In this document: positions 1-32,000 of the stretch, piece after piece
Position numbering within the stretch: position 1 is the stretch's first letter
Layout: each line of letters starts with the position of its first letter
Assembly: GCA_041674405.1 (NCBI GenBank)
Contig: JBAYVT010000001.1
Span: 218,827 to 250,826 of the forward strand
Length of the DNA stretch: 32,000 bases
Direction: 5' to 3'
DNA from: Patescibacteria group bacterium
Lineage (GTDB): Bacteria; Patescibacteriota; UBA1384; XYA2-FULL-43-10
Program-made: the position numbers and the translations under genes
Notes under the pieces: model-generated
Seen by the model: only the letters and a program-made list of their open reading frames with translations
Database searches by the model: none
What the model was told of the DNA's origin: nothing

Positions 1-57
1 GCGTGGAGCTCCAATTTGAGATTCGTGGAAAGAGGTACCCCGAAAAGCAGGATGGAC

Positions 58-1224
58 TTAGCCGGCCTTCAGGACCCTAGGCGGGTCATTGGCGAAGTAG
101 TCGGGAGCCTCATTGATCAGGCAGCGAATGCCCGCGTAGTACCATGCTCCATATCGGTATAGCGGTTTCTCACTAATGACGACCTGGTCGTCACCCACAA
201 GATCCGTTATTACTTGCTGAAGCTCTGGCTCCCCTCCACTCATGACCACTCTGCCGTCCGCGGTCTGATAGACGCCCATAGCCAGTGGATGGTGGATTCG
301 TTTGATCCGATGGAACTCGATGCCAGCGCGTATGGCCCGACGACGACACTCACGAAGCGTCGAATCAGGGTTGTACTTTGGCGGTTTTCTCTGTCCCTGG
401 AAGCCAGACCAGATCAAGGGGTCAGCAAGCAGGTGCAAGCCACCTCGACGGTCTTCAATTACGGCGAAGAACCGATCGATGTGGTTGTCGGCGCCATAGC
501 CCATCTTGCTCGCTTGTCCATCCAGGAAGGTAGCTGATACTTCCGGGAGTTCGAGCACTGCCATTCCCAGATCCTTGAGTGGCTGTATCGGCGGCGGTTT
601 GAGCTCATAGCGATCTTCTCCCAACGCCTTCAACGTTTCTGGTCCAGGCATTTCGACCTTGTCGAACACAACTGCCAAAGACTGCCTGAAGAGTATCCGG
701 CCGCCTTCGCCGTAGATACTGTCGACAACGTTGTTCTTTTCCACCCAAGCCGGATCGACGACCCGGCTATGTCGCGGATCGAGCACAGCTTGGAAGCGGT
801 GCCAGCTCAGGTCCATCATCACCGTGCCATTCGGCAGCATGGTCCACAGGTCCCGAGGGAACCCTTGAACCAAGATGTCAATGTCCGGGAAGTTGATGGT
901 CGGGAAAGGGCCACTCTTCATCGCATCGAAATACTGCTGGCCCAGAAGCTCCCTAAAGGCTAGCATCACCATGGGAGTCAAACCTGCCGCAGCCAGCATG
1001 GAATAGATCAGGGCCCATTCTTCCGCAGCTTCCTGAGCCATTCCCCGGAGAATCCCCATGAATTCGGGGTCTTTGGCGGGAAGAGCATAGCTGCGGCCCG
1101 GGACTAAACTGTACCGGGAAAACGTTGGAAGCGGGTACGGCGCAAACCGCTCGTCTTGCCCATACGGTCTCGTCTTGTAGACGTTTGATACGGCAAAATG
1201 CGGCAAGCCATAAACGTGAATCAC
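58..1224 (-). CDS. hypothetical protein, 388 aa, G+C-rich foreign-looking gene
   Basis: Long open frame. AAGGAGGG Shine-Dalgarno (revcomp of 1232-1239) lies 7 nt upstream of GTG at 1224. The ORF-track TTG start at 1302 lacks an SD. No family motif recognised by eye. Confidence 0.6.
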   Translation of the reverse strand: MIHVYGLPHFAVSNVYKTRPYGQDERFAPYPLPTFSRYSLVPGRSYALPAKDPEFMGILRGMAQEAAEEWALIYSMLAAAGLTPMVMLAFRELLGQQYFDAMKSGPFPTINFPDIDILVQGFPRDLWTMLPNGTVMMDLSWHRFQAVLDPRHSRVVDPAWVEKNNVVDSIYGEGGRILFRQSLAVVFDKVEMPGPETLKALGEDRYELKPPPIQPLKDLGMAVLELPEVSATFLDGQASKMGYGADNHIDRFFAVIEDRRGGLHLLADPLIWSGFQGQRKPPKYNPDSTLRECRRRAIRAGIEFHRIKRIHHPLAMGVYQTADGRVVMSGGEPELQQVITDLVGDDQVVISEKPLYRYGAWYYAGIRCLINEAPDYFANDPPRVLKAG

Positions 1225-1380
1225 GCAGATGCCCTCCTTTCGGGCTTCGCTTTGGGATAGTACGGCTACATTTGGATTACCACAATTTTTAGAAAATAGC
1301 AAGGCTGGTTAAGTTCAAAATTATTTACGCTGCGTTTTCCAAAATATTTTATTTATCCACTTCCAAAGCGAAAAAAGTAT

Positions 1381-1409
1381 TTGACAAAAATATTTCATTA
1401 GTGTACAAT
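1381..1409 (+). promoter_or_regulatory. sigma70-like promoter of the RRM gene (TTGACA-17-TACAAT)
   Basis: TTGACA at 1381-1386, 17-nt spacer, TACAAT at 1404-1409. Confidence 0.6.
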
Positions 1410-1514
1410 ATTACCAAGTTTGAGAGTGTAGGTGTGCTAAGAACTTTCGTTCAAATCCCCCGAGACAATCAAGCGGGTCGATTTAATTATCGCTTAGGAA
1501 AGCGAACTGAAAAC

Positions 1515-1814
1515 ATGGATCAAGAAGTTGAAAAGAGCAACAAGCTCTATGTAGGAAATCTTCCCTACAATGTAGATGATCAGCCTTTCCGTGATGAACA
1601 GCTTAAAGCAATCTTCGCCGAAGCCGGCGAGGTTTCTGAAGCTACCGTTATCACAGAGAGAGAAACTGGTCGTTCTAAAGGGTTCGGATTCGTCACTTAT
1701 GCTGACGAAGCCACAGCCACCAAGGCTTTGGAAGAACTCAATGGAAAAGAAATTGGCGGCAGAGAATTAAGAATTTCTTATGCCCGACCAATGCGCGAGA
1801 GAGAAGACAGATAA
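1515..1814 (+). CDS. RNA-binding protein with a single RRM domain (99 aa)
   Basis: RNP2 'LYVGNL' and RNP1 'KGFGFVTY'. ATG at 1515 is the first Met after the promoter. The ORF-track GTG at 1401 lies inside the promoter. Confidence 0.85.
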   Translation: MDQEVEKSNKLYVGNLPYNVDDQPFRDEQLKAIFAEAGEVSEATVITERETGRSKGFGFVTYADEATATKALEELNGKEIGGRELRISYARPMREREDR

Positions 1815-1835
1815 TTTCGTCTACTTGACGCGAAT

Positions 1836-1872
1836 AAAAGCAAAAATCCCCCAAAGGGGGATTTTTGCTTTT
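1836..1872. terminator. bidirectional rho-independent terminator
   Basis: Perfect 17-bp stem aaaagcaaaaatccccc / gggggatttttgctttt with an aaa loop and flanking A/T runs. Confidence 0.85.
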
Positions 1873-1876
1873 ATAA

Positions 1877-1905
1877 TTGATTTTTTACGCCCAGTGCGTT
1901 AGTAT
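1877..1905 (+). promoter_or_regulatory. candidate promoter of the 117-aa G+C-rich gene (TTGATT-17-TAGTAT)
   Basis: Hexamers at 1877-1882 and 1900-1905 with a 17-nt spacer. Confidence 0.35.
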
Positions 1906-1994
1906 TGCGGTGCTCGCAGCAAGGCAACTTTCCAGTCCGGATCTGGCCGCCCCTCACGAAAATTCAACCGCCTATGGCGGAGGAGGAGCTGACC

Positions 1995-2348
1995 ATGACA
2001 AAGAGCTGGAGAATATTGCTAGAAGGTTTCGAGGCACTCGAGGAAAAAGTCCATCATGCGTTGTTCGAAGTCGCAGCAGCGCAAGAGGACGCAGATGCGG
2101 GATGGGACTCGTGGCTAGAGTGGGAAGAACTCGCGAAGCAGGTCCGGCGCGCAGCGCACGCCCGGGACCTCTCGATAGACGAGTTTGACTCGCTTTGCCG
2201 CACGGCCCGTCGGTACCAGAACAAGAGAGTGCATGACCTCTGCGTCGCACTCGAGATCGAGAGTTTCGCAGAGGAAGACGGCACCATGATCTGGGAGCAG
2301 TTTTGTGCTTTAGTTGGCAAACTCGAGCACCTGGCGCCAAGCCCGTAG
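1995..2348 (+). CDS. hypothetical small acidic helical protein (117 aa), G+C-rich cassette
   Basis: GGAGGAGGAG SD lies 6 nt upstream of ATG 1995. The antisense 143-aa ORF is Arg/Pro-rich junk. No recognisable domain. Confidence 0.5.
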   Translation: MTKSWRILLEGFEALEEKVHHALFEVAAAQEDADAGWDSWLEWEELAKQVRRAAHARDLSIDEFDSLCRTARRYQNKRVHDLCVALEIESFAEEDGTMIWEQFCALVGKLEHLAPSP

Positions 2349-2376
2349 GGAGCTCCGAGCCTTCAACGAGCGAGTC

Positions 2377-2401
2377 GGGCGGTCTGATGCATGGACCGCC
2401 C
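2377..2401 (+). terminator. GC-rich hairpin terminator of the 117-aa gene
   Basis: gggcggtc / gaccgccc stem with a 9-nt loop, followed by acaatttatttt. Confidence 0.5.
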
Positions 2402-2417
2402 ACAATTTATTTTAGAC

Positions 2418-3185
2418 CTATTTCTTTAAGTTCTCACTCGACATAAACTTTTTGATGTCATTGATCGTAGACATGAATTGGGCAGGAAAAATGATCGTGG
2501 AATTTTTCTCTGTCGAAATTTCAGATAGGACTTGAAGGTTTCGAAGCTGCAGTGCAATTGGGTGTTTATTGATAATATCAGCAGCTTTACCAAGTTTGTC
2601 CGCCGATTGAAATTCGCCTTCGGCAGCGATAATTTTTGCTCTTTTCTCCCTTTCAGCTTCTGCCTGTTTTGCCATCGCTCTCTGCATCGTATCAGGAAGT
2701 TGAATATCTTTGATCTCAACAGTTGTTACAATCACGCCCCAAGCTTCTGTATGGCTATCGATAATTTTTTTGATTTTTTGGTTAATTTTGTCCGTGTCAG
2801 AAAGAACCTCATCAAGTGAAAATTGGCCCACGATATTTCTCACGGTCGTTTGGGCAATCTGGTTTACCGCCGCATAAACATTTTGGACGGCAACGATCGA
2901 TTTGGTTGCATCTACCACATGGTAATAAGCCACGGCTGCCACATCAATCGAAACATTATCGCGCGTGATAATTTTCTGGGATTGAACCGGCATTGTAATT
3001 ATCTGTAGAGAAATTTTGTAAAGTCGATCAATAATCGGAATAATCATCCGAATTCCTGGCTCTTTTTCTCCTATCACCCGCCCAAGCCTAAACCAGACTC
3101 CCCGTTCATATTGCTGAACTACCCGCAATGCCGCAGCGATTAATATCACCGCAATCCCGATCACATACCACCATACTATGCTCAT
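2418..3185 (-). CDS. SPFH/band-7 (stomatin/prohibitin-like) membrane protein
   Basis: N-terminal TM helix, then typical SPFH sequence '[11 protein letters not shown]...[16 protein letters not shown]...[15 protein letters not shown]'. Confidence 0.9.
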
Positions 3186-3303
3186 TTTTTCCTTTCGTTA
3201 TTGATTAAAATGTAGTGCTAGTTTAGAAAAATTGCAATAGGCAGGACAACTAGAACAATCGCTTCGGCTTGGGTATAATACGGAAAGACAAAAGAAAGGA
3301 ATT

Positions 3304-4236
3304 ATGGCGAAAGTAATCGAAGTAAAAAATTTGTCCAAAAAGTACGGACCGCTTGTTGCGGTTGATGGAATCAATTTTAGTGTTGAAAAGGGTGAAATTT
3401 TTGGTCTTTTGGGTGAAAATGGAGCCGGTAAGACGACAACACTTGAGATGATTGAGGGGTTAAGGAAACCATCTAGCGGAGAAATCAAAGTGCTTGGCCA
3501 TGATTCGCAGAGTGAAATTGCCGAGATTAAGAATAGGATTGGAGTCCAGCTCCAGTCATCAGCATATTTCAGCTTTTTAAATCTAAGAGAAATTCTTGAT
3601 CTTTTTGGTGGGTTTTATCCGAAGAGAATCGCCACGGATGAGCTTCTTTCCATGGTCCGGCTCAGGGAAAAATCAAAAGACTTCGTCGGCAACCTCTCTG
3701 GCGGACAGAAGCAAAGATTCTCGATTATTGCTAGCCTCATAAATGATCCCGATGTGGTTTTTCTTGATGAGCCAACCACCGGCCTCGACCCTCTGGCGCG
3801 CCGAAACCTCTGGGATATTATTCTGAAAATCAAGTCGCAAGGAAAAACAATAATTCTGACCACTCATTACATGGAGGAAGCAGAAAAACTTTGCGACCGA
3901 ATTGCAATCATGGAGAGAGGAAAAATTCTCGCTATTGGCACGGTCCACGAACTCATCTTGAAGGTAAATAATCCATTCAGAATTCAATTTGTCGCCGCTG
4001 GTATTCCAGCAAACATTGAAAAAAACATTCGCGGATGCTGTGGAGAATTCGTGAAATTCGATGGCAAAACTGACCATTACGAGTTGCAGCTTAAAAATCG
4101 CAAGGATTTAAAAACTGCTCTATCAGAGATTGAAAAAATAAATTACGAAGATTTACTGGTAACGCGAGCATCACTTGAAGAATTATTTATCGAGCTTACA
4201 GGAAAAGCGATTGAGGACGAGGAGGCAAATGCTTAG
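3304..4236 (+). CDS. ABC transporter ATP-binding protein (ABC-2/DrrA-like)
   Basis: Walker A 'GENGAGKTT', signature 'LSGGQKQR', Walker B 'VVFLDEPT'. Confidence 0.9.
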   Translation: MAKVIEVKNLSKKYGPLVAVDGINFSVEKGEIFGLLGENGAGKTTTLEMIEGLRKPSSGEIKVLGHDSQSEIAEIKNRIGVQLQSSAYFSFLNLREILDLFGGFYPKRIATDELLSMVRLREKSKDFVGNLSGGQKQRFSIIASLINDPDVVFLDEPTTGLDPLARRNLWDIILKIKSQGKTIILTTHYMEEAEKLCDRIAIMERGKILAIGTVHELILKVNNPFRIQFVAAGIPANIEKNIRGCCGEFVKFDGKTDHYELQLKNRKDLKTALSEIEKINYEDLLVTRASLEELFIELTGKAIEDEEANA

Positions 4237-5311
4237 ATTATTTATCGCAGACCTGAAAATGCTGGTCCGGAATCGACAGGCGCTTTTTTGGAGCTTGATG
4301 TTTCCGCTGATGTTTACAATAATTTTTGGCTTCTTTTTTGGCGGGTCAACCATCGCCGGCACAATTGGCTTGATCAACAATTCGAACACACAGATAGCGC
4401 AGGGTCTAGTTTCTGCACTCAAGGGAACCGACTTACTCAAAGTCCAGGACGAGAGCGATTTGAACACAGCCAAAGATTTGATCAAGAAAAACACAATTTC
4501 TGCGGTCGTCGTGATTCCTCAAGGTTTTGGGGATATCACCCCCGATTCACCAAGACAAGTTGATGTTATTTACGACCCCGGATCGCAACAGCTTGTGGCA
4601 ATTATTAATTCTTTTCTGAATACTTATCTTACCAATGTAAATTATTCCGTTCAGAATGCTAAACCGATTTTTTCCGTTAATGCCCAGGCAATAAATTCGG
4701 AGAGAAAGTTAAATTACTTCGATTTTGTTCTTGCTGGAATCCTCGGGATGGCAATCATGCAATCCTCCATTATCGGCGTTTCTATTGCCATCAGCACTTA
4801 CAGGCAGGAAAAAATACTAAAGCGCATAACCACCACCCCGATTAAGACATGGCAATTTATCATCGCCGAAGTTTTATCGCGTTTAGTGGTAAATTTAATT
4901 CAAGTTGCCCTCGTTCTGGCGCTTGGCGTTTATGCATTTCACGGACATATTTATGGAAATATCTTCGAAATTTTCGGCATCGCTCTTTTGGGTGCCCTTC
5001 TATTTCAGATGATCGGTTTTGTGGTTGCCAGCTTTGCCAAAACCGCCGATGCGGCGCAAGGGATGGCAACCGCTATCGGAATCCCGATGATGTTTCTAGC
5101 CGGCGTATTTTTTCCGATCGATTCTTTGCCCAAGTGGCTTTACTCTGTTGTCCAATATCTGCCACTTGCACCACTTCTCAGAATCCTGCGCACTGTGGCC
5201 CTTGAAGCTGGCTCGGCTTTTCAAAACCCAGTGAATATGGCAATCGTCGGTGCCTGGATTGTCGTATGTTTGGCACTTTCGCTCTGGAGATTTCGCCTAT
5301 CAGAAGAATAG
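4229..5311 (+). CDS. ABC-2 type transporter permease
   Basis: GAGGAGG SD precedes ATG 4229, which overlaps the ATPase stop by 8 nt. Multi-TM protein with a large first extracytoplasmic loop, typical of ABC-2 permeases. Confidence 0.85.
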   Translation: MLRLFIADLKMLVRNRQALFWSLMFPLMFTIIFGFFFGGSTIAGTIGLINNSNTQIAQGLVSALKGTDLLKVQDESDLNTAKDLIKKNTISAVVVIPQGFGDITPDSPRQVDVIYDPGSQQLVAIINSFLNTYLTNVNYSVQNAKPIFSVNAQAINSERKLNYFDFVLAGILGMAIMQSSIIGVSIAISTYRQEKILKRITTTPIKTWQFIIAEVLSRLVVNLIQVALVLALGVYAFHGHIYGNIFEIFGIALLGALLFQMIGFVVASFAKTADAAQGMATAIGIPMMFLAGVFFPIDSLPKWLYSVVQYLPLAPLLRILRTVALEAGSAFQNPVNMAIVGAWIVVCLALSLWRFRLSEE

Positions 5312-5410
5312 TGGACAAATGGGCTATTGCCGAGCCCTACAAAATGATATGATATATATGGTGAATTGTGAAATTTGCCATTTGAAATATTTAGTGAGGA
5401 GGATACCACA

Positions 5411-5614
5411 ATGGATCCAGAAGAGACACAAGAAGAAACAACCCCTGTTGAGGGTGGCGAAGCTGAAGGCACTGAGGCTCCAGCAGCACCAGAAGCGAAT
5501 GCAGAAGGTGGAGAAGAATCAGAACTCGGTGCACCAGCCGACGAAGAAGCTCCAAAAGCTCCAGAGACGGGAGCCGAAGGCGAAAGTGAAGAAGAACCAC
5601 CAGCCACAGAGTAA
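5411..5614 (+). CDS. small highly acidic low-complexity protein (67 aa)
   Basis: GAGGAGG SD lies 8 nt upstream of ATG 5411. E/P/A-rich sequence, followed by a strong terminator. Coding status uncertain. Confidence 0.4.
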   Translation: MDPEETQEETTPVEGGEAEGTEAPAAPEANAEGGEESELGAPADEEAPKAPETGAEGESEEEPPATE

Positions 5615-5623
5615 TTCAATTGA

Positions 5624-5665
5624 ACAATAAGAAAAATCAGGCCTTGGCCTGATTTTTCTTATTGT
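5624..5665. terminator. bidirectional terminator shared by convergent genes
   Basis: 20-bp perfect palindrome acaataagaaaaatcaggcc / ggcctgatttttcttattgt. Confidence 0.85.
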
Positions 5666-5674
5666 AAATATAAT

Positions 5675-6304
5675 TTATTCTGCGCTTGTATCTGTTGATA
5701 TTTTGGAAACGACCACATCAAACATGTGTGTTCCGGAGGAAACAATATACATCGAAATATCGCCTTTATCAAAATATGCACTGAACGAATCGCTTGTGTT
5801 GTAGTTCGCCGTTTTGGTATAGCCGGCATTTACAAAAGCATTTTCTATGTCTGAATATTTTGAGGCATTGACTTCATTTTTTGTAGTATAATACAGCGTT
5901 GCACTATCCGTTGCCGATGACCAAAGCGAAAGTTTTGCTCCGCCAAACAAATTGGTAAGTATTGGCTTGATTTCCGCATTAACAGAAATCGACAAGGAAT
6001 CAGACGGAGTAACTTCTTGAACCTGTGAATAATCATTGGTATCAGTGCCAATATTTGTAGTGTCAGTGTTCACACCGGTGGTGTCTTTGATCACATCCGA
6101 CACTGCATTGTGGACTCTATTTTTGACAAAACGATAAATTCCATAACTAATTCCGCCACCCACAACTACAAGGACGAGTACCACAATCAGGATAATCAAT
6201 CCTACATTTGTTTTTTTCTTGGCTGGTGCGGCCTGTGTCGGCTGCGGCGCTGCCGTTTGCGCTGGTGCTGGCGCCTCAGGAGTATTTTTTTGATCCTCTG
6301 GCAT
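5675..6304 (-). CDS. membrane-anchored hypothetical protein (Pro/Ala-rich N-terminus, one TM, extracytoplasmic domain)
   Basis: GGAGGG SD upstream of ATG 6304. TM segment 'VGLIILIVVLVLVVVGGGI'. Confidence 0.6.
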   Translation of the reverse strand: MPEDQKNTPEAPAPAQTAAPQPTQAAPAKKKTNVGLIILIVVLVLVVVGGGISYGIYRFVKNRVHNAVSDVIKDTTGVNTDTTNIGTDTNDYSQVQEVTPSDSLSISVNAEIKPILTNLFGGAKLSLWSSATDSATLYYTTKNEVNASKYSDIENAFVNAGYTKTANYNTSDSFSAYFDKGDISMYIVSSGTHMFDVVVSKISTDTSAE

Positions 6305-6532
6305 AAACCCTCCATATTCCTTTTGGAATTTAGTTCTAAATATTATTACACAGGATTATTTTACCCCCATTTTATAAAGATTCAAAGTTTTTATTAGAAA
6401 TTATAATGCAACATCTTTGTTGATCGGCTAAGATTCTGATAGCGTTAAACAAAAAATTAAATGATTTTATTTTCAGTTTTAATTTTTGATTCCGAAGGGA
6501 CCCCTTTGGGGCTTTGATTTAGATGAGGTGCC

Positions 6533-6976
6533 ATGATTATTACCAGCCCCGATTTTCAAGAAGGAGAAAAAATTCCAGAAATATATACCTGTGACGGCAA
6601 CGATATTGCGCCGGATATCATTGTTGATGATGTCCCAGATGAGGCAAAAAGTTTAGCATTAATTATGGATGATCCCGATGCCCCGATGCATACTTGGACT
6701 CATTGGATTGCTTGGAACATTCCTCCCGGGACGAAAAAAATCAAAGAAGGAATGACACCCGAAGGCACAATTGAGGGAATAACTTCTGCTGGTAATGCCG
6801 GATACCACGGCCCTTGCCCAACCGAAGGAGAGCATAGATATTTTTTTCGATTCTATGCGCTGGATACGATGCTGAAAATATCTGAAGAATCAGATCGGCA
6901 CAAGGTTGAACAAGCCATGTCTGGCCATATTATCGAAACATCGGATCTGATGGGGCTGTATGAAAAAGAAGACTAA
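6533..6976 (+). CDS. YbhB/YbcL family PEBP (Raf kinase inhibitor-like) protein
   Basis: 'DDPDAP', 'HWIAWNI' and 'GPCPTEGEHRYFFRFYALD' motifs. Confidence 0.9.
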   Translation: MIITSPDFQEGEKIPEIYTCDGNDIAPDIIVDDVPDEAKSLALIMDDPDAPMHTWTHWIAWNIPPGTKKIKEGMTPEGTIEGITSAGNAGYHGPCPTEGEHRYFFRFYALDTMLKISEESDRHKVEQAMSGHIIETSDLMGLYEKED

Positions 6977-6981
6977 GCGTT

Positions 6982-7293
6982 TTACACAACTGCAATTACA
7001 AATAATGCAATTAATGTAATGATTGCAACGAAGAGAACGGTATAAAGAAGAAGGCTTATGGCTTCTTTTTTCTTACCATCAAAGTAAAGCATAAGCGGTT
7101 TTCCTACCGATAATATGCCCACGACTAGAGCCGAAAGCACAAAAACCATGAGAAATGTGGCACTTCCGATTATCGAATTCATTTTCCCGAAAATCTTTTC
7201 ACCATTATTAAGAAATAACACAACCAGAACTACATACGCTGCAATACCAATTGCGTTGATAACGCCTCTCCACATTAGGCTCAAATTTTTCAT
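6982..7293 (-). CDS. small integral membrane protein (3 TM)
   Basis: AAGGAG SD (revcomp of 7301-7306) upstream of ATG 7293. Three hydrophobic helices. Confidence 0.6.
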   Translation of the reverse strand: MKNLSLMWRGVINAIGIAAYVVLVVLFLNNGEKIFGKMNSIIGSATFLMVFVLSALVVGILSVGKPLMLYFDGKKKEAISLLLYTVLFVAIITLIALFVIAVV

Positions 7294-7358
7294 TTAATCT
7301 CCTTTTTAATAGTAATCGATATTATAGCACAGCTTGAAATTAGTGCTAAGATAATTGT

Positions 7359-7616
7359 ATGAATAATGGCGACAAAAAAACAAAAGGCAAATTTGTTTAT
7401 GTTTTAATACAAGTTCTAGGTGTTTTTTTGTTAATTCTGGGAGTACTGGGAATATTACTCCCGATATTACCCGGTTGGCCATTGATTTTTTTTGGGCTCT
7501 TGATTTTGGGAGCAGATGTTGCATTTCGTGACCGCATAATCAACATATTTCCCGAAAGGTTTCGTCCTGTAATTCGCCATCATGCAGACAAAATATATGC
7601 AAAAAAACACAAATAA
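7359..7616 (+). CDS. PGPGW-type small membrane protein
   Basis: 'LPILPGWPLIFFGLLILG' motif between two TM helices. Confidence 0.6.
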   Translation: MNNGDKKTKGKFVYVLIQVLGVFLLILGVLGILLPILPGWPLIFFGLLILGADVAFRDRIINIFPERFRPVIRHHADKIYAKKHK

Positions 7617-8238
7617 TAAACCAACTTTTGAAATTGAAAAACATTTTCAGGAGCAAGGTTTCGAACTTGTCGCTGGGGCTGACGAAGTCGGAAGAGGAGC
7701 CCTTGCTGGTCCAATTTTTGCCGCAGCGGCAATTTTTGATATTGAAAAAAACTTTCGCGGAATCCGAAAAATTAAAGATTCGAAATTGTTGAAAGCAAAA
7801 GAAAGAGAAGAAATCCTGAAATATATACGAAAAAATGTGATCGATTCGGCAATAGGGTCAGCATCTGTCGAGGAGATTAACAAACATGGAATTGGTGCGG
7901 CAAATATCATGGCTTTCAAGCGCGCTCTCGATAATTTAAAAAGTGTTGATTTTGCCATCATTGACGGGCGGCAATTTCGAGGTTTCGCATATAAATATTT
8001 TTGTGTGGAGAAGGGTGATAATAAATCAATTTCGATAGCTGCAGCCTCGATAATTGCCAAAGTCGAGAGAGACAAATTGATGAGCGAATTAGACCCGAGT
8101 GATATATATGGTTTCAAAAATAATAAGGGCTACGGCGCCAAAAAACATCAAGAAGCCTTGAAATCTCATGGCCCAAGCGAACACCACAGAACTCAATTCA
8201 TACGCGGGATTCTGAATTCTGATCCGAAATTGTTTTGA
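7582..8238 (+). CDS. rnhB: ribonuclease HII
   Basis: 'GADEVGRGALAGP' active-site motif, 'IIDG' and 'IAAASIIAKV'. The start could instead be ATG 7597. Confidence 0.9.
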   Translation: MQTKYMQKNTNNKPTFEIEKHFQEQGFELVAGADEVGRGALAGPIFAAAAIFDIEKNFRGIRKIKDSKLLKAKEREEILKYIRKNVIDSAIGSASVEEINKHGIGAANIMAFKRALDNLKSVDFAIIDGRQFRGFAYKYFCVEKGDNKSISIAAASIIAKVERDKLMSELDPSDIYGFKNNKGYGAKKHQEALKSHGPSEHHRTQFIRGILNSDPKLF

Positions 8239-8262
8239 ATAGTACAAACTTAATTATCATTT

Positions 8263-9132
8263 TCATTTCTGTCCAGTTATCACTGTTCCTGTGCGTTCTT
8301 CGAAAAACTCATCATTTGGGTTTATTTTTAATAGTTCTTCCTTAAGCTCATCGTCAAAATTTTTGAGATTATTGCCAAAAAGTTCCGGGGCGGCGTAAGA
8401 ATAGCTATGTTGTTCTTGGGCAATCTCGCTTGACGCGACCTTGATCTTTGGAAACTTTAAGTGTTCGTAGCGAACGTTTTCGAAGCCTATTTCTTCCAGG
8501 ATTTTCGGATAATCTTTTGTCTTAACACTAGGAAATGAACCGCTCGATGTTCGCCTCTCTTCACCAAGATATTTTTTAATAATTTCGATTGTTTTCTGCT
8601 GCCAGACCTCTGGTGTATTTTGCCAAATTGTTGAGACTCCGGTTATACCGACACAACCTCCGGGAGCCAGAATTGTATAGGCAAATTCAAGCATTCTTTT
8701 GTAATCCATCCAGTGGAGCGAATTGCCAAAGGTCACTGCCTGAAATTCTCCGATTGTATCGCTTAAATCTTCTCCGTTTGCACAAAGCCAATCGATATTC
8801 TCTGCTTTCCTTTCGGTAGCCAGAATTTTGCCCTCGTCGATCATTTCCCTGCTTGGCTCAACGGCAACTACCCGATTAAAATAATGGCTTAAAGGGATAG
8901 CAAGAGTGCCCGGGCCAGCGCCGATGTCAAGCAAATCGCCCTTTTTGTCAGGCAGGTTCGCGACAATAAGATCGATAACCTCTTTGGGATATTGCGGGCG
9001 ATATTTGTAATATTTTGATGAGCCCTTAAAAACATCCATTTGCGTCCTGTTCGTTATTTGCTGCATACTATCATAGCCAAAAAATCCTAAACACTGATCC
9101 AAAGTTGTTCTAATAATCGATTCAGATAACAC
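8263..9132 (-). CDS. class I SAM-dependent methyltransferase
   Basis: Motif I 'LLDIGAGPGTLA', 'VVAVEPS'. The start (GTG 9132) is uncertain and internal Met codons are possible. Confidence 0.8.
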   Translation of the reverse strand: MLSESIIRTTLDQCLGFFGYDSMQQITNRTQMDVFKGSSKYYKYRPQYPKEVIDLIVANLPDKKGDLLDIGAGPGTLAIPLSHYFNRVVAVEPSREMIDEGKILATERKAENIDWLCANGEDLSDTIGEFQAVTFGNSLHWMDYKRMLEFAYTILAPGGCVGITGVSTIWQNTPEVWQQKTIEIIKKYLGEERRTSSGSFPSVKTKDYPKILEEIGFENVRYEHLKFPKIKVASSEIAQEQHSYSYAAPELFGNNLKNFDDELKEELLKINPNDEFFEERTGTVITGQK

Positions 9133-9143
9133 GAATGATTTCT

Positions 9144-9305
9144 CTAATACAAATCTTGAATTTTGTTCTGTAGTTCTTGAATTTTAATAGCGATTCGGTC
9201 TTTCTGAACTTTTTTAAGATCAGGTCCGTATTTAACAACGAATCGTTCTATTCTGGCCAGTGCCTCCAGAGTCTTTACTACCGTTTTTTCTAGTTTTTCT
9301 TCCAT
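9144..9305 (-). CDS. small hypothetical coiled-coil protein (53 aa), possibly leaderless
   Basis: Extended -10 cgTGcTATAAT (revcomp of 9312-9322) ends 6 nt before ATG 9305. No SD. Confidence 0.4.
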   Translation of the reverse strand: MEEKLEKTVVKTLEALARIERFVVKYGPDLKKVQKDRIAIKIQELQNKIQDLY

Positions 9306-9448
9306 GCCCGGATTATAGCACGAAAAATGATCGAAAAAGATCCCTTCCGAATCCCATATTATTGCAAGACCAGGAAAAACAACCACCAAAAGTCGGAGAA
9401 AAAAAGATGGCGATATTATTATGATAGAAATAAGTTTATGATTAAATC

Positions 9449-10117
9449 ATGGAATCAGTAATCATAGCAGACAATTTAATAAAGATTTACCATTCAAGCA
9501 CCAACAATGTCAAAGCTTTAGATAAAGTGTCTCTTGAAATTTCGAGTGGTGAGTTTTTGATGATTACTGGCAGAAATGGCTCTGGAAAATCAACGCTTCT
9601 TCATCAATTAGCTTTATTAGATGAATATGATAGCGGCGAAATAATTATTAACAATCAAAAAACCTCCCACCTTTCGGAAAGAAAACGTATGGATTTGCGG
9701 CTCAGGGGGCTGGGCTATATCTTCCAGGAATACGCCTTGATCGGTGAACTTTCGGCACTGGAAAATGTAATGCTTCCGGCAATGATGCTGGAATCAAGCA
9801 AGGAAGCAAAGGCTAAGGCTTTCGAAATATTGGAAAAAGTTGATTTGAGAGAAAAATGCTTTCGGCTTCCATCAGAGCTTTCTGGCGGCGAACAACAAAG
9901 AGTCGCGATCGCTCGTTCGCTCATAAATAGCCCAAAGATTATTTTTGCCGACGAACCAACAGCAAATCTGGATTCGACCTCTTCAAAAAAAGTATTGGAA
10001 ATTTTTAAATCTTTAAATAAGAAAGATGATATTACTATTGTAATGGTTACTCATGAACCGGAGGAGTTGGCTTATGCCAGCCGTCATATTCAATTAGCAG
10101 ACGGAAGGATAGTATGA
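9449..10117 (+). CDS. ABC transporter ATP-binding protein (MacB/LolD/FtsE-like)
   Basis: Walker A 'GRNGSGKST', signature 'LSGGEQQR', Walker B 'IIFADEPT'. Confidence 0.9.
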   Translation: MESVIIADNLIKIYHSSTNNVKALDKVSLEISSGEFLMITGRNGSGKSTLLHQLALLDEYDSGEIIINNQKTSHLSERKRMDLRLRGLGYIFQEYALIGELSALENVMLPAMMLESSKEAKAKAFEILEKVDLREKCFRLPSELSGGEQQRVAIARSLINSPKIIFADEPTANLDSTSSKKVLEIFKSLNKKDDITIVMVTHEPEELAYASRHIQLADGRIV

Positions 10118-11316
10118 AAAGTCAAAACCGCCTGCCCTTTTATCTAACTTTAAAATATCTACAGCGAGGAAAAAAGTGGACATTATTCCTTACCGTTTTT
10201 CTGGTGGCTATTGCTTTTGTCAACTTGTTGTTCATCTCCTCTTTGTTTAACGGTATTATAAAAGGCACTAACGAACAAATTATTAACACCATGACTGGCA
10301 ATATTTATATCGCTCCCAAAGAGGGGGAAGAGTTTATAAGCAATAAAACCAAAAATGTTAATACTTTACGTTCGATTGATGGGGTTATTGGTGTAAGCGC
10401 TCAAGCCCAACTGCCGGCACGGCTTGAGTATAAAAAAATTTCCGGCAATTGGCAGGTGTTAGCCATAAAGCCAGGTGATGAGGCGCAAGTCACTAATACC
10501 TCACAAAAAATGATCGCTGGCCGTTATCTTGAGGAGAATGATGAAGATGGCATTATTTTAGGCCAGCAAATTGCCGGCGGCGACGGGGTAGAACAAAATG
10601 CATTTTCCCTCAAAGGCGCAAAAGTCGGCGAAAAAGTTAAATTAATTTTCAATAATCAATCATATGAGTTTACAATTCGCGGAATTTTTAAAACAAAATT
10701 TCTTAACGCCGATGAACAGGCTTTTATTACGCAAAAAGCTTTTGAAAAATTACTCCCGGAGATCGACGATAAAACAAGTACGATTATTATAAAAGTTGCG
10801 AATAATCATGACGAAGATACGGTAATTTCCAGTATTAAGGATAAAAACATTGACGGCAATGTCTATACTTGGCGCGAGGTTGCTGGACTAATGAAATCAG
10901 TAAGCGAAAGTTTTTCAAGTATTAATGTTATCATGACCTTTGTTGGCATATTAATTGCCGCTGTCACCATTTTTATAGTTATATATGTGGACATTATCAA
11001 CAAGCGAAAACAAATCGGCATTTTACGAGCCATTGGTATTCGGCCATACATCATTATTTTTAGTTATGTAATTTTATCGGCCGTTTATTCGGTAATAGGG
11101 GTTTTGCTCGGCACGGCCATATTTTTTGCAATCCTGACACCTTATTTTATAGCTCATCCATTTCAAATTCCAATAACGGATGTTGTTCTTGCCCTAGATA
11201 AAGTTGATTTTATTGCTCGCGCCGAAGCGGTAATGTGGGTTTCTGTATTTTCTGGTTTAATTCCGGCGGCAGTTGTTACTCGGACTAAAATGCTCGATGC
11301 GATTCTAGGGAGATAA
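10114..11316 (+). CDS. FtsX-like ABC transporter permease
   Basis: ATGA start/stop overlap with the ATPase gene. One N-terminal TM, a large periplasmic domain and three C-terminal TM helices (MacB/LolC architecture). Confidence 0.85.
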   Translation: MKSQNRLPFYLTLKYLQRGKKWTLFLTVFLVAIAFVNLLFISSLFNGIIKGTNEQIINTMTGNIYIAPKEGEEFISNKTKNVNTLRSIDGVIGVSAQAQLPARLEYKKISGNWQVLAIKPGDEAQVTNTSQKMIAGRYLEENDEDGIILGQQIAGGDGVEQNAFSLKGAKVGEKVKLIFNNQSYEFTIRGIFKTKFLNADEQAFITQKAFEKLLPEIDDKTSTIIIKVANNHDEDTVISSIKDKNIDGNVYTWREVAGLMKSVSESFSSINVIMTFVGILIAAVTIFIVIYVDIINKRKQIGILRAIGIRPYIIIFSYVILSAVYSVIGVLLGTAIFFAILTPYFIAHPFQIPITDVVLALDKVDFIARAEAVMWVSVFSGLIPAAVVTRTKMLDAILGR

Positions 11317-11343
11317 TGATTTCAACAATTAAAAGGGAATAAT

Positions 11344-11369
11344 AAAAACACCAATTTGTTGGTGTTTTT
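11344..11369. terminator. bidirectional terminator
   Basis: aaaaacaccaa / ttggtgttttt 11-bp stem with a tttg loop. Confidence 0.8.
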
Positions 11370-11373
11370 ATTA

Positions 11374-11392
11374 TGGTTCGGGGATAGGGATT
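11374..11392. repeat. 19-bp direct repeat of the tRNA-Gln 3' end (tggttcggggatagggatt), copy 1
   Basis: Identical to 11546-11564. Similarity continues about 5 nt further with a 1-nt indel. Confidence 0.9.
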
Positions 11393-11493
11393 TCGGGCAT
11401 TCGCGCTGCTCACTTCTAAAAACCCTCGGTTTTTAGTGTTTTCCGCCAGCGGGAGACCAATTGTTCTCCCGACCCCTCTCTCGTCCGAACCCC
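11374..11493 (-). other. unassigned structured ~120-nt element ending in a copy of the tRNA-Gln 3' end
   Basis: The ends pair (GGTTCGG/CCGAACC, GAGAGGG/CCCTATC, TCGGG/CCCGA). Internal hairpins are GGGAGA..TCTCCC and CTAAAAACC..GGTTTTTAG. It sits between two terminators. Confidence 0.3.
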
Positions 11494-11504
11494 ATATATA
11501 ACCA

Positions 11505-11536
11505 CCCAAAAGAAAAACGACCACCAAAAGGTGATC
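11505..11536 (-). terminator. terminator downstream of tRNA-Gln
   Basis: Minus strand GATCACC TTTT GGTGGTC followed by GTTTTTCTTTT. Confidence 0.7.
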
Positions 11537-11545
11537 ATTTTTCTT

Positions 11546-11619
11546 TGGTTCGGGGATAGGGATTCGGACCCCAATTCTTTGGACCAAAACCAAATGTCCT
11601 GCCATTAGACGATCCCCGA
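11546..11619 (-). tRNA. tRNA-Gln (anticodon UUG), CCA encoded
   Basis: Manual cloverleaf. Acceptor TCGGGGA/TCCCCGA, D stem GTCT/GGAC. Anticodon stem TTTGG/CCAAA with loop TTTTGGT. T stem TGGGG/CCCTA. 74 nt. Confidence 0.85.
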
Positions 11620-11701
11620 ATATCAAATTCTAATCCAAAACCCAGCTCCCAAACTTATCGTTTGCAAGCATTAGCATACCCGAAATCACTCGCATTTTCA
11701 A

Positions 11702-11789
11702 CTAAAACACCCCAGCGTAAGCCGAGGTGTTACCCATTACAGGTCTCCCTGAATTGGGCCATAATTTGCGTTCGCTGGGGCTGTTTTAG
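11702..11789 (-). other. long-range stem-loop directly 3' of rnpB (probable terminator with an elaborated loop)
   Basis: Minus strand CTAAAACAGCCCCAGCG pairs with CGCTGGGGTGTTTTAG (one bulge). The 55-nt loop holds GCCCA-CAGG-GAGA-CCTG-TGGGT, followed by TTG. Confidence 0.4.
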
Positions 11790-11793
11790 GCTT

Positions 11794-12118
11794 TATGAAG
11801 CATCCAATAAGCCGGGTTTTGTATAACGATAGCAATCTATCTACGCGTGGAGACCGCAGGTCACCTTCCGAGTCGGAATTGATGTCAGGCGGTCCACTCC
11901 ACTTGCACCGAGCTAGGCTTGCCACAGACGCACATTGCTGTACGAACGCGTGAGCTCTTACCTCACGATTTCAACCTTACCGGTCTTGCGACTTAGGCGG
12001 TATATTTTCTGTTGCGCTGTTCTCAGAGCTTTCACCCTGCTTGTTTTCACAAGCGCTCCACTCTGCGGTGCCCGGACTTTCCTCCCTTGCGGGTAGCTAT
12101 CTAGAATGCTTTTAAAGC
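11794..12118 (-). ncRNA. rnpB: RNase P RNA, bacterial type A, short (~325 nt)
   Basis: Conserved 'GAGGAAAGTCCGGGC', 'CAACAGAAAATATACCGCC', 'GGTAAGGTTGAAA..GGTAAGAGCTCAC' and 'ACAAAACCCGGCTTAT'. P1 AAGCATTC/GGATGCTT. Ends approximate. Confidence 0.9.
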
Positions 12119-12124
12119 ATTAAT

Positions 12125-12153
12125 ATTGTATCCGAAAATGACCAAAAAGTCAA
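12125..12153 (-). promoter_or_regulatory. rnpB promoter (TTGACT-17-TACAAT)
   Basis: Revcomp of 12148-12153 is TTGACT and of 12125-12130 is TACAAT, with a 17-nt spacer. Confidence 0.6.
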
Positions 12154-12180
12154 TGTTTAAGGGTTGGAACTCACAAAAAG

Positions 12181-12202
12181 ATTATCTTATATTAAAATAT
12201 TT
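12181..12202. repeat. 22-bp perfect direct repeat attatcttatattaaaatattt, left copy
   Basis: Identical to 13557-13578. The two copies bracket the G+C-rich HD/MTase cassette. Confidence 0.9.
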
Positions 12203-12244
12203 AAATTATAGGATATTGATACAAAATTTTAGTTTTAACCGAAG

Positions 12245-12268
12245 GCGCCAGGCCGCAAGGCCTGGCGC
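12245..12268 (-). terminator. GC-rich hairpin downstream of the HD/MTase gene
   Basis: gcgccaggcc / ggcctggcgc 10-bp stem with a gcaa tetraloop. Weak U-tract. Confidence 0.5.
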
Positions 12269-12278
12269 TCGGTGATAC

Positions 12279-13385
12279 TTAGTTGGTTCGGCCGAAAATC
12301 AGCCGGAAGGCTTCCGGGTCAACGCACGGATAGCCAGAAAAGTCGAAGTCGTGGTCTTCTGCGATCAGCGAGAAGCCTGGGAGCATCGCTTCGATCTGTC
12401 GACTTGCGACCTCGATGCTGTCTGCACCATAGGTCGGCGTGTAGCTCTCGATGACCTCGAGTCGCCCATCGCTTAAAGACAATACTCGGAGGAGTTCCTG
12501 TGGGCTGAGCGCATCGGGGCAGCGTAGTGCTACGTTCGCCATCACGATATCGCCAGCATCATCCGGAATCGGCAGTGCGTCCGCCGTCCCGGGCAAGATA
12601 ATCTCTGGGGCGGAGTTGCGCAGCTTGGCCGTCTCGACAGAAAGCACAGCCGCGACTTTGCGATCTGCCTGTGAGGGTTCGACGCCGATGATCAGCTCAA
12701 GCGGAGTATGTTTCCGAAAGAGGCTGATTGGCAGTCTGCCGGGCCCAATCTCTATAAGGACCTTTGGCTCCTCGCCGCGCTCCGCACAAAGCACACCGTA
12801 GTTGCGAATGATGTTTCTCGCTACATTGGTGTGCCATTCGCTGGCATGGTTCGTGCCCCAGTACTGGGGAGTGAGCCTGATCTCCGGCCAGAGATAGGCC
12901 ACCATTCCATGGAGATTCGGCCAGAAGAAGTCCCAGCCACCCTCAAAGCCGAACTCGGCCGCGAGTTTGTCGAAGTCCTCGCGAAAATCCGAGTACGCGC
13001 CAGCCATCCGTGATAGGTCGGCAGCACGCAAGATTTTCGCCTCGACGGTGACCGGCATGACGCCAGCATTGGTAGGTTTGATCGCATCGATCACTGCGGC
13101 GATCATGTGCTCCAGGTAGCCAAGTTTCCGCATCTCCTCGGCAGCCACCTTGGCACTCAGCTCCTCAGGAGTCGAGCACCCGAATTCTCGCGGATCCTTG
13201 CCAAACAACGCATCATGGAAAAGCGCTGCCCAGACAAGGACCTCAATCGAGACGTGGATGCCGCAATGTCGGCATCGTTCTGCAAGCATGAAGGCAGTTG
13301 CGCAGACCCCCTGAGCATGCCTCCAATTATGGTACGGCCGCATGGTGTAATACGGCCAAGCCAATTTCTCGATGAATCCCAGCAT
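12279..13385 (-). CDS. HD-domain phosphohydrolase fused to a class I methyltransferase-like domain (368 aa), G+C-rich cassette
   Basis: AAGGGGGA SD lies 5 nt before ATG 13385. HD signature 'YHNWRHAQGV ... ALFHDA'. C-terminal 'VLIEIGPGRLP', 'LIIGVEPS', 'DIVMANVAL'. Confidence 0.65.
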   Translation of the reverse strand: MLGFIEKLAWPYYTMRPYHNWRHAQGVCATAFMLAERCRHCGIHVSIEVLVWAALFHDALFGKDPREFGCSTPEELSAKVAAEEMRKLGYLEHMIAAVIDAIKPTNAGVMPVTVEAKILRAADLSRMAGAYSDFREDFDKLAAEFGFEGGWDFFWPNLHGMVAYLWPEIRLTPQYWGTNHASEWHTNVARNIIRNYGVLCAERGEEPKVLIEIGPGRLPISLFRKHTPLELIIGVEPSQADRKVAAVLSVETAKLRNSAPEIILPGTADALPIPDDAGDIVMANVALRCPDALSPQELLRVLSLSDGRLEVIESYTPTYGADSIEVASRQIEAMLPGFSLIAEDHDFDFSGYPCVDPEAFRLIFGRTN

Positions 13386-13500
13386 CTTGGTCCCCCTTGT
13401 GTACAAGCCTGAATTTCGAGCAGTGCTAGATTAACACAAAAAACATGTTCCGTAAATTATCCAAACATTAGTACATCCATCCAAATCTTATTATTCCAAA

Positions 13501-13538
13501 CGTAACAATTTCTCCGCGACCGCGGAGAAATTGTTACG
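13501..13538. terminator. bidirectional terminator (18-bp perfect palindrome)
   Basis: cgtaacaatttctccgcg / cgcggagaaattgttacg with flanking A and T runs. Lies downstream of the Nudix/thrS operon. Confidence 0.8.
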
Positions 13539-13556
13539 TTTTTATTTCTAAAACAA

Positions 13557-13578
13557 ATTATCTTATATTAAAATATTT
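13557..13578. repeat. 22-bp perfect direct repeat attatcttatattaaaatattt, right copy
   Basis: Identical to 12181-12202. Confidence 0.9.
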
Positions 13579-13604
13579 TTATCAAATAAGTACAAAAAAG
13601 TGAT

Positions 13605-14030
13605 TTATTTAATCATTTTCTTTAGATAAATATCTACTGGCTCCTTCGTGGTTTGGGTAAGCTTTTTGGGAAGTTTATCCGGTGGGAACCATCTCATATC
13701 CTCGTGCTTATTCGGTTCCATATTTTTTGGTTCCTGGCCGTCTCGGATTTTTGCCAGGTGGTGGATCGCCACCCAATGCTGACCTTCAATTATATGGTCC
13801 GTGTATCCTAGACACTCTAAGATATCAATATCGACTCCAATTTCCTCACGAATCTCTCGCTTTAGCATCTCTTCAACTGTTTCACCAAATTCAACCGTGC
13901 CGCCGGGCTTCGTCCAAAAACCGGCATCGTTATTGCTTTTTGACGTTCGTTTTAATAATAGAATTTCGTTGTTGTCATTGACAATTAAGGCACCGCCACC
14001 AACTCCGATGAAGTCTTTCCCTGGTTTTAT
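13605..14030 (-). CDS. Nudix hydrolase (141 aa if initiated at ATA 14030)
   Basis: Perfect Nudix box 'GGTVEFGETVEEMLKREIREEIGV' straddles the ORF-track ATG (13868), so the gene must start upstream. The only open frame there has no ATG/GTG/TTG. AAGGAG lies 5 nt before ATA 14030. Confidence 0.7.
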   Translation of the reverse strand: MKPGKDFIGVGGGALIVNDNNEILLLKRTSKSNNDAGFWTKPGGTVEFGETVEEMLKREIREEIGVDIDILECLGYTDHIIEGQHWVAIHHLAKIRDGQEPKNMEPNKHEDMRWFPPDKLPKKLTQTTKEPVDIYLKKMIK

Positions 14031-14032
14031 TT

Positions 14033-15757
14033 TTACTCCTTGACTTCTTTAATAACCGCAGATAAATCTTCTTGCCCTTTGTCGCCTTCGCCATATTTAC
14101 GGACAGCGACTTTTTCAGCCTCGATTTCTTTGTCGCCGACAATAAGCATATATGGGATTTTTTGCATCTCGGCTTCGCGAATTTTTTTGCCGATCGATTC
14201 AGTACGATCATCAACCTTAACTCGAATTCCGGCTTCATTGAGCTCCTTTTCGATTTTTGCGGCGTAGTCCAAATGTTTATCGGAGATTGGCAACACAATA
14301 GCCTGGACAGGAGCGAGCCATGTCGGAAATGCGCCGGCAACATTCTCGATATATATACCAAGAAAACGCTCGATTGCCCCATAAATCACGCGATGGATCA
14401 TTACAGGACGGACTTTTTCACCTTTTTCATCAATATAGGTCAAGTCGAATGTTTCCGGATTGGCAAAGTCAAGCTGTATTGTGCCGCACTGCCATGTGCG
14501 ACCGATAGCATCCTTTAGATGAAAATCAAATTTCGGGCCATAGAATGCTCCATCACCTTCATTAACTTTATGTTCGATTTTGTTTTCAGCAAGAATTTCC
14601 TTCATTGTCGATTCTGCCTTTTCCCAAACCTCATCCGAACCGACTGACTTTTCCGGCCTTGTTGAAAGCTCAATATGATCAACTTTCATGCCAAATTTCT
14701 CATACATTTCAAAACATAAATCAAATACCTTTTTGATTTCTTCCTTTACCTGATCAGGCCGGCAATAGATGTGGGCATCATCTTGTGTAAACTGGCGAAG
14801 GCGCATAAGCCCATGGACTTCGCCCGAACCTTCGTAGCGGTGGACCAAGCCAATCTCCCCCATCTTTACCGGCAGATCTCGGTATGAATGAACCTTAGTC
14901 CTGTAAATCAGCATACCGCCGATGCAGTTCATTGGCTTTACAGCATAGGAATAATCTTTTTCATCGGGAGTTCTGGCTAAATACATTCTTTCGGCATAGT
15001 TTTTCATGTGTCCGCTCTGCTCCCAGACTTCTTTTAGCATCATGATTGGGGTATTTACCTCTTCGTATCTCTCACGGCGATGAACCTGCCGCCAATACTC
15101 GAGCATTTTTTGAAATACAATCCAGCCATTATCATGCCAAAAAACAAAGTTTGGTCCTTCCTTGTGAAACGAAAAGAGATCCAGCTCCGTGGCAAGTTTG
15201 CGGTGATCGCGCTTCTCAGCTTCCAGTATGATTTCTTCATACTTTTTAAGCTCAGACTCGTTTTCAAACGCAAGAGCATATATCCTCTGTAGCATTTTGT
15301 TTTTCTCACTACCTCGCCAATAAGCACCGGCAATTTTATCAAGCTTAAAACCAACATTTTTGAGATCAGAGGTTGTATCAACGTGAGGACCAGCACAAAG
15401 ATCGACAAATTCTCCTGTTTTGTAAAGTGAAACTTTGTCATTGCCACTACTCTTCAAATCTTTAATCAACTCCAATTTGTAATTTTGTTTGTCAAATTTT
15501 TCAATTGCTTGGCTTATTTCCACTTCTGATTTTTCAAAGGCAAGATTCTTTTCAATAATCTCGCGCATTTTTTTCTCAAGTTTTGGCAAATCCTCCGGCA
15601 CCAAAGCTCGGGGCAAGTCAAAATCATAATAAAAGCCATTTTCAATCGCCGGACCAATACCAAGTTTTGCATCAGGGAACATCTCAAGTACTGCCATCGC
15701 CAGTACATGGCTCAGCGAATGCCTCATGGTTTCAAGTTCAAATTTTTTTTCAGCCAT
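14033..15757 (-). CDS. thrS: threonine--tRNA ligase (no N-terminal TGS domain)
   Basis: 'RHSLSHVLAMA', 'GPAIENGFYYDF' and class II motif 'HRYEGSGEVHGLMRLRQFTQDDAH', plus a C-terminal anticodon-binding domain. Confidence 0.95.
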   Translation of the reverse strand: MAEKKFELETMRHSLSHVLAMAVLEMFPDAKLGIGPAIENGFYYDFDLPRALVPEDLPKLEKKMREIIEKNLAFEKSEVEISQAIEKFDKQNYKLELIKDLKSSGNDKVSLYKTGEFVDLCAGPHVDTTSDLKNVGFKLDKIAGAYWRGSEKNKMLQRIYALAFENESELKKYEEIILEAEKRDHRKLATELDLFSFHKEGPNFVFWHDNGWIVFQKMLEYWRQVHRRERYEEVNTPIMMLKEVWEQSGHMKNYAERMYLARTPDEKDYSYAVKPMNCIGGMLIYRTKVHSYRDLPVKMGEIGLVHRYEGSGEVHGLMRLRQFTQDDAHIYCRPDQVKEEIKKVFDLCFEMYEKFGMKVDHIELSTRPEKSVGSDEVWEKAESTMKEILAENKIEHKVNEGDGAFYGPKFDFHLKDAIGRTWQCGTIQLDFANPETFDLTYIDEKGEKVRPVMIHRVIYGAIERFLGIYIENVAGAFPTWLAPVQAIVLPISDKHLDYAAKIEKELNEAGIRVKVDDRTESIGKKIREAEMQKIPYMLIVGDKEIEAEKVAVRKYGEGDKGQEDLSAVIKEVKE

Positions 15758-15815
15758 ATAAACTCCAATATTACTTGTTAATCATATTGTAACAAAAATC
15801 AAACGGTTTAACTTT

Positions 15816-16274
15816 TTATTTTATTAGACCCAATCTTTCAAATAATTCAATCGATGGTGGGGTTAGTTTAATTTTGTCTAGTTCCGAGATATCAGCCCAT
15901 TGAAATATTTCAAGATCGTCGCCAATTTTTACCAAAATCTCACTCGCGTCTTCACTTGCCGATACCTTAAAAACATTGAAAGACATTGTGCACAAGACTT
16001 TTTCTCCGGTTGTTCGCAACGTTTTTTCCGACTCGCCAATTCCTTTGTCATCAATCAATTCAATGCTGTAATTCTTAATATTGATTCCTGTTTCCTCTGA
16101 AATTTCTCTCCGAAGTGCCGTCTCAAAATTTTCATCTTCATCCACGCCTCCTCCCGGAAGATGCCAAAAGTCCACGTAAACTCCGCCTCCGTGAGCGTGT
16201 TTTTTACCAAGAAATATTTTTTTATCTTTTGAAATAATCATTGCGGAGACTATTTCACGATGGATTGTGCGCAT
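15816..16274 (-). CDS. Nudix hydrolase
   Basis: Nudix box 'GGGVDEDENFETALRREISEETGI'. Confidence 0.85.
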   Translation of the reverse strand: MRTIHREIVSAMIISKDKKIFLGKKHAHGGGVYVDFWHLPGGGVDEDENFETALRREISEETGINIKNYSIELIDDKGIGESEKTLRTTGEKVLCTMSFNVFKVSASEDASEILVKIGDDLEIFQWADISELDKIKLTPPSIELFERLGLIK

Positions 16275-16297
16275 TGTATTGATATTAAACTAAATAA

Positions 16298-16355
16298 AAA
16301 GACCAATTATCTCGAGACCCCAAACTTTGGGGGGTTCCATCTCGATATGGTCTTT
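16298..16355. terminator. composite hairpin terminator downstream of glyA
   Basis: Outer aaagacca/tggtcttt, inner ccccaaactttgggg, T-runs on both strands. Confidence 0.6.
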
Positions 16356-16472
16356 ATTTGCCGATTCGTTTCGGCTTACGCTGTTTCTCGCCGGTTGGTG
16401 AATCCGGGTCACTAAAACAGATTAATTGACATTAGTTTAACACATTTAGATAAGAACGTAAATATCTTCAGA

Positions 16473-17720
16473 TTATTTCGTTATTCCCGGCACCGGAAAA
16501 ACTTTTGTCATTTCTGCGACTTCCTTTTTGATTTCGGCAAGCTTTGATTCATTATTCATATTTTCAGCAACTATATTGAATAATTCAGCGATTCGCTGCA
16601 TCTCTCCTGCTCCCATGCCACGAGTTGTCAGAGCGGCGGTGCCAACACGGATTCCAGAAGTGACCTTTGGGGGATTTGGATCATTCGGGACGGCATTTTT
16701 GTTTACCGTAATGCCGGCTTTGTCGAGCGCGACTTCGAATTCCTTACCGGTGATTTTTTTGCTCTGTAAATCAACCAAAATTAAATGATTATCCGTACCA
16801 CCTGTTACCAAATCAAAGTCTAAGCTCATCAGGGTTTTGGCAAAAGTCTGCATATTGTCGAGGACTTTACCAATATACTCTTTAAATTCAGGCTTCAATG
16901 CTTCACCAAAAGCAACTGCCTTAGCGGCGATAATATGCTCAAGCGGACCTCCTTGAATACCCGGGAAAATCGTTTTGTTGATTTTTTTTGAGAGCTCCTC
17001 GTTATTGGTCATGATAATTCCTGACCTAGGGCCTCGCAAAGTTTTGTGAGTTGTTGAGGTAACAATATCTGCAACTCCAACAGGGGATTCGTGGTAGCCC
17101 GTCGCAACGAGACCAGCGATATGGGCAATGTCTGCAAATAAAAGTGCACCGACTGAGTTTGCAATTTCGCGAAATTTTTTAAAATCCAGCTTTCGCGGGT
17201 ATGCAGAGTATCCACACATGATCACTTGTGGCTTAGCTTCTTTTGCTAATTCAGCAATTTGATTATAATCAAGCACTCCTGTTTCTGGGTTCAGACCATA
17301 AGAATAGGATTCAAAAAACTTACCCGAAAATGAAACCTTTGATCCGTGGGTCAAGTGCCCGCCGGCATCAAGCGATTGGCCCATAATTTTATCACCCGGT
17401 TTCAAGGTGGCAAAATACGCCGCCATATTAGCGCTGGAACCAGAATGCGGTTGGACATTGGCAAATTTGCAGCCGAATAATTTTTTAAGCCGATCAATAG
17501 CCAGGTTTTCGGCTTGATCGATAAACTCACAGCCGCCGTAATACCGTGCGCCGGGATAACCTTCGGCATATTTATTGGTTAAAACCGAGCCTTGTGCTTC
17601 AAGCACTGCTTTTGATGGATAATTTTCAGACGCAATCATCTCAAGCCCTTCAGTCTGGCGCCTCTCTTCACAACGGATGATGTCATACATTTCTTTGTCG
17701 TTTTTTTCAAGCTCGGTCAT
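16473..17720 (-). CDS. glyA: serine hydroxymethyltransferase
   Basis: PLP-lysine motif '[14 protein letters not shown]' with full-length SHMT-like sequence. Confidence 0.95.
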
Positions 17721-18373
17721 TTTTCCTCCAATTCATGATATTCAATTAACTCTTTTTTAAATTCACTATAAAATCTTTTTAAGAACAAATTCCTGCGCCG
17801 TGCAATTTTCTTGGAATACGCAAAATGCAATTTATCCCATTTTATCATCGGATCTCTTCTGATTTGATCCAGCAGGCTATGATTCAGCCATATTTCTTCA
17901 TCTTTTGGTACCGGTTTGTCAGTATATATTGGGAAACCTCTCTCGCCGAAGTAATATGCCAATCGCGCTATGCCGATTGCGCCAAGCATTTCAATTTTAT
18001 CGGCATCTTGCAAAATCCTTACTTCATCTTTGTCTGATTTTTCAGCTTTATCTCCCTCATGATAGTTGTCGTGCAATTTAATAACTTCTAGAACAGCAGC
18101 AATTTTTTTCTTCGGGAAGCCAACTTCCGGCAGCCATTTTTCTGCTATTTCCATGCCATATTTGTAGTGGTGCCAATCGTCATCTTCATGATGCATAAAA
18201 CCAATATCATGCATTAGGCATGCTGCTTCCAAAATTTCCGTATCACAAGGAACTTTTGCTGCAATTTTAAGCGCGTTATCCCGCACTCGAGTTAAATGGA
18301 AAAAATCATGACAGGCAGTATATCCTTCCAGATACTTCTTGATCTTTTTTTCCAAATCCTTTTGCCAGCTCAT
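17717..18373 (-). CDS. HD-domain metal-dependent phosphohydrolase
   Basis: '[10 protein letters not shown]' and 'ACLMHDIGF'. ATGA overlap with the glyA start. Confidence 0.8.
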
Positions 18374-18474
18374 GTATTTCCTTGGAGTTACATGAATATT
18401 ATAACCAGATCAGGCAATTTCTGCCACAGAAAATGAAAATATATGAGCTTTCTATGTAGTTATTAATCAGAAAT

Positions 18475-20082
18475 TTACAGCTCTTTCAGCCGTTCTTCAA
18501 ATTCTTCGTCCAATTGAGATTTCAAATCTTCATGAAATTTGTCGTCATAATCTTTAACTGTGTCTTTAACTCGCCCGCAGCTTTTTTCTTCGAGGCAAAA
18601 ATGCGGAATTTGGCATTTGGTCACCATCAGTTTTGCAATATTAGGCAATTTTTTCCGTTCAAGAATTTTTTTAATTTTTTCCATTTCTTTAATAGCCATT
18701 GGGCGCAATTGCGCTTCAGCGGTCGTGCAGGTCCTCACCGGGTAATAACCAGCAATTAGATTATATAAATCGTATTGCTGCAAAATATCCACCCTAACTC
18801 CGCGCGGCATAATGAAAATAGCATCAGAGGGCTTAATTTTGTATTTCCCAATGAGTAAGAAATATGCATCGAGAGCATTAATGACAATATTCAAATATTC
18901 ATAAAGCAGACTTTTCTGCTTTTTTATAGTAGGCGGAATAGTGAAAAAACGATCAATAATTTTAAGGTCAGCCTCCGCTAGTTTTTCTTTGGCAATTTTA
19001 TTGCGGTATTTCTCAAAGATTGGCTGGCAGCGGTCAATAGCATAATACAGCGAGTCTGGCGTCATTGGTACTGTCCTATGGCGTTTTTTGTCTCCCCAAA
19101 CCCGCCAGGAAACTGCTGATAGCACCTTGACCGTAAGAGCAGTATTGTAGTCACGGCAAAAGTCATGCCGTAGAGCTAATAACTTACGCCAATTTTTTTT
19201 GATCATCCTTTTATTTGGGACTAATTCCTTTTCTTTCTTTACGATTTCCTTGGCGCTCCTATCAAGGCCTGGTGTAATTGTTGCATCTAAGCTAATTACA
19301 TCGGACAAGTCGTTGGAGATACCTTTAGCTTTAATTAGTTCGCGTGTAATGTTTATCTTTGCTGGATCCTTAAAGGGATTAGGATAAGGAAGAACATTTC
19401 GGCCTGCAAGATCTCTGGAAGCATATACTAAATCCACGCCATATTTTTTTAGCTCTTTTTCAATTTTTTGGATCATCATCTGGGCTTCTTCAGGCATCCA
19501 ATCACCTTGCGATTCTGCTTCCTTCTTAAAAGCTATTACAGATTCAATCGGGTAAGCGATAATACCGGTACCATATATACCATAATGCAGTGTTTTTGAT
19601 GCATCATCTTTGTTGATTCCACTTTTGAGCAATTTGTTTAGAAAATTGATATTATTATCTGAAATTTTTTTATAAATTGCTTTTGCTTCGGCATTATTGT
19701 TAATGGCAGTAGGGTATACTATGTCATCTACAGTGGTATCGGTGCGGCGTCCTGAAGCCATGAGCGCAGACGAGAAAACCATCCCGGTCATCAAAGAGTC
19801 AATAAATTTTGAAGCTTCATAGGTAAAACAGATCGCCGGTGTCGTGGCAATCGAGGCATGACCTCGAAGAGAGGACCGGCGAATAATGCCTTTGACTTTT
19901 TTGTCTAGGTCCTGGCCTTTTTCACAGACATCTTTGTAAAGATCTTTGACGGATTTGCCTTTAAATGTCATTAAAGCAGACAGAGAAACCAAATCTTGAG
20001 GCTTAAGATATCCTGTTTTATCTGCTAAAACCGGAATCACCCCCAAAAATGTGACTTTCATGTCTGATACTTTTCTTGCCAT
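18475..20082 (-). CDS. thyX: long ThyX-like protein (tandem ThyX repeats; putative flavin-dependent thymidylate synthase)
   Basis: N-half 'RGHASIATTPAICFTYEAS...SGRR' lacks RHR. C-half 'VKVLSAVSWRVWGDKKRHRTVPMTPDS' has it. Operon context with dcd, dCMP deaminase and glyA. Confidence 0.5.
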   Translation of the reverse strand: MARKVSDMKVTFLGVIPVLADKTGYLKPQDLVSLSALMTFKGKSVKDLYKDVCEKGQDLDKKVKGIIRRSSLRGHASIATTPAICFTYEASKFIDSLMTGMVFSSALMASGRRTDTTVDDIVYPTAINNNAEAKAIYKKISDNNINFLNKLLKSGINKDDASKTLHYGIYGTGIIAYPIESVIAFKKEAESQGDWMPEEAQMMIQKIEKELKKYGVDLVYASRDLAGRNVLPYPNPFKDPAKINITRELIKAKGISNDLSDVISLDATITPGLDRSAKEIVKKEKELVPNKRMIKKNWRKLLALRHDFCRDYNTALTVKVLSAVSWRVWGDKKRHRTVPMTPDSLYYAIDRCQPIFEKYRNKIAKEKLAEADLKIIDRFFTIPPTIKKQKSLLYEYLNIVINALDAYFLLIGKYKIKPSDAIFIMPRGVRVDILQQYDLYNLIAGYYPVRTCTTAEAQLRPMAIKEMEKIKKILERKKLPNIAKLMVTKCQIPHFCLEEKSCGRVKDTVKDYDDKFHEDLKSQLDEEFEERLKEL

Positions 20083-20120
20083 AAAACTCCTTGAAAAAGT
20101 TAATTAGTATATATTAAATT

Positions 20121-20702
20121 TCAAAATCGTAACTCTTCTTTGATAAGTTCAACTTCGGGTGTCATATCAAAATACTCGCTGTTTATCTTGATTTTGCCTC
20201 GAAATTTTTCGCAAATTATTCCCCTTTTATTGGCCAAGCGTCTTGCTTCCGGCTCAGATTCTTTCTTGGATCCGTCACTGCCTTCCTTGACTCTTAAATA
20301 TTCGTCTAAATAAATAATCTTTTTGATTCCAAGATTGTTCAGTGCCTTTAAGCAGTCATAGCATGGAAAGAGGGTAATATATAAGGTTGAGCCTTTCAGG
20401 CGCTCAGTGTTGCCGGAATTAATAATCGCATTTATCTCGCTATGTGCCCCACGGCAACGCTGAATTTCATTCGTGTCCGGATCTCCATGCACCTTTGCGC
20501 AACCTTCATCAATACAATGAATATCGCCGGCGGTCGGCCCATTATAACCCAAAGAAATTACCCTGTGGTTTTCATCCACAAAAACGGAACCGACTTTGTG
20601 AAAAATACAAGCGGTTCTTTCCGCAGCAGCAACGGCAATGGTCATAAAAAACTCATCCCAAGAAAGCCTATGGTTTCTTTGATATTTCTTATCTTTTGCC
20701 AT
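20121..20702 (-). CDS. dCMP deaminase (ComEB-like cytidine/deoxycytidylate deaminase)
   Basis: Zinc-binding motifs 'HSEINAI' and 'PCYDCLKAL'. Confidence 0.85.
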   Translation of the reverse strand: MAKDKKYQRNHRLSWDEFFMTIAVAAAERTACIFHKVGSVFVDENHRVISLGYNGPTAGDIHCIDEGCAKVHGDPDTNEIQRCRGAHSEINAIINSGNTERLKGSTLYITLFPCYDCLKALNNLGIKKIIYLDEYLRVKEGSDGSKKESEPEARRLANKRGIICEKFRGKIKINSEYFDMTPEVELIKEELRF

Positions 20703-20716
20703 TTGTCCTCCGGTTA

Positions 20717-21256
20717 TTACACTTGGATTTCTTTACCCTTGCTGGTTACCCTTCCACCTTTCCATTGTCCCCGATATGCATTTGATTTCCCCGATATCTC
20801 AAAAAACATTATATGAACGATTCTGGCACCTAGTTCAATTTCAAATTCGCATGGACCAGAATTATAAAACAGAAATGAAAGTTCCCCGCAATATCCTGGA
20901 TCGATTTTTCCACCGGACATAATAATTCCTGATCGAAACAGGGTGCTCCTAAGCCACATCGCAGCAGTCAAATTCAGTGGCATATTTACCTTTTCGTTAG
21001 TTGTCACCAAGTAGCAATCGCCCGGTTTGAAAATAACTGATTGTTTTTTTTCTGGTATATATTCATATAACAATTTTGAGTCAGTCGAGTCGCGTTCGGT
21101 AAGCCCCATAAATCCCCTGCCGCTTATTTCATGCACTTTTCCAAGACACAGGTCAAAACCACAGCCCTCTGGATTTGTAAGCTCTCTTTCACACAGGTTT
21201 TCAACTAATTTTTGTTTTTTGACAAGATCCAAGAGTTTGTCCACGCCGAGTACCAT
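20717..21256 (-). CDS. dcd: dCTP deaminase / dUTPase-fold protein
   Basis: 'GFDLCLG', 'LRSTLFRSG' and 'GKIDPGYCGELSFLFYN' match the Dcd pattern. Confidence 0.8.
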   Translation of the reverse strand: MVLGVDKLLDLVKKQKLVENLCERELTNPEGCGFDLCLGKVHEISGRGFMGLTERDSTDSKLLYEYIPEKKQSVIFKPGDCYLVTTNEKVNMPLNLTAAMWLRSTLFRSGIIMSGGKIDPGYCGELSFLFYNSGPCEFEIELGARIVHIMFFEISGKSNAYRGQWKGGRVTSKGKEIQV

Positions 21257-21601
21257 CTTCCCTCCAAATTTATTGATATATACCAGAAACTTTTTGATAA
21301 AAAATGCGCCGGATAATTAGCGCAAATTGTAGTTTATTTCTGTTTTTTAAAGTATAGCAATACATAAATATTTTGGCGCAAGAATCGATTTGAAGATACA
21401 AAAATTATAATCACAAATTGGCAAATTACTATTTTTTATTTCCAGCATTGGATATTTATACCTAAGGCATAAAGTAAAAAAATGTTTTAGACTTGAGAAA
21501 ACGCATAAGTTTTGCTATCATCATAATGTTTTTGGGCGGTTAGTCCCGATGCGGTAACCCGATCGGGATCCCGAAAGCTTCGCTCTTCGGGACTCTTTAC
21601 A

Positions 21602-21862
21602 ATGAAACCAAGCGTATATATTTTAAAACTCGATGACGGAAGTTATTATATTGGATCAACTCGCGACTTAAAGAGACGCATTGCTGAACACCGGAAAGGT
21701 TTAAAAGCCAGTACAAGATTTTCTAAGAATCCCCAGATCGTATTCTTCCAGAATTTTGAAACTTATCATCAAGCTCGAATTATCGAGATAAAATTAAAAT
21801 CCTATAAAAGTCGCAAAGTGATCGAAAAAATTATTAAGGAAGGAAAAATTAACAAATTATAA
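21602..21862 (+). CDS. GIY-YIG domain protein (86 aa)
   Basis: 'VYILKLDDGSYYIGSTRDLKRRIAEH' is a canonical GIY-YIG core. Confidence 0.85.
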   Translation: MKPSVYILKLDDGSYYIGSTRDLKRRIAEHRKGLKASTRFSKNPQIVFFQNFETYHQARIIEIKLKSYKSRKVIEKIIKEGKINKL

Positions 21863-21866
21863 TAAT

Positions 21867-21943
21867 GGGCCCGTAGCTCAGTTGGTTAGAGCGCATCGTT
21901 GACATCGATGAGGTCTGCAGTTCGAGTCTGCACGGGCCCACCA
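21867..21943 (+). tRNA. tRNA-Val (anticodon GAC), CCA encoded
   Basis: Acceptor GGGCCCG/CGGGCCC, D-loop AGCTCAGTTGGTTAGAGC. Anticodon stem CATCG/CGATG with loop TTGACAT. T-arm CTGCAGTTCGAGTCTGCA. Confidence 0.95.
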
Positions 21944-21995
21944 AAAAAATCCCTACTTTGTTAGGAATTTTTTTGTTATCTAACTTATTAATTTG

Positions 21996-22868
21996 TTACT
22001 TTTTGGCTTTTTTCTTGACCGCAATTTTGGCAGCTTGTTTCGGTGCGACTTTCGGTACAGTAATAGTCAAAATTCCGTTGTCCATCTCAGCTTCGGCCTT
22101 TTCTGATTTAACTTCGGATGGCAGTGTGAAGCTTCTAGTAAATGATCCAGTATACATTTCTTTGTGATAAAATCCCTCGTCTTTTTCTTCCTTTTCCTCT
22201 TTTTTCTCACCAGAAATTGTCATTATGTTATCGGCAACTTCAACAGTGACATCTTCCTCGGCAACTCCCGGAAGTTCGGCTTTGACTATGACAGCGTCTT
22301 TGGTTTCTTTTACATTGATTTTCGGCATTCCGCCAGCCTTGGCTGGGGTGACAACGCTTTCCTCAAAAAGACGATCCATTGCATCACGGAGAGTAACCAT
22401 TTCTCCGAAAGGGCGCCACGGCCCAATTTCTCTTGGCATAGAATTCTCCTTTACCCCGAGCCTGTCGAGGGGTTTACCCACCTCATCGAGCCTGTCGAGG
22501 GGTTTACCCACCTCATCGAGCCTGTCGAGGGGTTTACCCACCTCATCGAGCCTGCCGAGGAGTCTCTCGTCCTCAATTTGTCCGAGTTGCCCAGCAGTTG
22601 CGGGGTTATGATTAATAATTTTTATTGGTGAATTATTTTCAAACATTTGATTAATTTCTTTTTCAAAATCAAATATTTCCTCAAATGCAGAATTGAAAAA
22701 ATTGCACATCGATACAACAAGGGGTAGTGATGGCATATATTTCCCCTGCTCAAGAGCGATCACAGACTGCCGGGAAATACCCAGAGCTTCGGCCAGTTCC
22801 TCTTGTGAAAGATCGTGTTGGCGACGAAGTTCGCGCAATCTGTTTTGAATGTTTGGTTCTTCTTTCAT
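21996..22868 (-). CDS. XRE-family HTH regulator fused through a decapeptide repeat linker to an Hsp20/alpha-crystallin domain (290 aa)
   Basis: N-terminus 'LRELRRQHDLSQEELAEALGISRQSVIALEQGK'. Three copies of 'LDEVGKPLDR'. C-terminus 'VKETKDAVIVKAELPGVAEEDVTVEV...ISGEKK...FTRSFTLP...AEMDNGILTITVPK'. Internal AAGGAG+ATG at 22439 could also give a stand-alone 147-aa sHSP. Confidence 0.75.
   Translation of the reverse strand: MKEEPNIQNRLRELRRQHDLSQEELAEALGISRQSVIALEQGKYMPSLPLVVSMCNFFNSAFEEIFDFEKEINQMFENNSPIKIINHNPATAGQLGQIEDERLLGRLDEVGKPLDRLDEVGKPLDRLDEVGKPLDRLGVKENSMPREIGPWRPFGEMVTLRDAMDRLFEESVVTPAKAGGMPKINVKETKDAVIVKAELPGVAEEDVTVEVADNIMTISGEKKEEKEEKDEGFYHKEMYTGSFTRSFTLPSEVKSEKAEAEMDNGILTITVPKVAPKQAAKIAVKKKAKK
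22461..22550. repeat. 3 perfect tandem copies of a 30-bp unit (cctgtcgaggggtttacccacctcatcgag), in frame within the CDS
   Basis: Units at 22461, 22491 and 22521, with partial degenerate copies on both flanks (22454-22460, 22551-22560). Confidence 0.95.
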
Positions 22869-22926
22869 AATTTTTTACTCATCAGTGATGGAATTCTGTG
22901 AAAGATCCTTGTGGTTAAATTTCATT

Positions 22927-22948
22927 GATGTAAAGTTTACTTTACATC
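22927..22948. promoter_or_regulatory. palindromic operator candidate overlapping the HTH-Hsp20 promoter
   Basis: GATGTAAAGT-TT-ACTTTACATC (10-bp perfect arms). On the minus strand, TTGACA (22962-22957), 17 nt, then TAAACT (22939-22934) lies inside the palindrome. Confidence 0.5.
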
Positions 22949-23054
22949 ATGATCTTTGTCAAGGTGCCTTAAATGAAATCAAAAGCTAAATCAAGAATTA
23001 AAACCGCAAAAAAATCAATAAATTTCAAATTACATTTATTAATTTTAATTATAG

Positions 23055-23654
23055 TTATAGGTTATCTTTCCCATAGAGAAATATCTTTGTTTTTTTGCCC
23101 AAATTGAAGGTTTTAGCTGATTTTATGAATATGTGCTCGGTGAATGTAAAAGACAGCGAAACGACCCTGGCATCCTCTTTGATTGCTGCAAAAAACCATG
23201 GCTCGATAGCAGTAAGAACCTTATTGAGCAAATATAGATATACTACATTAGCATGGCCTAAATGTTTTTTTGCTTTTTTAAAATCACCAAAAATTATTTT
23301 GATGTTTTTGCTCTCTCCGGCAAGAAATACGTTCCATCTTGATTTTAAAAAGCAGTAAGGCGAAATTTCTACCCCCACTCCTTTGGCTCCAAATATTCTG
23401 GCAGCAATTATTAAGCTCCTTGCGTTGCCACAACCGAGATCAACAACCAATTCGCCGCTTTTTAACTTGGCCAATTTGAATGCATCGATTATAGCTTGAT
23501 CAGAAGCATATACCGTAGGCGCACTAAAAATCGCTGCAAACAAAAGCGATCCCTGCCAAAAGCAAAGTACAAAAGAAATAACTAAAAATATTATCAAAAA
23601 TGCTGTCTGCATATTTACATGCGAATTATACCCGATCCAATGTGACGAGCTCAA
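23055..23654 (-). CDS. membrane-anchored class I SAM-dependent methyltransferase
   Basis: TM helix then motif I 'VVDLGCGNARSL', 'GVEISP'. The start may be the Met at 23612. Confidence 0.75.
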   Translation of the reverse strand: MSSSHWIGYNSHVNMQTAFLIIFLVISFVLCFWQGSLLFAAIFSAPTVYASDQAIIDAFKLAKLKSGELVVDLGCGNARSLIIAARIFGAKGVGVEISPYCFLKSRWNVFLAGESKNIKIIFGDFKKAKKHLGHANVVYLYLLNKVLTAIEPWFFAAIKEDARVVSLSFTFTEHIFIKSAKTFNLGKKTKIFLYGKDNL

Positions 23655-23747
23655 GCTTTGGGTGATAATCTCAAGATAATTTGAGGTTAAGCTCGGCCTA
23701 TATCCTGATATATAGTATGCGTACTCACAAAATGATAAGATTCAAAT

Positions 23748-24221
23748 ATGAAACATAGAATTCAAAAAGCCACAATCGAAGATTTGCCCGAGGTCCAGCG
23801 ATTGCGAAAGAAATTATTCGAATATGAAAAAGATCAGTTTGATAATCGACTTAATACCAAATGGTCTTACGAAGAAAAAGGTATCGAAAAATTAACTGAA
23901 CGGATTAAATCGCCAGATGATATTGTCCTTTTAGTCGAAAAAGAATCTAAAAACATAGGGATTTTGATTGGGTCTACCTGGGCCGACCCAACAATTAAGG
24001 ATCATAAATTAGTTGCCGAATTATCTTCTCTCTATATTGATGAAGGTTTTCGAGGCGAAGGCATCGGATCGGAATTGATCGAAAAATGCATAGCATGGGC
24101 CAAAGAAAAAGGGGCCGAGAGACTTACTCTAAATGTTGCGGCTGTTAATGATGCAGCACTTAGTCTTTACAAAAAATACGGATTTAATGATTATTATATG
24201 AAACTGAAAAAGGATTTATGA
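23748..24221 (+). CDS. GNAT family N-acetyltransferase
   Basis: Motif A 'LYIDEGFRGEGIGSELIEKCIAWAKEKGA'. Confidence 0.85.
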   Translation: MKHRIQKATIEDLPEVQRLRKKLFEYEKDQFDNRLNTKWSYEEKGIEKLTERIKSPDDIVLLVEKESKNIGILIGSTWADPTIKDHKLVAELSSLYIDEGFRGEGIGSELIEKCIAWAKEKGAERLTLNVAAVNDAALSLYKKYGFNDYYMKLKKDL

Positions 24222-24529
24222 TGGATATTTCCGAAATCTCAAAAAGAGCACTTGAAATAAGGTCAAAATACGCAGAATTGGAAATGAAAAAATTTGGACA
24301 CGAGTGGTCTAATAAAGAAATATTTAAAGGGTTCAAAAAAGATGTTTCTGATTTAGAATCACTGATCGCTGACGATCAAATAAGACCATCAGAGTTTGCC
24401 CACGAACTATCAGATTGCCTCTGGTCAATACTGGTCATGGCCAATAAATATGAAATAGATATTGAAAAATCTTTCCTTGAAACAATGAATGATTTAGAAC
24501 AAAAAATAAAACAGGAACTTGATCAATAA
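24218..24529 (+). CDS. MazG-like nucleotide pyrophosphohydrolase domain protein
   Basis: 'ELSDCLWSILVMANKYEIDIEKSF' resembles the MazG helix pair. ATGA overlap with the GNAT gene. Confidence 0.55.
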   Translation: MMDISEISKRALEIRSKYAELEMKKFGHEWSNKEIFKGFKKDVSDLESLIADDQIRPSEFAHELSDCLWSILVMANKYEIDIEKSFLETMNDLEQKIKQELDQ

Positions 24530-25134
24530 TGGCAGTATTAATCAATTTTAAAATTTGTGACAATGCGGAAGAATGTGCCGGCATAGAAACCTGCCCGAGT
24601 GGCGCACTTTCTTGGGATGATGAAAATAAGACGATCAAGATTGATAATGAGAAATGTACTAGCTGCGGCGCTTGCGAGAAAGCTTGTGGTGTTGAGGCAA
24701 TCAAGGTTGCGAGAACTGATGCTGAATATGCGCAGATCACGAAAGAATTCGACGAGGATCCGCGTACCGTCAACGATCTCATGGTCGACCGCTATGGCGC
24801 ACAAATAATTTTGCCATTTAATTTAATAGATGATGAAAGATTCGAAATTGACATTCTAAAAAGTGAAAAACTTGCGGTAGTTGAATTATTTAAAAACGAC
24901 ACGATCGAATGCATGATCAAGTCGATTCCAATCAAAGAGTTATTAGCCGGTTATGATTACAAATACCGCAAACTCGAAGTCAAAAACGAAGAAATTATGA
25001 AAAAGTATGATATTTCGCAACTTCCGGCACTGCTCTTTTTCAGAAATGGCAAACTAATTGGCAAGGTTGAAGAATATTTCACCACCGACCAAAAATCAGA
25101 AATTATCGCAAAAATTAAAGAAATTATGAACTAA
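24529..25134 (+). CDS. 4Fe-4S ferredoxin-like domain fused to a thioredoxin-fold domain
   Basis: 'CTSCGACEKAC' cluster motif plus 'CDNAEECAGIETCP'. C-terminal 'LPALLFFRNGKLIGKV' without CxxC. Confidence 0.6.
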   Translation: MAVLINFKICDNAEECAGIETCPSGALSWDDENKTIKIDNEKCTSCGACEKACGVEAIKVARTDAEYAQITKEFDEDPRTVNDLMVDRYGAQIILPFNLIDDERFEIDILKSEKLAVVELFKNDTIECMIKSIPIKELLAGYDYKYRKLEVKNEEIMKKYDISQLPALLFFRNGKLIGKVEEYFTTDQKSEIIAKIKEIMN

Positions 25135-26114
25135 TGGCTAAAAATATCAAAAAAGTGAACAACGTGTCATTGATAGTTTTTTATGACCCCAAAGGCAAAA
25201 TTATGCTTCAGGATAGAAGGGGGCATAGCAAGGTCGGAGAGGAATGGGGATTTTTCGGCGGACATATTGAAGAGGGCGAAACTCCCGAACAAACCCTAAT
25301 CCGAGAAATTCAGGAAGAACTGGATATAGCCATTTCTGACTATAAATATATTGGAGAAGCAAATACACTAATCAACAATGTGGCGGTCAATCGCCACGTT
25401 TACATTGCTCCTATCGGCGAAAAAGAACCAGAAATTAATCTGAAAGAAGGTCATGGTTGTAAATTTTTCACTATAAATAGCGCGAAAAATCTTAAAATGG
25501 TTCCCGGAGACGAAAAGGCAGTGGAATTAGTCGGTGAATCTTTGGAAAAATTAATGCCTGACTTATTAGAAAAATCTATTGAGTTTGTTGATAAATCGTT
25601 TGGCAAGAAATCGCCACATTTCGAGCGGGCGCTGTATTGGGTCAAAATTCTTAAACCCGACGCGGATGAAGCTTTACAAATCGCCGCATACTGTCACGAT
25701 ATCGATCGATCAACTTGGATGAATTCGAAAGATCGCCCTGCTATCAGCAAGAAGCTGATGCTTCAAGATCTCGAAGCGATCCGAGAGCACGAGGAACATG
25801 GCGCAGAAATGATGTACGATTTCTTGGTCGCAAACGGAGCCGATGAATCTCTGGCAGAAAAAGTTCGCCACCTGATTTCTCGTCATGAAGAAGGCGACGA
25901 TGACGAACAAAATGTTTTGAAAGATGCGGACTCTATAAGCTATTTTGAAACGAACGCGGAAAGACACATCGCAGAACTGGGCACATTCACATTTCACGAA
26001 CTCAAATCAAAAACCGACTACATGTTCAATCGCATTACCTCTCCCGAAGCCAAGAAACTTGCCGAGCCGAATTACAAGTCTGCAATTGAAAAATTAGAGA
26101 AAGCTGCCAAATAA
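25134..26114 (+). CDS. Nudix hydrolase fused to an HD-domain
   Basis: Nudix box 'GGHIEEGETPEQTLIREIQEELDI'. C-terminal 'AAYCHDIDR ... RHEEGDD ... LKDADSISY'. Confidence 0.75.
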   Translation: MAKNIKKVNNVSLIVFYDPKGKIMLQDRRGHSKVGEEWGFFGGHIEEGETPEQTLIREIQEELDIAISDYKYIGEANTLINNVAVNRHVYIAPIGEKEPEINLKEGHGCKFFTINSAKNLKMVPGDEKAVELVGESLEKLMPDLLEKSIEFVDKSFGKKSPHFERALYWVKILKPDADEALQIAAYCHDIDRSTWMNSKDRPAISKKLMLQDLEAIREHEEHGAEMMYDFLVANGADESLAEKVRHLISRHEEGDDDEQNVLKDADSISYFETNAERHIAELGTFTFHELKSKTDYMFNRITSPEAKKLAEPNYKSAIEKLEKAAK

Positions 26115-26116
26115 CA

Positions 26117-27040
26117 ATGCAAATATTTTTTACCTTGCTGATAAAAATATCGCCTTTGTATGGGCTCATTGCCTTGTCTTATATTGTCGGCAAATTTTTT
26201 ACCATCGATAGAAAAATTATTGCGAAATTTCTGATATATATTGTGATACCCCTTGTTGTCTTCAATGGCGTTATCTCTGCTAAACTTACGGCTGGTAATA
26301 TTGCACTGCCAATAACTTTTTTTGTAGTTGCGACTTTAATAAGCTTCTTTGCCGCATGGCTTGGAAGAAGATTCTGGCATGACAGCACAAAAAATCTGCT
26401 CGCCTTTGCCTCCGGTTCCGGCAACACGGGCTACTTCGGAATTCCGGTCGCAGTTGCAATTTTTAGTAACGACATGTTTAGCCTGGCTGTTCTTTCAACT
26501 TTGGGAATCATCCTGTTTGAGAATACTTTTGGTTTTTATCATGTTTCCAGAGGGCATTATTCGGTACGTGATAGTTTAAATAAAATTTTGAAATTACCAT
26601 CTATCTGGACATTCATAATCGGTTTGATCCTAAATATATTCGGAATACATTTTACAAACAGCCATTTTACTACTTATTCGAATGTAGTGAAAGATATTTA
26701 CGTGTTTTTTGGCATGTCCATGATCGGCCTAAGTTTAGCCGCTATCAAAACATACCAATTCGATTTTAAGTTTCTAATATTCTCCCATCTGAACAAGTTC
26801 ATATTGTGGCCCATTCTTATTGGCCTGATTATTTTATTTGACAAATTGGCGTTGCATATATTTAGCGCTGATAACTATAGGATTTTGCTTTTGATGTCTA
26901 TTGTCCCACTCGCTGCCAATACCGTGGTATATGCGACTGAGCTGCGTGCCCATCCGGAAAAAGCAGCGACAGCAGTTTTTATAAGCACAGTTATTGCACT
27001 ATTTTATATCCCGCTAATGGTTGGCATATTTATTAAGTAA
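26117..27040 (+). CDS. AEC (auxin efflux carrier) family transporter
   Basis: About 10 TM helices with a typical AEC N-terminus. Confidence 0.7.
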   Translation: MQIFFTLLIKISPLYGLIALSYIVGKFFTIDRKIIAKFLIYIVIPLVVFNGVISAKLTAGNIALPITFFVVATLISFFAAWLGRRFWHDSTKNLLAFASGSGNTGYFGIPVAVAIFSNDMFSLAVLSTLGIILFENTFGFYHVSRGHYSVRDSLNKILKLPSIWTFIIGLILNIFGIHFTNSHFTTYSNVVKDIYVFFGMSMIGLSLAAIKTYQFDFKFLIFSHLNKFILWPILIGLIILFDKLALHIFSADNYRILLLMSIVPLAANTVVYATELRAHPEKAATAVFISTVIALFYIPLMVGIFIK

Positions 27041-27052
27041 GAATTAAATAAT

Positions 27053-27763
27053 ATGAAAAATCTTATTTCTATTTCAACCGGGCTAGTTTATAAATTTACA
27101 GACAAACGCAATGAAATGATTCGCATGCTCCGCGAGTTTTCTCCTGATGGAATCGAACTCTCTTTTGCCGATTCTACATACCTCTTCGACTTTAAAATCT
27201 CTGAGGAGAATGTTGATTATTTACGATCTTTACCCTATACAACTATCCATGCACCCTGGATCGATATTCGGTATGCCAATAACGATAAAAGTAAAAAGGT
27301 CCTCGACCTTATAGAAAAATTGTACAGAAAAACCGGCGCCAAAAACGTGACTATCGAACCGAGAGAAATTGATGATTATAGCATACTCGGTTCTTATGAT
27401 TTTCAGATCTCGATAGAGAACGCCGATATCCGCAAGCCTTTCTGTGCTGCCGAGGAATTGTTGTCTATACTGAATAAAAATCCAAAGCTAAAATTGACGC
27501 TCGATATTGCCCATTCGATGACAGCGAATCCAGATCTATTTGATCAATTGCTTTCAACCGGAAAAATCTCCCAAATTCATGCAGCTTATTTTGACATATC
27601 TCTCTCTGATCACTTTTTCTTCCACAAATACGCTACGCCGGAGTTGATTGCACAGATTAAGAAAATCCCGGAGAATATTCCGCTTGTTCTCGAAGCCGTC
27701 GCCGGCAAACGCGAAGAAATCTCCTCAGTAAGAGATGAAATCAAGTTTTTGCGATCTCTATAA
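27053..27763 (+). CDS. xylose-isomerase-like TIM-barrel protein (sugar phosphate isomerase/epimerase family), tentative
   Basis: Spaced 'IHAPW', 'ISIEN', 'LDIAHS' and 'LVLEAV' resemble the metal-ligand pattern of this fold. Confidence 0.4.
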   Translation: MKNLISISTGLVYKFTDKRNEMIRMLREFSPDGIELSFADSTYLFDFKISEENVDYLRSLPYTTIHAPWIDIRYANNDKSKKVLDLIEKLYRKTGAKNVTIEPREIDDYSILGSYDFQISIENADIRKPFCAAEELLSILNKNPKLKLTLDIAHSMTANPDLFDQLLSTGKISQIHAAYFDISLSDHFFFHKYATPELIAQIKKIPENIPLVLEAVAGKREEISSVRDEIKFLRSL

Positions 27764-27842
27764 AAACGCCTTTTGATATTATTCTTTTACGAAGTTGTCG
27801 GTTTTTGTGCTGGTTTTTGTTATTCAAATTTTCCCTAGATGA

Positions 27843-27871
27843 TTGACATCCAATCACCTTTTTTGTATATT
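27843..27871 (+). promoter_or_regulatory. promoter of the HAD cassette (TTGACA-17-TATATT)
   Basis: Hexamers at 27843-27848 and 27866-27871. Confidence 0.55.
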
Positions 27872-27911
27872 GTCGGGGTCCGACAACCCTAACACCACAA
27901 GGAGAAACGCA

Positions 27912-28424
27912 ATGTCTAGACCCGAGCCGGATATGCGGTTTCACTCGATCGGACACGTCCCGGTCGATGTCCTCCGATACGCAGGGATCAAGGTCCTGCT
28001 CTTTGATGTCGACAATACCTGCGCGCTCCGCAAGTTTGGTTGCCTGACCAACGAGGCGATCGACTTGATCATGAAGGCAAAGGCAGCTGGAATGACCGTC
28101 GTCCTCGTGTCGAACGTCGTCTCCAGCAAGCGCCGGATCGAGCGCGTACGAAAGATGGCGTACGACAACGATGTGGCCTTCGTCTGTGCTACATTTCCGC
28201 GACTCAAGCCGCACCCCGCCCCGTACCAGGAAGCCATGAGCCTTGCTGACGCCAAGCCGAATGAGGCTTGCATGATCGGTGACCAGCTCTTCACCGACGT
28301 GAAAGGCGCAAAGCGTCTCGGCATGATGGCAATTCTGGTAGATCCACTCGGCAGTGACCACCTTGTCACCACACCGAGGCGCCTGCTCCAGAACTTGGCC
28401 CTCCGCAAGGTGGCCTACACCTGA
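27912..28424 (+). CDS. YqeG-like HAD-IIIA phosphatase (170 aa), G+C-rich cassette
   Basis: AAGGAG SD lies 7 nt before ATG 27912. Motif I 'LLFDVDNT', motif II 'VLVSN', motif IV 'MIGDQLFTDV'. Confidence 0.8.
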   Translation: MSRPEPDMRFHSIGHVPVDVLRYAGIKVLLFDVDNTCALRKFGCLTNEAIDLIMKAKAAGMTVVLVSNVVSSKRRIERVRKMAYDNDVAFVCATFPRLKPHPAPYQEAMSLADAKPNEACMIGDQLFTDVKGAKRLGMMAILVDPLGSDHLVTTPRRLLQNLALRKVAYT

Positions 28425-28450
28425 AGCAGCAACCCATCGCAGTTCCGTGA

Positions 28451-28474
28451 CCTCTCCCCCGTGGGAGAGGTTTT
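28451..28474 (+). terminator. GC-rich rho-independent terminator of the HAD gene
   Basis: cctctccc / gggagagg stem with a ccgt loop, then tttt. Confidence 0.75.
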
Positions 28475-28523
28475 CGGTTTAGATAATGAAATTAGCTAAT
28501 TCGGCGAAATTAAACCACCATTT

Positions 28524-28542
28524 ATGTTCGGCAAATGTTCGG
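28524..28542 (+). promoter_or_regulatory. direct repeat ATGTTCGG-N3-ATGTTCGG (= GTTC-N7-GTTC) upstream of the LexA-MTase gene; candidate operator
   Basis: GTTC at 28526-28529 and 28537-28540, 11-bp phasing. Lies just upstream of the candidate promoter GTTACA (28552) -17- TACAAT (28575). Confidence 0.35.
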
Positions 28543-28617
28543 TTATCCACAGTTACATTTTTGACATTCCATAATACAATAGATCTAGAAATAAAATAGA
28601 AAACACAGGGAGGTGTT

Positions 28618-30153
28618 GTGTTGACGAAAAGGCAGCAAGAAATTCTGGACTATATAAAAAAATATCAGGCTAAACATAAATTTTCTCCCTCTCTTGATGA
28701 AATTCGACAAAAGTTTGGGTTTGCCTCCGTTTCGACGGCACACTTCCACGTGTCAAAGCTTCAGGAAATGGGATATTTGGAAAAAGGAAACCATCAGGCT
28801 CGCTCGATTGACGCAACAAACCAAGAAGAATTGATGCGCATTCAGATAGTTGGCACTATTGCTGCCGGATTTTCTATTGAAGCAATAAAATTATCAGATC
28901 GCGACATTGCAGTCTCGACCAAAGAATTGGACCCTAAACAAAAATATTACGCCCTCAAAGTGAGGGGTGACAACATGACCGACGAAGGAATTTTCGATGG
29001 TGACATTGTTGTTTTAAGAAATCAAAGTACAGCAAAAGAAGGAGAAACAGTCGTTGCAATTATCGATGGCAATAAAGCCATTCTGAAAAAATTTTTTAAG
29101 GAAAAAAATAGAATTAGATTGCAATCAGCAAACCAATCAATGCTGCCGATCTTCCGAAAAGACGCCGAAATAAAAGGTGTGGTTGTTAAGATCATAAGAA
29201 ATCTGGAAAATAATTCCGAAAACACATTAGCAGACAGAAAAAAAGAATATTTACTTAAAATCAAAAGTAAAAACCCAAACAGCCAAAATAAGTACAAAAG
29301 AGTGGCTCTTTCCCCGATTAGATATGCCGGTGGCAAGAGCCTGGCAGTAGGCCATGTCATAGAACTGCTTCCTGATAATATCACCCGGCTTGTTTCTCCG
29401 TTTTTTGGCGGTGGCTCTATAGAAATTGCAGCAAGCAAACACTTGGGACTCGAAGTCATTGGATATGATATTTTCGACATTTTGTGCAATTATTGGAATT
29501 TTCAAATTAAAAATCCTGAGCTTTTATATACGAGTCTCAAAAAACTCAAGCCAGATAAGGCGACATTTGAAAAAATTAGATTTATTCTAAATGATGTTTG
29601 GAAGAAGAAAACTAAGCTAGATCCTCTTACCATGGCTGTTTACTATGTTTACAACTTCAACCTATCTTACGGCCCCGGATTTATGGGATGGGCTTCAGAT
29701 ATTTATCTGGATGAATCTAGATATGAAAGAATGCTCGCACGAATACGAGATTTCGATCCACAAAACCTCAGAGTAGAGTGCGCCGATTTCAGGGACGTTA
29801 TGAAAAAACATGTGAGTGATTTTTTATATTGCGATCCCCCATACTATATCGGGGCAGATTCAAAAATGTTCAAAGGTATATACCCCATGAGAAATATCCC
29901 GGTCCATCACAACGGATTTCCACATGAAGAGCTCCGAGATCTCTTGAAAAAACACAAGGGTGGGTTTGTCTTATCCTACAATAATTGCCCGACTATCCGA
30001 GAGTACTATAAAGATTTTCAACAATTATTTCCCACCTGGCAGTACACGATGGGCCAGGGCGAAACGAGGATTGGAACAAATAGAATCAAACATGGCGACA
30101 ATCACATTAAAGAATCGCACGAACTCTTGATTTATTCGCCGCCAAAAATATAG
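28618..30153 (+). CDS. LexA-like repressor (wHTH + S24 domain, Ser->Asn) fused to a Dam-family D12 N6-adenine DNA methyltransferase (511 aa)
   Basis: GGGAGG SD before GTG 28618. LexA-like 'LTKRQQEILDYI', 'IAAGF', 'VRGDNMTDEGIFDGDIVV', 'AILKKF'. MTase motifs 'IRYAGGKS', 'SPFFGGGSIE', 'YCDPPYY'. Confidence 0.85.
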   Translation: MLTKRQQEILDYIKKYQAKHKFSPSLDEIRQKFGFASVSTAHFHVSKLQEMGYLEKGNHQARSIDATNQEELMRIQIVGTIAAGFSIEAIKLSDRDIAVSTKELDPKQKYYALKVRGDNMTDEGIFDGDIVVLRNQSTAKEGETVVAIIDGNKAILKKFFKEKNRIRLQSANQSMLPIFRKDAEIKGVVVKIIRNLENNSENTLADRKKEYLLKIKSKNPNSQNKYKRVALSPIRYAGGKSLAVGHVIELLPDNITRLVSPFFGGGSIEIAASKHLGLEVIGYDIFDILCNYWNFQIKNPELLYTSLKKLKPDKATFEKIRFILNDVWKKKTKLDPLTMAVYYVYNFNLSYGPGFMGWASDIYLDESRYERMLARIRDFDPQNLRVECADFRDVMKKHVSDFLYCDPPYYIGADSKMFKGIYPMRNIPVHHNGFPHEELRDLLKKHKGGFVLSYNNCPTIREYYKDFQQLFPTWQYTMGQGETRIGTNRIKHGDNHIKESHELLIYSPPKI

Positions 30154-30693
30154 CTACTTTTTCTTAAGCCTATTTTGATGATAAAGGTTGTGCTGCTTGG
30201 CAAGATCTTCCGGATAAGGCTTATTGTTCTCTTGAAAATTCCATTCAGGATAGCATGCCTTTCTTGAGTAATAATCCGACTTGCAAAGGTCTTCCATCTC
30301 TTTAAAACTAGCAATTTCCCTTTGTTCCGAGTCAAAAAGCCCATTCACTGATGCCATAGCTTTTGGTGACGTGATCATAAAAAGCTCAACTTTTGAACCC
30401 AATTTCAATGCCCGCTCAATTAGAAGATGAATGACAAAACGTGGAACACCCGGGCTTCCGGTCATCGCGCCTGTATAGAAACTCATTGTTGCTTTTATTC
30501 CGCCCTTGCCGGCTGATCCGCCAATTTTTTTGATGATACCATCTTGGGTAATGATATATATTCGTGCCCGATCGTCCACAAGAGTGCTATTTTCAATTTC
30601 TTTAGAATATTTGAGCTCGATTTTATTTCGATGATTTGCCTTGAGGACAAAATCACCGATTTTTATTGCTGTCTTCACATCACTGATATGCAT
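30154..30693 (-). CDS. hypothetical protein, candidate GIY-YIG-like nuclease partner of the methyltransferase (179 aa)
   Basis: Its stop codon is directly adjacent to the MTase stop (30153/30154). 'RIYIITQDGIIKKIGGS' resembles a GIY...YIG segment. Family not confidently recognised. Confidence 0.6.
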   Translation of the reverse strand: MHISDVKTAIKIGDFVLKANHRNKIELKYSKEIENSTLVDDRARIYIITQDGIIKKIGGSAGKGGIKATMSFYTGAMTGSPGVPRFVIHLLIERALKLGSKVELFMITSPKAMASVNGLFDSEQREIASFKEMEDLCKSDYYSRKACYPEWNFQENNKPYPEDLAKQHNLYHQNRLKKK

Positions 30694-30781
30694 TTTGAAT
30701 CTCCCATTTGATAAATATCAAGGCTACACTACTCCCGTAGAGGTAAAAAGGCAAATTCGCCGAGAACAAAGTCTAAATTTT

Positions 30782-30810
30782 GTTGACGGAAGGCTACTAA
30801 AACGCTATTA
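30782..30810 (+). promoter_or_regulatory. promoter of the CSD cassette (TTGACG-17-TATTAT)
   Basis: Hexamers at 30782-30787 and 30805-30810. Confidence 0.5.
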
Positions 30811-30850
30811 TCTCGTTGCGTACCATCCTATATACTACGAGGTGAGGCTC

Positions 30851-31450
30851 ATGCCTCGACGGAACCACCAAAAACACGGGGCAGGCAGGAGCCGAACTGG
30901 CTCGGCGTTCTTCAAGAAGCTGGGGGGAGGTGATGTCGTATACGACCTTCCGGCCGATAACTCGCTGGATGATGGCTGGATTGGGGAAGCTCCGGGTCGC
31001 TACTTCGGTTTGCCCGGCTTCGTTCCGGTTACTGCCGAAGAGCCGGAGCCAAAGCCAGAGCCAGATCTGCCTCACGGCGTCGGATTCACAGAGCCGATCG
31101 AGGGCGCCGCTGGCGTGGTGCAGTTCTACCACCACGAAAGAGGATTTGGCTGGATCAAGCTCGACCACGACAGAAGAACCGTTTTCGCGCATGTCAGTGG
31201 GCTTGTGCACAGCAACGGGGAAAAGCCCTTCCTCTGGAAAGGCATGGAGGTCACCTTCGACGTCACCTTCGAGGCACGATTCGATCGGTGGCAAGCCGTG
31301 CATGTTCGCCTCACAAACAGCCAGAGCTTCACGGAGTGGGGTAGTAAGCGCGGCATCTACTTCGAGACCGAGGAGGACTTCCTCGGGCACCGGCAGATAT
31401 ATCTGCGCGATCGCAGATCCCATAGGGAGCGCGTGCGGGTTTGCCCGTAG
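30851..31450 (+). CDS. cold-shock-domain protein with long N- and C-terminal extensions (199 aa), G+C-rich cassette
   Basis: GAGGTGAGG SD before ATG 30851. CSD core 'GVVQFYHHERGFGWIKLDHDRRTVFAHVSGL...GMEVTFDV'. Confidence 0.7.
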   Translation: MPRRNHQKHGAGRSRTGSAFFKKLGGGDVVYDLPADNSLDDGWIGEAPGRYFGLPGFVPVTAEEPEPKPEPDLPHGVGFTEPIEGAAGVVQFYHHERGFGWIKLDHDRRTVFAHVSGLVHSNGEKPFLWKGMEVTFDVTFEARFDRWQAVHVRLTNSQSFTEWGSKRGIYFETEEDFLGHRQIYLRDRRSHRERVRVCP

Positions 31451-31478
31451 TCTCGCAACAAGACACATATAGTCGTAC

Positions 31479-31509
31479 ATGCGCCTCGCCGGCTCCCGGC
31501 GAGGCGCAT
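31479..31509 (+). terminator. GC-rich hairpin terminator of the CSD gene
   Basis: atgcgcctcgccgg / ccggcgaggcgcat 14-bp stem with a ctc loop. Confidence 0.65.
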
Positions 31510-31530
31510 TCGTTATATACATTTATATCA

Positions 31531-31559
31531 TTGACATTTGATCGTAATTTCTATATAAT
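31531..31559 (+). promoter_or_regulatory. ssrA promoter (TTGACA-17-TATAAT)
   Basis: Consensus hexamers at 31531-31536 and 31554-31559. Confidence 0.75.
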
Positions 31560-31608
31560 TGAATTCAAATCCTCTTGATTTTGTAAATATTTCGCCCTGG
31601 GCAAACAT

Positions 31609-32000
31609 GGGGGTGTATTAGTTTCGACAGAAGGACCTTAAAAACATATCTGCAAGTAAGTGGGTAAGCCGCTTTATAAGCGTTTACAAATTTAAGTGCA
31701 AAAACACTTTCAGAGAGAGTAAAGACTGCTTTCGCAGGATTTGCTTTTTCGCCAGTTGCTGCTTAATTAATTAGTAGCAACCATCCGCCCTTCCGCTTTT
31801 CGACGGGAGAGATCGGGTGTTATATTTCGAAATGCTGATTTTCCGGTTCTTGCGCGGAAAATAGTAAGCCAAACAGCGAGATAAGATAATAGTTTTCTGC
31901 CTTGGTTGAGCTATTATTCGAACAAATCACCAAGGCAAAACTTGTAGACGATATGTTTGAAGCCTTTTGGACAGGGGTGCAACTCCCCTCACCTCCACCA
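31609..32000 (+). ncRNA. ssrA: tmRNA (transfer-messenger RNA)
   Basis: 5' GGGGGTG...TTTCGACA. 3' GGACAGGGGTGCAACTCCCCTCACCTCCACCA (T-arm, acceptor, CCA). Tag frame from GCA 31698 to TAA 31764-31766 ends ...FAFSPVAA. Confidence 0.95.

What the first reader, a model, noticed from the sequence alone, without database searches (positions are those of the whole stretch)
58..31509. Five sharply bounded G+C-rich single-gene cassettes inserted in intergenic spacers of an AT-rich genome
Segments ~1-1300, ~1905-2401, ~12240-13400, ~27875-28475 and ~30815-31510 are visibly G+C-rich. For example, line 12361-12420 has 36/60 G+C, against 19/60 in line 9481-9540. They produce long spurious antisense ORFs, a hallmark of high-GC coding DNA. 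Each contains exactly one convincing gene: a 388-aa unknown, a 117-aa unknown, an HD/MTase fusion, a YqeG-like HAD phosphatase and a CSD protein. Each gene has a strong AGGAG-type SD. The four cassettes fully inside the window end in GC-rich hairpin terminators, unlike the A/T-rich terminators of the surrounding genes. Three of them (117-aa, HAD, CSD) also show a sigma70-like promoter at the AT-rich edge. I could not find a clear promoter for the HD/MTase gene. All sit between intact native genes. No integrase, transposase or inverted terminal repeats are visible. The pattern suggests repeated acquisition of self-contained foreign expression units, possibly from a high-GC donor or host (speculative). 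Assembly chimerism must be excluded.
Basis: partly seen in the sequence, partly recalled or inferred. Interest (0 to 1): 0.65.

Follow-up and report, generated by a model that had tools for sequence, protein, structure and literature searches.

The report
Long-kept GC-rich genes in AT-rich CPR genome
Five single genes stand out as GC-rich patches in an AT-rich genome of a tiny uncultured (Patescibacteria/CPR) bacterium. They are not fresh imports from a GC-rich donor but part of a genome-wide class of fast-evolving accessory genes that related bacteria also keep GC-rich, for a reason not yet known.

Summary
Five segments of 55-59% GC sit in a 40% GC background. Their borders are about 100 nt wide and coincide with transcription units running from promoter to terminator. 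Each segment holds one real gene: a pentein-fold enzyme, a 117-aa unknown, an HD-domain protein, a HAD phosphatase and a cold-shock-domain protein.

The pattern is genome-wide. About 55-89 of 870 ORFs form a second GC mode.

The "foreign gene from a high-GC donor" reading is not supported. No GC-rich donor was found in 5.8 billion proteins. The few homologues lie in AT-rich CPR contigs and are GC-rich there too. The HAD gene and the HD gene are syntenic in relatives. There, synonymous sites are saturated, yet GC3 stays at 0.58-0.75 against 0.33-0.42 in neighbouring genes. Island 2 sits at the same site in a relative with 80% nucleotide identity.

Turnover is nevertheless real. Three of the five families were not found in 60 relatives. 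The slot next to RNase P RNA holds different GC-rich cargo in sister genera. Island 3 is bracketed by a unique 22-nt direct repeat.

The cause of the maintained GC is unresolved. Transcript-level selection is favoured. This scan had already noted the same phenomenon elsewhere in this genome.

The parts
58..1224 (-). Island 1 gene: 388 aa, GTG start, SD AAAGGAGGG. Predicted pentein-fold (guanidino-group-modifying enzyme-like) protein. The GC-rich block spans 1 to about 1300; its terminator lies beyond the window's left edge.
   Evidence: GC 0.56, GC3 0.64. No Pfam hit. The family has 172 representative clusters. AF2 pLDDT is 85.6. Foldseek matches DDAH, ArgZ and agmatine deiminase with probability 1.0. 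Invariant E, RD, H-x-D, H and C columns.
1401..1874 (+). Native AT-rich RRM RNA-binding protein gene with its terminator (1834-1874), lying between islands 1 and 2.
   Evidence: ORF. PF00076 on the identical Logan copy. Terminator.
1877..2401 (+). Island 2 transcription unit: promoter TTGATT-17-TAGTAT (1877-1905), leader of about 85 nt, 117-aa gene (1995-2348), GC hairpin terminator (2377-2401).
   Evidence: An orthologue sits at the same site in L049 (80% nt identity, dN 0.17, dS 0.78, GC3 0.67 in both).
11793..12112 (-). RNase P RNA gene (class A). The slot just upstream of it holds a GC-rich island here and in sister genera.
   Evidence: Rfam 149.7 bits. G005 and G006 carry different GC-rich cargo at the same side.
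12175..12202 (.). Direct repeat copy 1 (28 nt; perfect 22-nt core at 12181-12202), flanking island 3.
   Evidence: The 22-mer occurs only at these two places in the 929-kb genome.
12245..13385 (-). Island 3: 368-aa gene (12279-13385) with an N-terminal HD phosphohydrolase domain and a tentative methyltransferase-like C-terminal half, plus a GC hairpin terminator (12245-12268).
   Evidence: PF01966 scores 27 bits against a cut-off of 22. Methyltransf_11 is sub-threshold only. AF2 gives low confidence for the C-terminal half. There are 4 homologues in 5.8e9 proteins.
13498..13541 (.). 44-nt perfect palindromic hairpin (bidirectional terminator-like). It belongs to a dispersed family of about 10 copies and lies between direct repeat copy 2 and the island 3 gene.
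13551..13578 (.). Direct repeat copy 2 (perfect core 13557-13578).
27843..28472 (+). Island 4 transcription unit: promoter TTGACA-17-TATATT (27843-27871), 170-aa HAD-IIIA (YqeG/PGP-phosphatase-like) gene (27912-28424), terminator (28449-28472).
   Evidence: Pfam PF09419, PF13242, PF13419 and PF00702 all score above their cut-offs. PDB HAD hits. Promoter and terminator. Syntenic GC-rich orthologue in G006.
28618..30693 (.). AT-rich LexA-Dam fusion gene (+) and 179-aa gene (-). They are not GC islands, but they lie between the HAD gene and tmRNA and are absent from that spacer in G006.
30783..31507 (+). Island 5 transcription unit: promoter TTGACG-17-TATTAT (30783-30811), 199-aa cold-shock-domain protein gene (30851-31450), GC hairpin (31481-31507).
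   Evidence: PF00313 scores 27.6 bits against a cut-off of 27. It is an orphan in 5.8e9 proteins and was not found in 60 relatives. Sequence read.
31609..32000 (+). tmRNA gene with a consensus promoter at 31531-31559. Island 5 lies directly upstream. The contig ends at the 3' end of the tmRNA.

Best explanation
Each of the five GC-rich segments is an autonomous transcription unit with an AT-rich sigma-70-type promoter, a strong Shine-Dalgarno site, one gene and a GC-rich intrinsic terminator. Each encodes a real, cytoplasmic-looking accessory protein.

The segments belong to a genome-wide class covering about 6-10% of the genes of this 0.93-Mb Berkelbacteria-type CPR bacterium. In this class all three codon positions, the amino-acid usage and the codon choice are shifted towards G+C.

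These genes are not recent imports from a high-GC organism. Their families are restricted to this CPR lineage, evolve about 2-3 times faster than their neighbours, and are gained, lost and swapped between conserved backbone genes. Slots next to RNase P RNA and tmRNA are among the places used. Wherever the genes reside, in several AT-rich genomes, they stay GC-rich even after synonymous sites have been fully overwritten. GC-richness is therefore a maintained property of the gene class (shown).

What maintains it is inferred. I favour selection at the nucleotide or transcript level for GC-rich, stably folded mRNAs. The reasons are that the GC-rich stretch matches the transcript and not just the coding frame, and that the class folds better than its own synonymous-codon shuffles. 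New copies probably arrive from the clade's own GC-rich accessory pool. For island 3 the route may have been a Campbell-type or short-homology integration that left the 22-nt repeat (inferred).
For: (1) A genome-wide class. ORF GC is bimodal. 55 confident GC-rich genes have GC1/2/3 of 0.61/0.44/0.69 against 0.48/0.35/0.38 for the rest. They are enriched in R, C, W, H and P and depleted in K, N and I. Codon preferences are inverted, for example AAG 0.77 against 0.27.

(2) No GC-rich donor.
- Island 3 has only 4 homologues in 5.8e9 proteins. All sit in AT-rich contigs where the homologue itself is GC-rich: 0.59 v 0.40-0.46, 0.54 v 0.40, 0.56 v 0.39 and 0.46 v 0.37.
- Island 5 is an orphan.
- Island 2 has one homologue.
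- No viral relatives were found for islands 1, 3 and 4.

(3) Synteny together with saturation.
- The HAD gene lies in the same tmRNA...MT199...HTH-Hsp20 block in G006. pS is 0.78, and GC3 is 0.75 and 0.61, while six neighbouring genes have GC3 of 0.32-0.42 at pS 0.76-0.88.
- HD-gene orthologues lie downstream of ThrRS in G000, L003 and L004. pS is 0.70-0.88, and GC3 is 0.58-0.71 in four of five lineages.
- A two-state decay model (my inference) predicts GC3 of about 0.44 after dS = 2.

(4) HAD identities follow taxonomy: 44-47% within the family and 26-31% within the order or class. 11 of 13 homologues exceed their flanks in GC.

(5) Island 2 sits at the same site in a relative with 80% nt identity, with dN/dS of 0.22.

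(6) The GC step coincides with the predicted start of transcription and with the terminator.

(7) Folding against synonymous-codon shuffles. For the class, mean z is -1.27 against -0.10, p = 3e-5. Islands 2 and 3 score z = -3.9 and -4.5.

(8) Turnover. Families were found in 0/60, 0/60, 0/60 (apart from a weak HD-only match for island 3 and a borderline one for island 5), 4/60 and 13/60 relatives. Sister genera carry different GC-rich cargo upstream of RNase P. The 22-nt direct repeat is unique in the genome.
Against: - The excess folding is not general. Islands 1, 4 and 5 score z = -1.1, -0.4 and +0.2. The class effect is only about 6% of MFE. One native gene (RRM) scores z = -3.3.
- In more distant CPR lineages the island-1 family is only 2.5-5 GC points above its flanks. 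The contrast is therefore specific to this clade, not to the gene family in every genome.
- L006 shows a weaker contrast (GC3 0.44).
- For island 5 nothing is known about age or origin. A recent import from an unsampled donor remains possible for it.
- The perfect 22-nt repeat implies a recent event at island 3, although the gene's linkage to ThrRS is old. The two facts are not yet reconciled.
- There are no expression data and no read-level check.
- Relatives are kin, so counts across them are not independent.
Confidence: 0.6

Rival explanations
1. Recurrent re-supply from an unsampled GC-rich reservoir. The reservoir could be a GC-rich phage or plasmid pool of CPR bacteria, or high-GC members of the same class. 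Alleles would be replaced often enough that they never ameliorate.
For: The families are patchily distributed. Cargo at the same slot differs between genera. Island 3 carries a direct-repeat scar. One genome of the same class is 63-66% GC and holds a HAD homologue (G046). Island-1 identities do not follow taxonomy. PMC12455944 reports that most individual gene transfers into Patescibacteria come from other Patescibacteria.
Against: Every placed homologue sits in an AT-rich context. Nothing was found in IMG/VR. HAD identities follow taxonomy, and the gene is syntenic. The best outside hits are at most 35-60% identical, so no recent donor has been sampled.
Confidence: 0.15
2. One reading: each island is a separate, fairly recent horizontal acquisition from a high-GC donor or host and has not yet ameliorated.
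For: The composition is foreign in all three codon positions and in amino-acid usage. The units are self-contained. Three families were not found in 60 relatives. Island 5 is absent from the G006 spacer. Island 3 is flanked by a direct repeat.
Against: No homologue was found in any GC-rich organism. Orthologues in AT-rich relatives are GC-rich too. GC3 persists despite saturated synonymous sites at syntenic loci. About 55 or more such genes in a 0.93-Mb genome would need an implausible rate of imports from one compositional class.
Confidence: 0.1
3. GC-biased gene conversion. These accessory genes are recombination hot spots, for example through natural transformation between strains. Biased mismatch repair drives them GC-rich and also speeds up their divergence.
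For: All codon positions and the UTRs are affected, as expected from a process acting on DNA. Protein evolution is faster: HAD dN is 0.56 against 0.14-0.37 in neighbours. Turnover at the slots is high.
Against: The borders are about 100 nt wide and follow the transcription unit, whereas conversion tracts anchored in flanking homology should blur them. The same gene families are GC-rich at different genomic locations. A GC3 shift of 30 points is far larger than reported bacterial gBGC effects (my knowledge of Lassalle et al. 2015, not checked here).
Confidence: 0.12
4. Assembly or binning artefact: GC-rich fragments of another organism were stitched into AT-rich contigs.
For: The genome is a metagenome-assembled draft of 7 contigs. 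Reads could not be inspected.
Against: An independent Logan assembly is 100% identical over 12,354 nt across islands 1 and 2. Another sample is 98.8% identical across the RRM/island-2 junction. A relative with 80% identity has the same junctions. Homologous islands lie in syntenic AT-rich contexts in other assemblies. About 55 islands each have AT-rich flanks on both sides within long contigs.
Confidence: 0.02

Closest known systems
Horizontally acquired compositional islands or islets, including the individually transferred genes reported in Patescibacteria (PMC12455944)
   Same: The composition is atypical and sharply bounded. The genes are accessory with patchy distribution and lie between core genes. 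Some lie next to structural RNA genes, and one has flanking direct repeats.
   Different: There is no donor of matching composition. Orthologues in other AT-rich genomes are also GC-rich. GC3 does not ameliorate at syntenic loci despite saturated dS. The units are GC-richer than the host, whereas (from my knowledge) accessory and mobile DNA is usually AT-richer.
Phage 'morons' (an extra gene with its own promoter and terminator inserted between genes)
   Same: Each unit is a single gene with its own sigma-70 promoter and intrinsic terminator, set between unrelated genes.
   Different: The context is the housekeeping chromosome, not a prophage. No relatives were found in viral contigs.
Integron gene cassettes / CALIN arrays
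   Same: Single-gene cassettes with a 3' hairpin; cargo can be swapped at a fixed slot.
   Different: The cassettes have their own promoters. The hairpins are short terminator stems followed by a T-run, not attC sites. There is no integrase, and the units are scattered singly rather than arrayed.
GC-rich isochores and gBGC hot spots of eukaryotes
   Same: A subset of genes is kept GC-rich at all codon positions within a genome whose mutation pressure favours AT.
   Different: The scale here is single transcription units of 0.5-1.3 kb in a bacterium. No link to recombination has been shown.

Membership tests
Recent horizontal acquisition from a high-GC donor (classical compositional island) | Base composition and codon usage deviate from the host genome | tested here: met
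   55-59% GC against 39.7%. GC3 is 0.64-0.75 against 0.38.
Recent horizontal acquisition from a high-GC donor (classical compositional island) | The closest homologues lie in a lineage whose composition matches the island | tested here: not met
   Homologues were found only in AT-rich CPR contexts, or not at all.
Recent horizontal acquisition from a high-GC donor (classical compositional island) | Composition drifts towards the host's with time, so old residents are not atypical | tested here: not met
   Syntenic orthologues with saturated synonymous sites keep GC3 of 0.58-0.75.
Recent horizontal acquisition from a high-GC donor (classical compositional island) | Empty site in relatives and integration hallmarks (integrase, direct repeats, tRNA or tmRNA target) | tested here: inconclusive
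   Island 3 has a unique 22-nt direct repeat. Island 5 is absent from the G006 spacer. Islands 2, 3 and 4 are syntenic in relatives. No integrase is present in the window.
Phage moron | Located inside a prophage between phage genes | tested here: not met
   The neighbours are RRM, SPFH, RNase P RNA, ThrRS and tmRNA. No viral relatives were found.
Integron cassette | Promoterless ORF followed by an attC site, in an array next to intI | tested here: not met
   The units have their own promoters, simple terminator hairpins, occur singly, and no intI is present.
HAD superfamily, subfamily IIIA (YqeG / PGP phosphatase) - island 4 | Pfam score above the curated cut-off, plus motifs I-IV (DxDxT; S/T; K; GDxxxTD) | tested here: met
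   PF09419 scores 44.6 bits against 20.4, and PF13242 scores 51.6 against 22. FDVDNT, VLVSNV, KPHP and GDQLFTD can be read in the translation.
Cold-shock domain (PF00313) - island 5 | Pfam score above the gathering cut-off | tested here: met
   27.6 bits against 27, which is marginal; residues 157-223 of the long ORF.
HD phosphohydrolase superfamily - island 3, N-terminal half | PF01966 above the cut-off and the H...HD...D metal ligands conserved | tested here: met
   27 bits against 22. H19, H23, H57-D58 and D123 are invariant in 5 sequences.
Class I SAM-dependent methyltransferase - island 3, C-terminal half | Rossmann-like fold with motif I (GxGxG-type) and a family HMM match | tested here: inconclusive
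   Only sub-threshold hits: Methyltransf_11 at E 0.0076-0.17 in 2 of 5 members and PDB YcgJ at E 0.0078. The AF2 model has pLDDT below 50 in this half. An EIGPG motif is present.
Pentein / guanidino-group-modifying enzyme superfamily (DDAH, ArgZ, agmatine and arginine deiminases) - island 1 | Pentein beta/alpha propeller fold with a C-terminal Cys nucleophile plus His and acidic residues | tested here: inconclusive
   The fold is supported: Foldseek probability 1.0, E 4e-5, TM 0.4-0.5 to 6szq, 6juz and 1vkp, on a model with pLDDT 85.6. C313, H193, D195, H209, E14 and R69-D70 are invariant. The residues were not superposed on a known active site. There is no Pfam or PDB sequence hit.

The most novel reading that the evidence does not exclude
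This CPR clade has a gene-class-specific force that holds a fast-turnover set of accessory genes at about 58% GC inside 40% GC genomes. The force would most likely be selection for GC-rich, stably folded transcripts, or else a targeted GC-biased repair or conversion process. It would act over times long enough to saturate synonymous sites. Compositional islands here would then mark a functional category of transcript and not foreign origin. If so, composition-based HGT detection would be systematically misled in these genomes.
Probability: 0.4. Interest if true: 0.75.

Novelty: new variant of a known kind. Interest (0 to 1): 0.55.

Why it matters
GC-deviant islands in bacterial genomes are routinely read as recent horizontal transfer. 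Tools that estimate HGT in CPR/Patescibacteria rely on that reading. Here the deviant composition persists in orthologues across genera although silent sites have been completely overwritten, so it cannot be a transfer scar. If the finding generalises, a fraction of the "HGT" called in these streamlined genomes is really a maintained gene class.

It also raises a testable question. What keeps a few dozen fast-evolving accessory genes GC-rich against AT-biased mutation in a 0.9-Mb genome? Candidates are mRNA stability, protection from RNases or Rho, and biased repair.

As a by-product, the "388-aa unknown" is assigned to the pentein (guanidino-modifying) fold. This hints at arginine or agmatine-type chemistry in an organism with very little metabolism.

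Tried and rejected
- Empty-site search for island 3 in JGI metagenomes with the repeat plus flank: no match.
- Viral origin: no IMG/VR relatives for islands 1, 3 and 4.
- A common border motif or mobile-element signature across the 55 GC-rich genes: only ordinary promoters, Shine-Dalgarno sites and terminators were seen.
- Flanking direct repeats: present at 3 of 55 genes, one of them a tandem paralogue duplication. They are not a general feature.
- 44-nt palindromic hairpin family: only weakly associated with GC-rich genes (3 of 10 copies within 300 nt, p about 0.04). Treated as a generic terminator/REP-like element.
- Proximity to tRNA, tmRNA or RNase P genes: modest enrichment (16% v 6% within 300 nt, p = 0.008), so it does not explain most islands.
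- First folding test: it used uncurated ORFs with AT-rich 5' extensions, which inflates z. It was redone on trimmed ORFs and curated CDSs. One run timed out.
- tRNA limitation: rejected. The genome has 46 tRNAs, including many with CNN anticodons.
- Relatedness of the G006 RNase-P-adjacent HD protein to island 3: rejected (hhalign probability 0.1).
- Methyltransferase fold of the island 3 C-terminal half: the AF2 model was too poor for a fold search.
- Island 2 leader as a structured RNA: z = 0.1 and no Rfam hit.
- Literature: two searches found HGT surveys but no description of a persistent GC-rich gene class in CPR.

Full report
OBSERVATION

The rest of the window is 39.7% GC. The borders are abrupt: the 100 nt outside each border have 0.22-0.40 GC and the 100 nt inside have 0.55-0.63. 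Long antisense ORFs overlap each island.

One gene per island has the periodicity of a real high-GC coding region, with GC1 > GC2 and GC3 of 0.64-0.75:
- 58-1224(-), 388 aa
- 1995-2348(+), 117 aa
- 12279-13385(-), 368 aa
- 27912-28424(+), 170 aa
- 30851-31450(+), 199 aa

All five genes have AGGAG-type ribosome-binding sites. The four islands that lie fully inside the window end in GC-rich hairpins. Sigma-70-like promoters lie at the AT-rich edge of island 2 (1877-1905), island 4 (27843-27871, 11/12 matches) and island 5 (30783-30811). The GC step therefore coincides with the predicted transcript, from about the transcription start to the terminator.

The window is bacterial and CPR-like. It carries RNase P RNA class A, tmRNA and two tRNAs. 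It lies in a 929-kb, 7-contig genome that is 98.7% complete.

THE PATTERN IS GENOME-WIDE

Across 870 ORFs, GC is bimodal, with a main mode at 0.40 and a second mode at 0.56-0.58. 89 ORFs have GC of 0.51 or more, and 55 of these pass a stricter coding filter. This class has GC1/2/3 of 0.61/0.44/0.69, against 0.48/0.35/0.38 for ordinary genes. It has more Arg, Cys, Trp, His and Pro and half as much Lys and Asn. Its synonymous-codon preferences are inverted, for example AAG 0.77 v 0.27 and ATC 0.69 v 0.29.

Most of these genes have the same layout as the five in the window: an AT-rich promoter, a strong Shine-Dalgarno site and a GC hairpin followed by a T-run. Earlier notes of this scan describe the same phenomenon in other windows of this genome, with mixed verdicts. 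I used them as leads and tested the claims on my own islands.

WHAT THE GENES ARE

- Island 4 is a HAD-IIIA phosphatase. PF09419, PF13242, PF13419 and PF00702 all score above their cut-offs. The motifs DVDNT, SN, KPHP and GDQLFTD can be read in the translation, and there are PDB HAD hits.
- Island 5 carries a marginal cold-shock domain (27.6 bits against a cut-off of 27), with long N- and C-terminal extensions.
- Island 3 has a supported HD domain: PF01966 scores 27 bits against 22, and H19, H23, H57-D58 and D123 are invariant. Its "methyltransferase" half is only tentative. The Methyltransf_11 hits are sub-threshold, the PDB hit to YcgJ has E = 0.0078, and the AF2 model of this half has pLDDT below 50.
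- Island 1 has no Pfam or PDB sequence hit. It belongs to a family of 172 representative clusters. An AF2 model built on 28 family members (pLDDT 85.6) matches the pentein fold of DDAH, ArgZ, agmatine deiminase and arginine deiminase (Foldseek probability 1.0, E 4e-5, TM 0.4-0.5). The family has invariant Cys, His, Asp and Glu columns. I read it as a guanidino-group-modifying enzyme of unknown substrate.
- Island 2 is a 117-aa acidic protein without recognisable relatives. It is under purifying selection (dN/dS 0.22 against its orthologue).

IS IT AN ASSEMBLY ARTEFACT?

Indirect evidence is strong:
- An independent Logan assembly of run SRR6484325 is 100% identical over 12,354 nt spanning island 1, the RRM gene, island 2 and beyond.
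- A contig from another sample is 98.8% identical across the RRM/island-2 junction.
- An ENA contig (L049) at about 80% identity has the same RRM - island 2 - SPFH order.
- Homologous islands lie in AT-rich syntenic contexts in other assemblies.

WHERE DO THE GENES COME FROM?

Among 60 relatives (7 of the same family, the rest of the same order or class), the island families were found in 4 genomes (island 1), 0 (island 2), 0 apart from one weak HD-only match (island 3), 13 (island 4) and 0 apart from one borderline match (island 5). They are therefore accessory genes. No GC-rich donor appears:
- Island 3 has four homologues in 5.8 billion proteins, at 35-60% identity. All four sit on AT-rich contigs and are themselves GC-rich patches: 0.59 v 0.40-0.46, 0.54 v 0.40, 0.56 v 0.39 and 0.46 v 0.37.
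- Island 5 is an orphan.
- Island 2 has one homologue, the syntenic one.
- 11 of 13 island-4 homologues in relatives exceed their flanks in GC, seven of them by 10 points or more.
- Island-1 homologues in the same class are 10-12 points above their flanks in three of four cases. In four distant CPR families the excess is only 2.5-5 points.
- No relatives were found in IMG/VR for islands 1, 3 and 4.

PERSISTENCE

The HAD gene is syntenic between this genome and G006, a different genus of the same family. The shared order is tmRNA - HAD - MT199 - HTH/Hsp20 ... dCTP deaminase - dCMP deaminase ... SHMT ... ThrRS. Across this block, synonymous sites are saturated in every gene (pS 0.76-0.88). The HAD gene nevertheless has GC3 of 0.75 and 0.61 in the two genomes, while its six neighbours have 0.32-0.42. 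HAD identities also follow taxonomy: 44-47% within the family and 26-31% further out.

The HD gene lies downstream of ThrRS in this genome and on the contigs L003 and L004. Their ThrRS C-termini are 83% and 75% identical to ours. Pairwise pS among the five HD-gene orthologues is 0.70-0.88, yet GC3 is 0.58-0.71 in four of them.

A simple two-state decay towards the genomic GC3 of 0.38 would leave about 0.44 after dS = 2 (my inference). The observed values are far higher, at divergences that are at least that large. GC-richness is therefore being maintained and is not a fading transfer scar.

TURNOVER IS REAL TOO

- In G006 the tmRNA-HAD spacer is about 100-160 nt. Here it holds the AT-rich LexA-Dam/179-aa module and island 5.
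- The position directly upstream of RNase P RNA carries a GC-rich island in three genera, with unrelated cargo: the HD gene here, a 248-aa HD-type protein in G006, and a pyrF/pyrE-like pair in G005.
- A GC-rich neighbour of the HD gene in L003 is homologous to a GC-rich gene that lies elsewhere in this genome.
- Island 3 is bracketed by a 28-nt direct repeat whose 22-nt perfect core occurs nowhere else in the 929 kb. Relatives lack such a repeat. This looks like a recent Campbell-type or short-homology integration or rearrangement. It is not reconciled with the old ThrRS linkage.
- Genome-wide, GC-rich genes are modestly enriched within 300 nt of tRNA, tmRNA or RNase P genes (16% v 6%, p = 0.008). 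Flanking repeats are rare (3 of 55).
- GC-rich genes evolve faster: HAD dN is 0.56 against 0.14-0.37 in its neighbours.

WHAT MAINTAINS THE GC?

Protein-level constraint cannot explain a GC3 of 0.7. tRNA supply is not limiting, because the genome has 46 tRNAs including many with CNN anticodons.

I compared coding regions with versions in which synonymous codons were permuted, keeping the same protein, codon usage and GC. The GC-rich class is more strongly folded than expected: mean z is -1.27, 29% of genes score below -2, and the excess is -1.9 kcal/mol per 100 nt. Ordinary genes are not (mean z -0.10, 7% below -2; p = 3e-5, on ORFs trimmed to avoid AT-rich 5' extensions that had inflated).

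In the window, islands 2 and 3 are individually significant (z = -3.9 and -4.5, 0 of 40 shuffles as stable). Islands 1, 4 and 5 are not. Raw stability is about 70-80% higher for all of them (-30 to -34 against -14 to -20 kcal/mol per 100 nt), which follows from GC alone.

Taken with the transcript-shaped borders, this favours selection at the transcript level. The evidence is partial. GC-biased conversion and repeated re-supply from an unsampled GC-rich pool remain open.

COMPARISON WITH KNOWN SYSTEMS

The units resemble HGT islets, and phage morons in layout. They fail the defining tests of a matching donor, amelioration, a prophage context, or attC/integrase features (see Membership tests). 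PMC12455944 documents abundant HGT into Patescibacteria, mostly from other Patescibacteria, and notes that old transfers become invisible through amelioration. I found no paper describing a persistent GC-rich gene class.

VERDICT

The finding is a further, well-documented instance of a clade-wide, unexplained, maintained GC-rich gene class that this scan has already met elsewhere in the same genome.

Noticed in passing
window 13498-13541; also G000 C1:107191, C3:3955, 5332, 9296, 37255, 41528, C5:29290, 105928, 139217: A 44-nt perfect palindrome (AAACGTAACAATTCTTCCGCGGTCGCGGAAGAATTGTTACGTTT and variants) with A-runs and T-runs on both sides forms a dispersed family of about 10 copies. It looks like a REP-like bidirectional terminator module. 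It is only weakly associated with GC-rich genes.
   Followed up: partly
G000 C3:3912-4000 and C3:9253-9341 (outside the window): An 89-nt direct repeat (98.9% identical), ending in the palindromic hairpin, brackets a 5.3-kb segment. The segment holds a GC-rich 372-aa gene, which is itself flanked by two hairpin copies, and a 1170-aa AT-rich gene.
   Followed up: no
L041:7425-9011 (G006) and L042:7702-9252 (G005); window 31609-32000: In both sister genera a large serine recombinase gene of 516-528 aa abuts and overlaps the 3' end of the tmRNA gene, which suggests an element integrated there. In this genome contig C1 ends exactly at the tmRNA 3' end, so the equivalent region is unassembled.
   Followed up: no
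window 1858-1994 (promoter and leader of island 2): The promoter and the 85-nt leader are almost invariant between the window and L049/L050, while the coding region is only about 80% identical. The leader can pair a CCCCUC stretch with the GGAGGAGG Shine-Dalgarno site, but it is not unusually stable (z = 0.1) and has no Rfam match.
   Followed up: partly
window 28618-30693: The AT-rich LexA-Dam fusion gene and the convergent 179-aa gene are absent from the tmRNA-HAD spacer of G006. They look like an inserted two-gene module (possibly restriction-modification or defence), separate from the GC-rich class.
   Followed up: no
L044:9158-10777 (G005): A GC-rich pair resembling OMP decarboxylase (pyrF) and orotate phosphoribosyltransferase (pyrE) sits directly upstream of RNase P RNA in a sister genus. 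The GC-rich class therefore also includes metabolic genes. The functions were assigned by eye only.
   Followed up: no
window 11366-11392 and 11538-11564: The 3' end of tRNA-Gln is duplicated 172 nt away (27 nt, 89% identical), as earlier notes also say (D14).
   Followed up: no
window 22427-22575: Four tandem 30-nt repeats (up to 100% identical) encode the DRLDEVGKPL linker repeats of the HTH-Hsp20 fusion protein (D1).
   Followed up: no
window 1401-1814: The native AT-rich RRM gene is also folded far more strongly than its synonymous shuffles (z = -3.3, 0 of 40). Excess coding-region structure is therefore not exclusive to GC-rich genes.
   Followed up: no
L023 (G046, same class): One genome of the same class is itself 63-70% GC around its HAD homologue. 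High-GC lineages therefore exist within the class and could serve as a reservoir.
   Followed up: no

Follow-up and report, generated by a model that had tools for sequence, protein, structure and literature searches.

Does the 22-bp direct repeat around a single GC-rich gene at this locus record the point at which that gene entered, or moved within, a Patescibacteria chromosome? The question matters since it is rare to see an explicit junction of a single-gene acquisition in genomes of the Candidate Phyla Radiation (CPR), which are streamlined and known from metagenomes only, and for which composition or phylogeny is usually the sole basis for recognising transfer. A first-pass annotation of the 32,000-nucleotide stretch of DNA analysed here (the window) had described a perfect repeat bracketing an HD/methyltransferase cassette, and the repeat was found exactly where it had been placed:

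12181..12202, + strand: direct repeat copy 1, exact match, with an imperfect extension to 12175
13557..13578, + strand: direct repeat copy 2, exact match, with an imperfect extension to 13551

The two copies of the 22-mer, ATTATCTTATATTAAAATATTT, lie on the same strand and hence in direct orientation, and they form the longest dispersed exact repeat of the window. When the whole window or its AT-rich fraction was simulated 100 times under composition-matched Markov-1 models, the longest repeat had a mean length of 15–17 nt and a maximum of 19–20 nt, compared with the 22 nt observed, and the 22-mer was matched in 0 of 100 shuffles. The repeat was confirmed as real and beyond chance. When the flanks were included, 26 of 28 positions were identical (12175-12202 versus 13551-13578; 28-nt repeat family D6). 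Identity beyond the 22-mer faded gradually and on one side only, the right-hand edge of the repeat being sharp; such one-sided decay is expected if two independent sequences share a core, and weakly favours that origin. The bases preceding the copies had also been described as similar, which holds as far as the 26/28 identity is concerned, but the 4/6 match in the bases immediately before the copies is at chance level for A-rich DNA. No further copy was present in the window at up to three mismatches, and at up to four mismatches the 22-mer was absent from another 7.6 kb of this contig and from all loci carrying relatives of the gene; the earlier worry that it might be a dispersed AT-rich motif found no support in the genome sequence scanned, about 40 kb of the 395-kb contig. 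Nor was it found in viral contigs. JGI metagenome contigs contained four single exact matches, all in unrelated contigs of 26–36% GC, one of which encodes vWA and nucleotidyltransferase proteins; these matches are chance occurrences in unrelated DNA.

The interior of the repeat (12203-13556) holds the following features:

12203..12244, no strand: AT-rich spacer of 42 nt, from repeat copy 1 to the terminator hairpin
12245..12268, - strand: GC-rich hairpin, presumed terminator, directly past the stop codon and with no U-tract
12279..13385, - strand: open reading frame of the HD-methyltransferase gene (MFA7243907.1), 368 aa, GC 0.576, GC3 0.67
13430..13465, - strand: promoter region of the HD-methyltransferase gene, with an extended -10 element TGTGTTAAT at 13438-13430 and a weak -35 element
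13498..13541, no strand: perfect palindrome, with 21-nt arms (13498-13518 and 13521-13541) that are 100% complementary

The gene differs markedly from its neighbours, in which GC is 0.42–0.43 and GC3 0.34–0.44, and the shift extends to GC1 and GC2 as well as GC3. The corresponding compositional island (12214-13432) falls within the repeat interior and is the sole one of a 15-kb stretch, and the repeat copies flank it within 42 and 124 nt. The GC-rich gene and its hairpin thus lie inside the repeats as had been annotated. The hairpin folds with -30.2 kcal/mol (z -5.9) and went uncalled in the terminator scan because it lacks a T run; it is kept 3' of the genes of relatives at three loci from other genomes, L085 (SRR22388067), L086 (SRR22315504), and L087, with two compensatory pairs. 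On the 5' side, a GGGGGA ribosome-binding site lies at about 13397-13392, and the promoter aligns with the TTGACA..TGTGATAAT promoters of the relatives in L085 and L086, with upstream homology between the window and these two loci stopping at the -35 region. The palindrome, placed between repeat copy 2 and the gene promoter, had been annotated as an 18-bp palindromic terminator at 13501-13538; it is present, although its arms (AATTTCTCCSCG..CGSGGAGAAATT) are 21 nt long. It is terminator-like on the + strand, where TTTTTATTT follows, and weakly so on the - strand, where TTTGG follows, with folding energies of -31 to -34 kcal/mol for the two strands and z about -9.6 for each. L086 has a related palindrome, differing by a compensatory C/G swap, about 70 nt 3' of the relative's terminator. 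In L085, L086, and L087 the block of promoter, ORF, and terminator is conserved as a whole, and the sequence outside is unrelated; the spacer at 12203-12244 and the other non-conserved cassette flanks had no homology to any fetched sequence. As judged from these elements, the 1.35-kb segment is a predicted self-contained single-gene transcription unit, consisting of an insulating palindrome, extended -10 promoter, ORF, and GC hairpin.

The designation of the product as HD/methyltransferase was borne out by Pfam, profile, and structure matches, which point to a fusion of an HD domain with a methyltransferase fold. The N-terminal domain matched Pfam HD (PF01966; 27.1 bits, cut-off 22), the HD (PDE-like) phosphohydrolase family, and the metal-binding H...HD...D motif residues H19, H23, H57, D58, and D123 were invariant in the sequences of 13 relatives. 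In the AlphaFold model (pLDDT 89), residues 1-165 are helical and the C-terminal domain adopts the Rossmann-like alpha/beta fold of class I SAM-methyltransferases. A PDB profile match was obtained to the methyltransferase YcgJ (E 3.6e-4), and the best Foldseek matches to the model were TrmB tRNA m7G, KamB/NpmA-type, YcgJ, and other methyltransferases (E 1e-6 to 1e-5). The region of methyltransferase motif I (E/D-x-G-x-G-x-G) reads IEIGPGRLP in the window protein and LDLGCG or VDLGTG in relatives, in which Pfam Methyltransf_11 scored under its cut-off. Folds and gene neighbourhood together suggest that the protein combines, in one fusion, a metal-dependent phosphohydrolase and a methyltransferase of the RNA or nucleotide type. 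Paralogy with a neighbouring 218-aa HD gene was rejected, the similarity between the two genes being weak and at the superfamily level only.

Outside the repeats, the rnpB promoter and the end of the thrS-Nudix operon were both located, on the sides to which they had been assigned:

11793..12112, - strand: rnpB (RNase P RNA; Rfam RF00010, 149.7 bits), left-hand host flank
12153-12125, - strand: sigma-70-like promoter of rnpB, TTGACT-17-TACAAT, from a promoter scan
13605-about 14030, - strand: Nudix hydrolase gene, stop codon at 13605, right-hand host flank
14033-15757, - strand: thrS, right-hand host flank

Upstream of rnpB, copy 1 lies 27 nt from the -35 hexamer of the promoter and 69–90 nt from the 5' end of the gene, and copy 2 lies 26 nt past the Nudix stop codon. 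On the - strand, the last six nucleotides of copy 2 form the -10 element of a promoter-like site, TTGATA-17-GATAAT (13585-13557). When one repeat copy and the interior were removed in silico, a coherent Nudix-to-rnpB spacer resulted, in which TTGATA-17-GATAAT lies upstream of TTGACT-17-TACAAT. An assembly artefact was ruled out by an independent Logan assembly of SRR6484325, in which the filled site is 100% identical over 3,695 bp with both junctions covered. A JGI fragment, P0281, begins inside the HD-methyltransferase gene and extends about 1.5 kb downstream. The absence of a nearby recombinase, already remarked on in the annotation, was upheld: neither the window nor the adjoining 7.6 kb has a recorded integrase, transposase, or recombinase domain. 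Terminal inverted repeats were absent from the insert ends (12203.. and ..13556), and no phage protein families occurred near the unit. The other four GC-rich islands of the window have no flanking repeats, and the idea that the 22-mer might recur beside other GC-rich genes was not borne out there; such genes do not generally arrive by whatever process caused the repeat. Several compositionally atypical genes are found per 32 kb.

The neighbourhoods of related genes place the unit in a wider setting. Its relatives in related Patescibacteria share 35–60% identity and are mostly GC-rich too, and in three other related genomes (L085, L088 (SRR22388053), and L093) they adjoin thrS or the same thymidylate/dNTP gene cluster. 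In L085 and L088 the relative is found downstream of thrS, whose C-terminus is 82.6% and 74.5% identical, respectively, and in L093 it adjoins a dUTPase-ThyA-DHFR-HD-SHMT-Nudix cluster. The window copy has promoter, operator-like, or terminator features in common with its relatives. Next to the HD-methyltransferase genes, L088 and L093 have a divergent TrmB regulator, with 62% identity between the two genomes, and conserved TGTCAATAAT..TGACA dyads occur beside HD-methyltransferase genes that share only 36% identity. Even where this adjacent regulator and operator are conserved, the HD-methyltransferase genes at the thrS/dNTP hotspot have a GC3 of 0.58–0.80. Direct neighbours differ in every relative, and so do the genes from thrS to the HD-methyltransferase gene in every genome; neither the 22-mer nor any other flanking repeat was present around the copies in L085, L086, L087, L088, or L093. 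The unit is one of a pool of GC-rich genes found repeatedly near thrS and the dNTP gene cluster within this clade of Patescibacteria. Of the earlier description as a foreign cassette, the distinct composition and self-contained layout stand; the gene is not a random foreign arrival, however, as GC-rich relatives adjoin thrS or the nucleotide-metabolism cluster. The puzzle is that an uncharacterised HD-methyltransferase fusion stays GC-rich beside thrS and nucleotide-metabolism genes across related lineages.

The reading that we favour, with a probability of roughly 40%, is that one recombination event inserted or relocated the unit and left the 22-bp target on both sides. The unit would have entered the spacer of 75 nt that separates the rnpB promoter from the Nudix stop codon. 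The most likely route would be a Campbell-type single crossover between this spacer and a circular copy of the unit, a circle of 1,376 bp carrying one 22–28-bp stretch common to the chromosome. The enzymes would act in trans, being those of homologous recombination in the host or a recombinase from another part of the genome, and the same repeats would let the unit loop out again. Since the unit comes from the pool recurring around thrS and the dNTP genes, relocation or replacement within the hotspot is as likely as a first arrival. An att-like site or a microhomology scar, as had been proposed for the repeat, was not established: no empty site, circular junction or form, or second insertion or cassette at the same 22-mer was found, and the search for an empty site in metagenome contigs and relatives returned only the four chance matches. 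No close relatives of the organism were found, the closest thrS among 185,579 species representatives being 62% identical and the closest Nudix among 5.8 billion proteins 65% identical. Relatives with thrS-Nudix synteny had no rnpB downstream, and the Nudix relatives P0006 and P0010 lie in other contexts. A phage, plasmid, or defence origin was rejected: neither 22-mer nor palindrome nor protein family was matched in the viral contigs scanned, relatives of the gene were found neither in 50,697 phage records nor in IMG/VR contigs, tblastn of the protein against phages and plasmids gave no matches, PADLOC gave none either, and PHROG returned generic phosphohydrolase similarity only. The locus does provide a testable junction, in that the empty-site and circle-junction sequences can be specified and sought in reads.

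Among the other explanations, an unlikely one is that nothing was inserted. Given that L085, L088, and L093 have relatives next to thrS or the dNTP cluster, the gene may be an old resident of this neighbourhood, and the conservation of the TrmB regulator and the TGTCAATAAT..TGACA dyads beside divergent HD-methyltransferase genes is consistent with long residence. The 22-mer would then be a regulatory or promoter element, as the overlap of copy 2 with a promoter-like site could suggest, or a by-product of a rearrangement joining rnpB-tRNA-Gln to the gene. Copy 1, however, has no -35 element, so the promoter was not duplicated as a unit. The changing genes between thrS and the HD-methyltransferase gene also argue against this reading, as does the shift of GC3 together with GC1/GC2, which is of the kind seen in a gene long in a GC-rich genome, and a compositional island with repeats exactly at its two sides is what an insertion is expected to leave.

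We regard as distinctly improbable a fill-in target-site duplication, in which nicks 22 nt apart, made by a transposase or integrase acting in trans, or a staggered break with end joining, would have allowed the unit to be ligated and the overhangs filled. This would account for the sharp right-hand edge and the 22 nt of perfect identity with no need for a local recombinase, and a LigD primase-polymerase gene two genes downstream of a distant relative in L095 indicates that end-joining functions exist in the group. On the other hand, we know of no transposon or casposon class whose target duplications are as long as 22 bp, the insert ends lack terminal inverted repeats, and no transposase was recorded in 40 kb.

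Improbable to a further degree is the reading that insulated GC-rich genes of a recombinase-less, clade-specific cassette pool are repeatedly swapped at the thrS and thymidylate/dNTP hotspot, with the 22-bp repeat and the conserved long palindrome as the first visible recombination sites. Were such targeted replacement true, it would be a new gene-flow route in episymbiotic bacteria; otherwise the unit is a small acquired islet of the ordinary kind.

A host Xer-type tyrosine recombinase acting at a dif-like 11-6-11 site, with the unit resembling IMEX elements or Acinetobacter dif modules, is very doubtful. The 22-mer contains TTATATTAAAA, a 9/11 match to the XerD-arm consensus TTATGTTAAAT, and copy 2, taken together with the flank on its cassette side, has the sequence TTCTAAAACAA|ATTATC|TTATATTAAAA, whose 8/11 dyad symmetry is reached by 0.8% of AT-rich 28-mers; a host enzyme would also fit the lack of a local recombinase. 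With about 60 positions scanned, however, one 8/11 match is expected by chance, the symmetry is missing in copy 1, and dif of E. coli or B. subtilis, from both of which the host dif may differ, is matched overall at a level that lies within or near background. GC skew reaches a maximum near 11–12 kb and a minimum near 23.5 kb, around a 12-kb minus-strand gene block; this block of opposite-strand genes explains the skew switch, and a replication terminus or origin at the extremes was rejected. Moreover, dif modules have inverted, not direct, boundary sites (PMC6449649). A chance coincidence of two AT-rich intergenic stretches, which the low complexity of the AT-rich 22-mer and its four unrelated metagenome copies might suggest, can be set aside as extremely improbable given the simulations and the tight bracketing of the only compositional island of 15 kb.

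Of the known systems with which the unit can be compared, transposons and insertion sequences carry terminal inverted repeats and a transposase and leave short (2–14 bp) target duplications, whereas the unit has neither inverted repeats nor a transposase, and its duplication is 22 bp. Integron gene cassettes resemble it as single-gene mobile units with an imperfect or perfect palindrome, and the related palindrome of L086 is found at the opposite end of the gene, where a circular permutation of the unit would place it. Such cassettes, however, have attC sites with R''-L''/L'-R' arms and a 7-bp GTTRRRY core and depend on intI, attI, and a cassette array; here there is no intI, attI, or array, the unit has its own promoter, the palindrome end GTTACGT misfits GTTRRRY (C at an R position), and the repeat is 22 bp long and lies outside the palindrome. 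Integrase-mediated genomic islands have att direct repeats at tRNA or tmRNA genes, and the unit shares with them a direct repeat of 15–60 bp around horizontally acquired DNA beside a stable-RNA gene. It differs from these islands in that it lacks a tyrosine or serine integrase, is a single-gene insert, and has its repeat upstream of the rnpB promoter, where it does not rebuild the 3' end of the RNA gene.

Phage morons are independent transcription units added between phage genes (PMC3594210). Like these, the unit has one ORF, its own promoter (conserved with L085 and L086), and a stem-loop terminator, differs in base composition from its neighbours, and is intergenic between two unrelated transcription units. 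Its neighbours, however, are the housekeeping thrS-Nudix and rnpB and not prophage genes, its gene lacks relatives in the phage records and IMG/VR contigs searched, and it has flanking repeats, by which morons are not defined. Acinetobacter dif modules and IMEX elements are Xer-dependent, recombinase-less modules (PMC6449649, PMC7399989) that are likewise small (about 1–5 kb), with one or few genes, no recombinase of their own, and short specific boundary sites; these are 28-bp XerC/XerD sites, inverted in dif modules, whereas the repeats of the unit are direct and no more dif-like than expected by chance. Single-gene and island transfers are common in Patescibacteria (PMC12455944), and the unit shares with them a compositionally atypical gene in a streamlined CPR genome. 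Unlike in other such transfers, an explicit junction is visible here, and related genomes carry the same family in the same neighbourhood, where it is again GC-rich.

The window contains just two exact copies of the 22-nt sequence ATTATCTTATATTAAAATATTT, one at 12181-12202 and the other at 13557-13578 (forward strand in each case); they bracket a gene encoding an HD phosphohydrolase fused to a methyltransferase fold (HD-MT). Including flanking bases, the two copies are identical at 26 of 28 positions; the window holds no third copy at up to three mismatches, and 100 shuffles gave no match. The repeat is the longest dispersed exact repeat of the window, the second-longest (19 nt) duplicating part of the 3' end of tRNA-Gln, and simulations that preserved dinucleotide composition, either of the whole window or of its AT-rich portion, gave a mean of 15–17 nt and a maximum of 19–20 nt. 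The contig corresponds to ENA ERZ27247358 k141_1464549 (395,669 bp), the window being the reverse complement of bases ~660–32,659. The filled site, as arranged in the window, recurs with 100% identity over 3,695 bp in SRR6484325 as assembled independently by Logan, and a JGI contig fragment agrees with it, ruling out an assembly artefact as the source of the arrangement. The direct repeat reported in the first-pass annotation thus proved exact, longer than in any simulation, and a genuine structural junction; that annotation also suggested looking for further copies, and no other sequence within four mismatches was present in the 40 kb read of this genome (contig, 395 kb).

Features of the unit and its flanks, in reverse-strand order
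15757-14033, reverse: thrS, with the Nudix gene directly after
Stop at 13605, reverse: end of the Nudix gene, with copy 2 of the 22-mer 26 nt later
13578-13557: copy 2; its last six bases, GATAAT, form part of a promoter-like site TTGATA-17-GATAAT (reverse), with TTGATA just outside the repeat
13541-13498: perfect palindrome with 21-nt arms, 15 nt past copy 2
About 60 nt beyond the palindrome, reverse: extended -10 promoter TGTGTTAAT, with a GGGGGA ribosome-binding site as well
13385-12279, reverse: HD-MT ORF, 368 codons
12268-12245, reverse: 10-bp GC hairpin, -30 kcal/mol, beginning 10 nt past the stop codon
42 nt: AT-rich spacer between the GC hairpin and copy 1
12202-12181: copy 1
27 nt past copy 1, reverse: rnpB promoter TTGACT-17-TACAAT, then rnpB, then tRNA-Gln

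On both strands the palindrome has a folding energy between -31 and -34 kcal/mol (z about -9.6), and a long T run lies beside it on the forward-strand side only; no U-tract follows the GC hairpin. Deleting the interior and one repeat copy in silico left a coherent 75-nt spacer from the Nudix stop codon to the rnpB -35 hexamer. Two further observations concern the flanking genes. The Nudix ORF (13605-14035, reverse) has no ATG, GTG or TTG ahead of a Met codon at 13868, and gene callers return 87 aa; its 140-aa conceptual product aligns to relatives of 140–148 aa across 96–97% of its own length, and the likely start is ATA at 14030-14028, 5 nt past AAGGAG and next to the stop codon of thrS. On the other side, tRNA-Gln is followed by ~125 nt (11340-11545, reverse), called by neither ARAGORN nor Rfam, that end in a 19-nt exact (24/27) copy of the tRNA 3' end and precede a terminator hairpin; rnpB, tRNA-Gln and this tRNA-like element look like one RNA operon.

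Overall GC content is 42%. GC at the first, second and third codon positions of the HD-MT ORF is 0.62/0.44/0.67, compared with 0.46–0.55/0.30–0.38/0.34–0.44 in neighbouring genes, a shift at all three positions as in a gene that has long evolved under GC-rich bias. The window holds four other single-gene GC-rich islands with GC3 of 0.61–0.70 (vs 0.34–0.44). All four have individual promoter-like sites and GC hairpins. Two of the four have no Pfam match, and none is flanked by direct repeats.

Other single-gene GC-rich islands
1-1284
1848-2444
27844-28525: HAD phosphatase
30777-31542: cold-shock domain

Directly past the cold-shock-domain island, a tmRNA gene (31609-32000, forward) reaches the window end. 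An ORF at 28618-30153 (forward) combines DNA-binding (LexA), peptidase (S24) and N6-adenine DNA methyltransferase (D12-class) domains in one product. Local GC-skew extremes stem from a 12-kb stretch whose genes lie on the minus strand, and a replication terminus near the unit was rejected.

The HD-MT protein is recorded as MFA7243907.1, 'MAG: HD domain-containing protein [Patescibacteria group bacterium]'. Residues 22–123 match the Pfam HD domain (27.1 bits, cut-off 22), with a weaker match to cyclic-nucleotide phosphodiesterases, and in 13 family members the metal-binding residues H19, H23, H57-D58 and D123 do not vary. The family profile matches the Bacillus methyltransferase YcgJ over residues 211–322 (E 3.6e-4). 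A confident AlphaFold model from 13 sequences (pLDDT 89, pTM 0.87) is helical in its N-terminal half and alpha/beta in its C-terminal half, and its top Foldseek matches were class I methyltransferases, namely tRNA m7G46 TrmB, 16S rRNA A1408 KamB/NpmA-type enzymes and YcgJ. The original HD/methyltransferase label is therefore upheld at fold level; motif I is a degenerate IEIGPGR in the window protein versus canonical LDLGCG in relatives. No curated family spans the fusion. An exhaustive HMM search returned 1,175 relatives at E ≤1e-3, of which 76 reached E ≤1e-30; they include HD-only forms and one distant deoxynucleoside-kinase-HD fusion (P0165). Libraries of phages, plasmids, viral contigs and defence systems contained no relative.

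A handful of close relatives emerged from word-indexed searches across 5.8 billion proteins, and seven loci were readable. Subfamily A comprises L086, L085 and L087 (60%, 55% and 48% identical to the window gene), L087 coming from the same metagenome as the window. Common to these loci and the window are the promoter -10 with 5' leader, the ORF and the terminator hairpin (GCGCYAGGCC/GGCCTRGCGC, with two compensatory pair changes). Homology ends at the -35 region and just past the hairpin; promoter, ORF and terminator therefore make up the inherited block, and the 22-mer and spacers lie outside it. The L086 contig ends with the perfect palindrome AATTTCTCCCCGTACGGGGAGAAA, kin to the window palindrome via a compensatory C/G swap (consensus AATTTCTCC[C/G]CG..CG[G/C]GGAGAAA; L086 1316-1353, window 13498-13541). 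This Logan contig breaks off inside its own perfectly symmetric copy. The palindrome lies ~70 nt downstream of the terminator in L086 versus upstream of the promoter in the window, an arrangement compatible with copies circularly permuted from a single circle and, to the same degree, with a palindrome separating adjacent cassettes.

The relatives also share a genomic position. L085 starts with a thrS C-terminus 82.6% identical to that of the window over 178 residues, and its HD-MT gene lies 2.5 kb downstream, flanked by two other GC-rich genes. L088 starts with a thrS C-terminus 74.5% identical, and a 35%-identical HD-MT relative lies 1.3 kb downstream, adjoining a divergent TrmB-family regulator. 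In L093, a 36%-identical relative sits between a regulator of the same kind and an HTH-HSP20 gene, directly beside a dUTPase-Tmk-ThyA-DHFR-HD-SHMT-dCMP-deaminase-Nudix cluster (121-6856). This cluster matches the window run dUTPase-dCMP-deaminase-ThyX-HD-SHMT-Nudix-thrS (cluster at 15816-21256), the conserved thymidylate/dNTP set being dUTPase/DCD, dCMP deaminase, ThyX or ThyA plus DHFR, a 218–220-aa HD protein, SHMT and Nudix. This neighbourhood, together with the kinase fusion P0165, hints at a role for HD-MT in nucleotide metabolism. In the window's own HTH-HSP20 fusion gene (21996-22868), a 30-bp unit is repeated four times in tandem at 22427-22575 (reverse), with up to 100% identity between copies. 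The L088 and L093 regulators are 62% identical and host-like in composition, while their HD-MT partners are 36% identical. Dyads of TGTCAATAAT..TGACA occur upstream of the HD-MT genes of L088 (1340-1440), L093 (7840-7960) and L085 (2950-2975, in the promoter), adjoining the TrmB-family regulator in the first two, and may represent an operator conserved among them; near the window gene there is no TrmB gene, and its dyad motif is degenerate. In L085, L086, L088 and L093 the HD-MT gene is richer in GC than its flanks (GC3 0.58–0.80); it is intermediate in L087 (0.44 vs 0.34), and only the distant L095 copy, next to uvrA, is host-like.

A single crossover between a circle and a chromosome leaves a direct repeat of the shared sequence around the inserted DNA, as does fill-in of a staggered break. 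We favour the former, in which a circular unit would have crossed over with the chromosome at a shared stretch, leaving the 22-mer on both sides, because 22 bp is, to our knowledge, far beyond known target duplications, the insert ends carry no inverted repeats, no transposase is present in the window and the further contig read (~40 kb), and similarity tapers on one side of the repeat, a point of little weight at 4/6 in A-rich DNA. The crossover would have been either site-specific, with the enzyme acting in trans, or homologous, 22 bp being close to the shortest length that RecA-type exchange accepts. Xer/dif-type recombination at the 22-mer was tested: a 9/11 match to the XerD-arm consensus and 8/11 dyad symmetry of copy 2 with its cassette-side flank in an 11-6-11 frame point that way, but such symmetry is the chance yield of ~60 scanned positions and copy 1 lacks it. 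In scans of metagenome and viral contigs, and of 40 of the 395 kb of the window's own contig, neither an empty site (a single 22-mer joining both flanks) nor a circle junction turned up, nor another insertion at the 22-mer. The best thrS match among 185,579 species representatives was 62% identical, matches being to Saccharibacteria, Berkelbacteria or other Patescibacteria MAGs, so beyond its own population no close relative of the organism has been sampled. For these reasons, we infer the crossover from anatomy.

Collectively, the observation behind the first-pass annotation is confirmed and its interpretation partly supported. The reading of the repeat as a genuine junction around a segment that behaves as a portable, insulated transcription unit of foreign composition stands; a random one-off foreign arrival does not, because the family is tied to one thrS/dNTP neighbourhood across lineages whose housekeeping proteins are 60–83% identical. 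This neighbourhood may be a hotspot of repeated exchange among a GC-rich gene pool; amelioration in L087 and L095, by which the family proves not to be inherently GC-rich, favours this reading. Alternatively, the gene may be an old resident that stays GC-rich, with the repeat recording local relocation. The point worth following is a recurrent, persistently GC-rich HD-MT gene beside thrS and the dNTP cluster. Horizontal transfers are frequent in Patescibacteria genomes (PMC12455944). We class the unit as a small, horizontally mobile gene module whose junction is visible; integrons, tRNA islands, transposons and morons were each rejected as its class, at least one defining feature being missing, and the closest in design is the phage moron (PMC3594210).

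Follow-up and report, generated by a model that had tools for sequence, protein, structure and literature searches.

A nested-start gene joining a CylR2-like DNA-binding domain to a small heat shock protein: a probable heat-shock repressor in Berkelbacteria

What would a bacterium control with a protein that carries a DNA-binding domain at one end and a small heat shock protein (sHSP) at the other? The question is raised by a gene in a 32,000-nucleotide stretch of DNA (the window) from a member of the Berkelbacteria, a class of the Patescibacteria; the source genome (929 kb in 7 contigs) is 98.7% complete. A first-pass annotation of the window described a single 290-aa frame with an XRE-type helix-turn-helix (HTH) domain at residues ~10-65, a repeat linker, and a complete sHSP, and the open reading frame, Pfam, and Tandem Repeats Finder agree on this arrangement (Table 1). 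The reading favored here, and considered probable on the basis of the sequence comparisons below, is that the product of this gene represses the heat-shock genes along with its own and uses its chaperone domain as the sensor.

Table 1. Features of the fusion gene and its promoter region (positions in the window; aa, amino acids; nt, nucleotides; SD, Shine-Dalgarno sequence).
Feature	Position	Strand	Remarks
HTH–sHSP fusion gene	21996..22868	-	290 aa, no stop; XRE/CylR2-like HTH, variable linker, and complete sHSP; long isoform, proposed repressor
HTH_3 domain	22677..22838	-	residues 11-64 (Pfam); folded part to ~residue 78 (AlphaFold2 pLDDT >90)
In-frame 30-nt tandem repeat, 3.5 copies	22457..22560	-	Tandem Repeats Finder, 98% matches; within the linker, residues ~80-143
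Internal SD AAGGAG	22446..22451	-	6 nt before the internal ATG
Nested open reading frame from Met144 (ATG 22439-22437)	21996..22439	-	147-aa stand-alone sHSP: N-terminal region, alpha-crystallin domain, C-terminal I-x-V; proposed short isoform
Alpha-crystallin (HSP20) domain	22020..22313	-	residues 186-283; Pfam, AlphaFold2 beta-sandwich, Foldseek
Palindromic operator	22926..22949	.	perfect inverted repeat 11+2+11; core ATGTAAAG-N4-CTTTACAT; same core before the fusion gene, dnaK, and groES in relatives
Predicted -35 hexamer TTGACA, fusion-gene promoter	22957..22962	-	consensus match, not a mapped start site
Predicted -10 hexamer TAAACT, at operator centre	22934..22939	-	17 nt after TTGACA; consensus match, not a mapped start site

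The HTH_3 match (PF01381) has an E-value of 2.8e-14 (53.3 bits against a cut-off of 23) and the HSP20 match (PF00011) an E-value of 2.6e-23 (82.5 bits against a cut-off of 20.8). In an AlphaFold2 model of the fusion protein, which took an alignment of 101 homologs as input, both the HTH helices (residues ~10-78) and the sHSP beta-sandwich (residues 181-275) have a pLDDT >90, and a helix is predicted at residues 157-169 in the N-terminal region of the sHSP. The linker has a pLDDT of ~50 and is therefore probably disordered. The top Foldseek matches of the model are the sHSPs 3w1z, 1gme, and 5ds2 (probability 1.00). A profile search identified 9k3w, a 65-aa PbsX-family regulator (E 5e-23), and CylR2 (1utx; E 1.8e-18) as the nearest solved relatives of the HTH. 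The sHSP signatures F-x-R-x-x-x-L-P and G-x-L are present, with F243, R245, L249, P250, G265, and L267 invariant in 30 homologs, and the same homologs keep the C-terminal sHSP anchor I-x-I/V as I-A-V, I-S-I, or V-T-I. Stand-alone sHSPs of 145-149 aa align with their residue 1 at query residue 144, indicating that the C-terminal 147 aa constitute a whole sHSP and not a bare domain.

The fusion is conserved within one class. Both domains are present in all of the best 120 database homologs (231-308 aa, 49-93% identity, coverage >92%), which carry only the label 'Hsp20 family protein' and, where named, come from Berkelbacteria or Patescibacteria metagenome-assembled genomes; the complete genome CP011213.1 (Berkelbacteria bacterium GW2011_GWE1_39_12) is among the named records with the fusion. 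The first-pass annotation had asked whether orthologous loci hold one gene or two, and had considered a recent read-through of two genes as an alternative. Of 30 genomes from the same order, 27 encode both parts in one open frame, and on this basis, together with the class-wide count and the 120 homologs, that alternative is rejected; among the other three, one has only a fragment, located at the end of a contig, and no fusion was detected in two (G001 and G018). When 400 Patescibacteria were sampled evenly, full fusions turned up only in the Berkelbacteria, where they occur in 17 of 24 genomes, with a fragment in one more (G376). These counts include related genomes, which are not independent samples. 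Two lineages (G086 and G402) keep the HTH with the alpha-crystallin domain reduced to a stump of a few beta-strands, suggesting that the full chaperone is not always needed.

Besides a recent read-through, an assembly error across the repeat or the false joining of two genes could also produce such a frame. The linker consists of a perfect tandem repeat that no short-read contig spans: the Logan contigs that match the locus, from four metagenome studies of landfill and groundwater, all end at the repeat and none bridges it. The depth of the repeat unitig is 2-3.7x that of the flanks, and the repeat copy number in metagenome DNA rests on these depth ratios. However, the repeat unit is 30 nt long and in frame, so that every copy number preserves the frame, and relatives that have no repeat likewise encode both parts in one frame, which holds between families at only 35-60% identity. 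Both repeat flanks are identical to the window in all four studies, and no stop codon or frameshift was seen in their contigs, which match the flanks and break at the repeat. The linker is hypervariable among homologs in both length and sequence, and one homolog (P0002), identical to the window protein wherever the two align, is shorter by exactly two repeat units. The in-frame unit, the repeat-free relatives with one frame, and the identical flanks rule out a read-through or assembly artifact, to which a negligible probability is assigned.

The palindrome upstream of the gene occurs once in the window, against 0 occurrences expected from 100 shuffles. It had been noted earlier at 22927-22948; the palindrome is indeed there, and its exact extent is 22926-22949. 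The source genome has only three good sites for the core, each after a TTGACA: one in the promoter of the fusion gene, one 244 nt before dnaK (in the order TTGACA-tt-operator), and one 52 nt before groES in the groES-groEL promoter (in the order TTGACA-at-operator, with TACAAT as the -10 hexamer). The dnaK operon comprises dnaK, a 230-aa open reading frame that matches no Pfam family, and a dnaJ-like gene. Allowing up to 3 mismatches in the 30 relatives, the operator lies upstream of the fusion gene in 27/27, of dnaK in 29/29, and of groES in 25 of the 29 for which the upstream region was recovered. Genome-wide, at no more than 1 mismatch, the relatives have 1-4 sites per genome (2-4 in all except G018, which has the dnaK site alone), and a reversed control pattern has 0 sites in the same genomes. 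One genome with the fusion (G283) has no operator within 1 mismatch.

The operator is also fixed in position relative to the promoter. TTGACA lies exactly 2 nt before it in 28 of 30 dnaK promoters, and operator positions 16-21 form a -10-like hexamer, TACATT or TACAAT, 17 nt after the -35 hexamer. The register of the window promoter differs from this dnaK geometry, with its -10 hexamer at the operator centre. Since the operator spans the spacer and the -10 hexamer, a protein bound to it would sit at the position of a repressor. In the source genome, no operator within 4 mismatches lies near grpE or either of two Hsp100-type ATPase genes, and a stand-alone 130-aa sHSP gene has a separate promoter without an operator. 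The dnaK leader has no Rfam match at a permissive threshold.

The class that carries the fusion lacks the usual repressor of these promoters. Of 401 Patescibacteria sampled, 335 have HrcA, but it was found in none of the 24 from this class, so that the fusion and HrcA have complementary distributions; the tally counts one unpublished genome (G182), of which the conclusion is independent. No match to HrcA (PF01628) was found in the source genome or the 24 class genomes, and no CtsR or MerR-family (MerR_1) protein was matched in the source genome. Nor does the source genome contain a CIRCE element within 3 mismatches (a single poor hit appears at 4 mismatches) or a credible HAIR or CtsR box, each pattern giving one poor, mismatched hit. 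Because the operator lies on the dnaK and groES-groEL promoters as well, in a class without HrcA, the fusion is probably an undescribed master switch of the heat-shock response.

The first-pass annotation had pointed to an AAGGAG 6 nt before the ATG at 22439, where a 147-aa sHSP would begin, and all of these elements are in place. Met144 is invariant in 30 aligned homologs and kept in >90% of 101. In all 23 relatives parsed, the internal ATG is preceded, at a distance of 5-9 nt, by a 5-8-nt match to AAGGAGGT, whereas an SD of at least 5 nt precedes other in-frame Met codons in only 6 of 159 cases. Codon choice at the internal SD is skewed in the same direction, with AAG:AAA at 19:5 compared to 196:409 elsewhere in the same genes, and GAG:GAA at 23:5 compared to 274:435. 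One relative (L021) has different amino acids at the SD (GRRIM) and yet retains AAGGAG, which indicates that selection acts on the nucleotides. The internal SD and ATG are found class-wide at ~33 of 34 loci (a tally for which second Met codons caught by the search pattern were read by eye), including members at 35-39% identity, such as that of the complete Berkelbacteria genome.

The near-invariant internal ATG and the conserved SD suggest that the same mRNA probably also yields a free 147-aa sHSP, and the conservation of Met144 and of the SD at the nucleotide level lends comparative support to the earlier idea that the locus makes two products. The start of the long isoform in the window has no good SD. 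In two other families the corresponding start lies 6-9 nt after the -10 hexamer, suggesting that their mRNA is leaderless. With a start that is leaderless or SD-poor, the long form is probably made in smaller amounts, and the likely output of the gene would be little repressor and much free sHSP.

These features can be assembled into a model of autoregulated repression. The CylR2-like HTH, probably as a dimer, would sit on ATGTAAAG-N4-CTTTACAT in its own, the dnaK-operon, and the groES-groEL promoters; binding of the inverted repeat by this HTH is suggested by a 20-bp palindrome that is kept beside the gene both in and outside the class. The operator would fill the spacer and -10 hexamer of sigma-70-type promoters (TTGACA, 17 nt, TACATT/TACAAT), and RNA polymerase would be blocked. 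Under normal conditions, dimers of the long isoform would hold the three promoters. Unfolded proteins, a heat-driven rearrangement of sHSP oligomers, or both would pull the repressor off the DNA and the three operons would be induced; in the titration version of this step, which is the one adopted here, clients captured by the sHSP part alone, or by mixed assemblies with the short isoform, would withdraw the repressor. Once DnaK and GroEL had cleared the substrates, the repressor could return to the DNA. The short isoform could act as a chaperone and co-assemble with the long form. The first-pass annotation had suggested that a tethered chaperone domain might couple proteotoxic stress to transcription, and the recurrence of the operator only on the dnaK and groES-groEL promoters favors this suggestion; binding of the site by the protein and its release under stress are inferred. 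Heat normally dissociates sHSP oligomers into dimers. Such dissociation would not obviously release a dimeric repressor by itself, making the release step the weakest part of the model.

The binding of the fusion protein to the three promoters has to be weighed against the possibility that another regulator binds the palindrome and that the fusion gene simply belongs to the genes under its control, the HTH of the fusion having a different target or just tethering the chaperone to DNA. Whatever the regulator, a heat-shock regulon would be expected to include an sHSP gene, so the operator in the promoter of the fusion gene is, taken alone, no proof of autoregulation, and one genome (G018; 100% complete in 60 contigs) has the operator at dnaK with no fusion or HTH found. 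However, the operator is present in 19 of 20 class genomes with a gene of this HTH family and in 0 of the 4 without a fusion or HTH-family gene (G224, G239, G363, and G389), and regulators of the HrcA, CtsR, and MerR types were not found. Outside the class, HrcA-bearing Patescibacteria have CylR2-like HTH homologs of only 64-88 aa (~40-49% identity), whose genes adjoin that of a ~120-aa membrane protein, with the same operator alongside, and stand before thioredoxin, Redoxin, and DsbD-type genes. The operator thus follows the HTH family and not the heat-shock genes; were the regulator unrelated to this family, there would be little reason for the site to stay beside it in two different gene contexts. 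Control of the palindrome by another protein is accordingly considered improbable.

A somewhat less remote, though still unlikely, reading accepts a repressor in which the alpha-crystallin part is only an oligomerization scaffold, or in which the HTH dimer itself senses temperature, with no role for unfolded proteins. CylR2-type HTH proteins form dimers, and 66-aa members have been solved as stand-alone chains. The lineages G086 and G402 get by with the HTH and a stump of the chaperone domain, and in plant ARID2/3/4 the alpha-crystallin domain is thought to serve homo-oligomerization (PMC12071340). A mere dimerizer, however, would need neither the internal start for a free sHSP, which is conserved, nor a whole sHSP with its N-terminal region and I-x-I/V tail, which most lineages conserve. 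In sHSPs, this region and this tail serve client binding and assembly. The autoregulated repressor with its chaperone domain as sensor remains the preferred reading. A fuller version of it holds that, in the Berkelbacteria, a nested-start gene replaced HrcA as master regulator, with a long product that is a repressor carrying a fused ATP-independent holdase as its sensor, so that unfolded proteins and DNA are direct competitors for the repressor, a short product that is a free chaperone and maybe a modulator, and a DNA-binding module recruited along with its operator from a CylR2-like thiol-redox regulator; the chances for and against this full version appear balanced.

Several known systems resemble parts of this arrangement. 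The HrcA/CIRCE system with GroEL feedback (class I, as in Bacillus subtilis) likewise has an autoregulated repressor acting on an inverted repeat at dnaK and groE promoters, with repressor activity tied to chaperone load, as is proposed here. The two are unrelated in sequence, and the genome with the fusion has neither an HrcA domain nor CIRCE; the chaperone of the fusion is an ATP-independent sHSP that is covalently attached, whereas that of HrcA is GroEL acting in trans. RheA of Streptomyces albus is a thermosensing repressor that acts on the sHSP gene hsp18 and on no other; it is a protein distinct from Hsp18, and the two are encoded by divergent genes. Like RheA, the fusion would be a dedicated repressor linked to an sHSP gene, the direct response to heat being that of RheA. 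Here, unlike in S. albus, there is one gene, and the sites extend to dnaK and groESL.

The partner of CylR2 is a small membrane protein, CylR1. This pair is echoed by the short homologs outside the class, which are encoded beside a membrane protein and the operator. CylR2 (PDB 1utx, 2xiu), the cytolysin repressor of Enterococcus faecalis, shares with 9k3w the place of closest solved relative to the HTH; it stands alone as a protein of 66 aa and regulates a toxin operon, whereas the protein in the window adds a linker and a whole sHSP to the HTH and has its sites on chaperone promoters.

Nested in-frame starts that give two isoforms are known from ClpB (long and short), IF2, and CheA-L/S. As in these genes, an internal SD and ATG lie in the same frame, the short form would share the C-terminal domains, and the two forms could co-assemble. 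Unlike in ClpB, IF2, and CheA, the short form here would lack a DNA-binding domain that the long form has, and it is proposed that it could thereby modulate the repressor. The HspR/HAIR system of Streptomyces and Helicobacter (PMC6032397, PMC6102357), in which DnaK is the co-repressor, likewise represses chaperone operons; the DNA binding of HspR depends on a chaperone that is titrated by unfolded proteins, much as is proposed for the fusion. HspR belongs to the MerR family, and the genome with the fusion has no MerR_1 protein and no credible HAIR; in the fusion, the chaperone is in the same polypeptide. A DNA-binding domain and an alpha-crystallin domain are combined in one chain in plant ARID2/3/4, where the former is an ARID domain and the latter is seen as an oligomerization module (PMC12071340). 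These plant proteins differ from the fusion in being eukaryotic subunits of chromatin complexes; they are not linked to heat-shock promoters, nor is an sHSP nested within them as a second product.

To our knowledge, sensing of protein damage is established for few bacterial regulators (sigma-32, HrcA, HspR, and CtsR), all of which use a separate, mostly ATP-dependent chaperone. A full-text literature search returned no paper on an HTH-Hsp20 fusion, nor on heat-shock control in Berkelbacteria or the CPR. If the proposed mechanism holds, sensor and repressor would be united in one chain with an sHSP as the sensor. So minimal a design lends itself to direct testing, with a small, soluble protein, an operator of 20 bp, and three promoters as targets. 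The mechanism would also account for the control of chaperone genes without HrcA in a whole class of ultra-small, uncultivated bacteria. The locus would further be a clear example of regulon rewiring: the operator stays with its HTH family, and different genes come to lie behind it. A compact stress-responsive switch of this kind could serve synthetic biology.

The origin of the fusion was addressed with a tree of the sHSP part of 82 fused and 75 stand-alone proteins, for which 25 of the closer fused homologs were drawn at random and the other closer ones omitted. The fused state changes 8 times on this tree, and at least 4 of the changes are forced by well-supported branches. An AU test does not reject a single fused clade (p 0.383), and all fused proteins share one HTH family; a single origin of the fusion is compatible with the data. 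Among the database matches there are also two ~150-aa sHSPs (P0148 and P0153, 51-53% identity) and an 85-aa HTH-only protein (P0173), which are either truncated gene calls or true split forms.

In the family f23, a second largely HrcA-less family in the even phylum sample of Patescibacteria, HrcA was found in just 2 of 23 genomes (completeness is just 68-88% for many of them), and the fusion of an XRE-type HTH to a complete sHSP is absent too. Within Berkelbacteria, the family represented by G224 and G363 lacks the fusion, the operator (the palindrome proposed to be bound by the HTH of the fusion) and HrcA. The groES leaders of these two genomes (L201 and L203, respectively) have in common a GC-rich element containing GGTTCCCCCTTACCT, which may be an RNA structure or the site of another regulator.

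In two other class members, G086 and G402, the HTH is followed by an alpha-crystallin domain reduced to a stump, and these genes have neither the sHSP N-terminal region nor an internal Met. G086 retains the operator immediately upstream of the gene. The outgroup Patescibacteria loci L103-L110 carry short CylR2-like XRE genes (64-88 aa) adjoined by a gene for a membrane protein of ~120 aa. At these loci the same operator as in the class, ATGT[A/C]AAG-N4-CTT[T/G]ACAT, precedes thioredoxin, Redoxin and DsbD_TM operons, and in two genomes (L104 and L110) it lies in or beside the region upstream of an hrcA-grpE operon.

The dnaK leader of the own genome (~215 nt) contains a GC-rich hairpin between the promoter/operator and the start codon, for which the Rfam search returned no match. 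A 230-aa ORF of the dnaK operon had no Pfam match, and the recognisable grpE lies outside this operon.

Coordinates of features at the loci discussed
Feature	Coordinates	Remarks
GC-rich hairpin, dnaK leader	L002:1546-1610	own genome C1:~181780-181845
230-aa ORF	L191:2485-3177	own genome, between dnaK and dnaJ-like gene
Obg GTPase fused to C-terminal NUDIX domain	L191:4420-5856	own genome, 478 aa
grpE	C1:146722-147177	own genome
GIY-YIG-like ORF	window 21602-21862	86 aa
tRNA-Val(GAC)	window 21867-21943	
HTH-stump gene	L096:1771-2166	G086, 132 aa
HTH-stump gene	L097:1744-2175	G402, 144 aa
Short CylR2-like XRE locus	L105:2018-2663	example
Short CylR2-like XRE locus	L107:2391-3024	example
Fusion paralogue	C1:2666-3376	G029
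Fusion paralogue	C6:55607-56344	G029

In the window, the fusion gene is arranged tail-to-tail with tRNA-Val(GAC), which is separated by 4 nt from the end of the GIY-YIG-like ORF. One relative, G029, possesses two paralogous fusion genes, each with a separate operator.

What the first reader, a model, noticed from the sequence alone, without database searches (positions are those of the whole stretch)
28524..30693. LexA-like repressor fused to a Dam-family methyltransferase, tail-to-tail with a small putative nuclease: candidate self-regulated R-M/defence module
One 511-aa ORF (28618-30153) joins two normally separate proteins. Residues ~1-200 read like a complete Bacillus-type LexA. They show a wHTH 'LTKRQQEILDYIKKY...VSTAHFHVSKLQEMGYLEK', a hinge 'GTIAAGFSIEA' and an S24 fold 'YALKVRGDNMTDEGIFDGDIVVLRNQ...AILKKFFKEKNRIRLQSAN'. 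Residues ~235-511 carry the D12/Dam N6-adenine MTase motifs 'SPIRYAGGKS', motif I 'SPFFGGGSIE' and motif IV 'YCDPPYY'. A 179-aa ORF on the opposite strand ends at 30154, so the two stop codons are directly adjacent. It contains a GIY-YIG-like 'RIYIITQDGIIKKIGGS' segment, which makes it a candidate cognate nuclease. R-M systems are normally controlled by small C-proteins or a short HTH on the MTase. I do not know of a whole LexA scaffold serving as the regulatory module of a methyltransferase. The AT-rich two-gene block lies between two G+C-rich cassettes and next to ssrA, which is an accessory-type context.
Basis: partly seen in the sequence, partly recalled or inferred. Interest (0 to 1): 0.8.

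Follow-up and report, generated by a model that had tools for sequence, protein, structure and literature searches.

The report
LexA-fused methyltransferase restriction-modification module
This is a real restriction-modification gene pair in a candidate-phyla-radiation (CPR, Patescibacteria) bacterium whose protective methyltransferase is fused to a whole LexA repressor that appears to control its own promoter; the design recurs across many such bacteria and I found no paper describing it.

Summary
ORF 28618-30153 (+) encodes LexA wHTH + S24 peptidase + D12-class DNA methyltransferase. ORF 30154-30693 (-) abuts it stop-to-stop and models as a GIY-YIG nuclease (closest folds T4 EndoII and R.Hpy188I).

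The nuclease-methyltransferase pair is conserved in CPR bacteria, DPANN archaea, SAR11 and T4-like cyanophages. Only the CPR copies carry the LexA half.

Fused genes have a promoter cassette that unfused genes lack. It holds an 11-bp-period direct-repeat operator over the -10 or transcription start, and a perfect DnaA-type box. The operator half-site covaries with the LexA recognition helix. The operator is essentially confined to this promoter, which points to dedicated autorepression.

The LexA half's nearest relatives are 42 clusters of long proteins. All are LexA fused to DNA methyltransferases, from four different families, and some sit beside BsoBI- or Alw26I-type endonucleases. Ala-Gly, Ser and Lys are almost invariant in the family.

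The window's own copy is an exception. It has Ser119Asn and a drifted S24 domain, so it is probably a non-cleavable autorepressor.

Verdict: a new variant of methyltransferase-borne R-M autoregulation. RecA-triggered cleavage, the recognition site and the modified base remain untested.

The parts
28525..28542 (+). Extra direct repeat TGTTCGG-CAAA-TGTTCGG (11-bp period). This half-site type belongs to LexA modules with an HQH recognition helix, so it is not cognate to this protein's STAHFH helix.
   Evidence: Exact match is unique in the window. The same half-site is the operator in L015 and L075. Function here is unknown: either cross-regulation or a recombination relic.
28543..28551 (+). Perfect DnaA-box consensus TTATCCACA, abutting or overlapping the -35 region.
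   Evidence: Only perfect copy in the window. A perfect box lies within 200 bp upstream in 22 of 28 fused loci (25 of 28 allowing one mismatch), against 3 elsewhere in 317 kb and 0 of 32 unfused loci.
28546..28580 (+). Two overlapping sigma-70-like promoter candidates: TCCACA-18-CATAAT (28546-28575) and GTTACA-17-TACAAT (28552-28580).
   Evidence: Consensus scan only. The layout matches L006 and L084, where a -10 lies 10 nt upstream of the inverted operator.
28585..28602 (-). Cognate operator. It reads TTTCTAT-TTTA-TTTCTAG on the minus strand (CTAGAAA...ATAGAAA on the plus strand), has an 11-bp period and lies between the -10 and the RBS.
   Evidence: Only site of this type in the 32-kb window. 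The same half-site pairs with STAHFH-type helices in 13 of 13 loci.
28608..28613 (+). Ribosome-binding site GGGAGG.
   Evidence: Read from the sequence.
28618..30153 (+). LexA-S24-D12 DNA methyltransferase fusion gene (511 aa; GTG start, or TTG at 28621 giving 510 aa).
   Evidence: The full-length AF2 model shows separate folded domains with low-confidence linkers at residues 58-61, 86-92 and 196-201.
28621..28803 (+). LexA winged helix-turn-helix (residues 2-62). The recognition helix is SVSTAHFHVSKL.
   Evidence: Pfam PF01726. Gapless alignment to E. coli and T. maritima LexA. No deviations at conserved columns.
28846..29187 (+). Peptidase S24 (LexA C-terminal) domain, residues 77-190. It has drifted in this copy.
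   Evidence: Pfam PF00717. Eight substitutions at >=95%-conserved columns against a family mean of 1.0.
28864..28869 (+). Ala83-Gly84, the LexA self-cleavage bond.
   Evidence: Aligned to E. coli A84-G85. Conserved in 120 of 121 family members.
28972..28974 (+). Codon AAC = Asn119 at the position of the nucleophilic Ser (E. coli S119). It is one transition from Ser AGC.
   Evidence: Ser in 119 of 121 sequences; the two Asn are this protein and its identical database copy P0001.
29086..29088 (+). Lys157, the general base (E. coli K156).
   Evidence: 121 of 121.
29323..30051 (+). D12-class (alpha) DNA amino-methyltransferase domain. Motif I is FFGGGS; motif IV DPPY lies at 29833-29844.
   Evidence: Pfam PF02086, model positions 1-253 of 253. 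PADLOC MTase_II PDLC03281, E 1e-110. Motifs are invariant.
30154..30693 (-). 179-aa GIY-YIG-fold nuclease, the candidate restriction endonuclease. Invariant Tyr46 (codon 30556-30558) and Lys56 (codon 30526-30528) have the same 10-residue spacing as Hpy188I Tyr63 and Lys73.
   Evidence: AF2 pLDDT 88, pTM 0.83. Foldseek hits in PDB and BFVD. Conservation. 578 homologues. Co-occurrence with M. Cyanophage homologue at 43% identity.

Best explanation
The locus is a Type II restriction-modification module. M is an alpha-class (D12) DNA amino-methyltransferase. R is a small GIY-YIG endonuclease encoded convergently, with no intergenic space.

In CPR bacteria the M gene has acquired a portable N-terminal LexA cassette. 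The cassette consists of a promoter with a DnaA-type box, an 11-bp-period direct-repeat operator, and a LexA wHTH + S24 reading frame.

The LexA half most likely binds the operator as a dimer and represses transcription of its own gene. That would keep methyltransferase levels low and self-limited, as the N-terminal HTH of SsoII/EcoRII-type methyltransferases does.

Because M and R transcripts must overlap, M autorepression probably also sets R expression through transcriptional interference or antisense effects (inferred).

In nearly all family members the Ala-Gly bond and the Ser/Lys dyad are conserved. In those proteins DNA damage (RecA*) should trigger self-cleavage, detach the DNA-binding domain, derepress M and raise methylation while the genome is being repaired. 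This would be an SOS-coupled restriction alleviation (inferred, not shown).

The window's own copy carries Ser119Asn and a drifted S24 domain. It is predicted to be a damage-blind, concentration-dependent autorepressor with intact methyltransferase and nuclease genes.
For: Architecture.

Reality and conservation of the fusion.

R fold.

R-M linkage:
- A GIY-YIG homologue lies convergent and abutting in 17 of 23 evaluable fused loci and in many unfused ones.
- The stop-to-stop gap is -30 to +10 bp, median 0, n=32.
- Five other fused loci carry a different convergent ~260-aa ORF instead.
- The pair is also linked, co-directionally, in cyanophages, at 41% and 43% identity.
- The M half matches a REBASE-derived Type II methyltransferase profile at E 1e-110.

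Operator:
- Present upstream of every fused gene examined and absent from 32 unfused genes.
- 27 promoter sites against 1 elsewhere in 296 kb.
- A -10 element overlaps or abuts the 3' half-site in 15 of 19 forward cases, and lies exactly 10 nt upstream in the three inverted cases checked (window, L006, L084).
- The half-site covaries with the helix residue that aligns with E. coli LexA E45: 13:0 versus 0:17, Fisher p = 8e-9, not corrected for phylogeny.

Generality:
- All 42 long relatives of the LexA half are LexA + S24 + a DNA methyltransferase: N6_N4 29, Eco57I/N6 7, D12 5, C5 2.
- Their neighbours include a BsoBI-family REase (E 1e-68) and an Alw26I-family REase (E 1e-121).
- They carry the same promoter cassette.
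- The cassette has been exchanged between methyltransferase families.

Cleavage machinery: conserved in 119-121 of 121 members. RecA is encoded in four of the fused CPR loci fetched.

Window copy: S119N plus eight deviations confined to the hinge and S24 domain.

Precedent for methyltransferase-borne autorepression: PMC3874152. Precedent for a direct-repeat LexA box, GTTCN7GTTC: PMC9578287.
Against: - No binding, cleavage, methylation or restriction has been measured.
- LexA dimers normally bind palindromes. Direct repeats are known only for alphaproteobacterial LexA.
- The helix-operator association rests on a few independent changes, and the sequences are related.
- The window carries a second, non-cognate repeat (28525-28542) that the model does not explain.
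- The role of the DnaA-type box is unknown.
- No operator was found near R, so any control of R is indirect.
- Some loci add a separate C-protein upstream of R, which suggests LexA-M alone may not time R expression.
- Whether the cleaved S24-methyltransferase fragment is active or stable is unknown. The direction of the SOS effect could therefore be the opposite of what I propose.
- R matches no Pfam, NCBIfam or PADLOC model. Its Arg and Glu catalytic equivalents are not mapped.
Confidence: 0.66

Rival explanations
1. Suicide (abortive-infection or addiction) switch. RecA*-induced cleavage inactivates or destabilises the methyltransferase, so that damage or phage infection tips the balance toward the nuclease and kills the cell.
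For: The cleavage machinery is strongly conserved. R is tightly coupled to M. R-M systems behave like toxin-antitoxin pairs (PMC3874152). After cleavage the methyltransferase stays attached to the S24 domain, and in E. coli that fragment is a protease substrate (my own knowledge).
Against: Cleavage separates only the wHTH (residues 1-83) from the S24-methyltransferase part and simultaneously derepresses the promoter, which argues for more methyltransferase, not less. The window's non-cleavable allele coexists with an intact R. This fits either model.
Confidence: 0.15
2. The LexA half is the organism's housekeeping SOS repressor that happens to be fused to a methyltransferase, and it controls a genome-wide regulon.
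For: It scores above the curated LexA equivalog cut-off. Databases name these proteins 'transcriptional repressor LexA'.
Against: The operator occurs only at its own promoter in 296 kb of host DNA and once in the window. L032 encodes a separate 191-aa stand-alone S24 (LexA-like) protein. One contig (L023) carries two different LexA-methyltransferase fusions side by side. The nearest relatives are all methyltransferase fusions from four families. The module's GC content differs from its hosts'.
Confidence: 0.06
3. The LexA scaffold does not act as a transcription factor. It serves to dimerise or tether the methyltransferase on DNA, or to keep it as a pro-enzyme that cleavage activates.
For: The S24 domain is a dimerisation module. 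The full-length model shows independent domains on flexible linkers.
Against: This does not explain a locus-specific operator placed over the -10 or the transcription start, nor its covariation with the recognition helix. It also does not explain why the same cassette serves four unrelated methyltransferase folds.
Confidence: 0.07
4. The nuclease-methyltransferase pair is a phage-type host-DNA-degradation and self-protection module (EndoII-like) rather than a cellular defence system.
For: The best fold match is T4 EndoII. Homologous pairs are encoded by T4-like cyanophages.
Against: In the window and in about 80 loci the pair sits in chromosomes, among housekeeping genes and with no phage genes nearby. 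Other LexA-methyltransferase fusions pair with classical REases.
Confidence: 0.05
5. Assembly join or frameshift artefact that creates a false fusion.
For: None found.
Against: More than 120 independent clusters have the same continuous ORF. Two assemblies hold the identical gene. The junction is conserved.
Confidence: 0.01

Closest known systems
Methyltransferase-borne N-terminal HTH autorepression in Type II R-M systems (M.SsoII, M.Ecl18kI, M.EcoRII, M.ScrFI; review PMC3874152)
   Same: A DNA-binding domain at the N-terminus of the methyltransferase binds an operator that overlaps its own promoter and represses M. R expression is affected indirectly.
   Different: The known cases use short HTH regions on C5 methyltransferases, mostly with divergent genes. 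Here the regulator is a complete LexA (wHTH + hinge + S24 self-cleaving domain). It is fused to alpha, beta, gamma and C5 methyltransferases, the R gene is convergent and abutting, the operator is a direct repeat, and a DnaA-type box accompanies it.
C-protein (controller) regulated R-M systems (PvuII, AhdI, Esp1396I, Kpn2I; PMC2175313, PMC2275141, PMC6237814)
   Same: A dedicated small transcription factor with system-specific operators times M versus R. AhdI also has convergent transcription units.
   Different: C-proteins are free-standing ~80-aa XRE HTH proteins, usually co-transcribed with R. The window has none. L004 and L006 have one in addition to the LexA-M fusion.
LexA / SOS repressor (TIGR00498), including the alphaproteobacterial direct-repeat SOS box GTTCN7GTTC (PMC9578287)
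   Same: Same domain order and an above-cut-off score. The family keeps Ala-Gly, Ser and Lys. The operator is a direct repeat with the same 11-bp period and a (G/T)TTC core.
   Different: It is fused to an enzyme and its operator is found only at its own promoter. The window copy lacks the nucleophilic Ser.
R.Hpy188I (TCNGA) and T4 endonuclease II, both GIY-YIG nucleases (PMC3045582; PDB 3OQG, 2WSH)
   Same: Similar size (about 170-180 aa) and the same fold by Foldseek. A GIY-type Tyr is followed 10 residues later by Lys-Ile-Gly, as in Hpy188I, where Lys73 replaces the YIG tyrosine.
   Different: Only 14-20% identity over the Foldseek alignments. No Pfam GIY-YIG hit. The Arg84 and Glu149 equivalents are not assigned, and the specificity is unknown.
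Endonuclease + DNA methyltransferase gene pair of T4-like cyanophages (S-P4 gp011/gp012, Syn30, Sf-CH11)
   Same: Both proteins are homologous to the window pair (43% and 41% identity) and their genes are adjacent.
   Different: The phage genes are co-directional and overlapping (R then M). They have no LexA, no operator and no DnaA box.
DNA-damage-responsive regulators of defence systems (CapH/CapP, CapW/BrxR) and SOS-linked restriction alleviation of Type I systems (my own knowledge, not checked here)
   Same: Conceptually similar: immunity genes are coupled to a DNA-damage signal.
   Different: The proteins and mechanisms differ. Here the sensor-repressor would be covalently part of the methyltransferase.

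Membership tests
LexA repressor (TIGR00498 / Pfam PF01726 + PF00717) | N-terminal LexA-type winged HTH | tested here: met
   PF01726, residues 2-62, E 2e-14. Gapless alignment to solved LexA structures.
LexA repressor (TIGR00498 / Pfam PF01726 + PF00717) | Ala-Gly self-cleavage bond in the hinge | tested here: met
   A83-G84 aligns with E. coli A84-G85. Conserved in 120 of 121 family members.
LexA repressor (TIGR00498 / Pfam PF01726 + PF00717) | Ser nucleophile / Lys general-base dyad | tested here: not met
   Lys157 is present, but position 119 is Asn (codon AAC) in the window. Ser is present in 119 of 121 relatives. The family meets this feature; this copy does not.
LexA repressor (TIGR00498 / Pfam PF01726 + PF00717) | Represses a multi-gene SOS regulon through SOS boxes | tested here: not met
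   The operator occurs only at its own promoter: 27 sites there against 1 elsewhere in 296 kb, and one site in the window. Whole genomes were not scanned.
LexA repressor (TIGR00498 / Pfam PF01726 + PF00717) | RecA*-stimulated autoproteolysis | not testable with these tools
   RecA genes are present in four fused CPR loci. Cleavage itself needs biochemistry.
D12-class (alpha) DNA amino-methyltransferase, Pfam PF02086 | Motif I (FxGxG) before the target-recognition region and motif IV (DPPY), with a full-length model match | tested here: met
   PF02086, model positions 1-253 of 253, 112 bits. FGGG and DPPY are invariant.
Dam subfamily (TIGR00571; GATC N6-adenine methylase) | Score above the curated cut-off; GATC m6A specificity | tested here: not met
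   52.9 bits against a cut-off of 114.85. The closest solved relative is M.CbeI, an alpha-class N4-cytosine methyltransferase that also has DPPY (PMC8616854). GATC avoidance is inconclusive.
Type II restriction-modification system | Methyltransferase gene adjacent to a nuclease gene, with conserved linkage | tested here: met
   The methyltransferase matches PADLOC MTase_II at E 1e-110.
Type II restriction-modification system | Sequence-specific cleavage that the cognate methylation blocks | not testable with these tools
   Needs enzymology or a methylome. R has no hit to catalogued REase models.
GIY-YIG nuclease superfamily | GIY-YIG alpha/beta fold | tested here: met
   Model pLDDT 88. Foldseek to 2WSH and 3OQG at E 6e-6 and 1e-5, probability 1.0; UvrC GIY-YIG domain next. 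BFVD Endonuclease II.
GIY-YIG nuclease superfamily | Catalytic residues: GIY Tyr, YIG Tyr (or Lys in Hpy188I), Arg, metal-binding Glu | tested here: inconclusive
   Invariant Y46 and K56-I-G have Hpy188I-like spacing (PMC3045582). Candidates for the Arg role (K67 or R85) and the Glu role (E132 or E134) were not placed by a residue-level superposition. There is no Pfam GIY-YIG hit.
SsoII/EcoRII-type methyltransferase autorepression | N-terminal DNA-binding domain on the methyltransferase and an operator overlapping its own promoter | tested here: met
   This rests on comparative evidence only; no binding assay was done.
SsoII/EcoRII-type methyltransferase autorepression | Short XRE-like HTH on a C5 methyltransferase | tested here: not met
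   The regulator is LexA wHTH + S24 and the methyltransferase is D12 class.
C-protein controlled R-M | Small HTH_3 ORF upstream of R | tested here: not met
   None in the window. One is present in L004 and L006.

The most novel reading that the evidence does not exclude
LexA-methyltransferase fusions are a portable, RecA*-cleavable regulatory cassette. They would couple Type II restriction-modification systems of CPR bacteria to DNA damage and, through the DnaA-type box, to replication status. Diversified helix/operator specificities would insulate, or deliberately cross-wire, the several R-M systems that share one small genome. The window would be a natural non-inducible allele of such a switch, carrying a second, foreign-type operator.
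Probability: 0.4. Interest if true: 0.85.

Novelty: new variant of a known kind. Interest (0 to 1): 0.74.

Why it matters
How Type II R-M systems avoid killing their own host during DNA repair, and how they set methyltransferase levels without a C-protein, are only partly understood.

A self-cleaving SOS repressor built into the methyltransferase would give a direct link between DNA damage and restriction alleviation, or suicide. This link is easy to test.

The design recurs with all four major DNA methyltransferase families in CPR bacteria. These organisms largely lack CRISPR (my own knowledge) and have very few regulators.

The matched helix/operator variants would also be a ready-made set of orthogonal LexA-type repressor/operator pairs.

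In practice, these proteins are currently annotated as 'LexA repressor', 'DNA adenine methylase' or 'hypothetical'. That can mislead SOS-regulon and methylome analyses of CPR genomes.

Tried and rejected
- Recognition site by site avoidance. Markov O/E for 4-, 5- and 6-mer palindromes in the window and in about 840 kb of host loci gave nothing usable. GATC is 0.61 with R against 0.87 without, but CTAG, TCGA and GGCC are also low, and the window shows no GATC depletion. Inconclusive.
- Sequence-level identification of the 179-aa protein. Pfam, NCBIfam and PADLOC gave no hit, and a profile search of PDB sequences gave only noise. Only the fold comparison worked.
- No homologue of R on PLSDB plasmids.
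- I looked for the operator, or any shared motif, upstream of R. None was found, and the R upstream regions are unrelated between loci.
- I looked for a second LexA gene in the window. There is none.
- I first read the window as an exception to the helix/operator rule, because the longest repeat is TGTTCGG. I rejected that after finding the cognate inverted TTTCTAT-type operator at 28585-28602, laid out as in L006 and L084.
- Five literature searches for a described LexA-methyltransferase fusion found nothing relevant. The Thermus phage preprint mentions LexA-like repressors only as separate genes.
- 'Housekeeping LexA' and 'assembly artefact' were considered and rejected; see the rival explanations.
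Full report
**1. Observation**

The two ORFs exist exactly as described: 28618-30153 (+, 511 aa) and 30154-30693 (-, 179 aa). Their stop codons touch.

For the long ORF, Pfam finds LexA_DNA_bind (residues 2-62), Peptidase_S24 (77-190) and MethyltransfD12 (236-478, full model length). The curated NCBIfam LexA equivalog TIGR00498 is passed at 156.8 bits against a cut-off of 110.95.

The window is ordinary chromosomal DNA of a Patescibacteria (CPR) MAG. It holds RNase P RNA, two tRNAs and tmRNA at 31609-32000. It also encodes ThrRS, SHMT, ThyX and ABC transporters.

The fusion is not an artefact. More than 120 clusters at 90% identity, from four data sources, have the same continuous three-domain protein at 67-75% identity. 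The identical gene pair occurs in two assemblies.

**2.

I aligned the protein to solved LexA structures. The Ala-Gly cleavage bond (A83-G84) and the general-base Lys (K157) are present. The nucleophilic Ser (E. coli S119) is Asn, in 'GDNM', encoded by AAC.

Across 121 family sequences the Ser is present in 119. The only two Asn are this protein and its identical database copy P0001. Ala-Gly is present in 120 and Lys in 121.

The window's hinge and S24 domain carry eight substitutions at columns that are at least 95% conserved. The family mean is 1.0, and only 1 of 119 other sequences has as many. The wHTH has no such deviations, and the methyltransferase half has two, against a mean of 1.4.

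So the family keeps a working self-cleavage apparatus. This copy has probably lost it while keeping DNA binding and methylation.

**3. The methyltransferase half**

Motifs I (FGGG) and IV (DPPY) are invariant. A REBASE-derived Type II methyltransferase profile matches residues 203-505 at E 1e-110.

'Dam family' is too specific a label. TIGR00571 is below its cut-off. The nearest solved relative is 7M6B, which its depositors describe as M.CbeI, an alpha-class N4-cytosine methyltransferase (PMC8616854). M.CbeI also carries DPPY, so the modified base is not settled by sequence. Site-avoidance statistics did not reveal the target.

**4. The 179-aa protein**

No sequence library recognises it. It has 578 homologues at about 70% identity, and its AF2 model is confident (pLDDT 88, pTM 0.83).

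Foldseek against the PDB returns T4 endonuclease II and the restriction enzyme Hpy188I (E about 1e-5, probability 1.0), followed by the UvrC GIY-YIG domain. The viral library returns Endonuclease II and GIY-YIG proteins.

Invariant Tyr46 ('RIY') and Lys56-Ile-Gly are 10 residues apart. In Hpy188I, Tyr63 and Lys73 have the same spacing, and Lys73 replaces the YIG tyrosine (PMC3045582). I could not place the Arg and Glu equivalents without a residue-level superposition.

**5. Linkage of the two genes**

A scan of one genome per species found 275 relatives of the long ORF, and 80 loci were fetched.

LexA-fused versions occur only in CPR-type MAGs. The methyltransferase alone (residues ~199-511, 59-78% identity) occurs in DPANN archaea, Pelagibacteraceae single-cell genomes, Dehalococcoidales and others.

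A homologue of the 179-aa protein lies immediately downstream and convergent in 17 of 23 evaluable fused loci and in many unfused ones. The stop-to-stop distance is -30 to +10 bp, with a median of 0 over 32 loci. There is no room for a terminator, so the transcripts must overlap.

Five fused loci instead carry a convergent ~260-aa ORF of another family.

T4-like cyanophages encode homologues of both proteins side by side, co-directionally, at 43% and 41% identity. These are annotated as endonuclease or GIY-YIG nuclease plus DNA methyltransferase.

The module's GC content is below that of its host flanks in 26 of 28 fused loci, for example 0.40 against 0.55 in L032. This fits a horizontally moving cassette.

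**6. The regulatory cassette**

Every fused gene examined is preceded by a direct repeat of a 7-bp half-site with an 11-bp period. The 32 unfused genes have nothing comparable.

The repeat is essentially unique to this promoter: 27 sites there against 1 elsewhere in 296 kb, and one site in the whole window.

Its position fits repression. In 15 of 19 forward-oriented cases a TATAAT-like -10 overlaps or abuts the 3' half-site. In the three inverted cases checked (window, L006, L084) a -10 lies exactly 10 nt upstream, so the repeat covers the transcription start.

The half-site tracks the recognition helix.
- Helices of the type S-T-A-H-F/Y-H go with TTTCTAT or TTTCGAT in 13 of 13 loci.
- Helices with H-Q-H or H-E-H go with (T/G)(T/C)TCGG(T/G) in 17 of 17.
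- H-H-H goes with GTTCTA, and H-K-H with TTTCGCT.
- The Fisher test gives p = 8e-9, not corrected for relatedness.

The variable helix residue aligns with E. coli LexA Glu45. From memory, that residue contacts bases.

The window fits this rule through an inverted operator at 28585-28602. That operator lies between the -10 and the RBS.

The window also has an extra, non-cognate TGTTCGG pair at 28525-28542, which I cannot explain.

A direct-repeat LexA box with the same period is known in Caulobacter: GTTCN7GTTC (PMC9578287).

**7. The DnaA-type box**

A perfect TTATCCACA lies within 200 bp upstream of 22 of 28 fused genes, or 25 of 28 allowing one mismatch. Its orientation varies. Only 3 copies occur elsewhere in 317 kb, and none lies upstream of the 32 unfused genes.

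In the window it is at 28543-28551, touching the -35 region. It travels with the LexA cassette whatever methyltransferase is attached, so it is not a methyltransferase target site. DnaA is the simplest candidate ligand, but this is an inference.

**8. Generality**

I searched the LexA half alone against 1.84 billion representative proteins. The best matches are mostly long proteins of 378-890 aa with LexA at residues 1-198. Ordinary 200-aa LexA proteins appear only lower in the list.

All 42 long representatives contain LexA_DNA_bind + Peptidase_S24 plus a DNA methyltransferase:
- N6_N4_Mtase in 29
- Eco57I/N6_Mtase in 7
- D12 in 5
- C5 DNA_methylase in 2

Ala-Gly, Ser and Lys are invariant across them.

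The named members are Patescibacteria, labelled 'LexA repressor' or 'hypothetical'.

Their gene contexts are classical R-M:
- L089 pairs a LexA-N6_N4 methyltransferase with an overlapping convergent BsoBI-family endonuclease (E 1e-68).
- L087 has a LexA-Eco57I-type methyltransferase, a C5 methyltransferase and a convergent Alw26I-family endonuclease (E 1e-121).

One contig, L023, holds two different LexA-methyltransferase systems in tandem.

L019's LexA half is fused to a D12 methyltransferase. It is 70% identical to LexA halves fused to gamma-class methyltransferases, but only 46-57% identical to other D12-fused ones. The cassette has therefore been exchanged between methyltransferase families.

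L032 also encodes a separate 191-aa stand-alone S24 (LexA-like) protein. The fusion is therefore not necessarily the cell's only LexA-type repressor.

**9. Mechanism**

Shown by computation:
- the domain architecture
- the nuclease fold
- conserved linkage of the two genes
- a promoter-specific operator that covaries with the helix
- conservation of the cleavage residues

Inferred:
- The LexA half dimerises through S24 and represses its own promoter. The closest known precedent is the N-terminal HTH of SsoII/EcoRII-type methyltransferases (PMC3874152).
- Because M and R transcripts collide, M autorepression also tunes R.
- In Ser-containing members, RecA* triggers cleavage at Ala-Gly. This releases a wHTH fragment ending in ...IAA (an ssrA-like tail) and derepresses M while DNA is being repaired.

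RecA is available in these organisms. It is encoded within 6 kb of the fusion in 4 of 28 fused loci.

The window allele (S119N, drifted S24) would be a damage-blind autorepressor.

The main rival reading is a suicide switch, in which cleavage lowers methyltransferase activity. The two differ only in the fate of the S24-methyltransferase fragment, and that needs biochemistry.

**10. Comparison and novelty**

In what it does, this resembles methyltransferase-borne autorepression. By membership it is a D12-class Type II methyltransferase with a GIY-YIG partner.

It is not a member of the Dam subfamily, because the cut-off is not met. This copy is also not a complete LexA, because the Ser is missing and no regulon is evident.

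Five full-text searches found no description of LexA-methyltransferase fusions. The library does not hold all journals, so prior mention cannot be excluded.

I rate it a new variant of a known kind, of clear interest to R-M and SOS specialists. The interest lies less in this particular allele than in the widespread architecture it reveals.

Noticed in passing
window 28543-28551, and the promoters of L001-L022, L032, L074, L075, L087, L089: A perfect DnaA-box consensus (TTATCCACA) accompanies the LexA-methyltransferase promoter in 22 of 28 fused loci. It is absent from 32 unfused loci and rare elsewhere (3 copies in 317 kb). Its orientation relative to the operator varies.
   Followed up: partly
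window 28525-28542: A second direct repeat, TGTTCGG-N4-TGTTCGG. Its type serves LexA halves with an HQH helix (L015, L075) and is not cognate to this protein. It may mark cross-regulation by another LexA-methyltransferase, or be a recombination relic.
   Followed up: partly
window 27843-28424 (+) and 30797-31522: The two genes flanking the module are compositionally foreign. The HAD/YqeG-like phosphatase has GC 0.57 and GC3 0.73, against about 0.40 for its neighbours. The right-hand GC-rich block (GC 0.58) is ambiguous in strand: gene callers take a 227-aa minus-strand ORF, while the plus-strand ORF 30641-31450 has a borderline cold-shock-domain hit (27.6 bits against a cut-off of 27).
   Followed up: partly
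window 21996-22868 (-): A 290-aa ORF joins an XRE-type HTH_3 domain (residues 11-64) to an HSP20 small heat-shock domain (186-283). This is another regulator-effector fusion in the same genome.
   Followed up: no
L023 99-5224: Two LexA-methyltransferase R-M systems lie in tandem on one contig. One is D12-type with a convergent 264-aa ORF. The other is a 617-aa LexA-N6_Mtase/Eco57I fusion with a convergent 323-aa ORF and its own operator, TTTCGCT x2.
   Followed up: partly
L013 1768-2724, L015 7502-8443, L017 1889-2887, L083 6467-6931: recA (50-58% identical to E. coli RecA) lies within 6 kb of the LexA-methyltransferase gene in 4 of 28 fused loci and in none of the unfused loci. In L015 it sits directly upstream of R. 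This may be enrichment or a shared insertion hotspot.
   Followed up: no
L004 3867-4088 (-), L006 8086-8307 (-), and probably L024: A 73-aa HTH_3 (C-protein-type) ORF ends 3-6 bp before the R start codon, in loci that also have the LexA-M fusion. Some systems therefore carry two regulators.
   Followed up: partly
L003, L010, L012, L074, L023 (the convergent ORF directly after M): An alternative ~260-280-aa partner family replaces the GIY-YIG gene next to a 77-79% identical methyltransferase (61% in L023). Its conserved motifs are GHEAEKEF..KKDVID..SVKSG, which may be PD-(D/E)XK-like.
   Followed up: no
L037-L062 (Pelagibacteraceae single-cell genomes): The unfused methyltransferase + GIY-YIG pair sits at one conserved site in SAR11 genomes, next to a gene that ends in GGM repeats (GroEL-like tail). 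Many SAR11 loci keep the methyltransferase but lack the nuclease.
   Followed up: no
L085 2501-3930 (Synechococcus phage S-P4) and L086 2001-3424 (phage Sf-CH11): T4-like cyanophages encode homologues of both window proteins as an overlapping, co-directional nuclease-methyltransferase pair. This suggests phage-mediated spread, or a phage use of the same module.
   Followed up: partly
L089 836-2949: A SIR2_2 gene and a GmrSD_N gene lie immediately upstream of the LexA-N6_N4 methyltransferase / BsoBI system. This looks like a small defence island.
   Followed up: no
window 31609-32000, and fusion residues 79-84: The tmRNA tag ends in ...SPVAA. After Ala-Gly cleavage the LexA N-terminal fragment would end in ...GTIAA, an ssrA-like C-terminus that could target it for ClpXP-type degradation. 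This is an inference from E. coli LexA.
   Followed up: no
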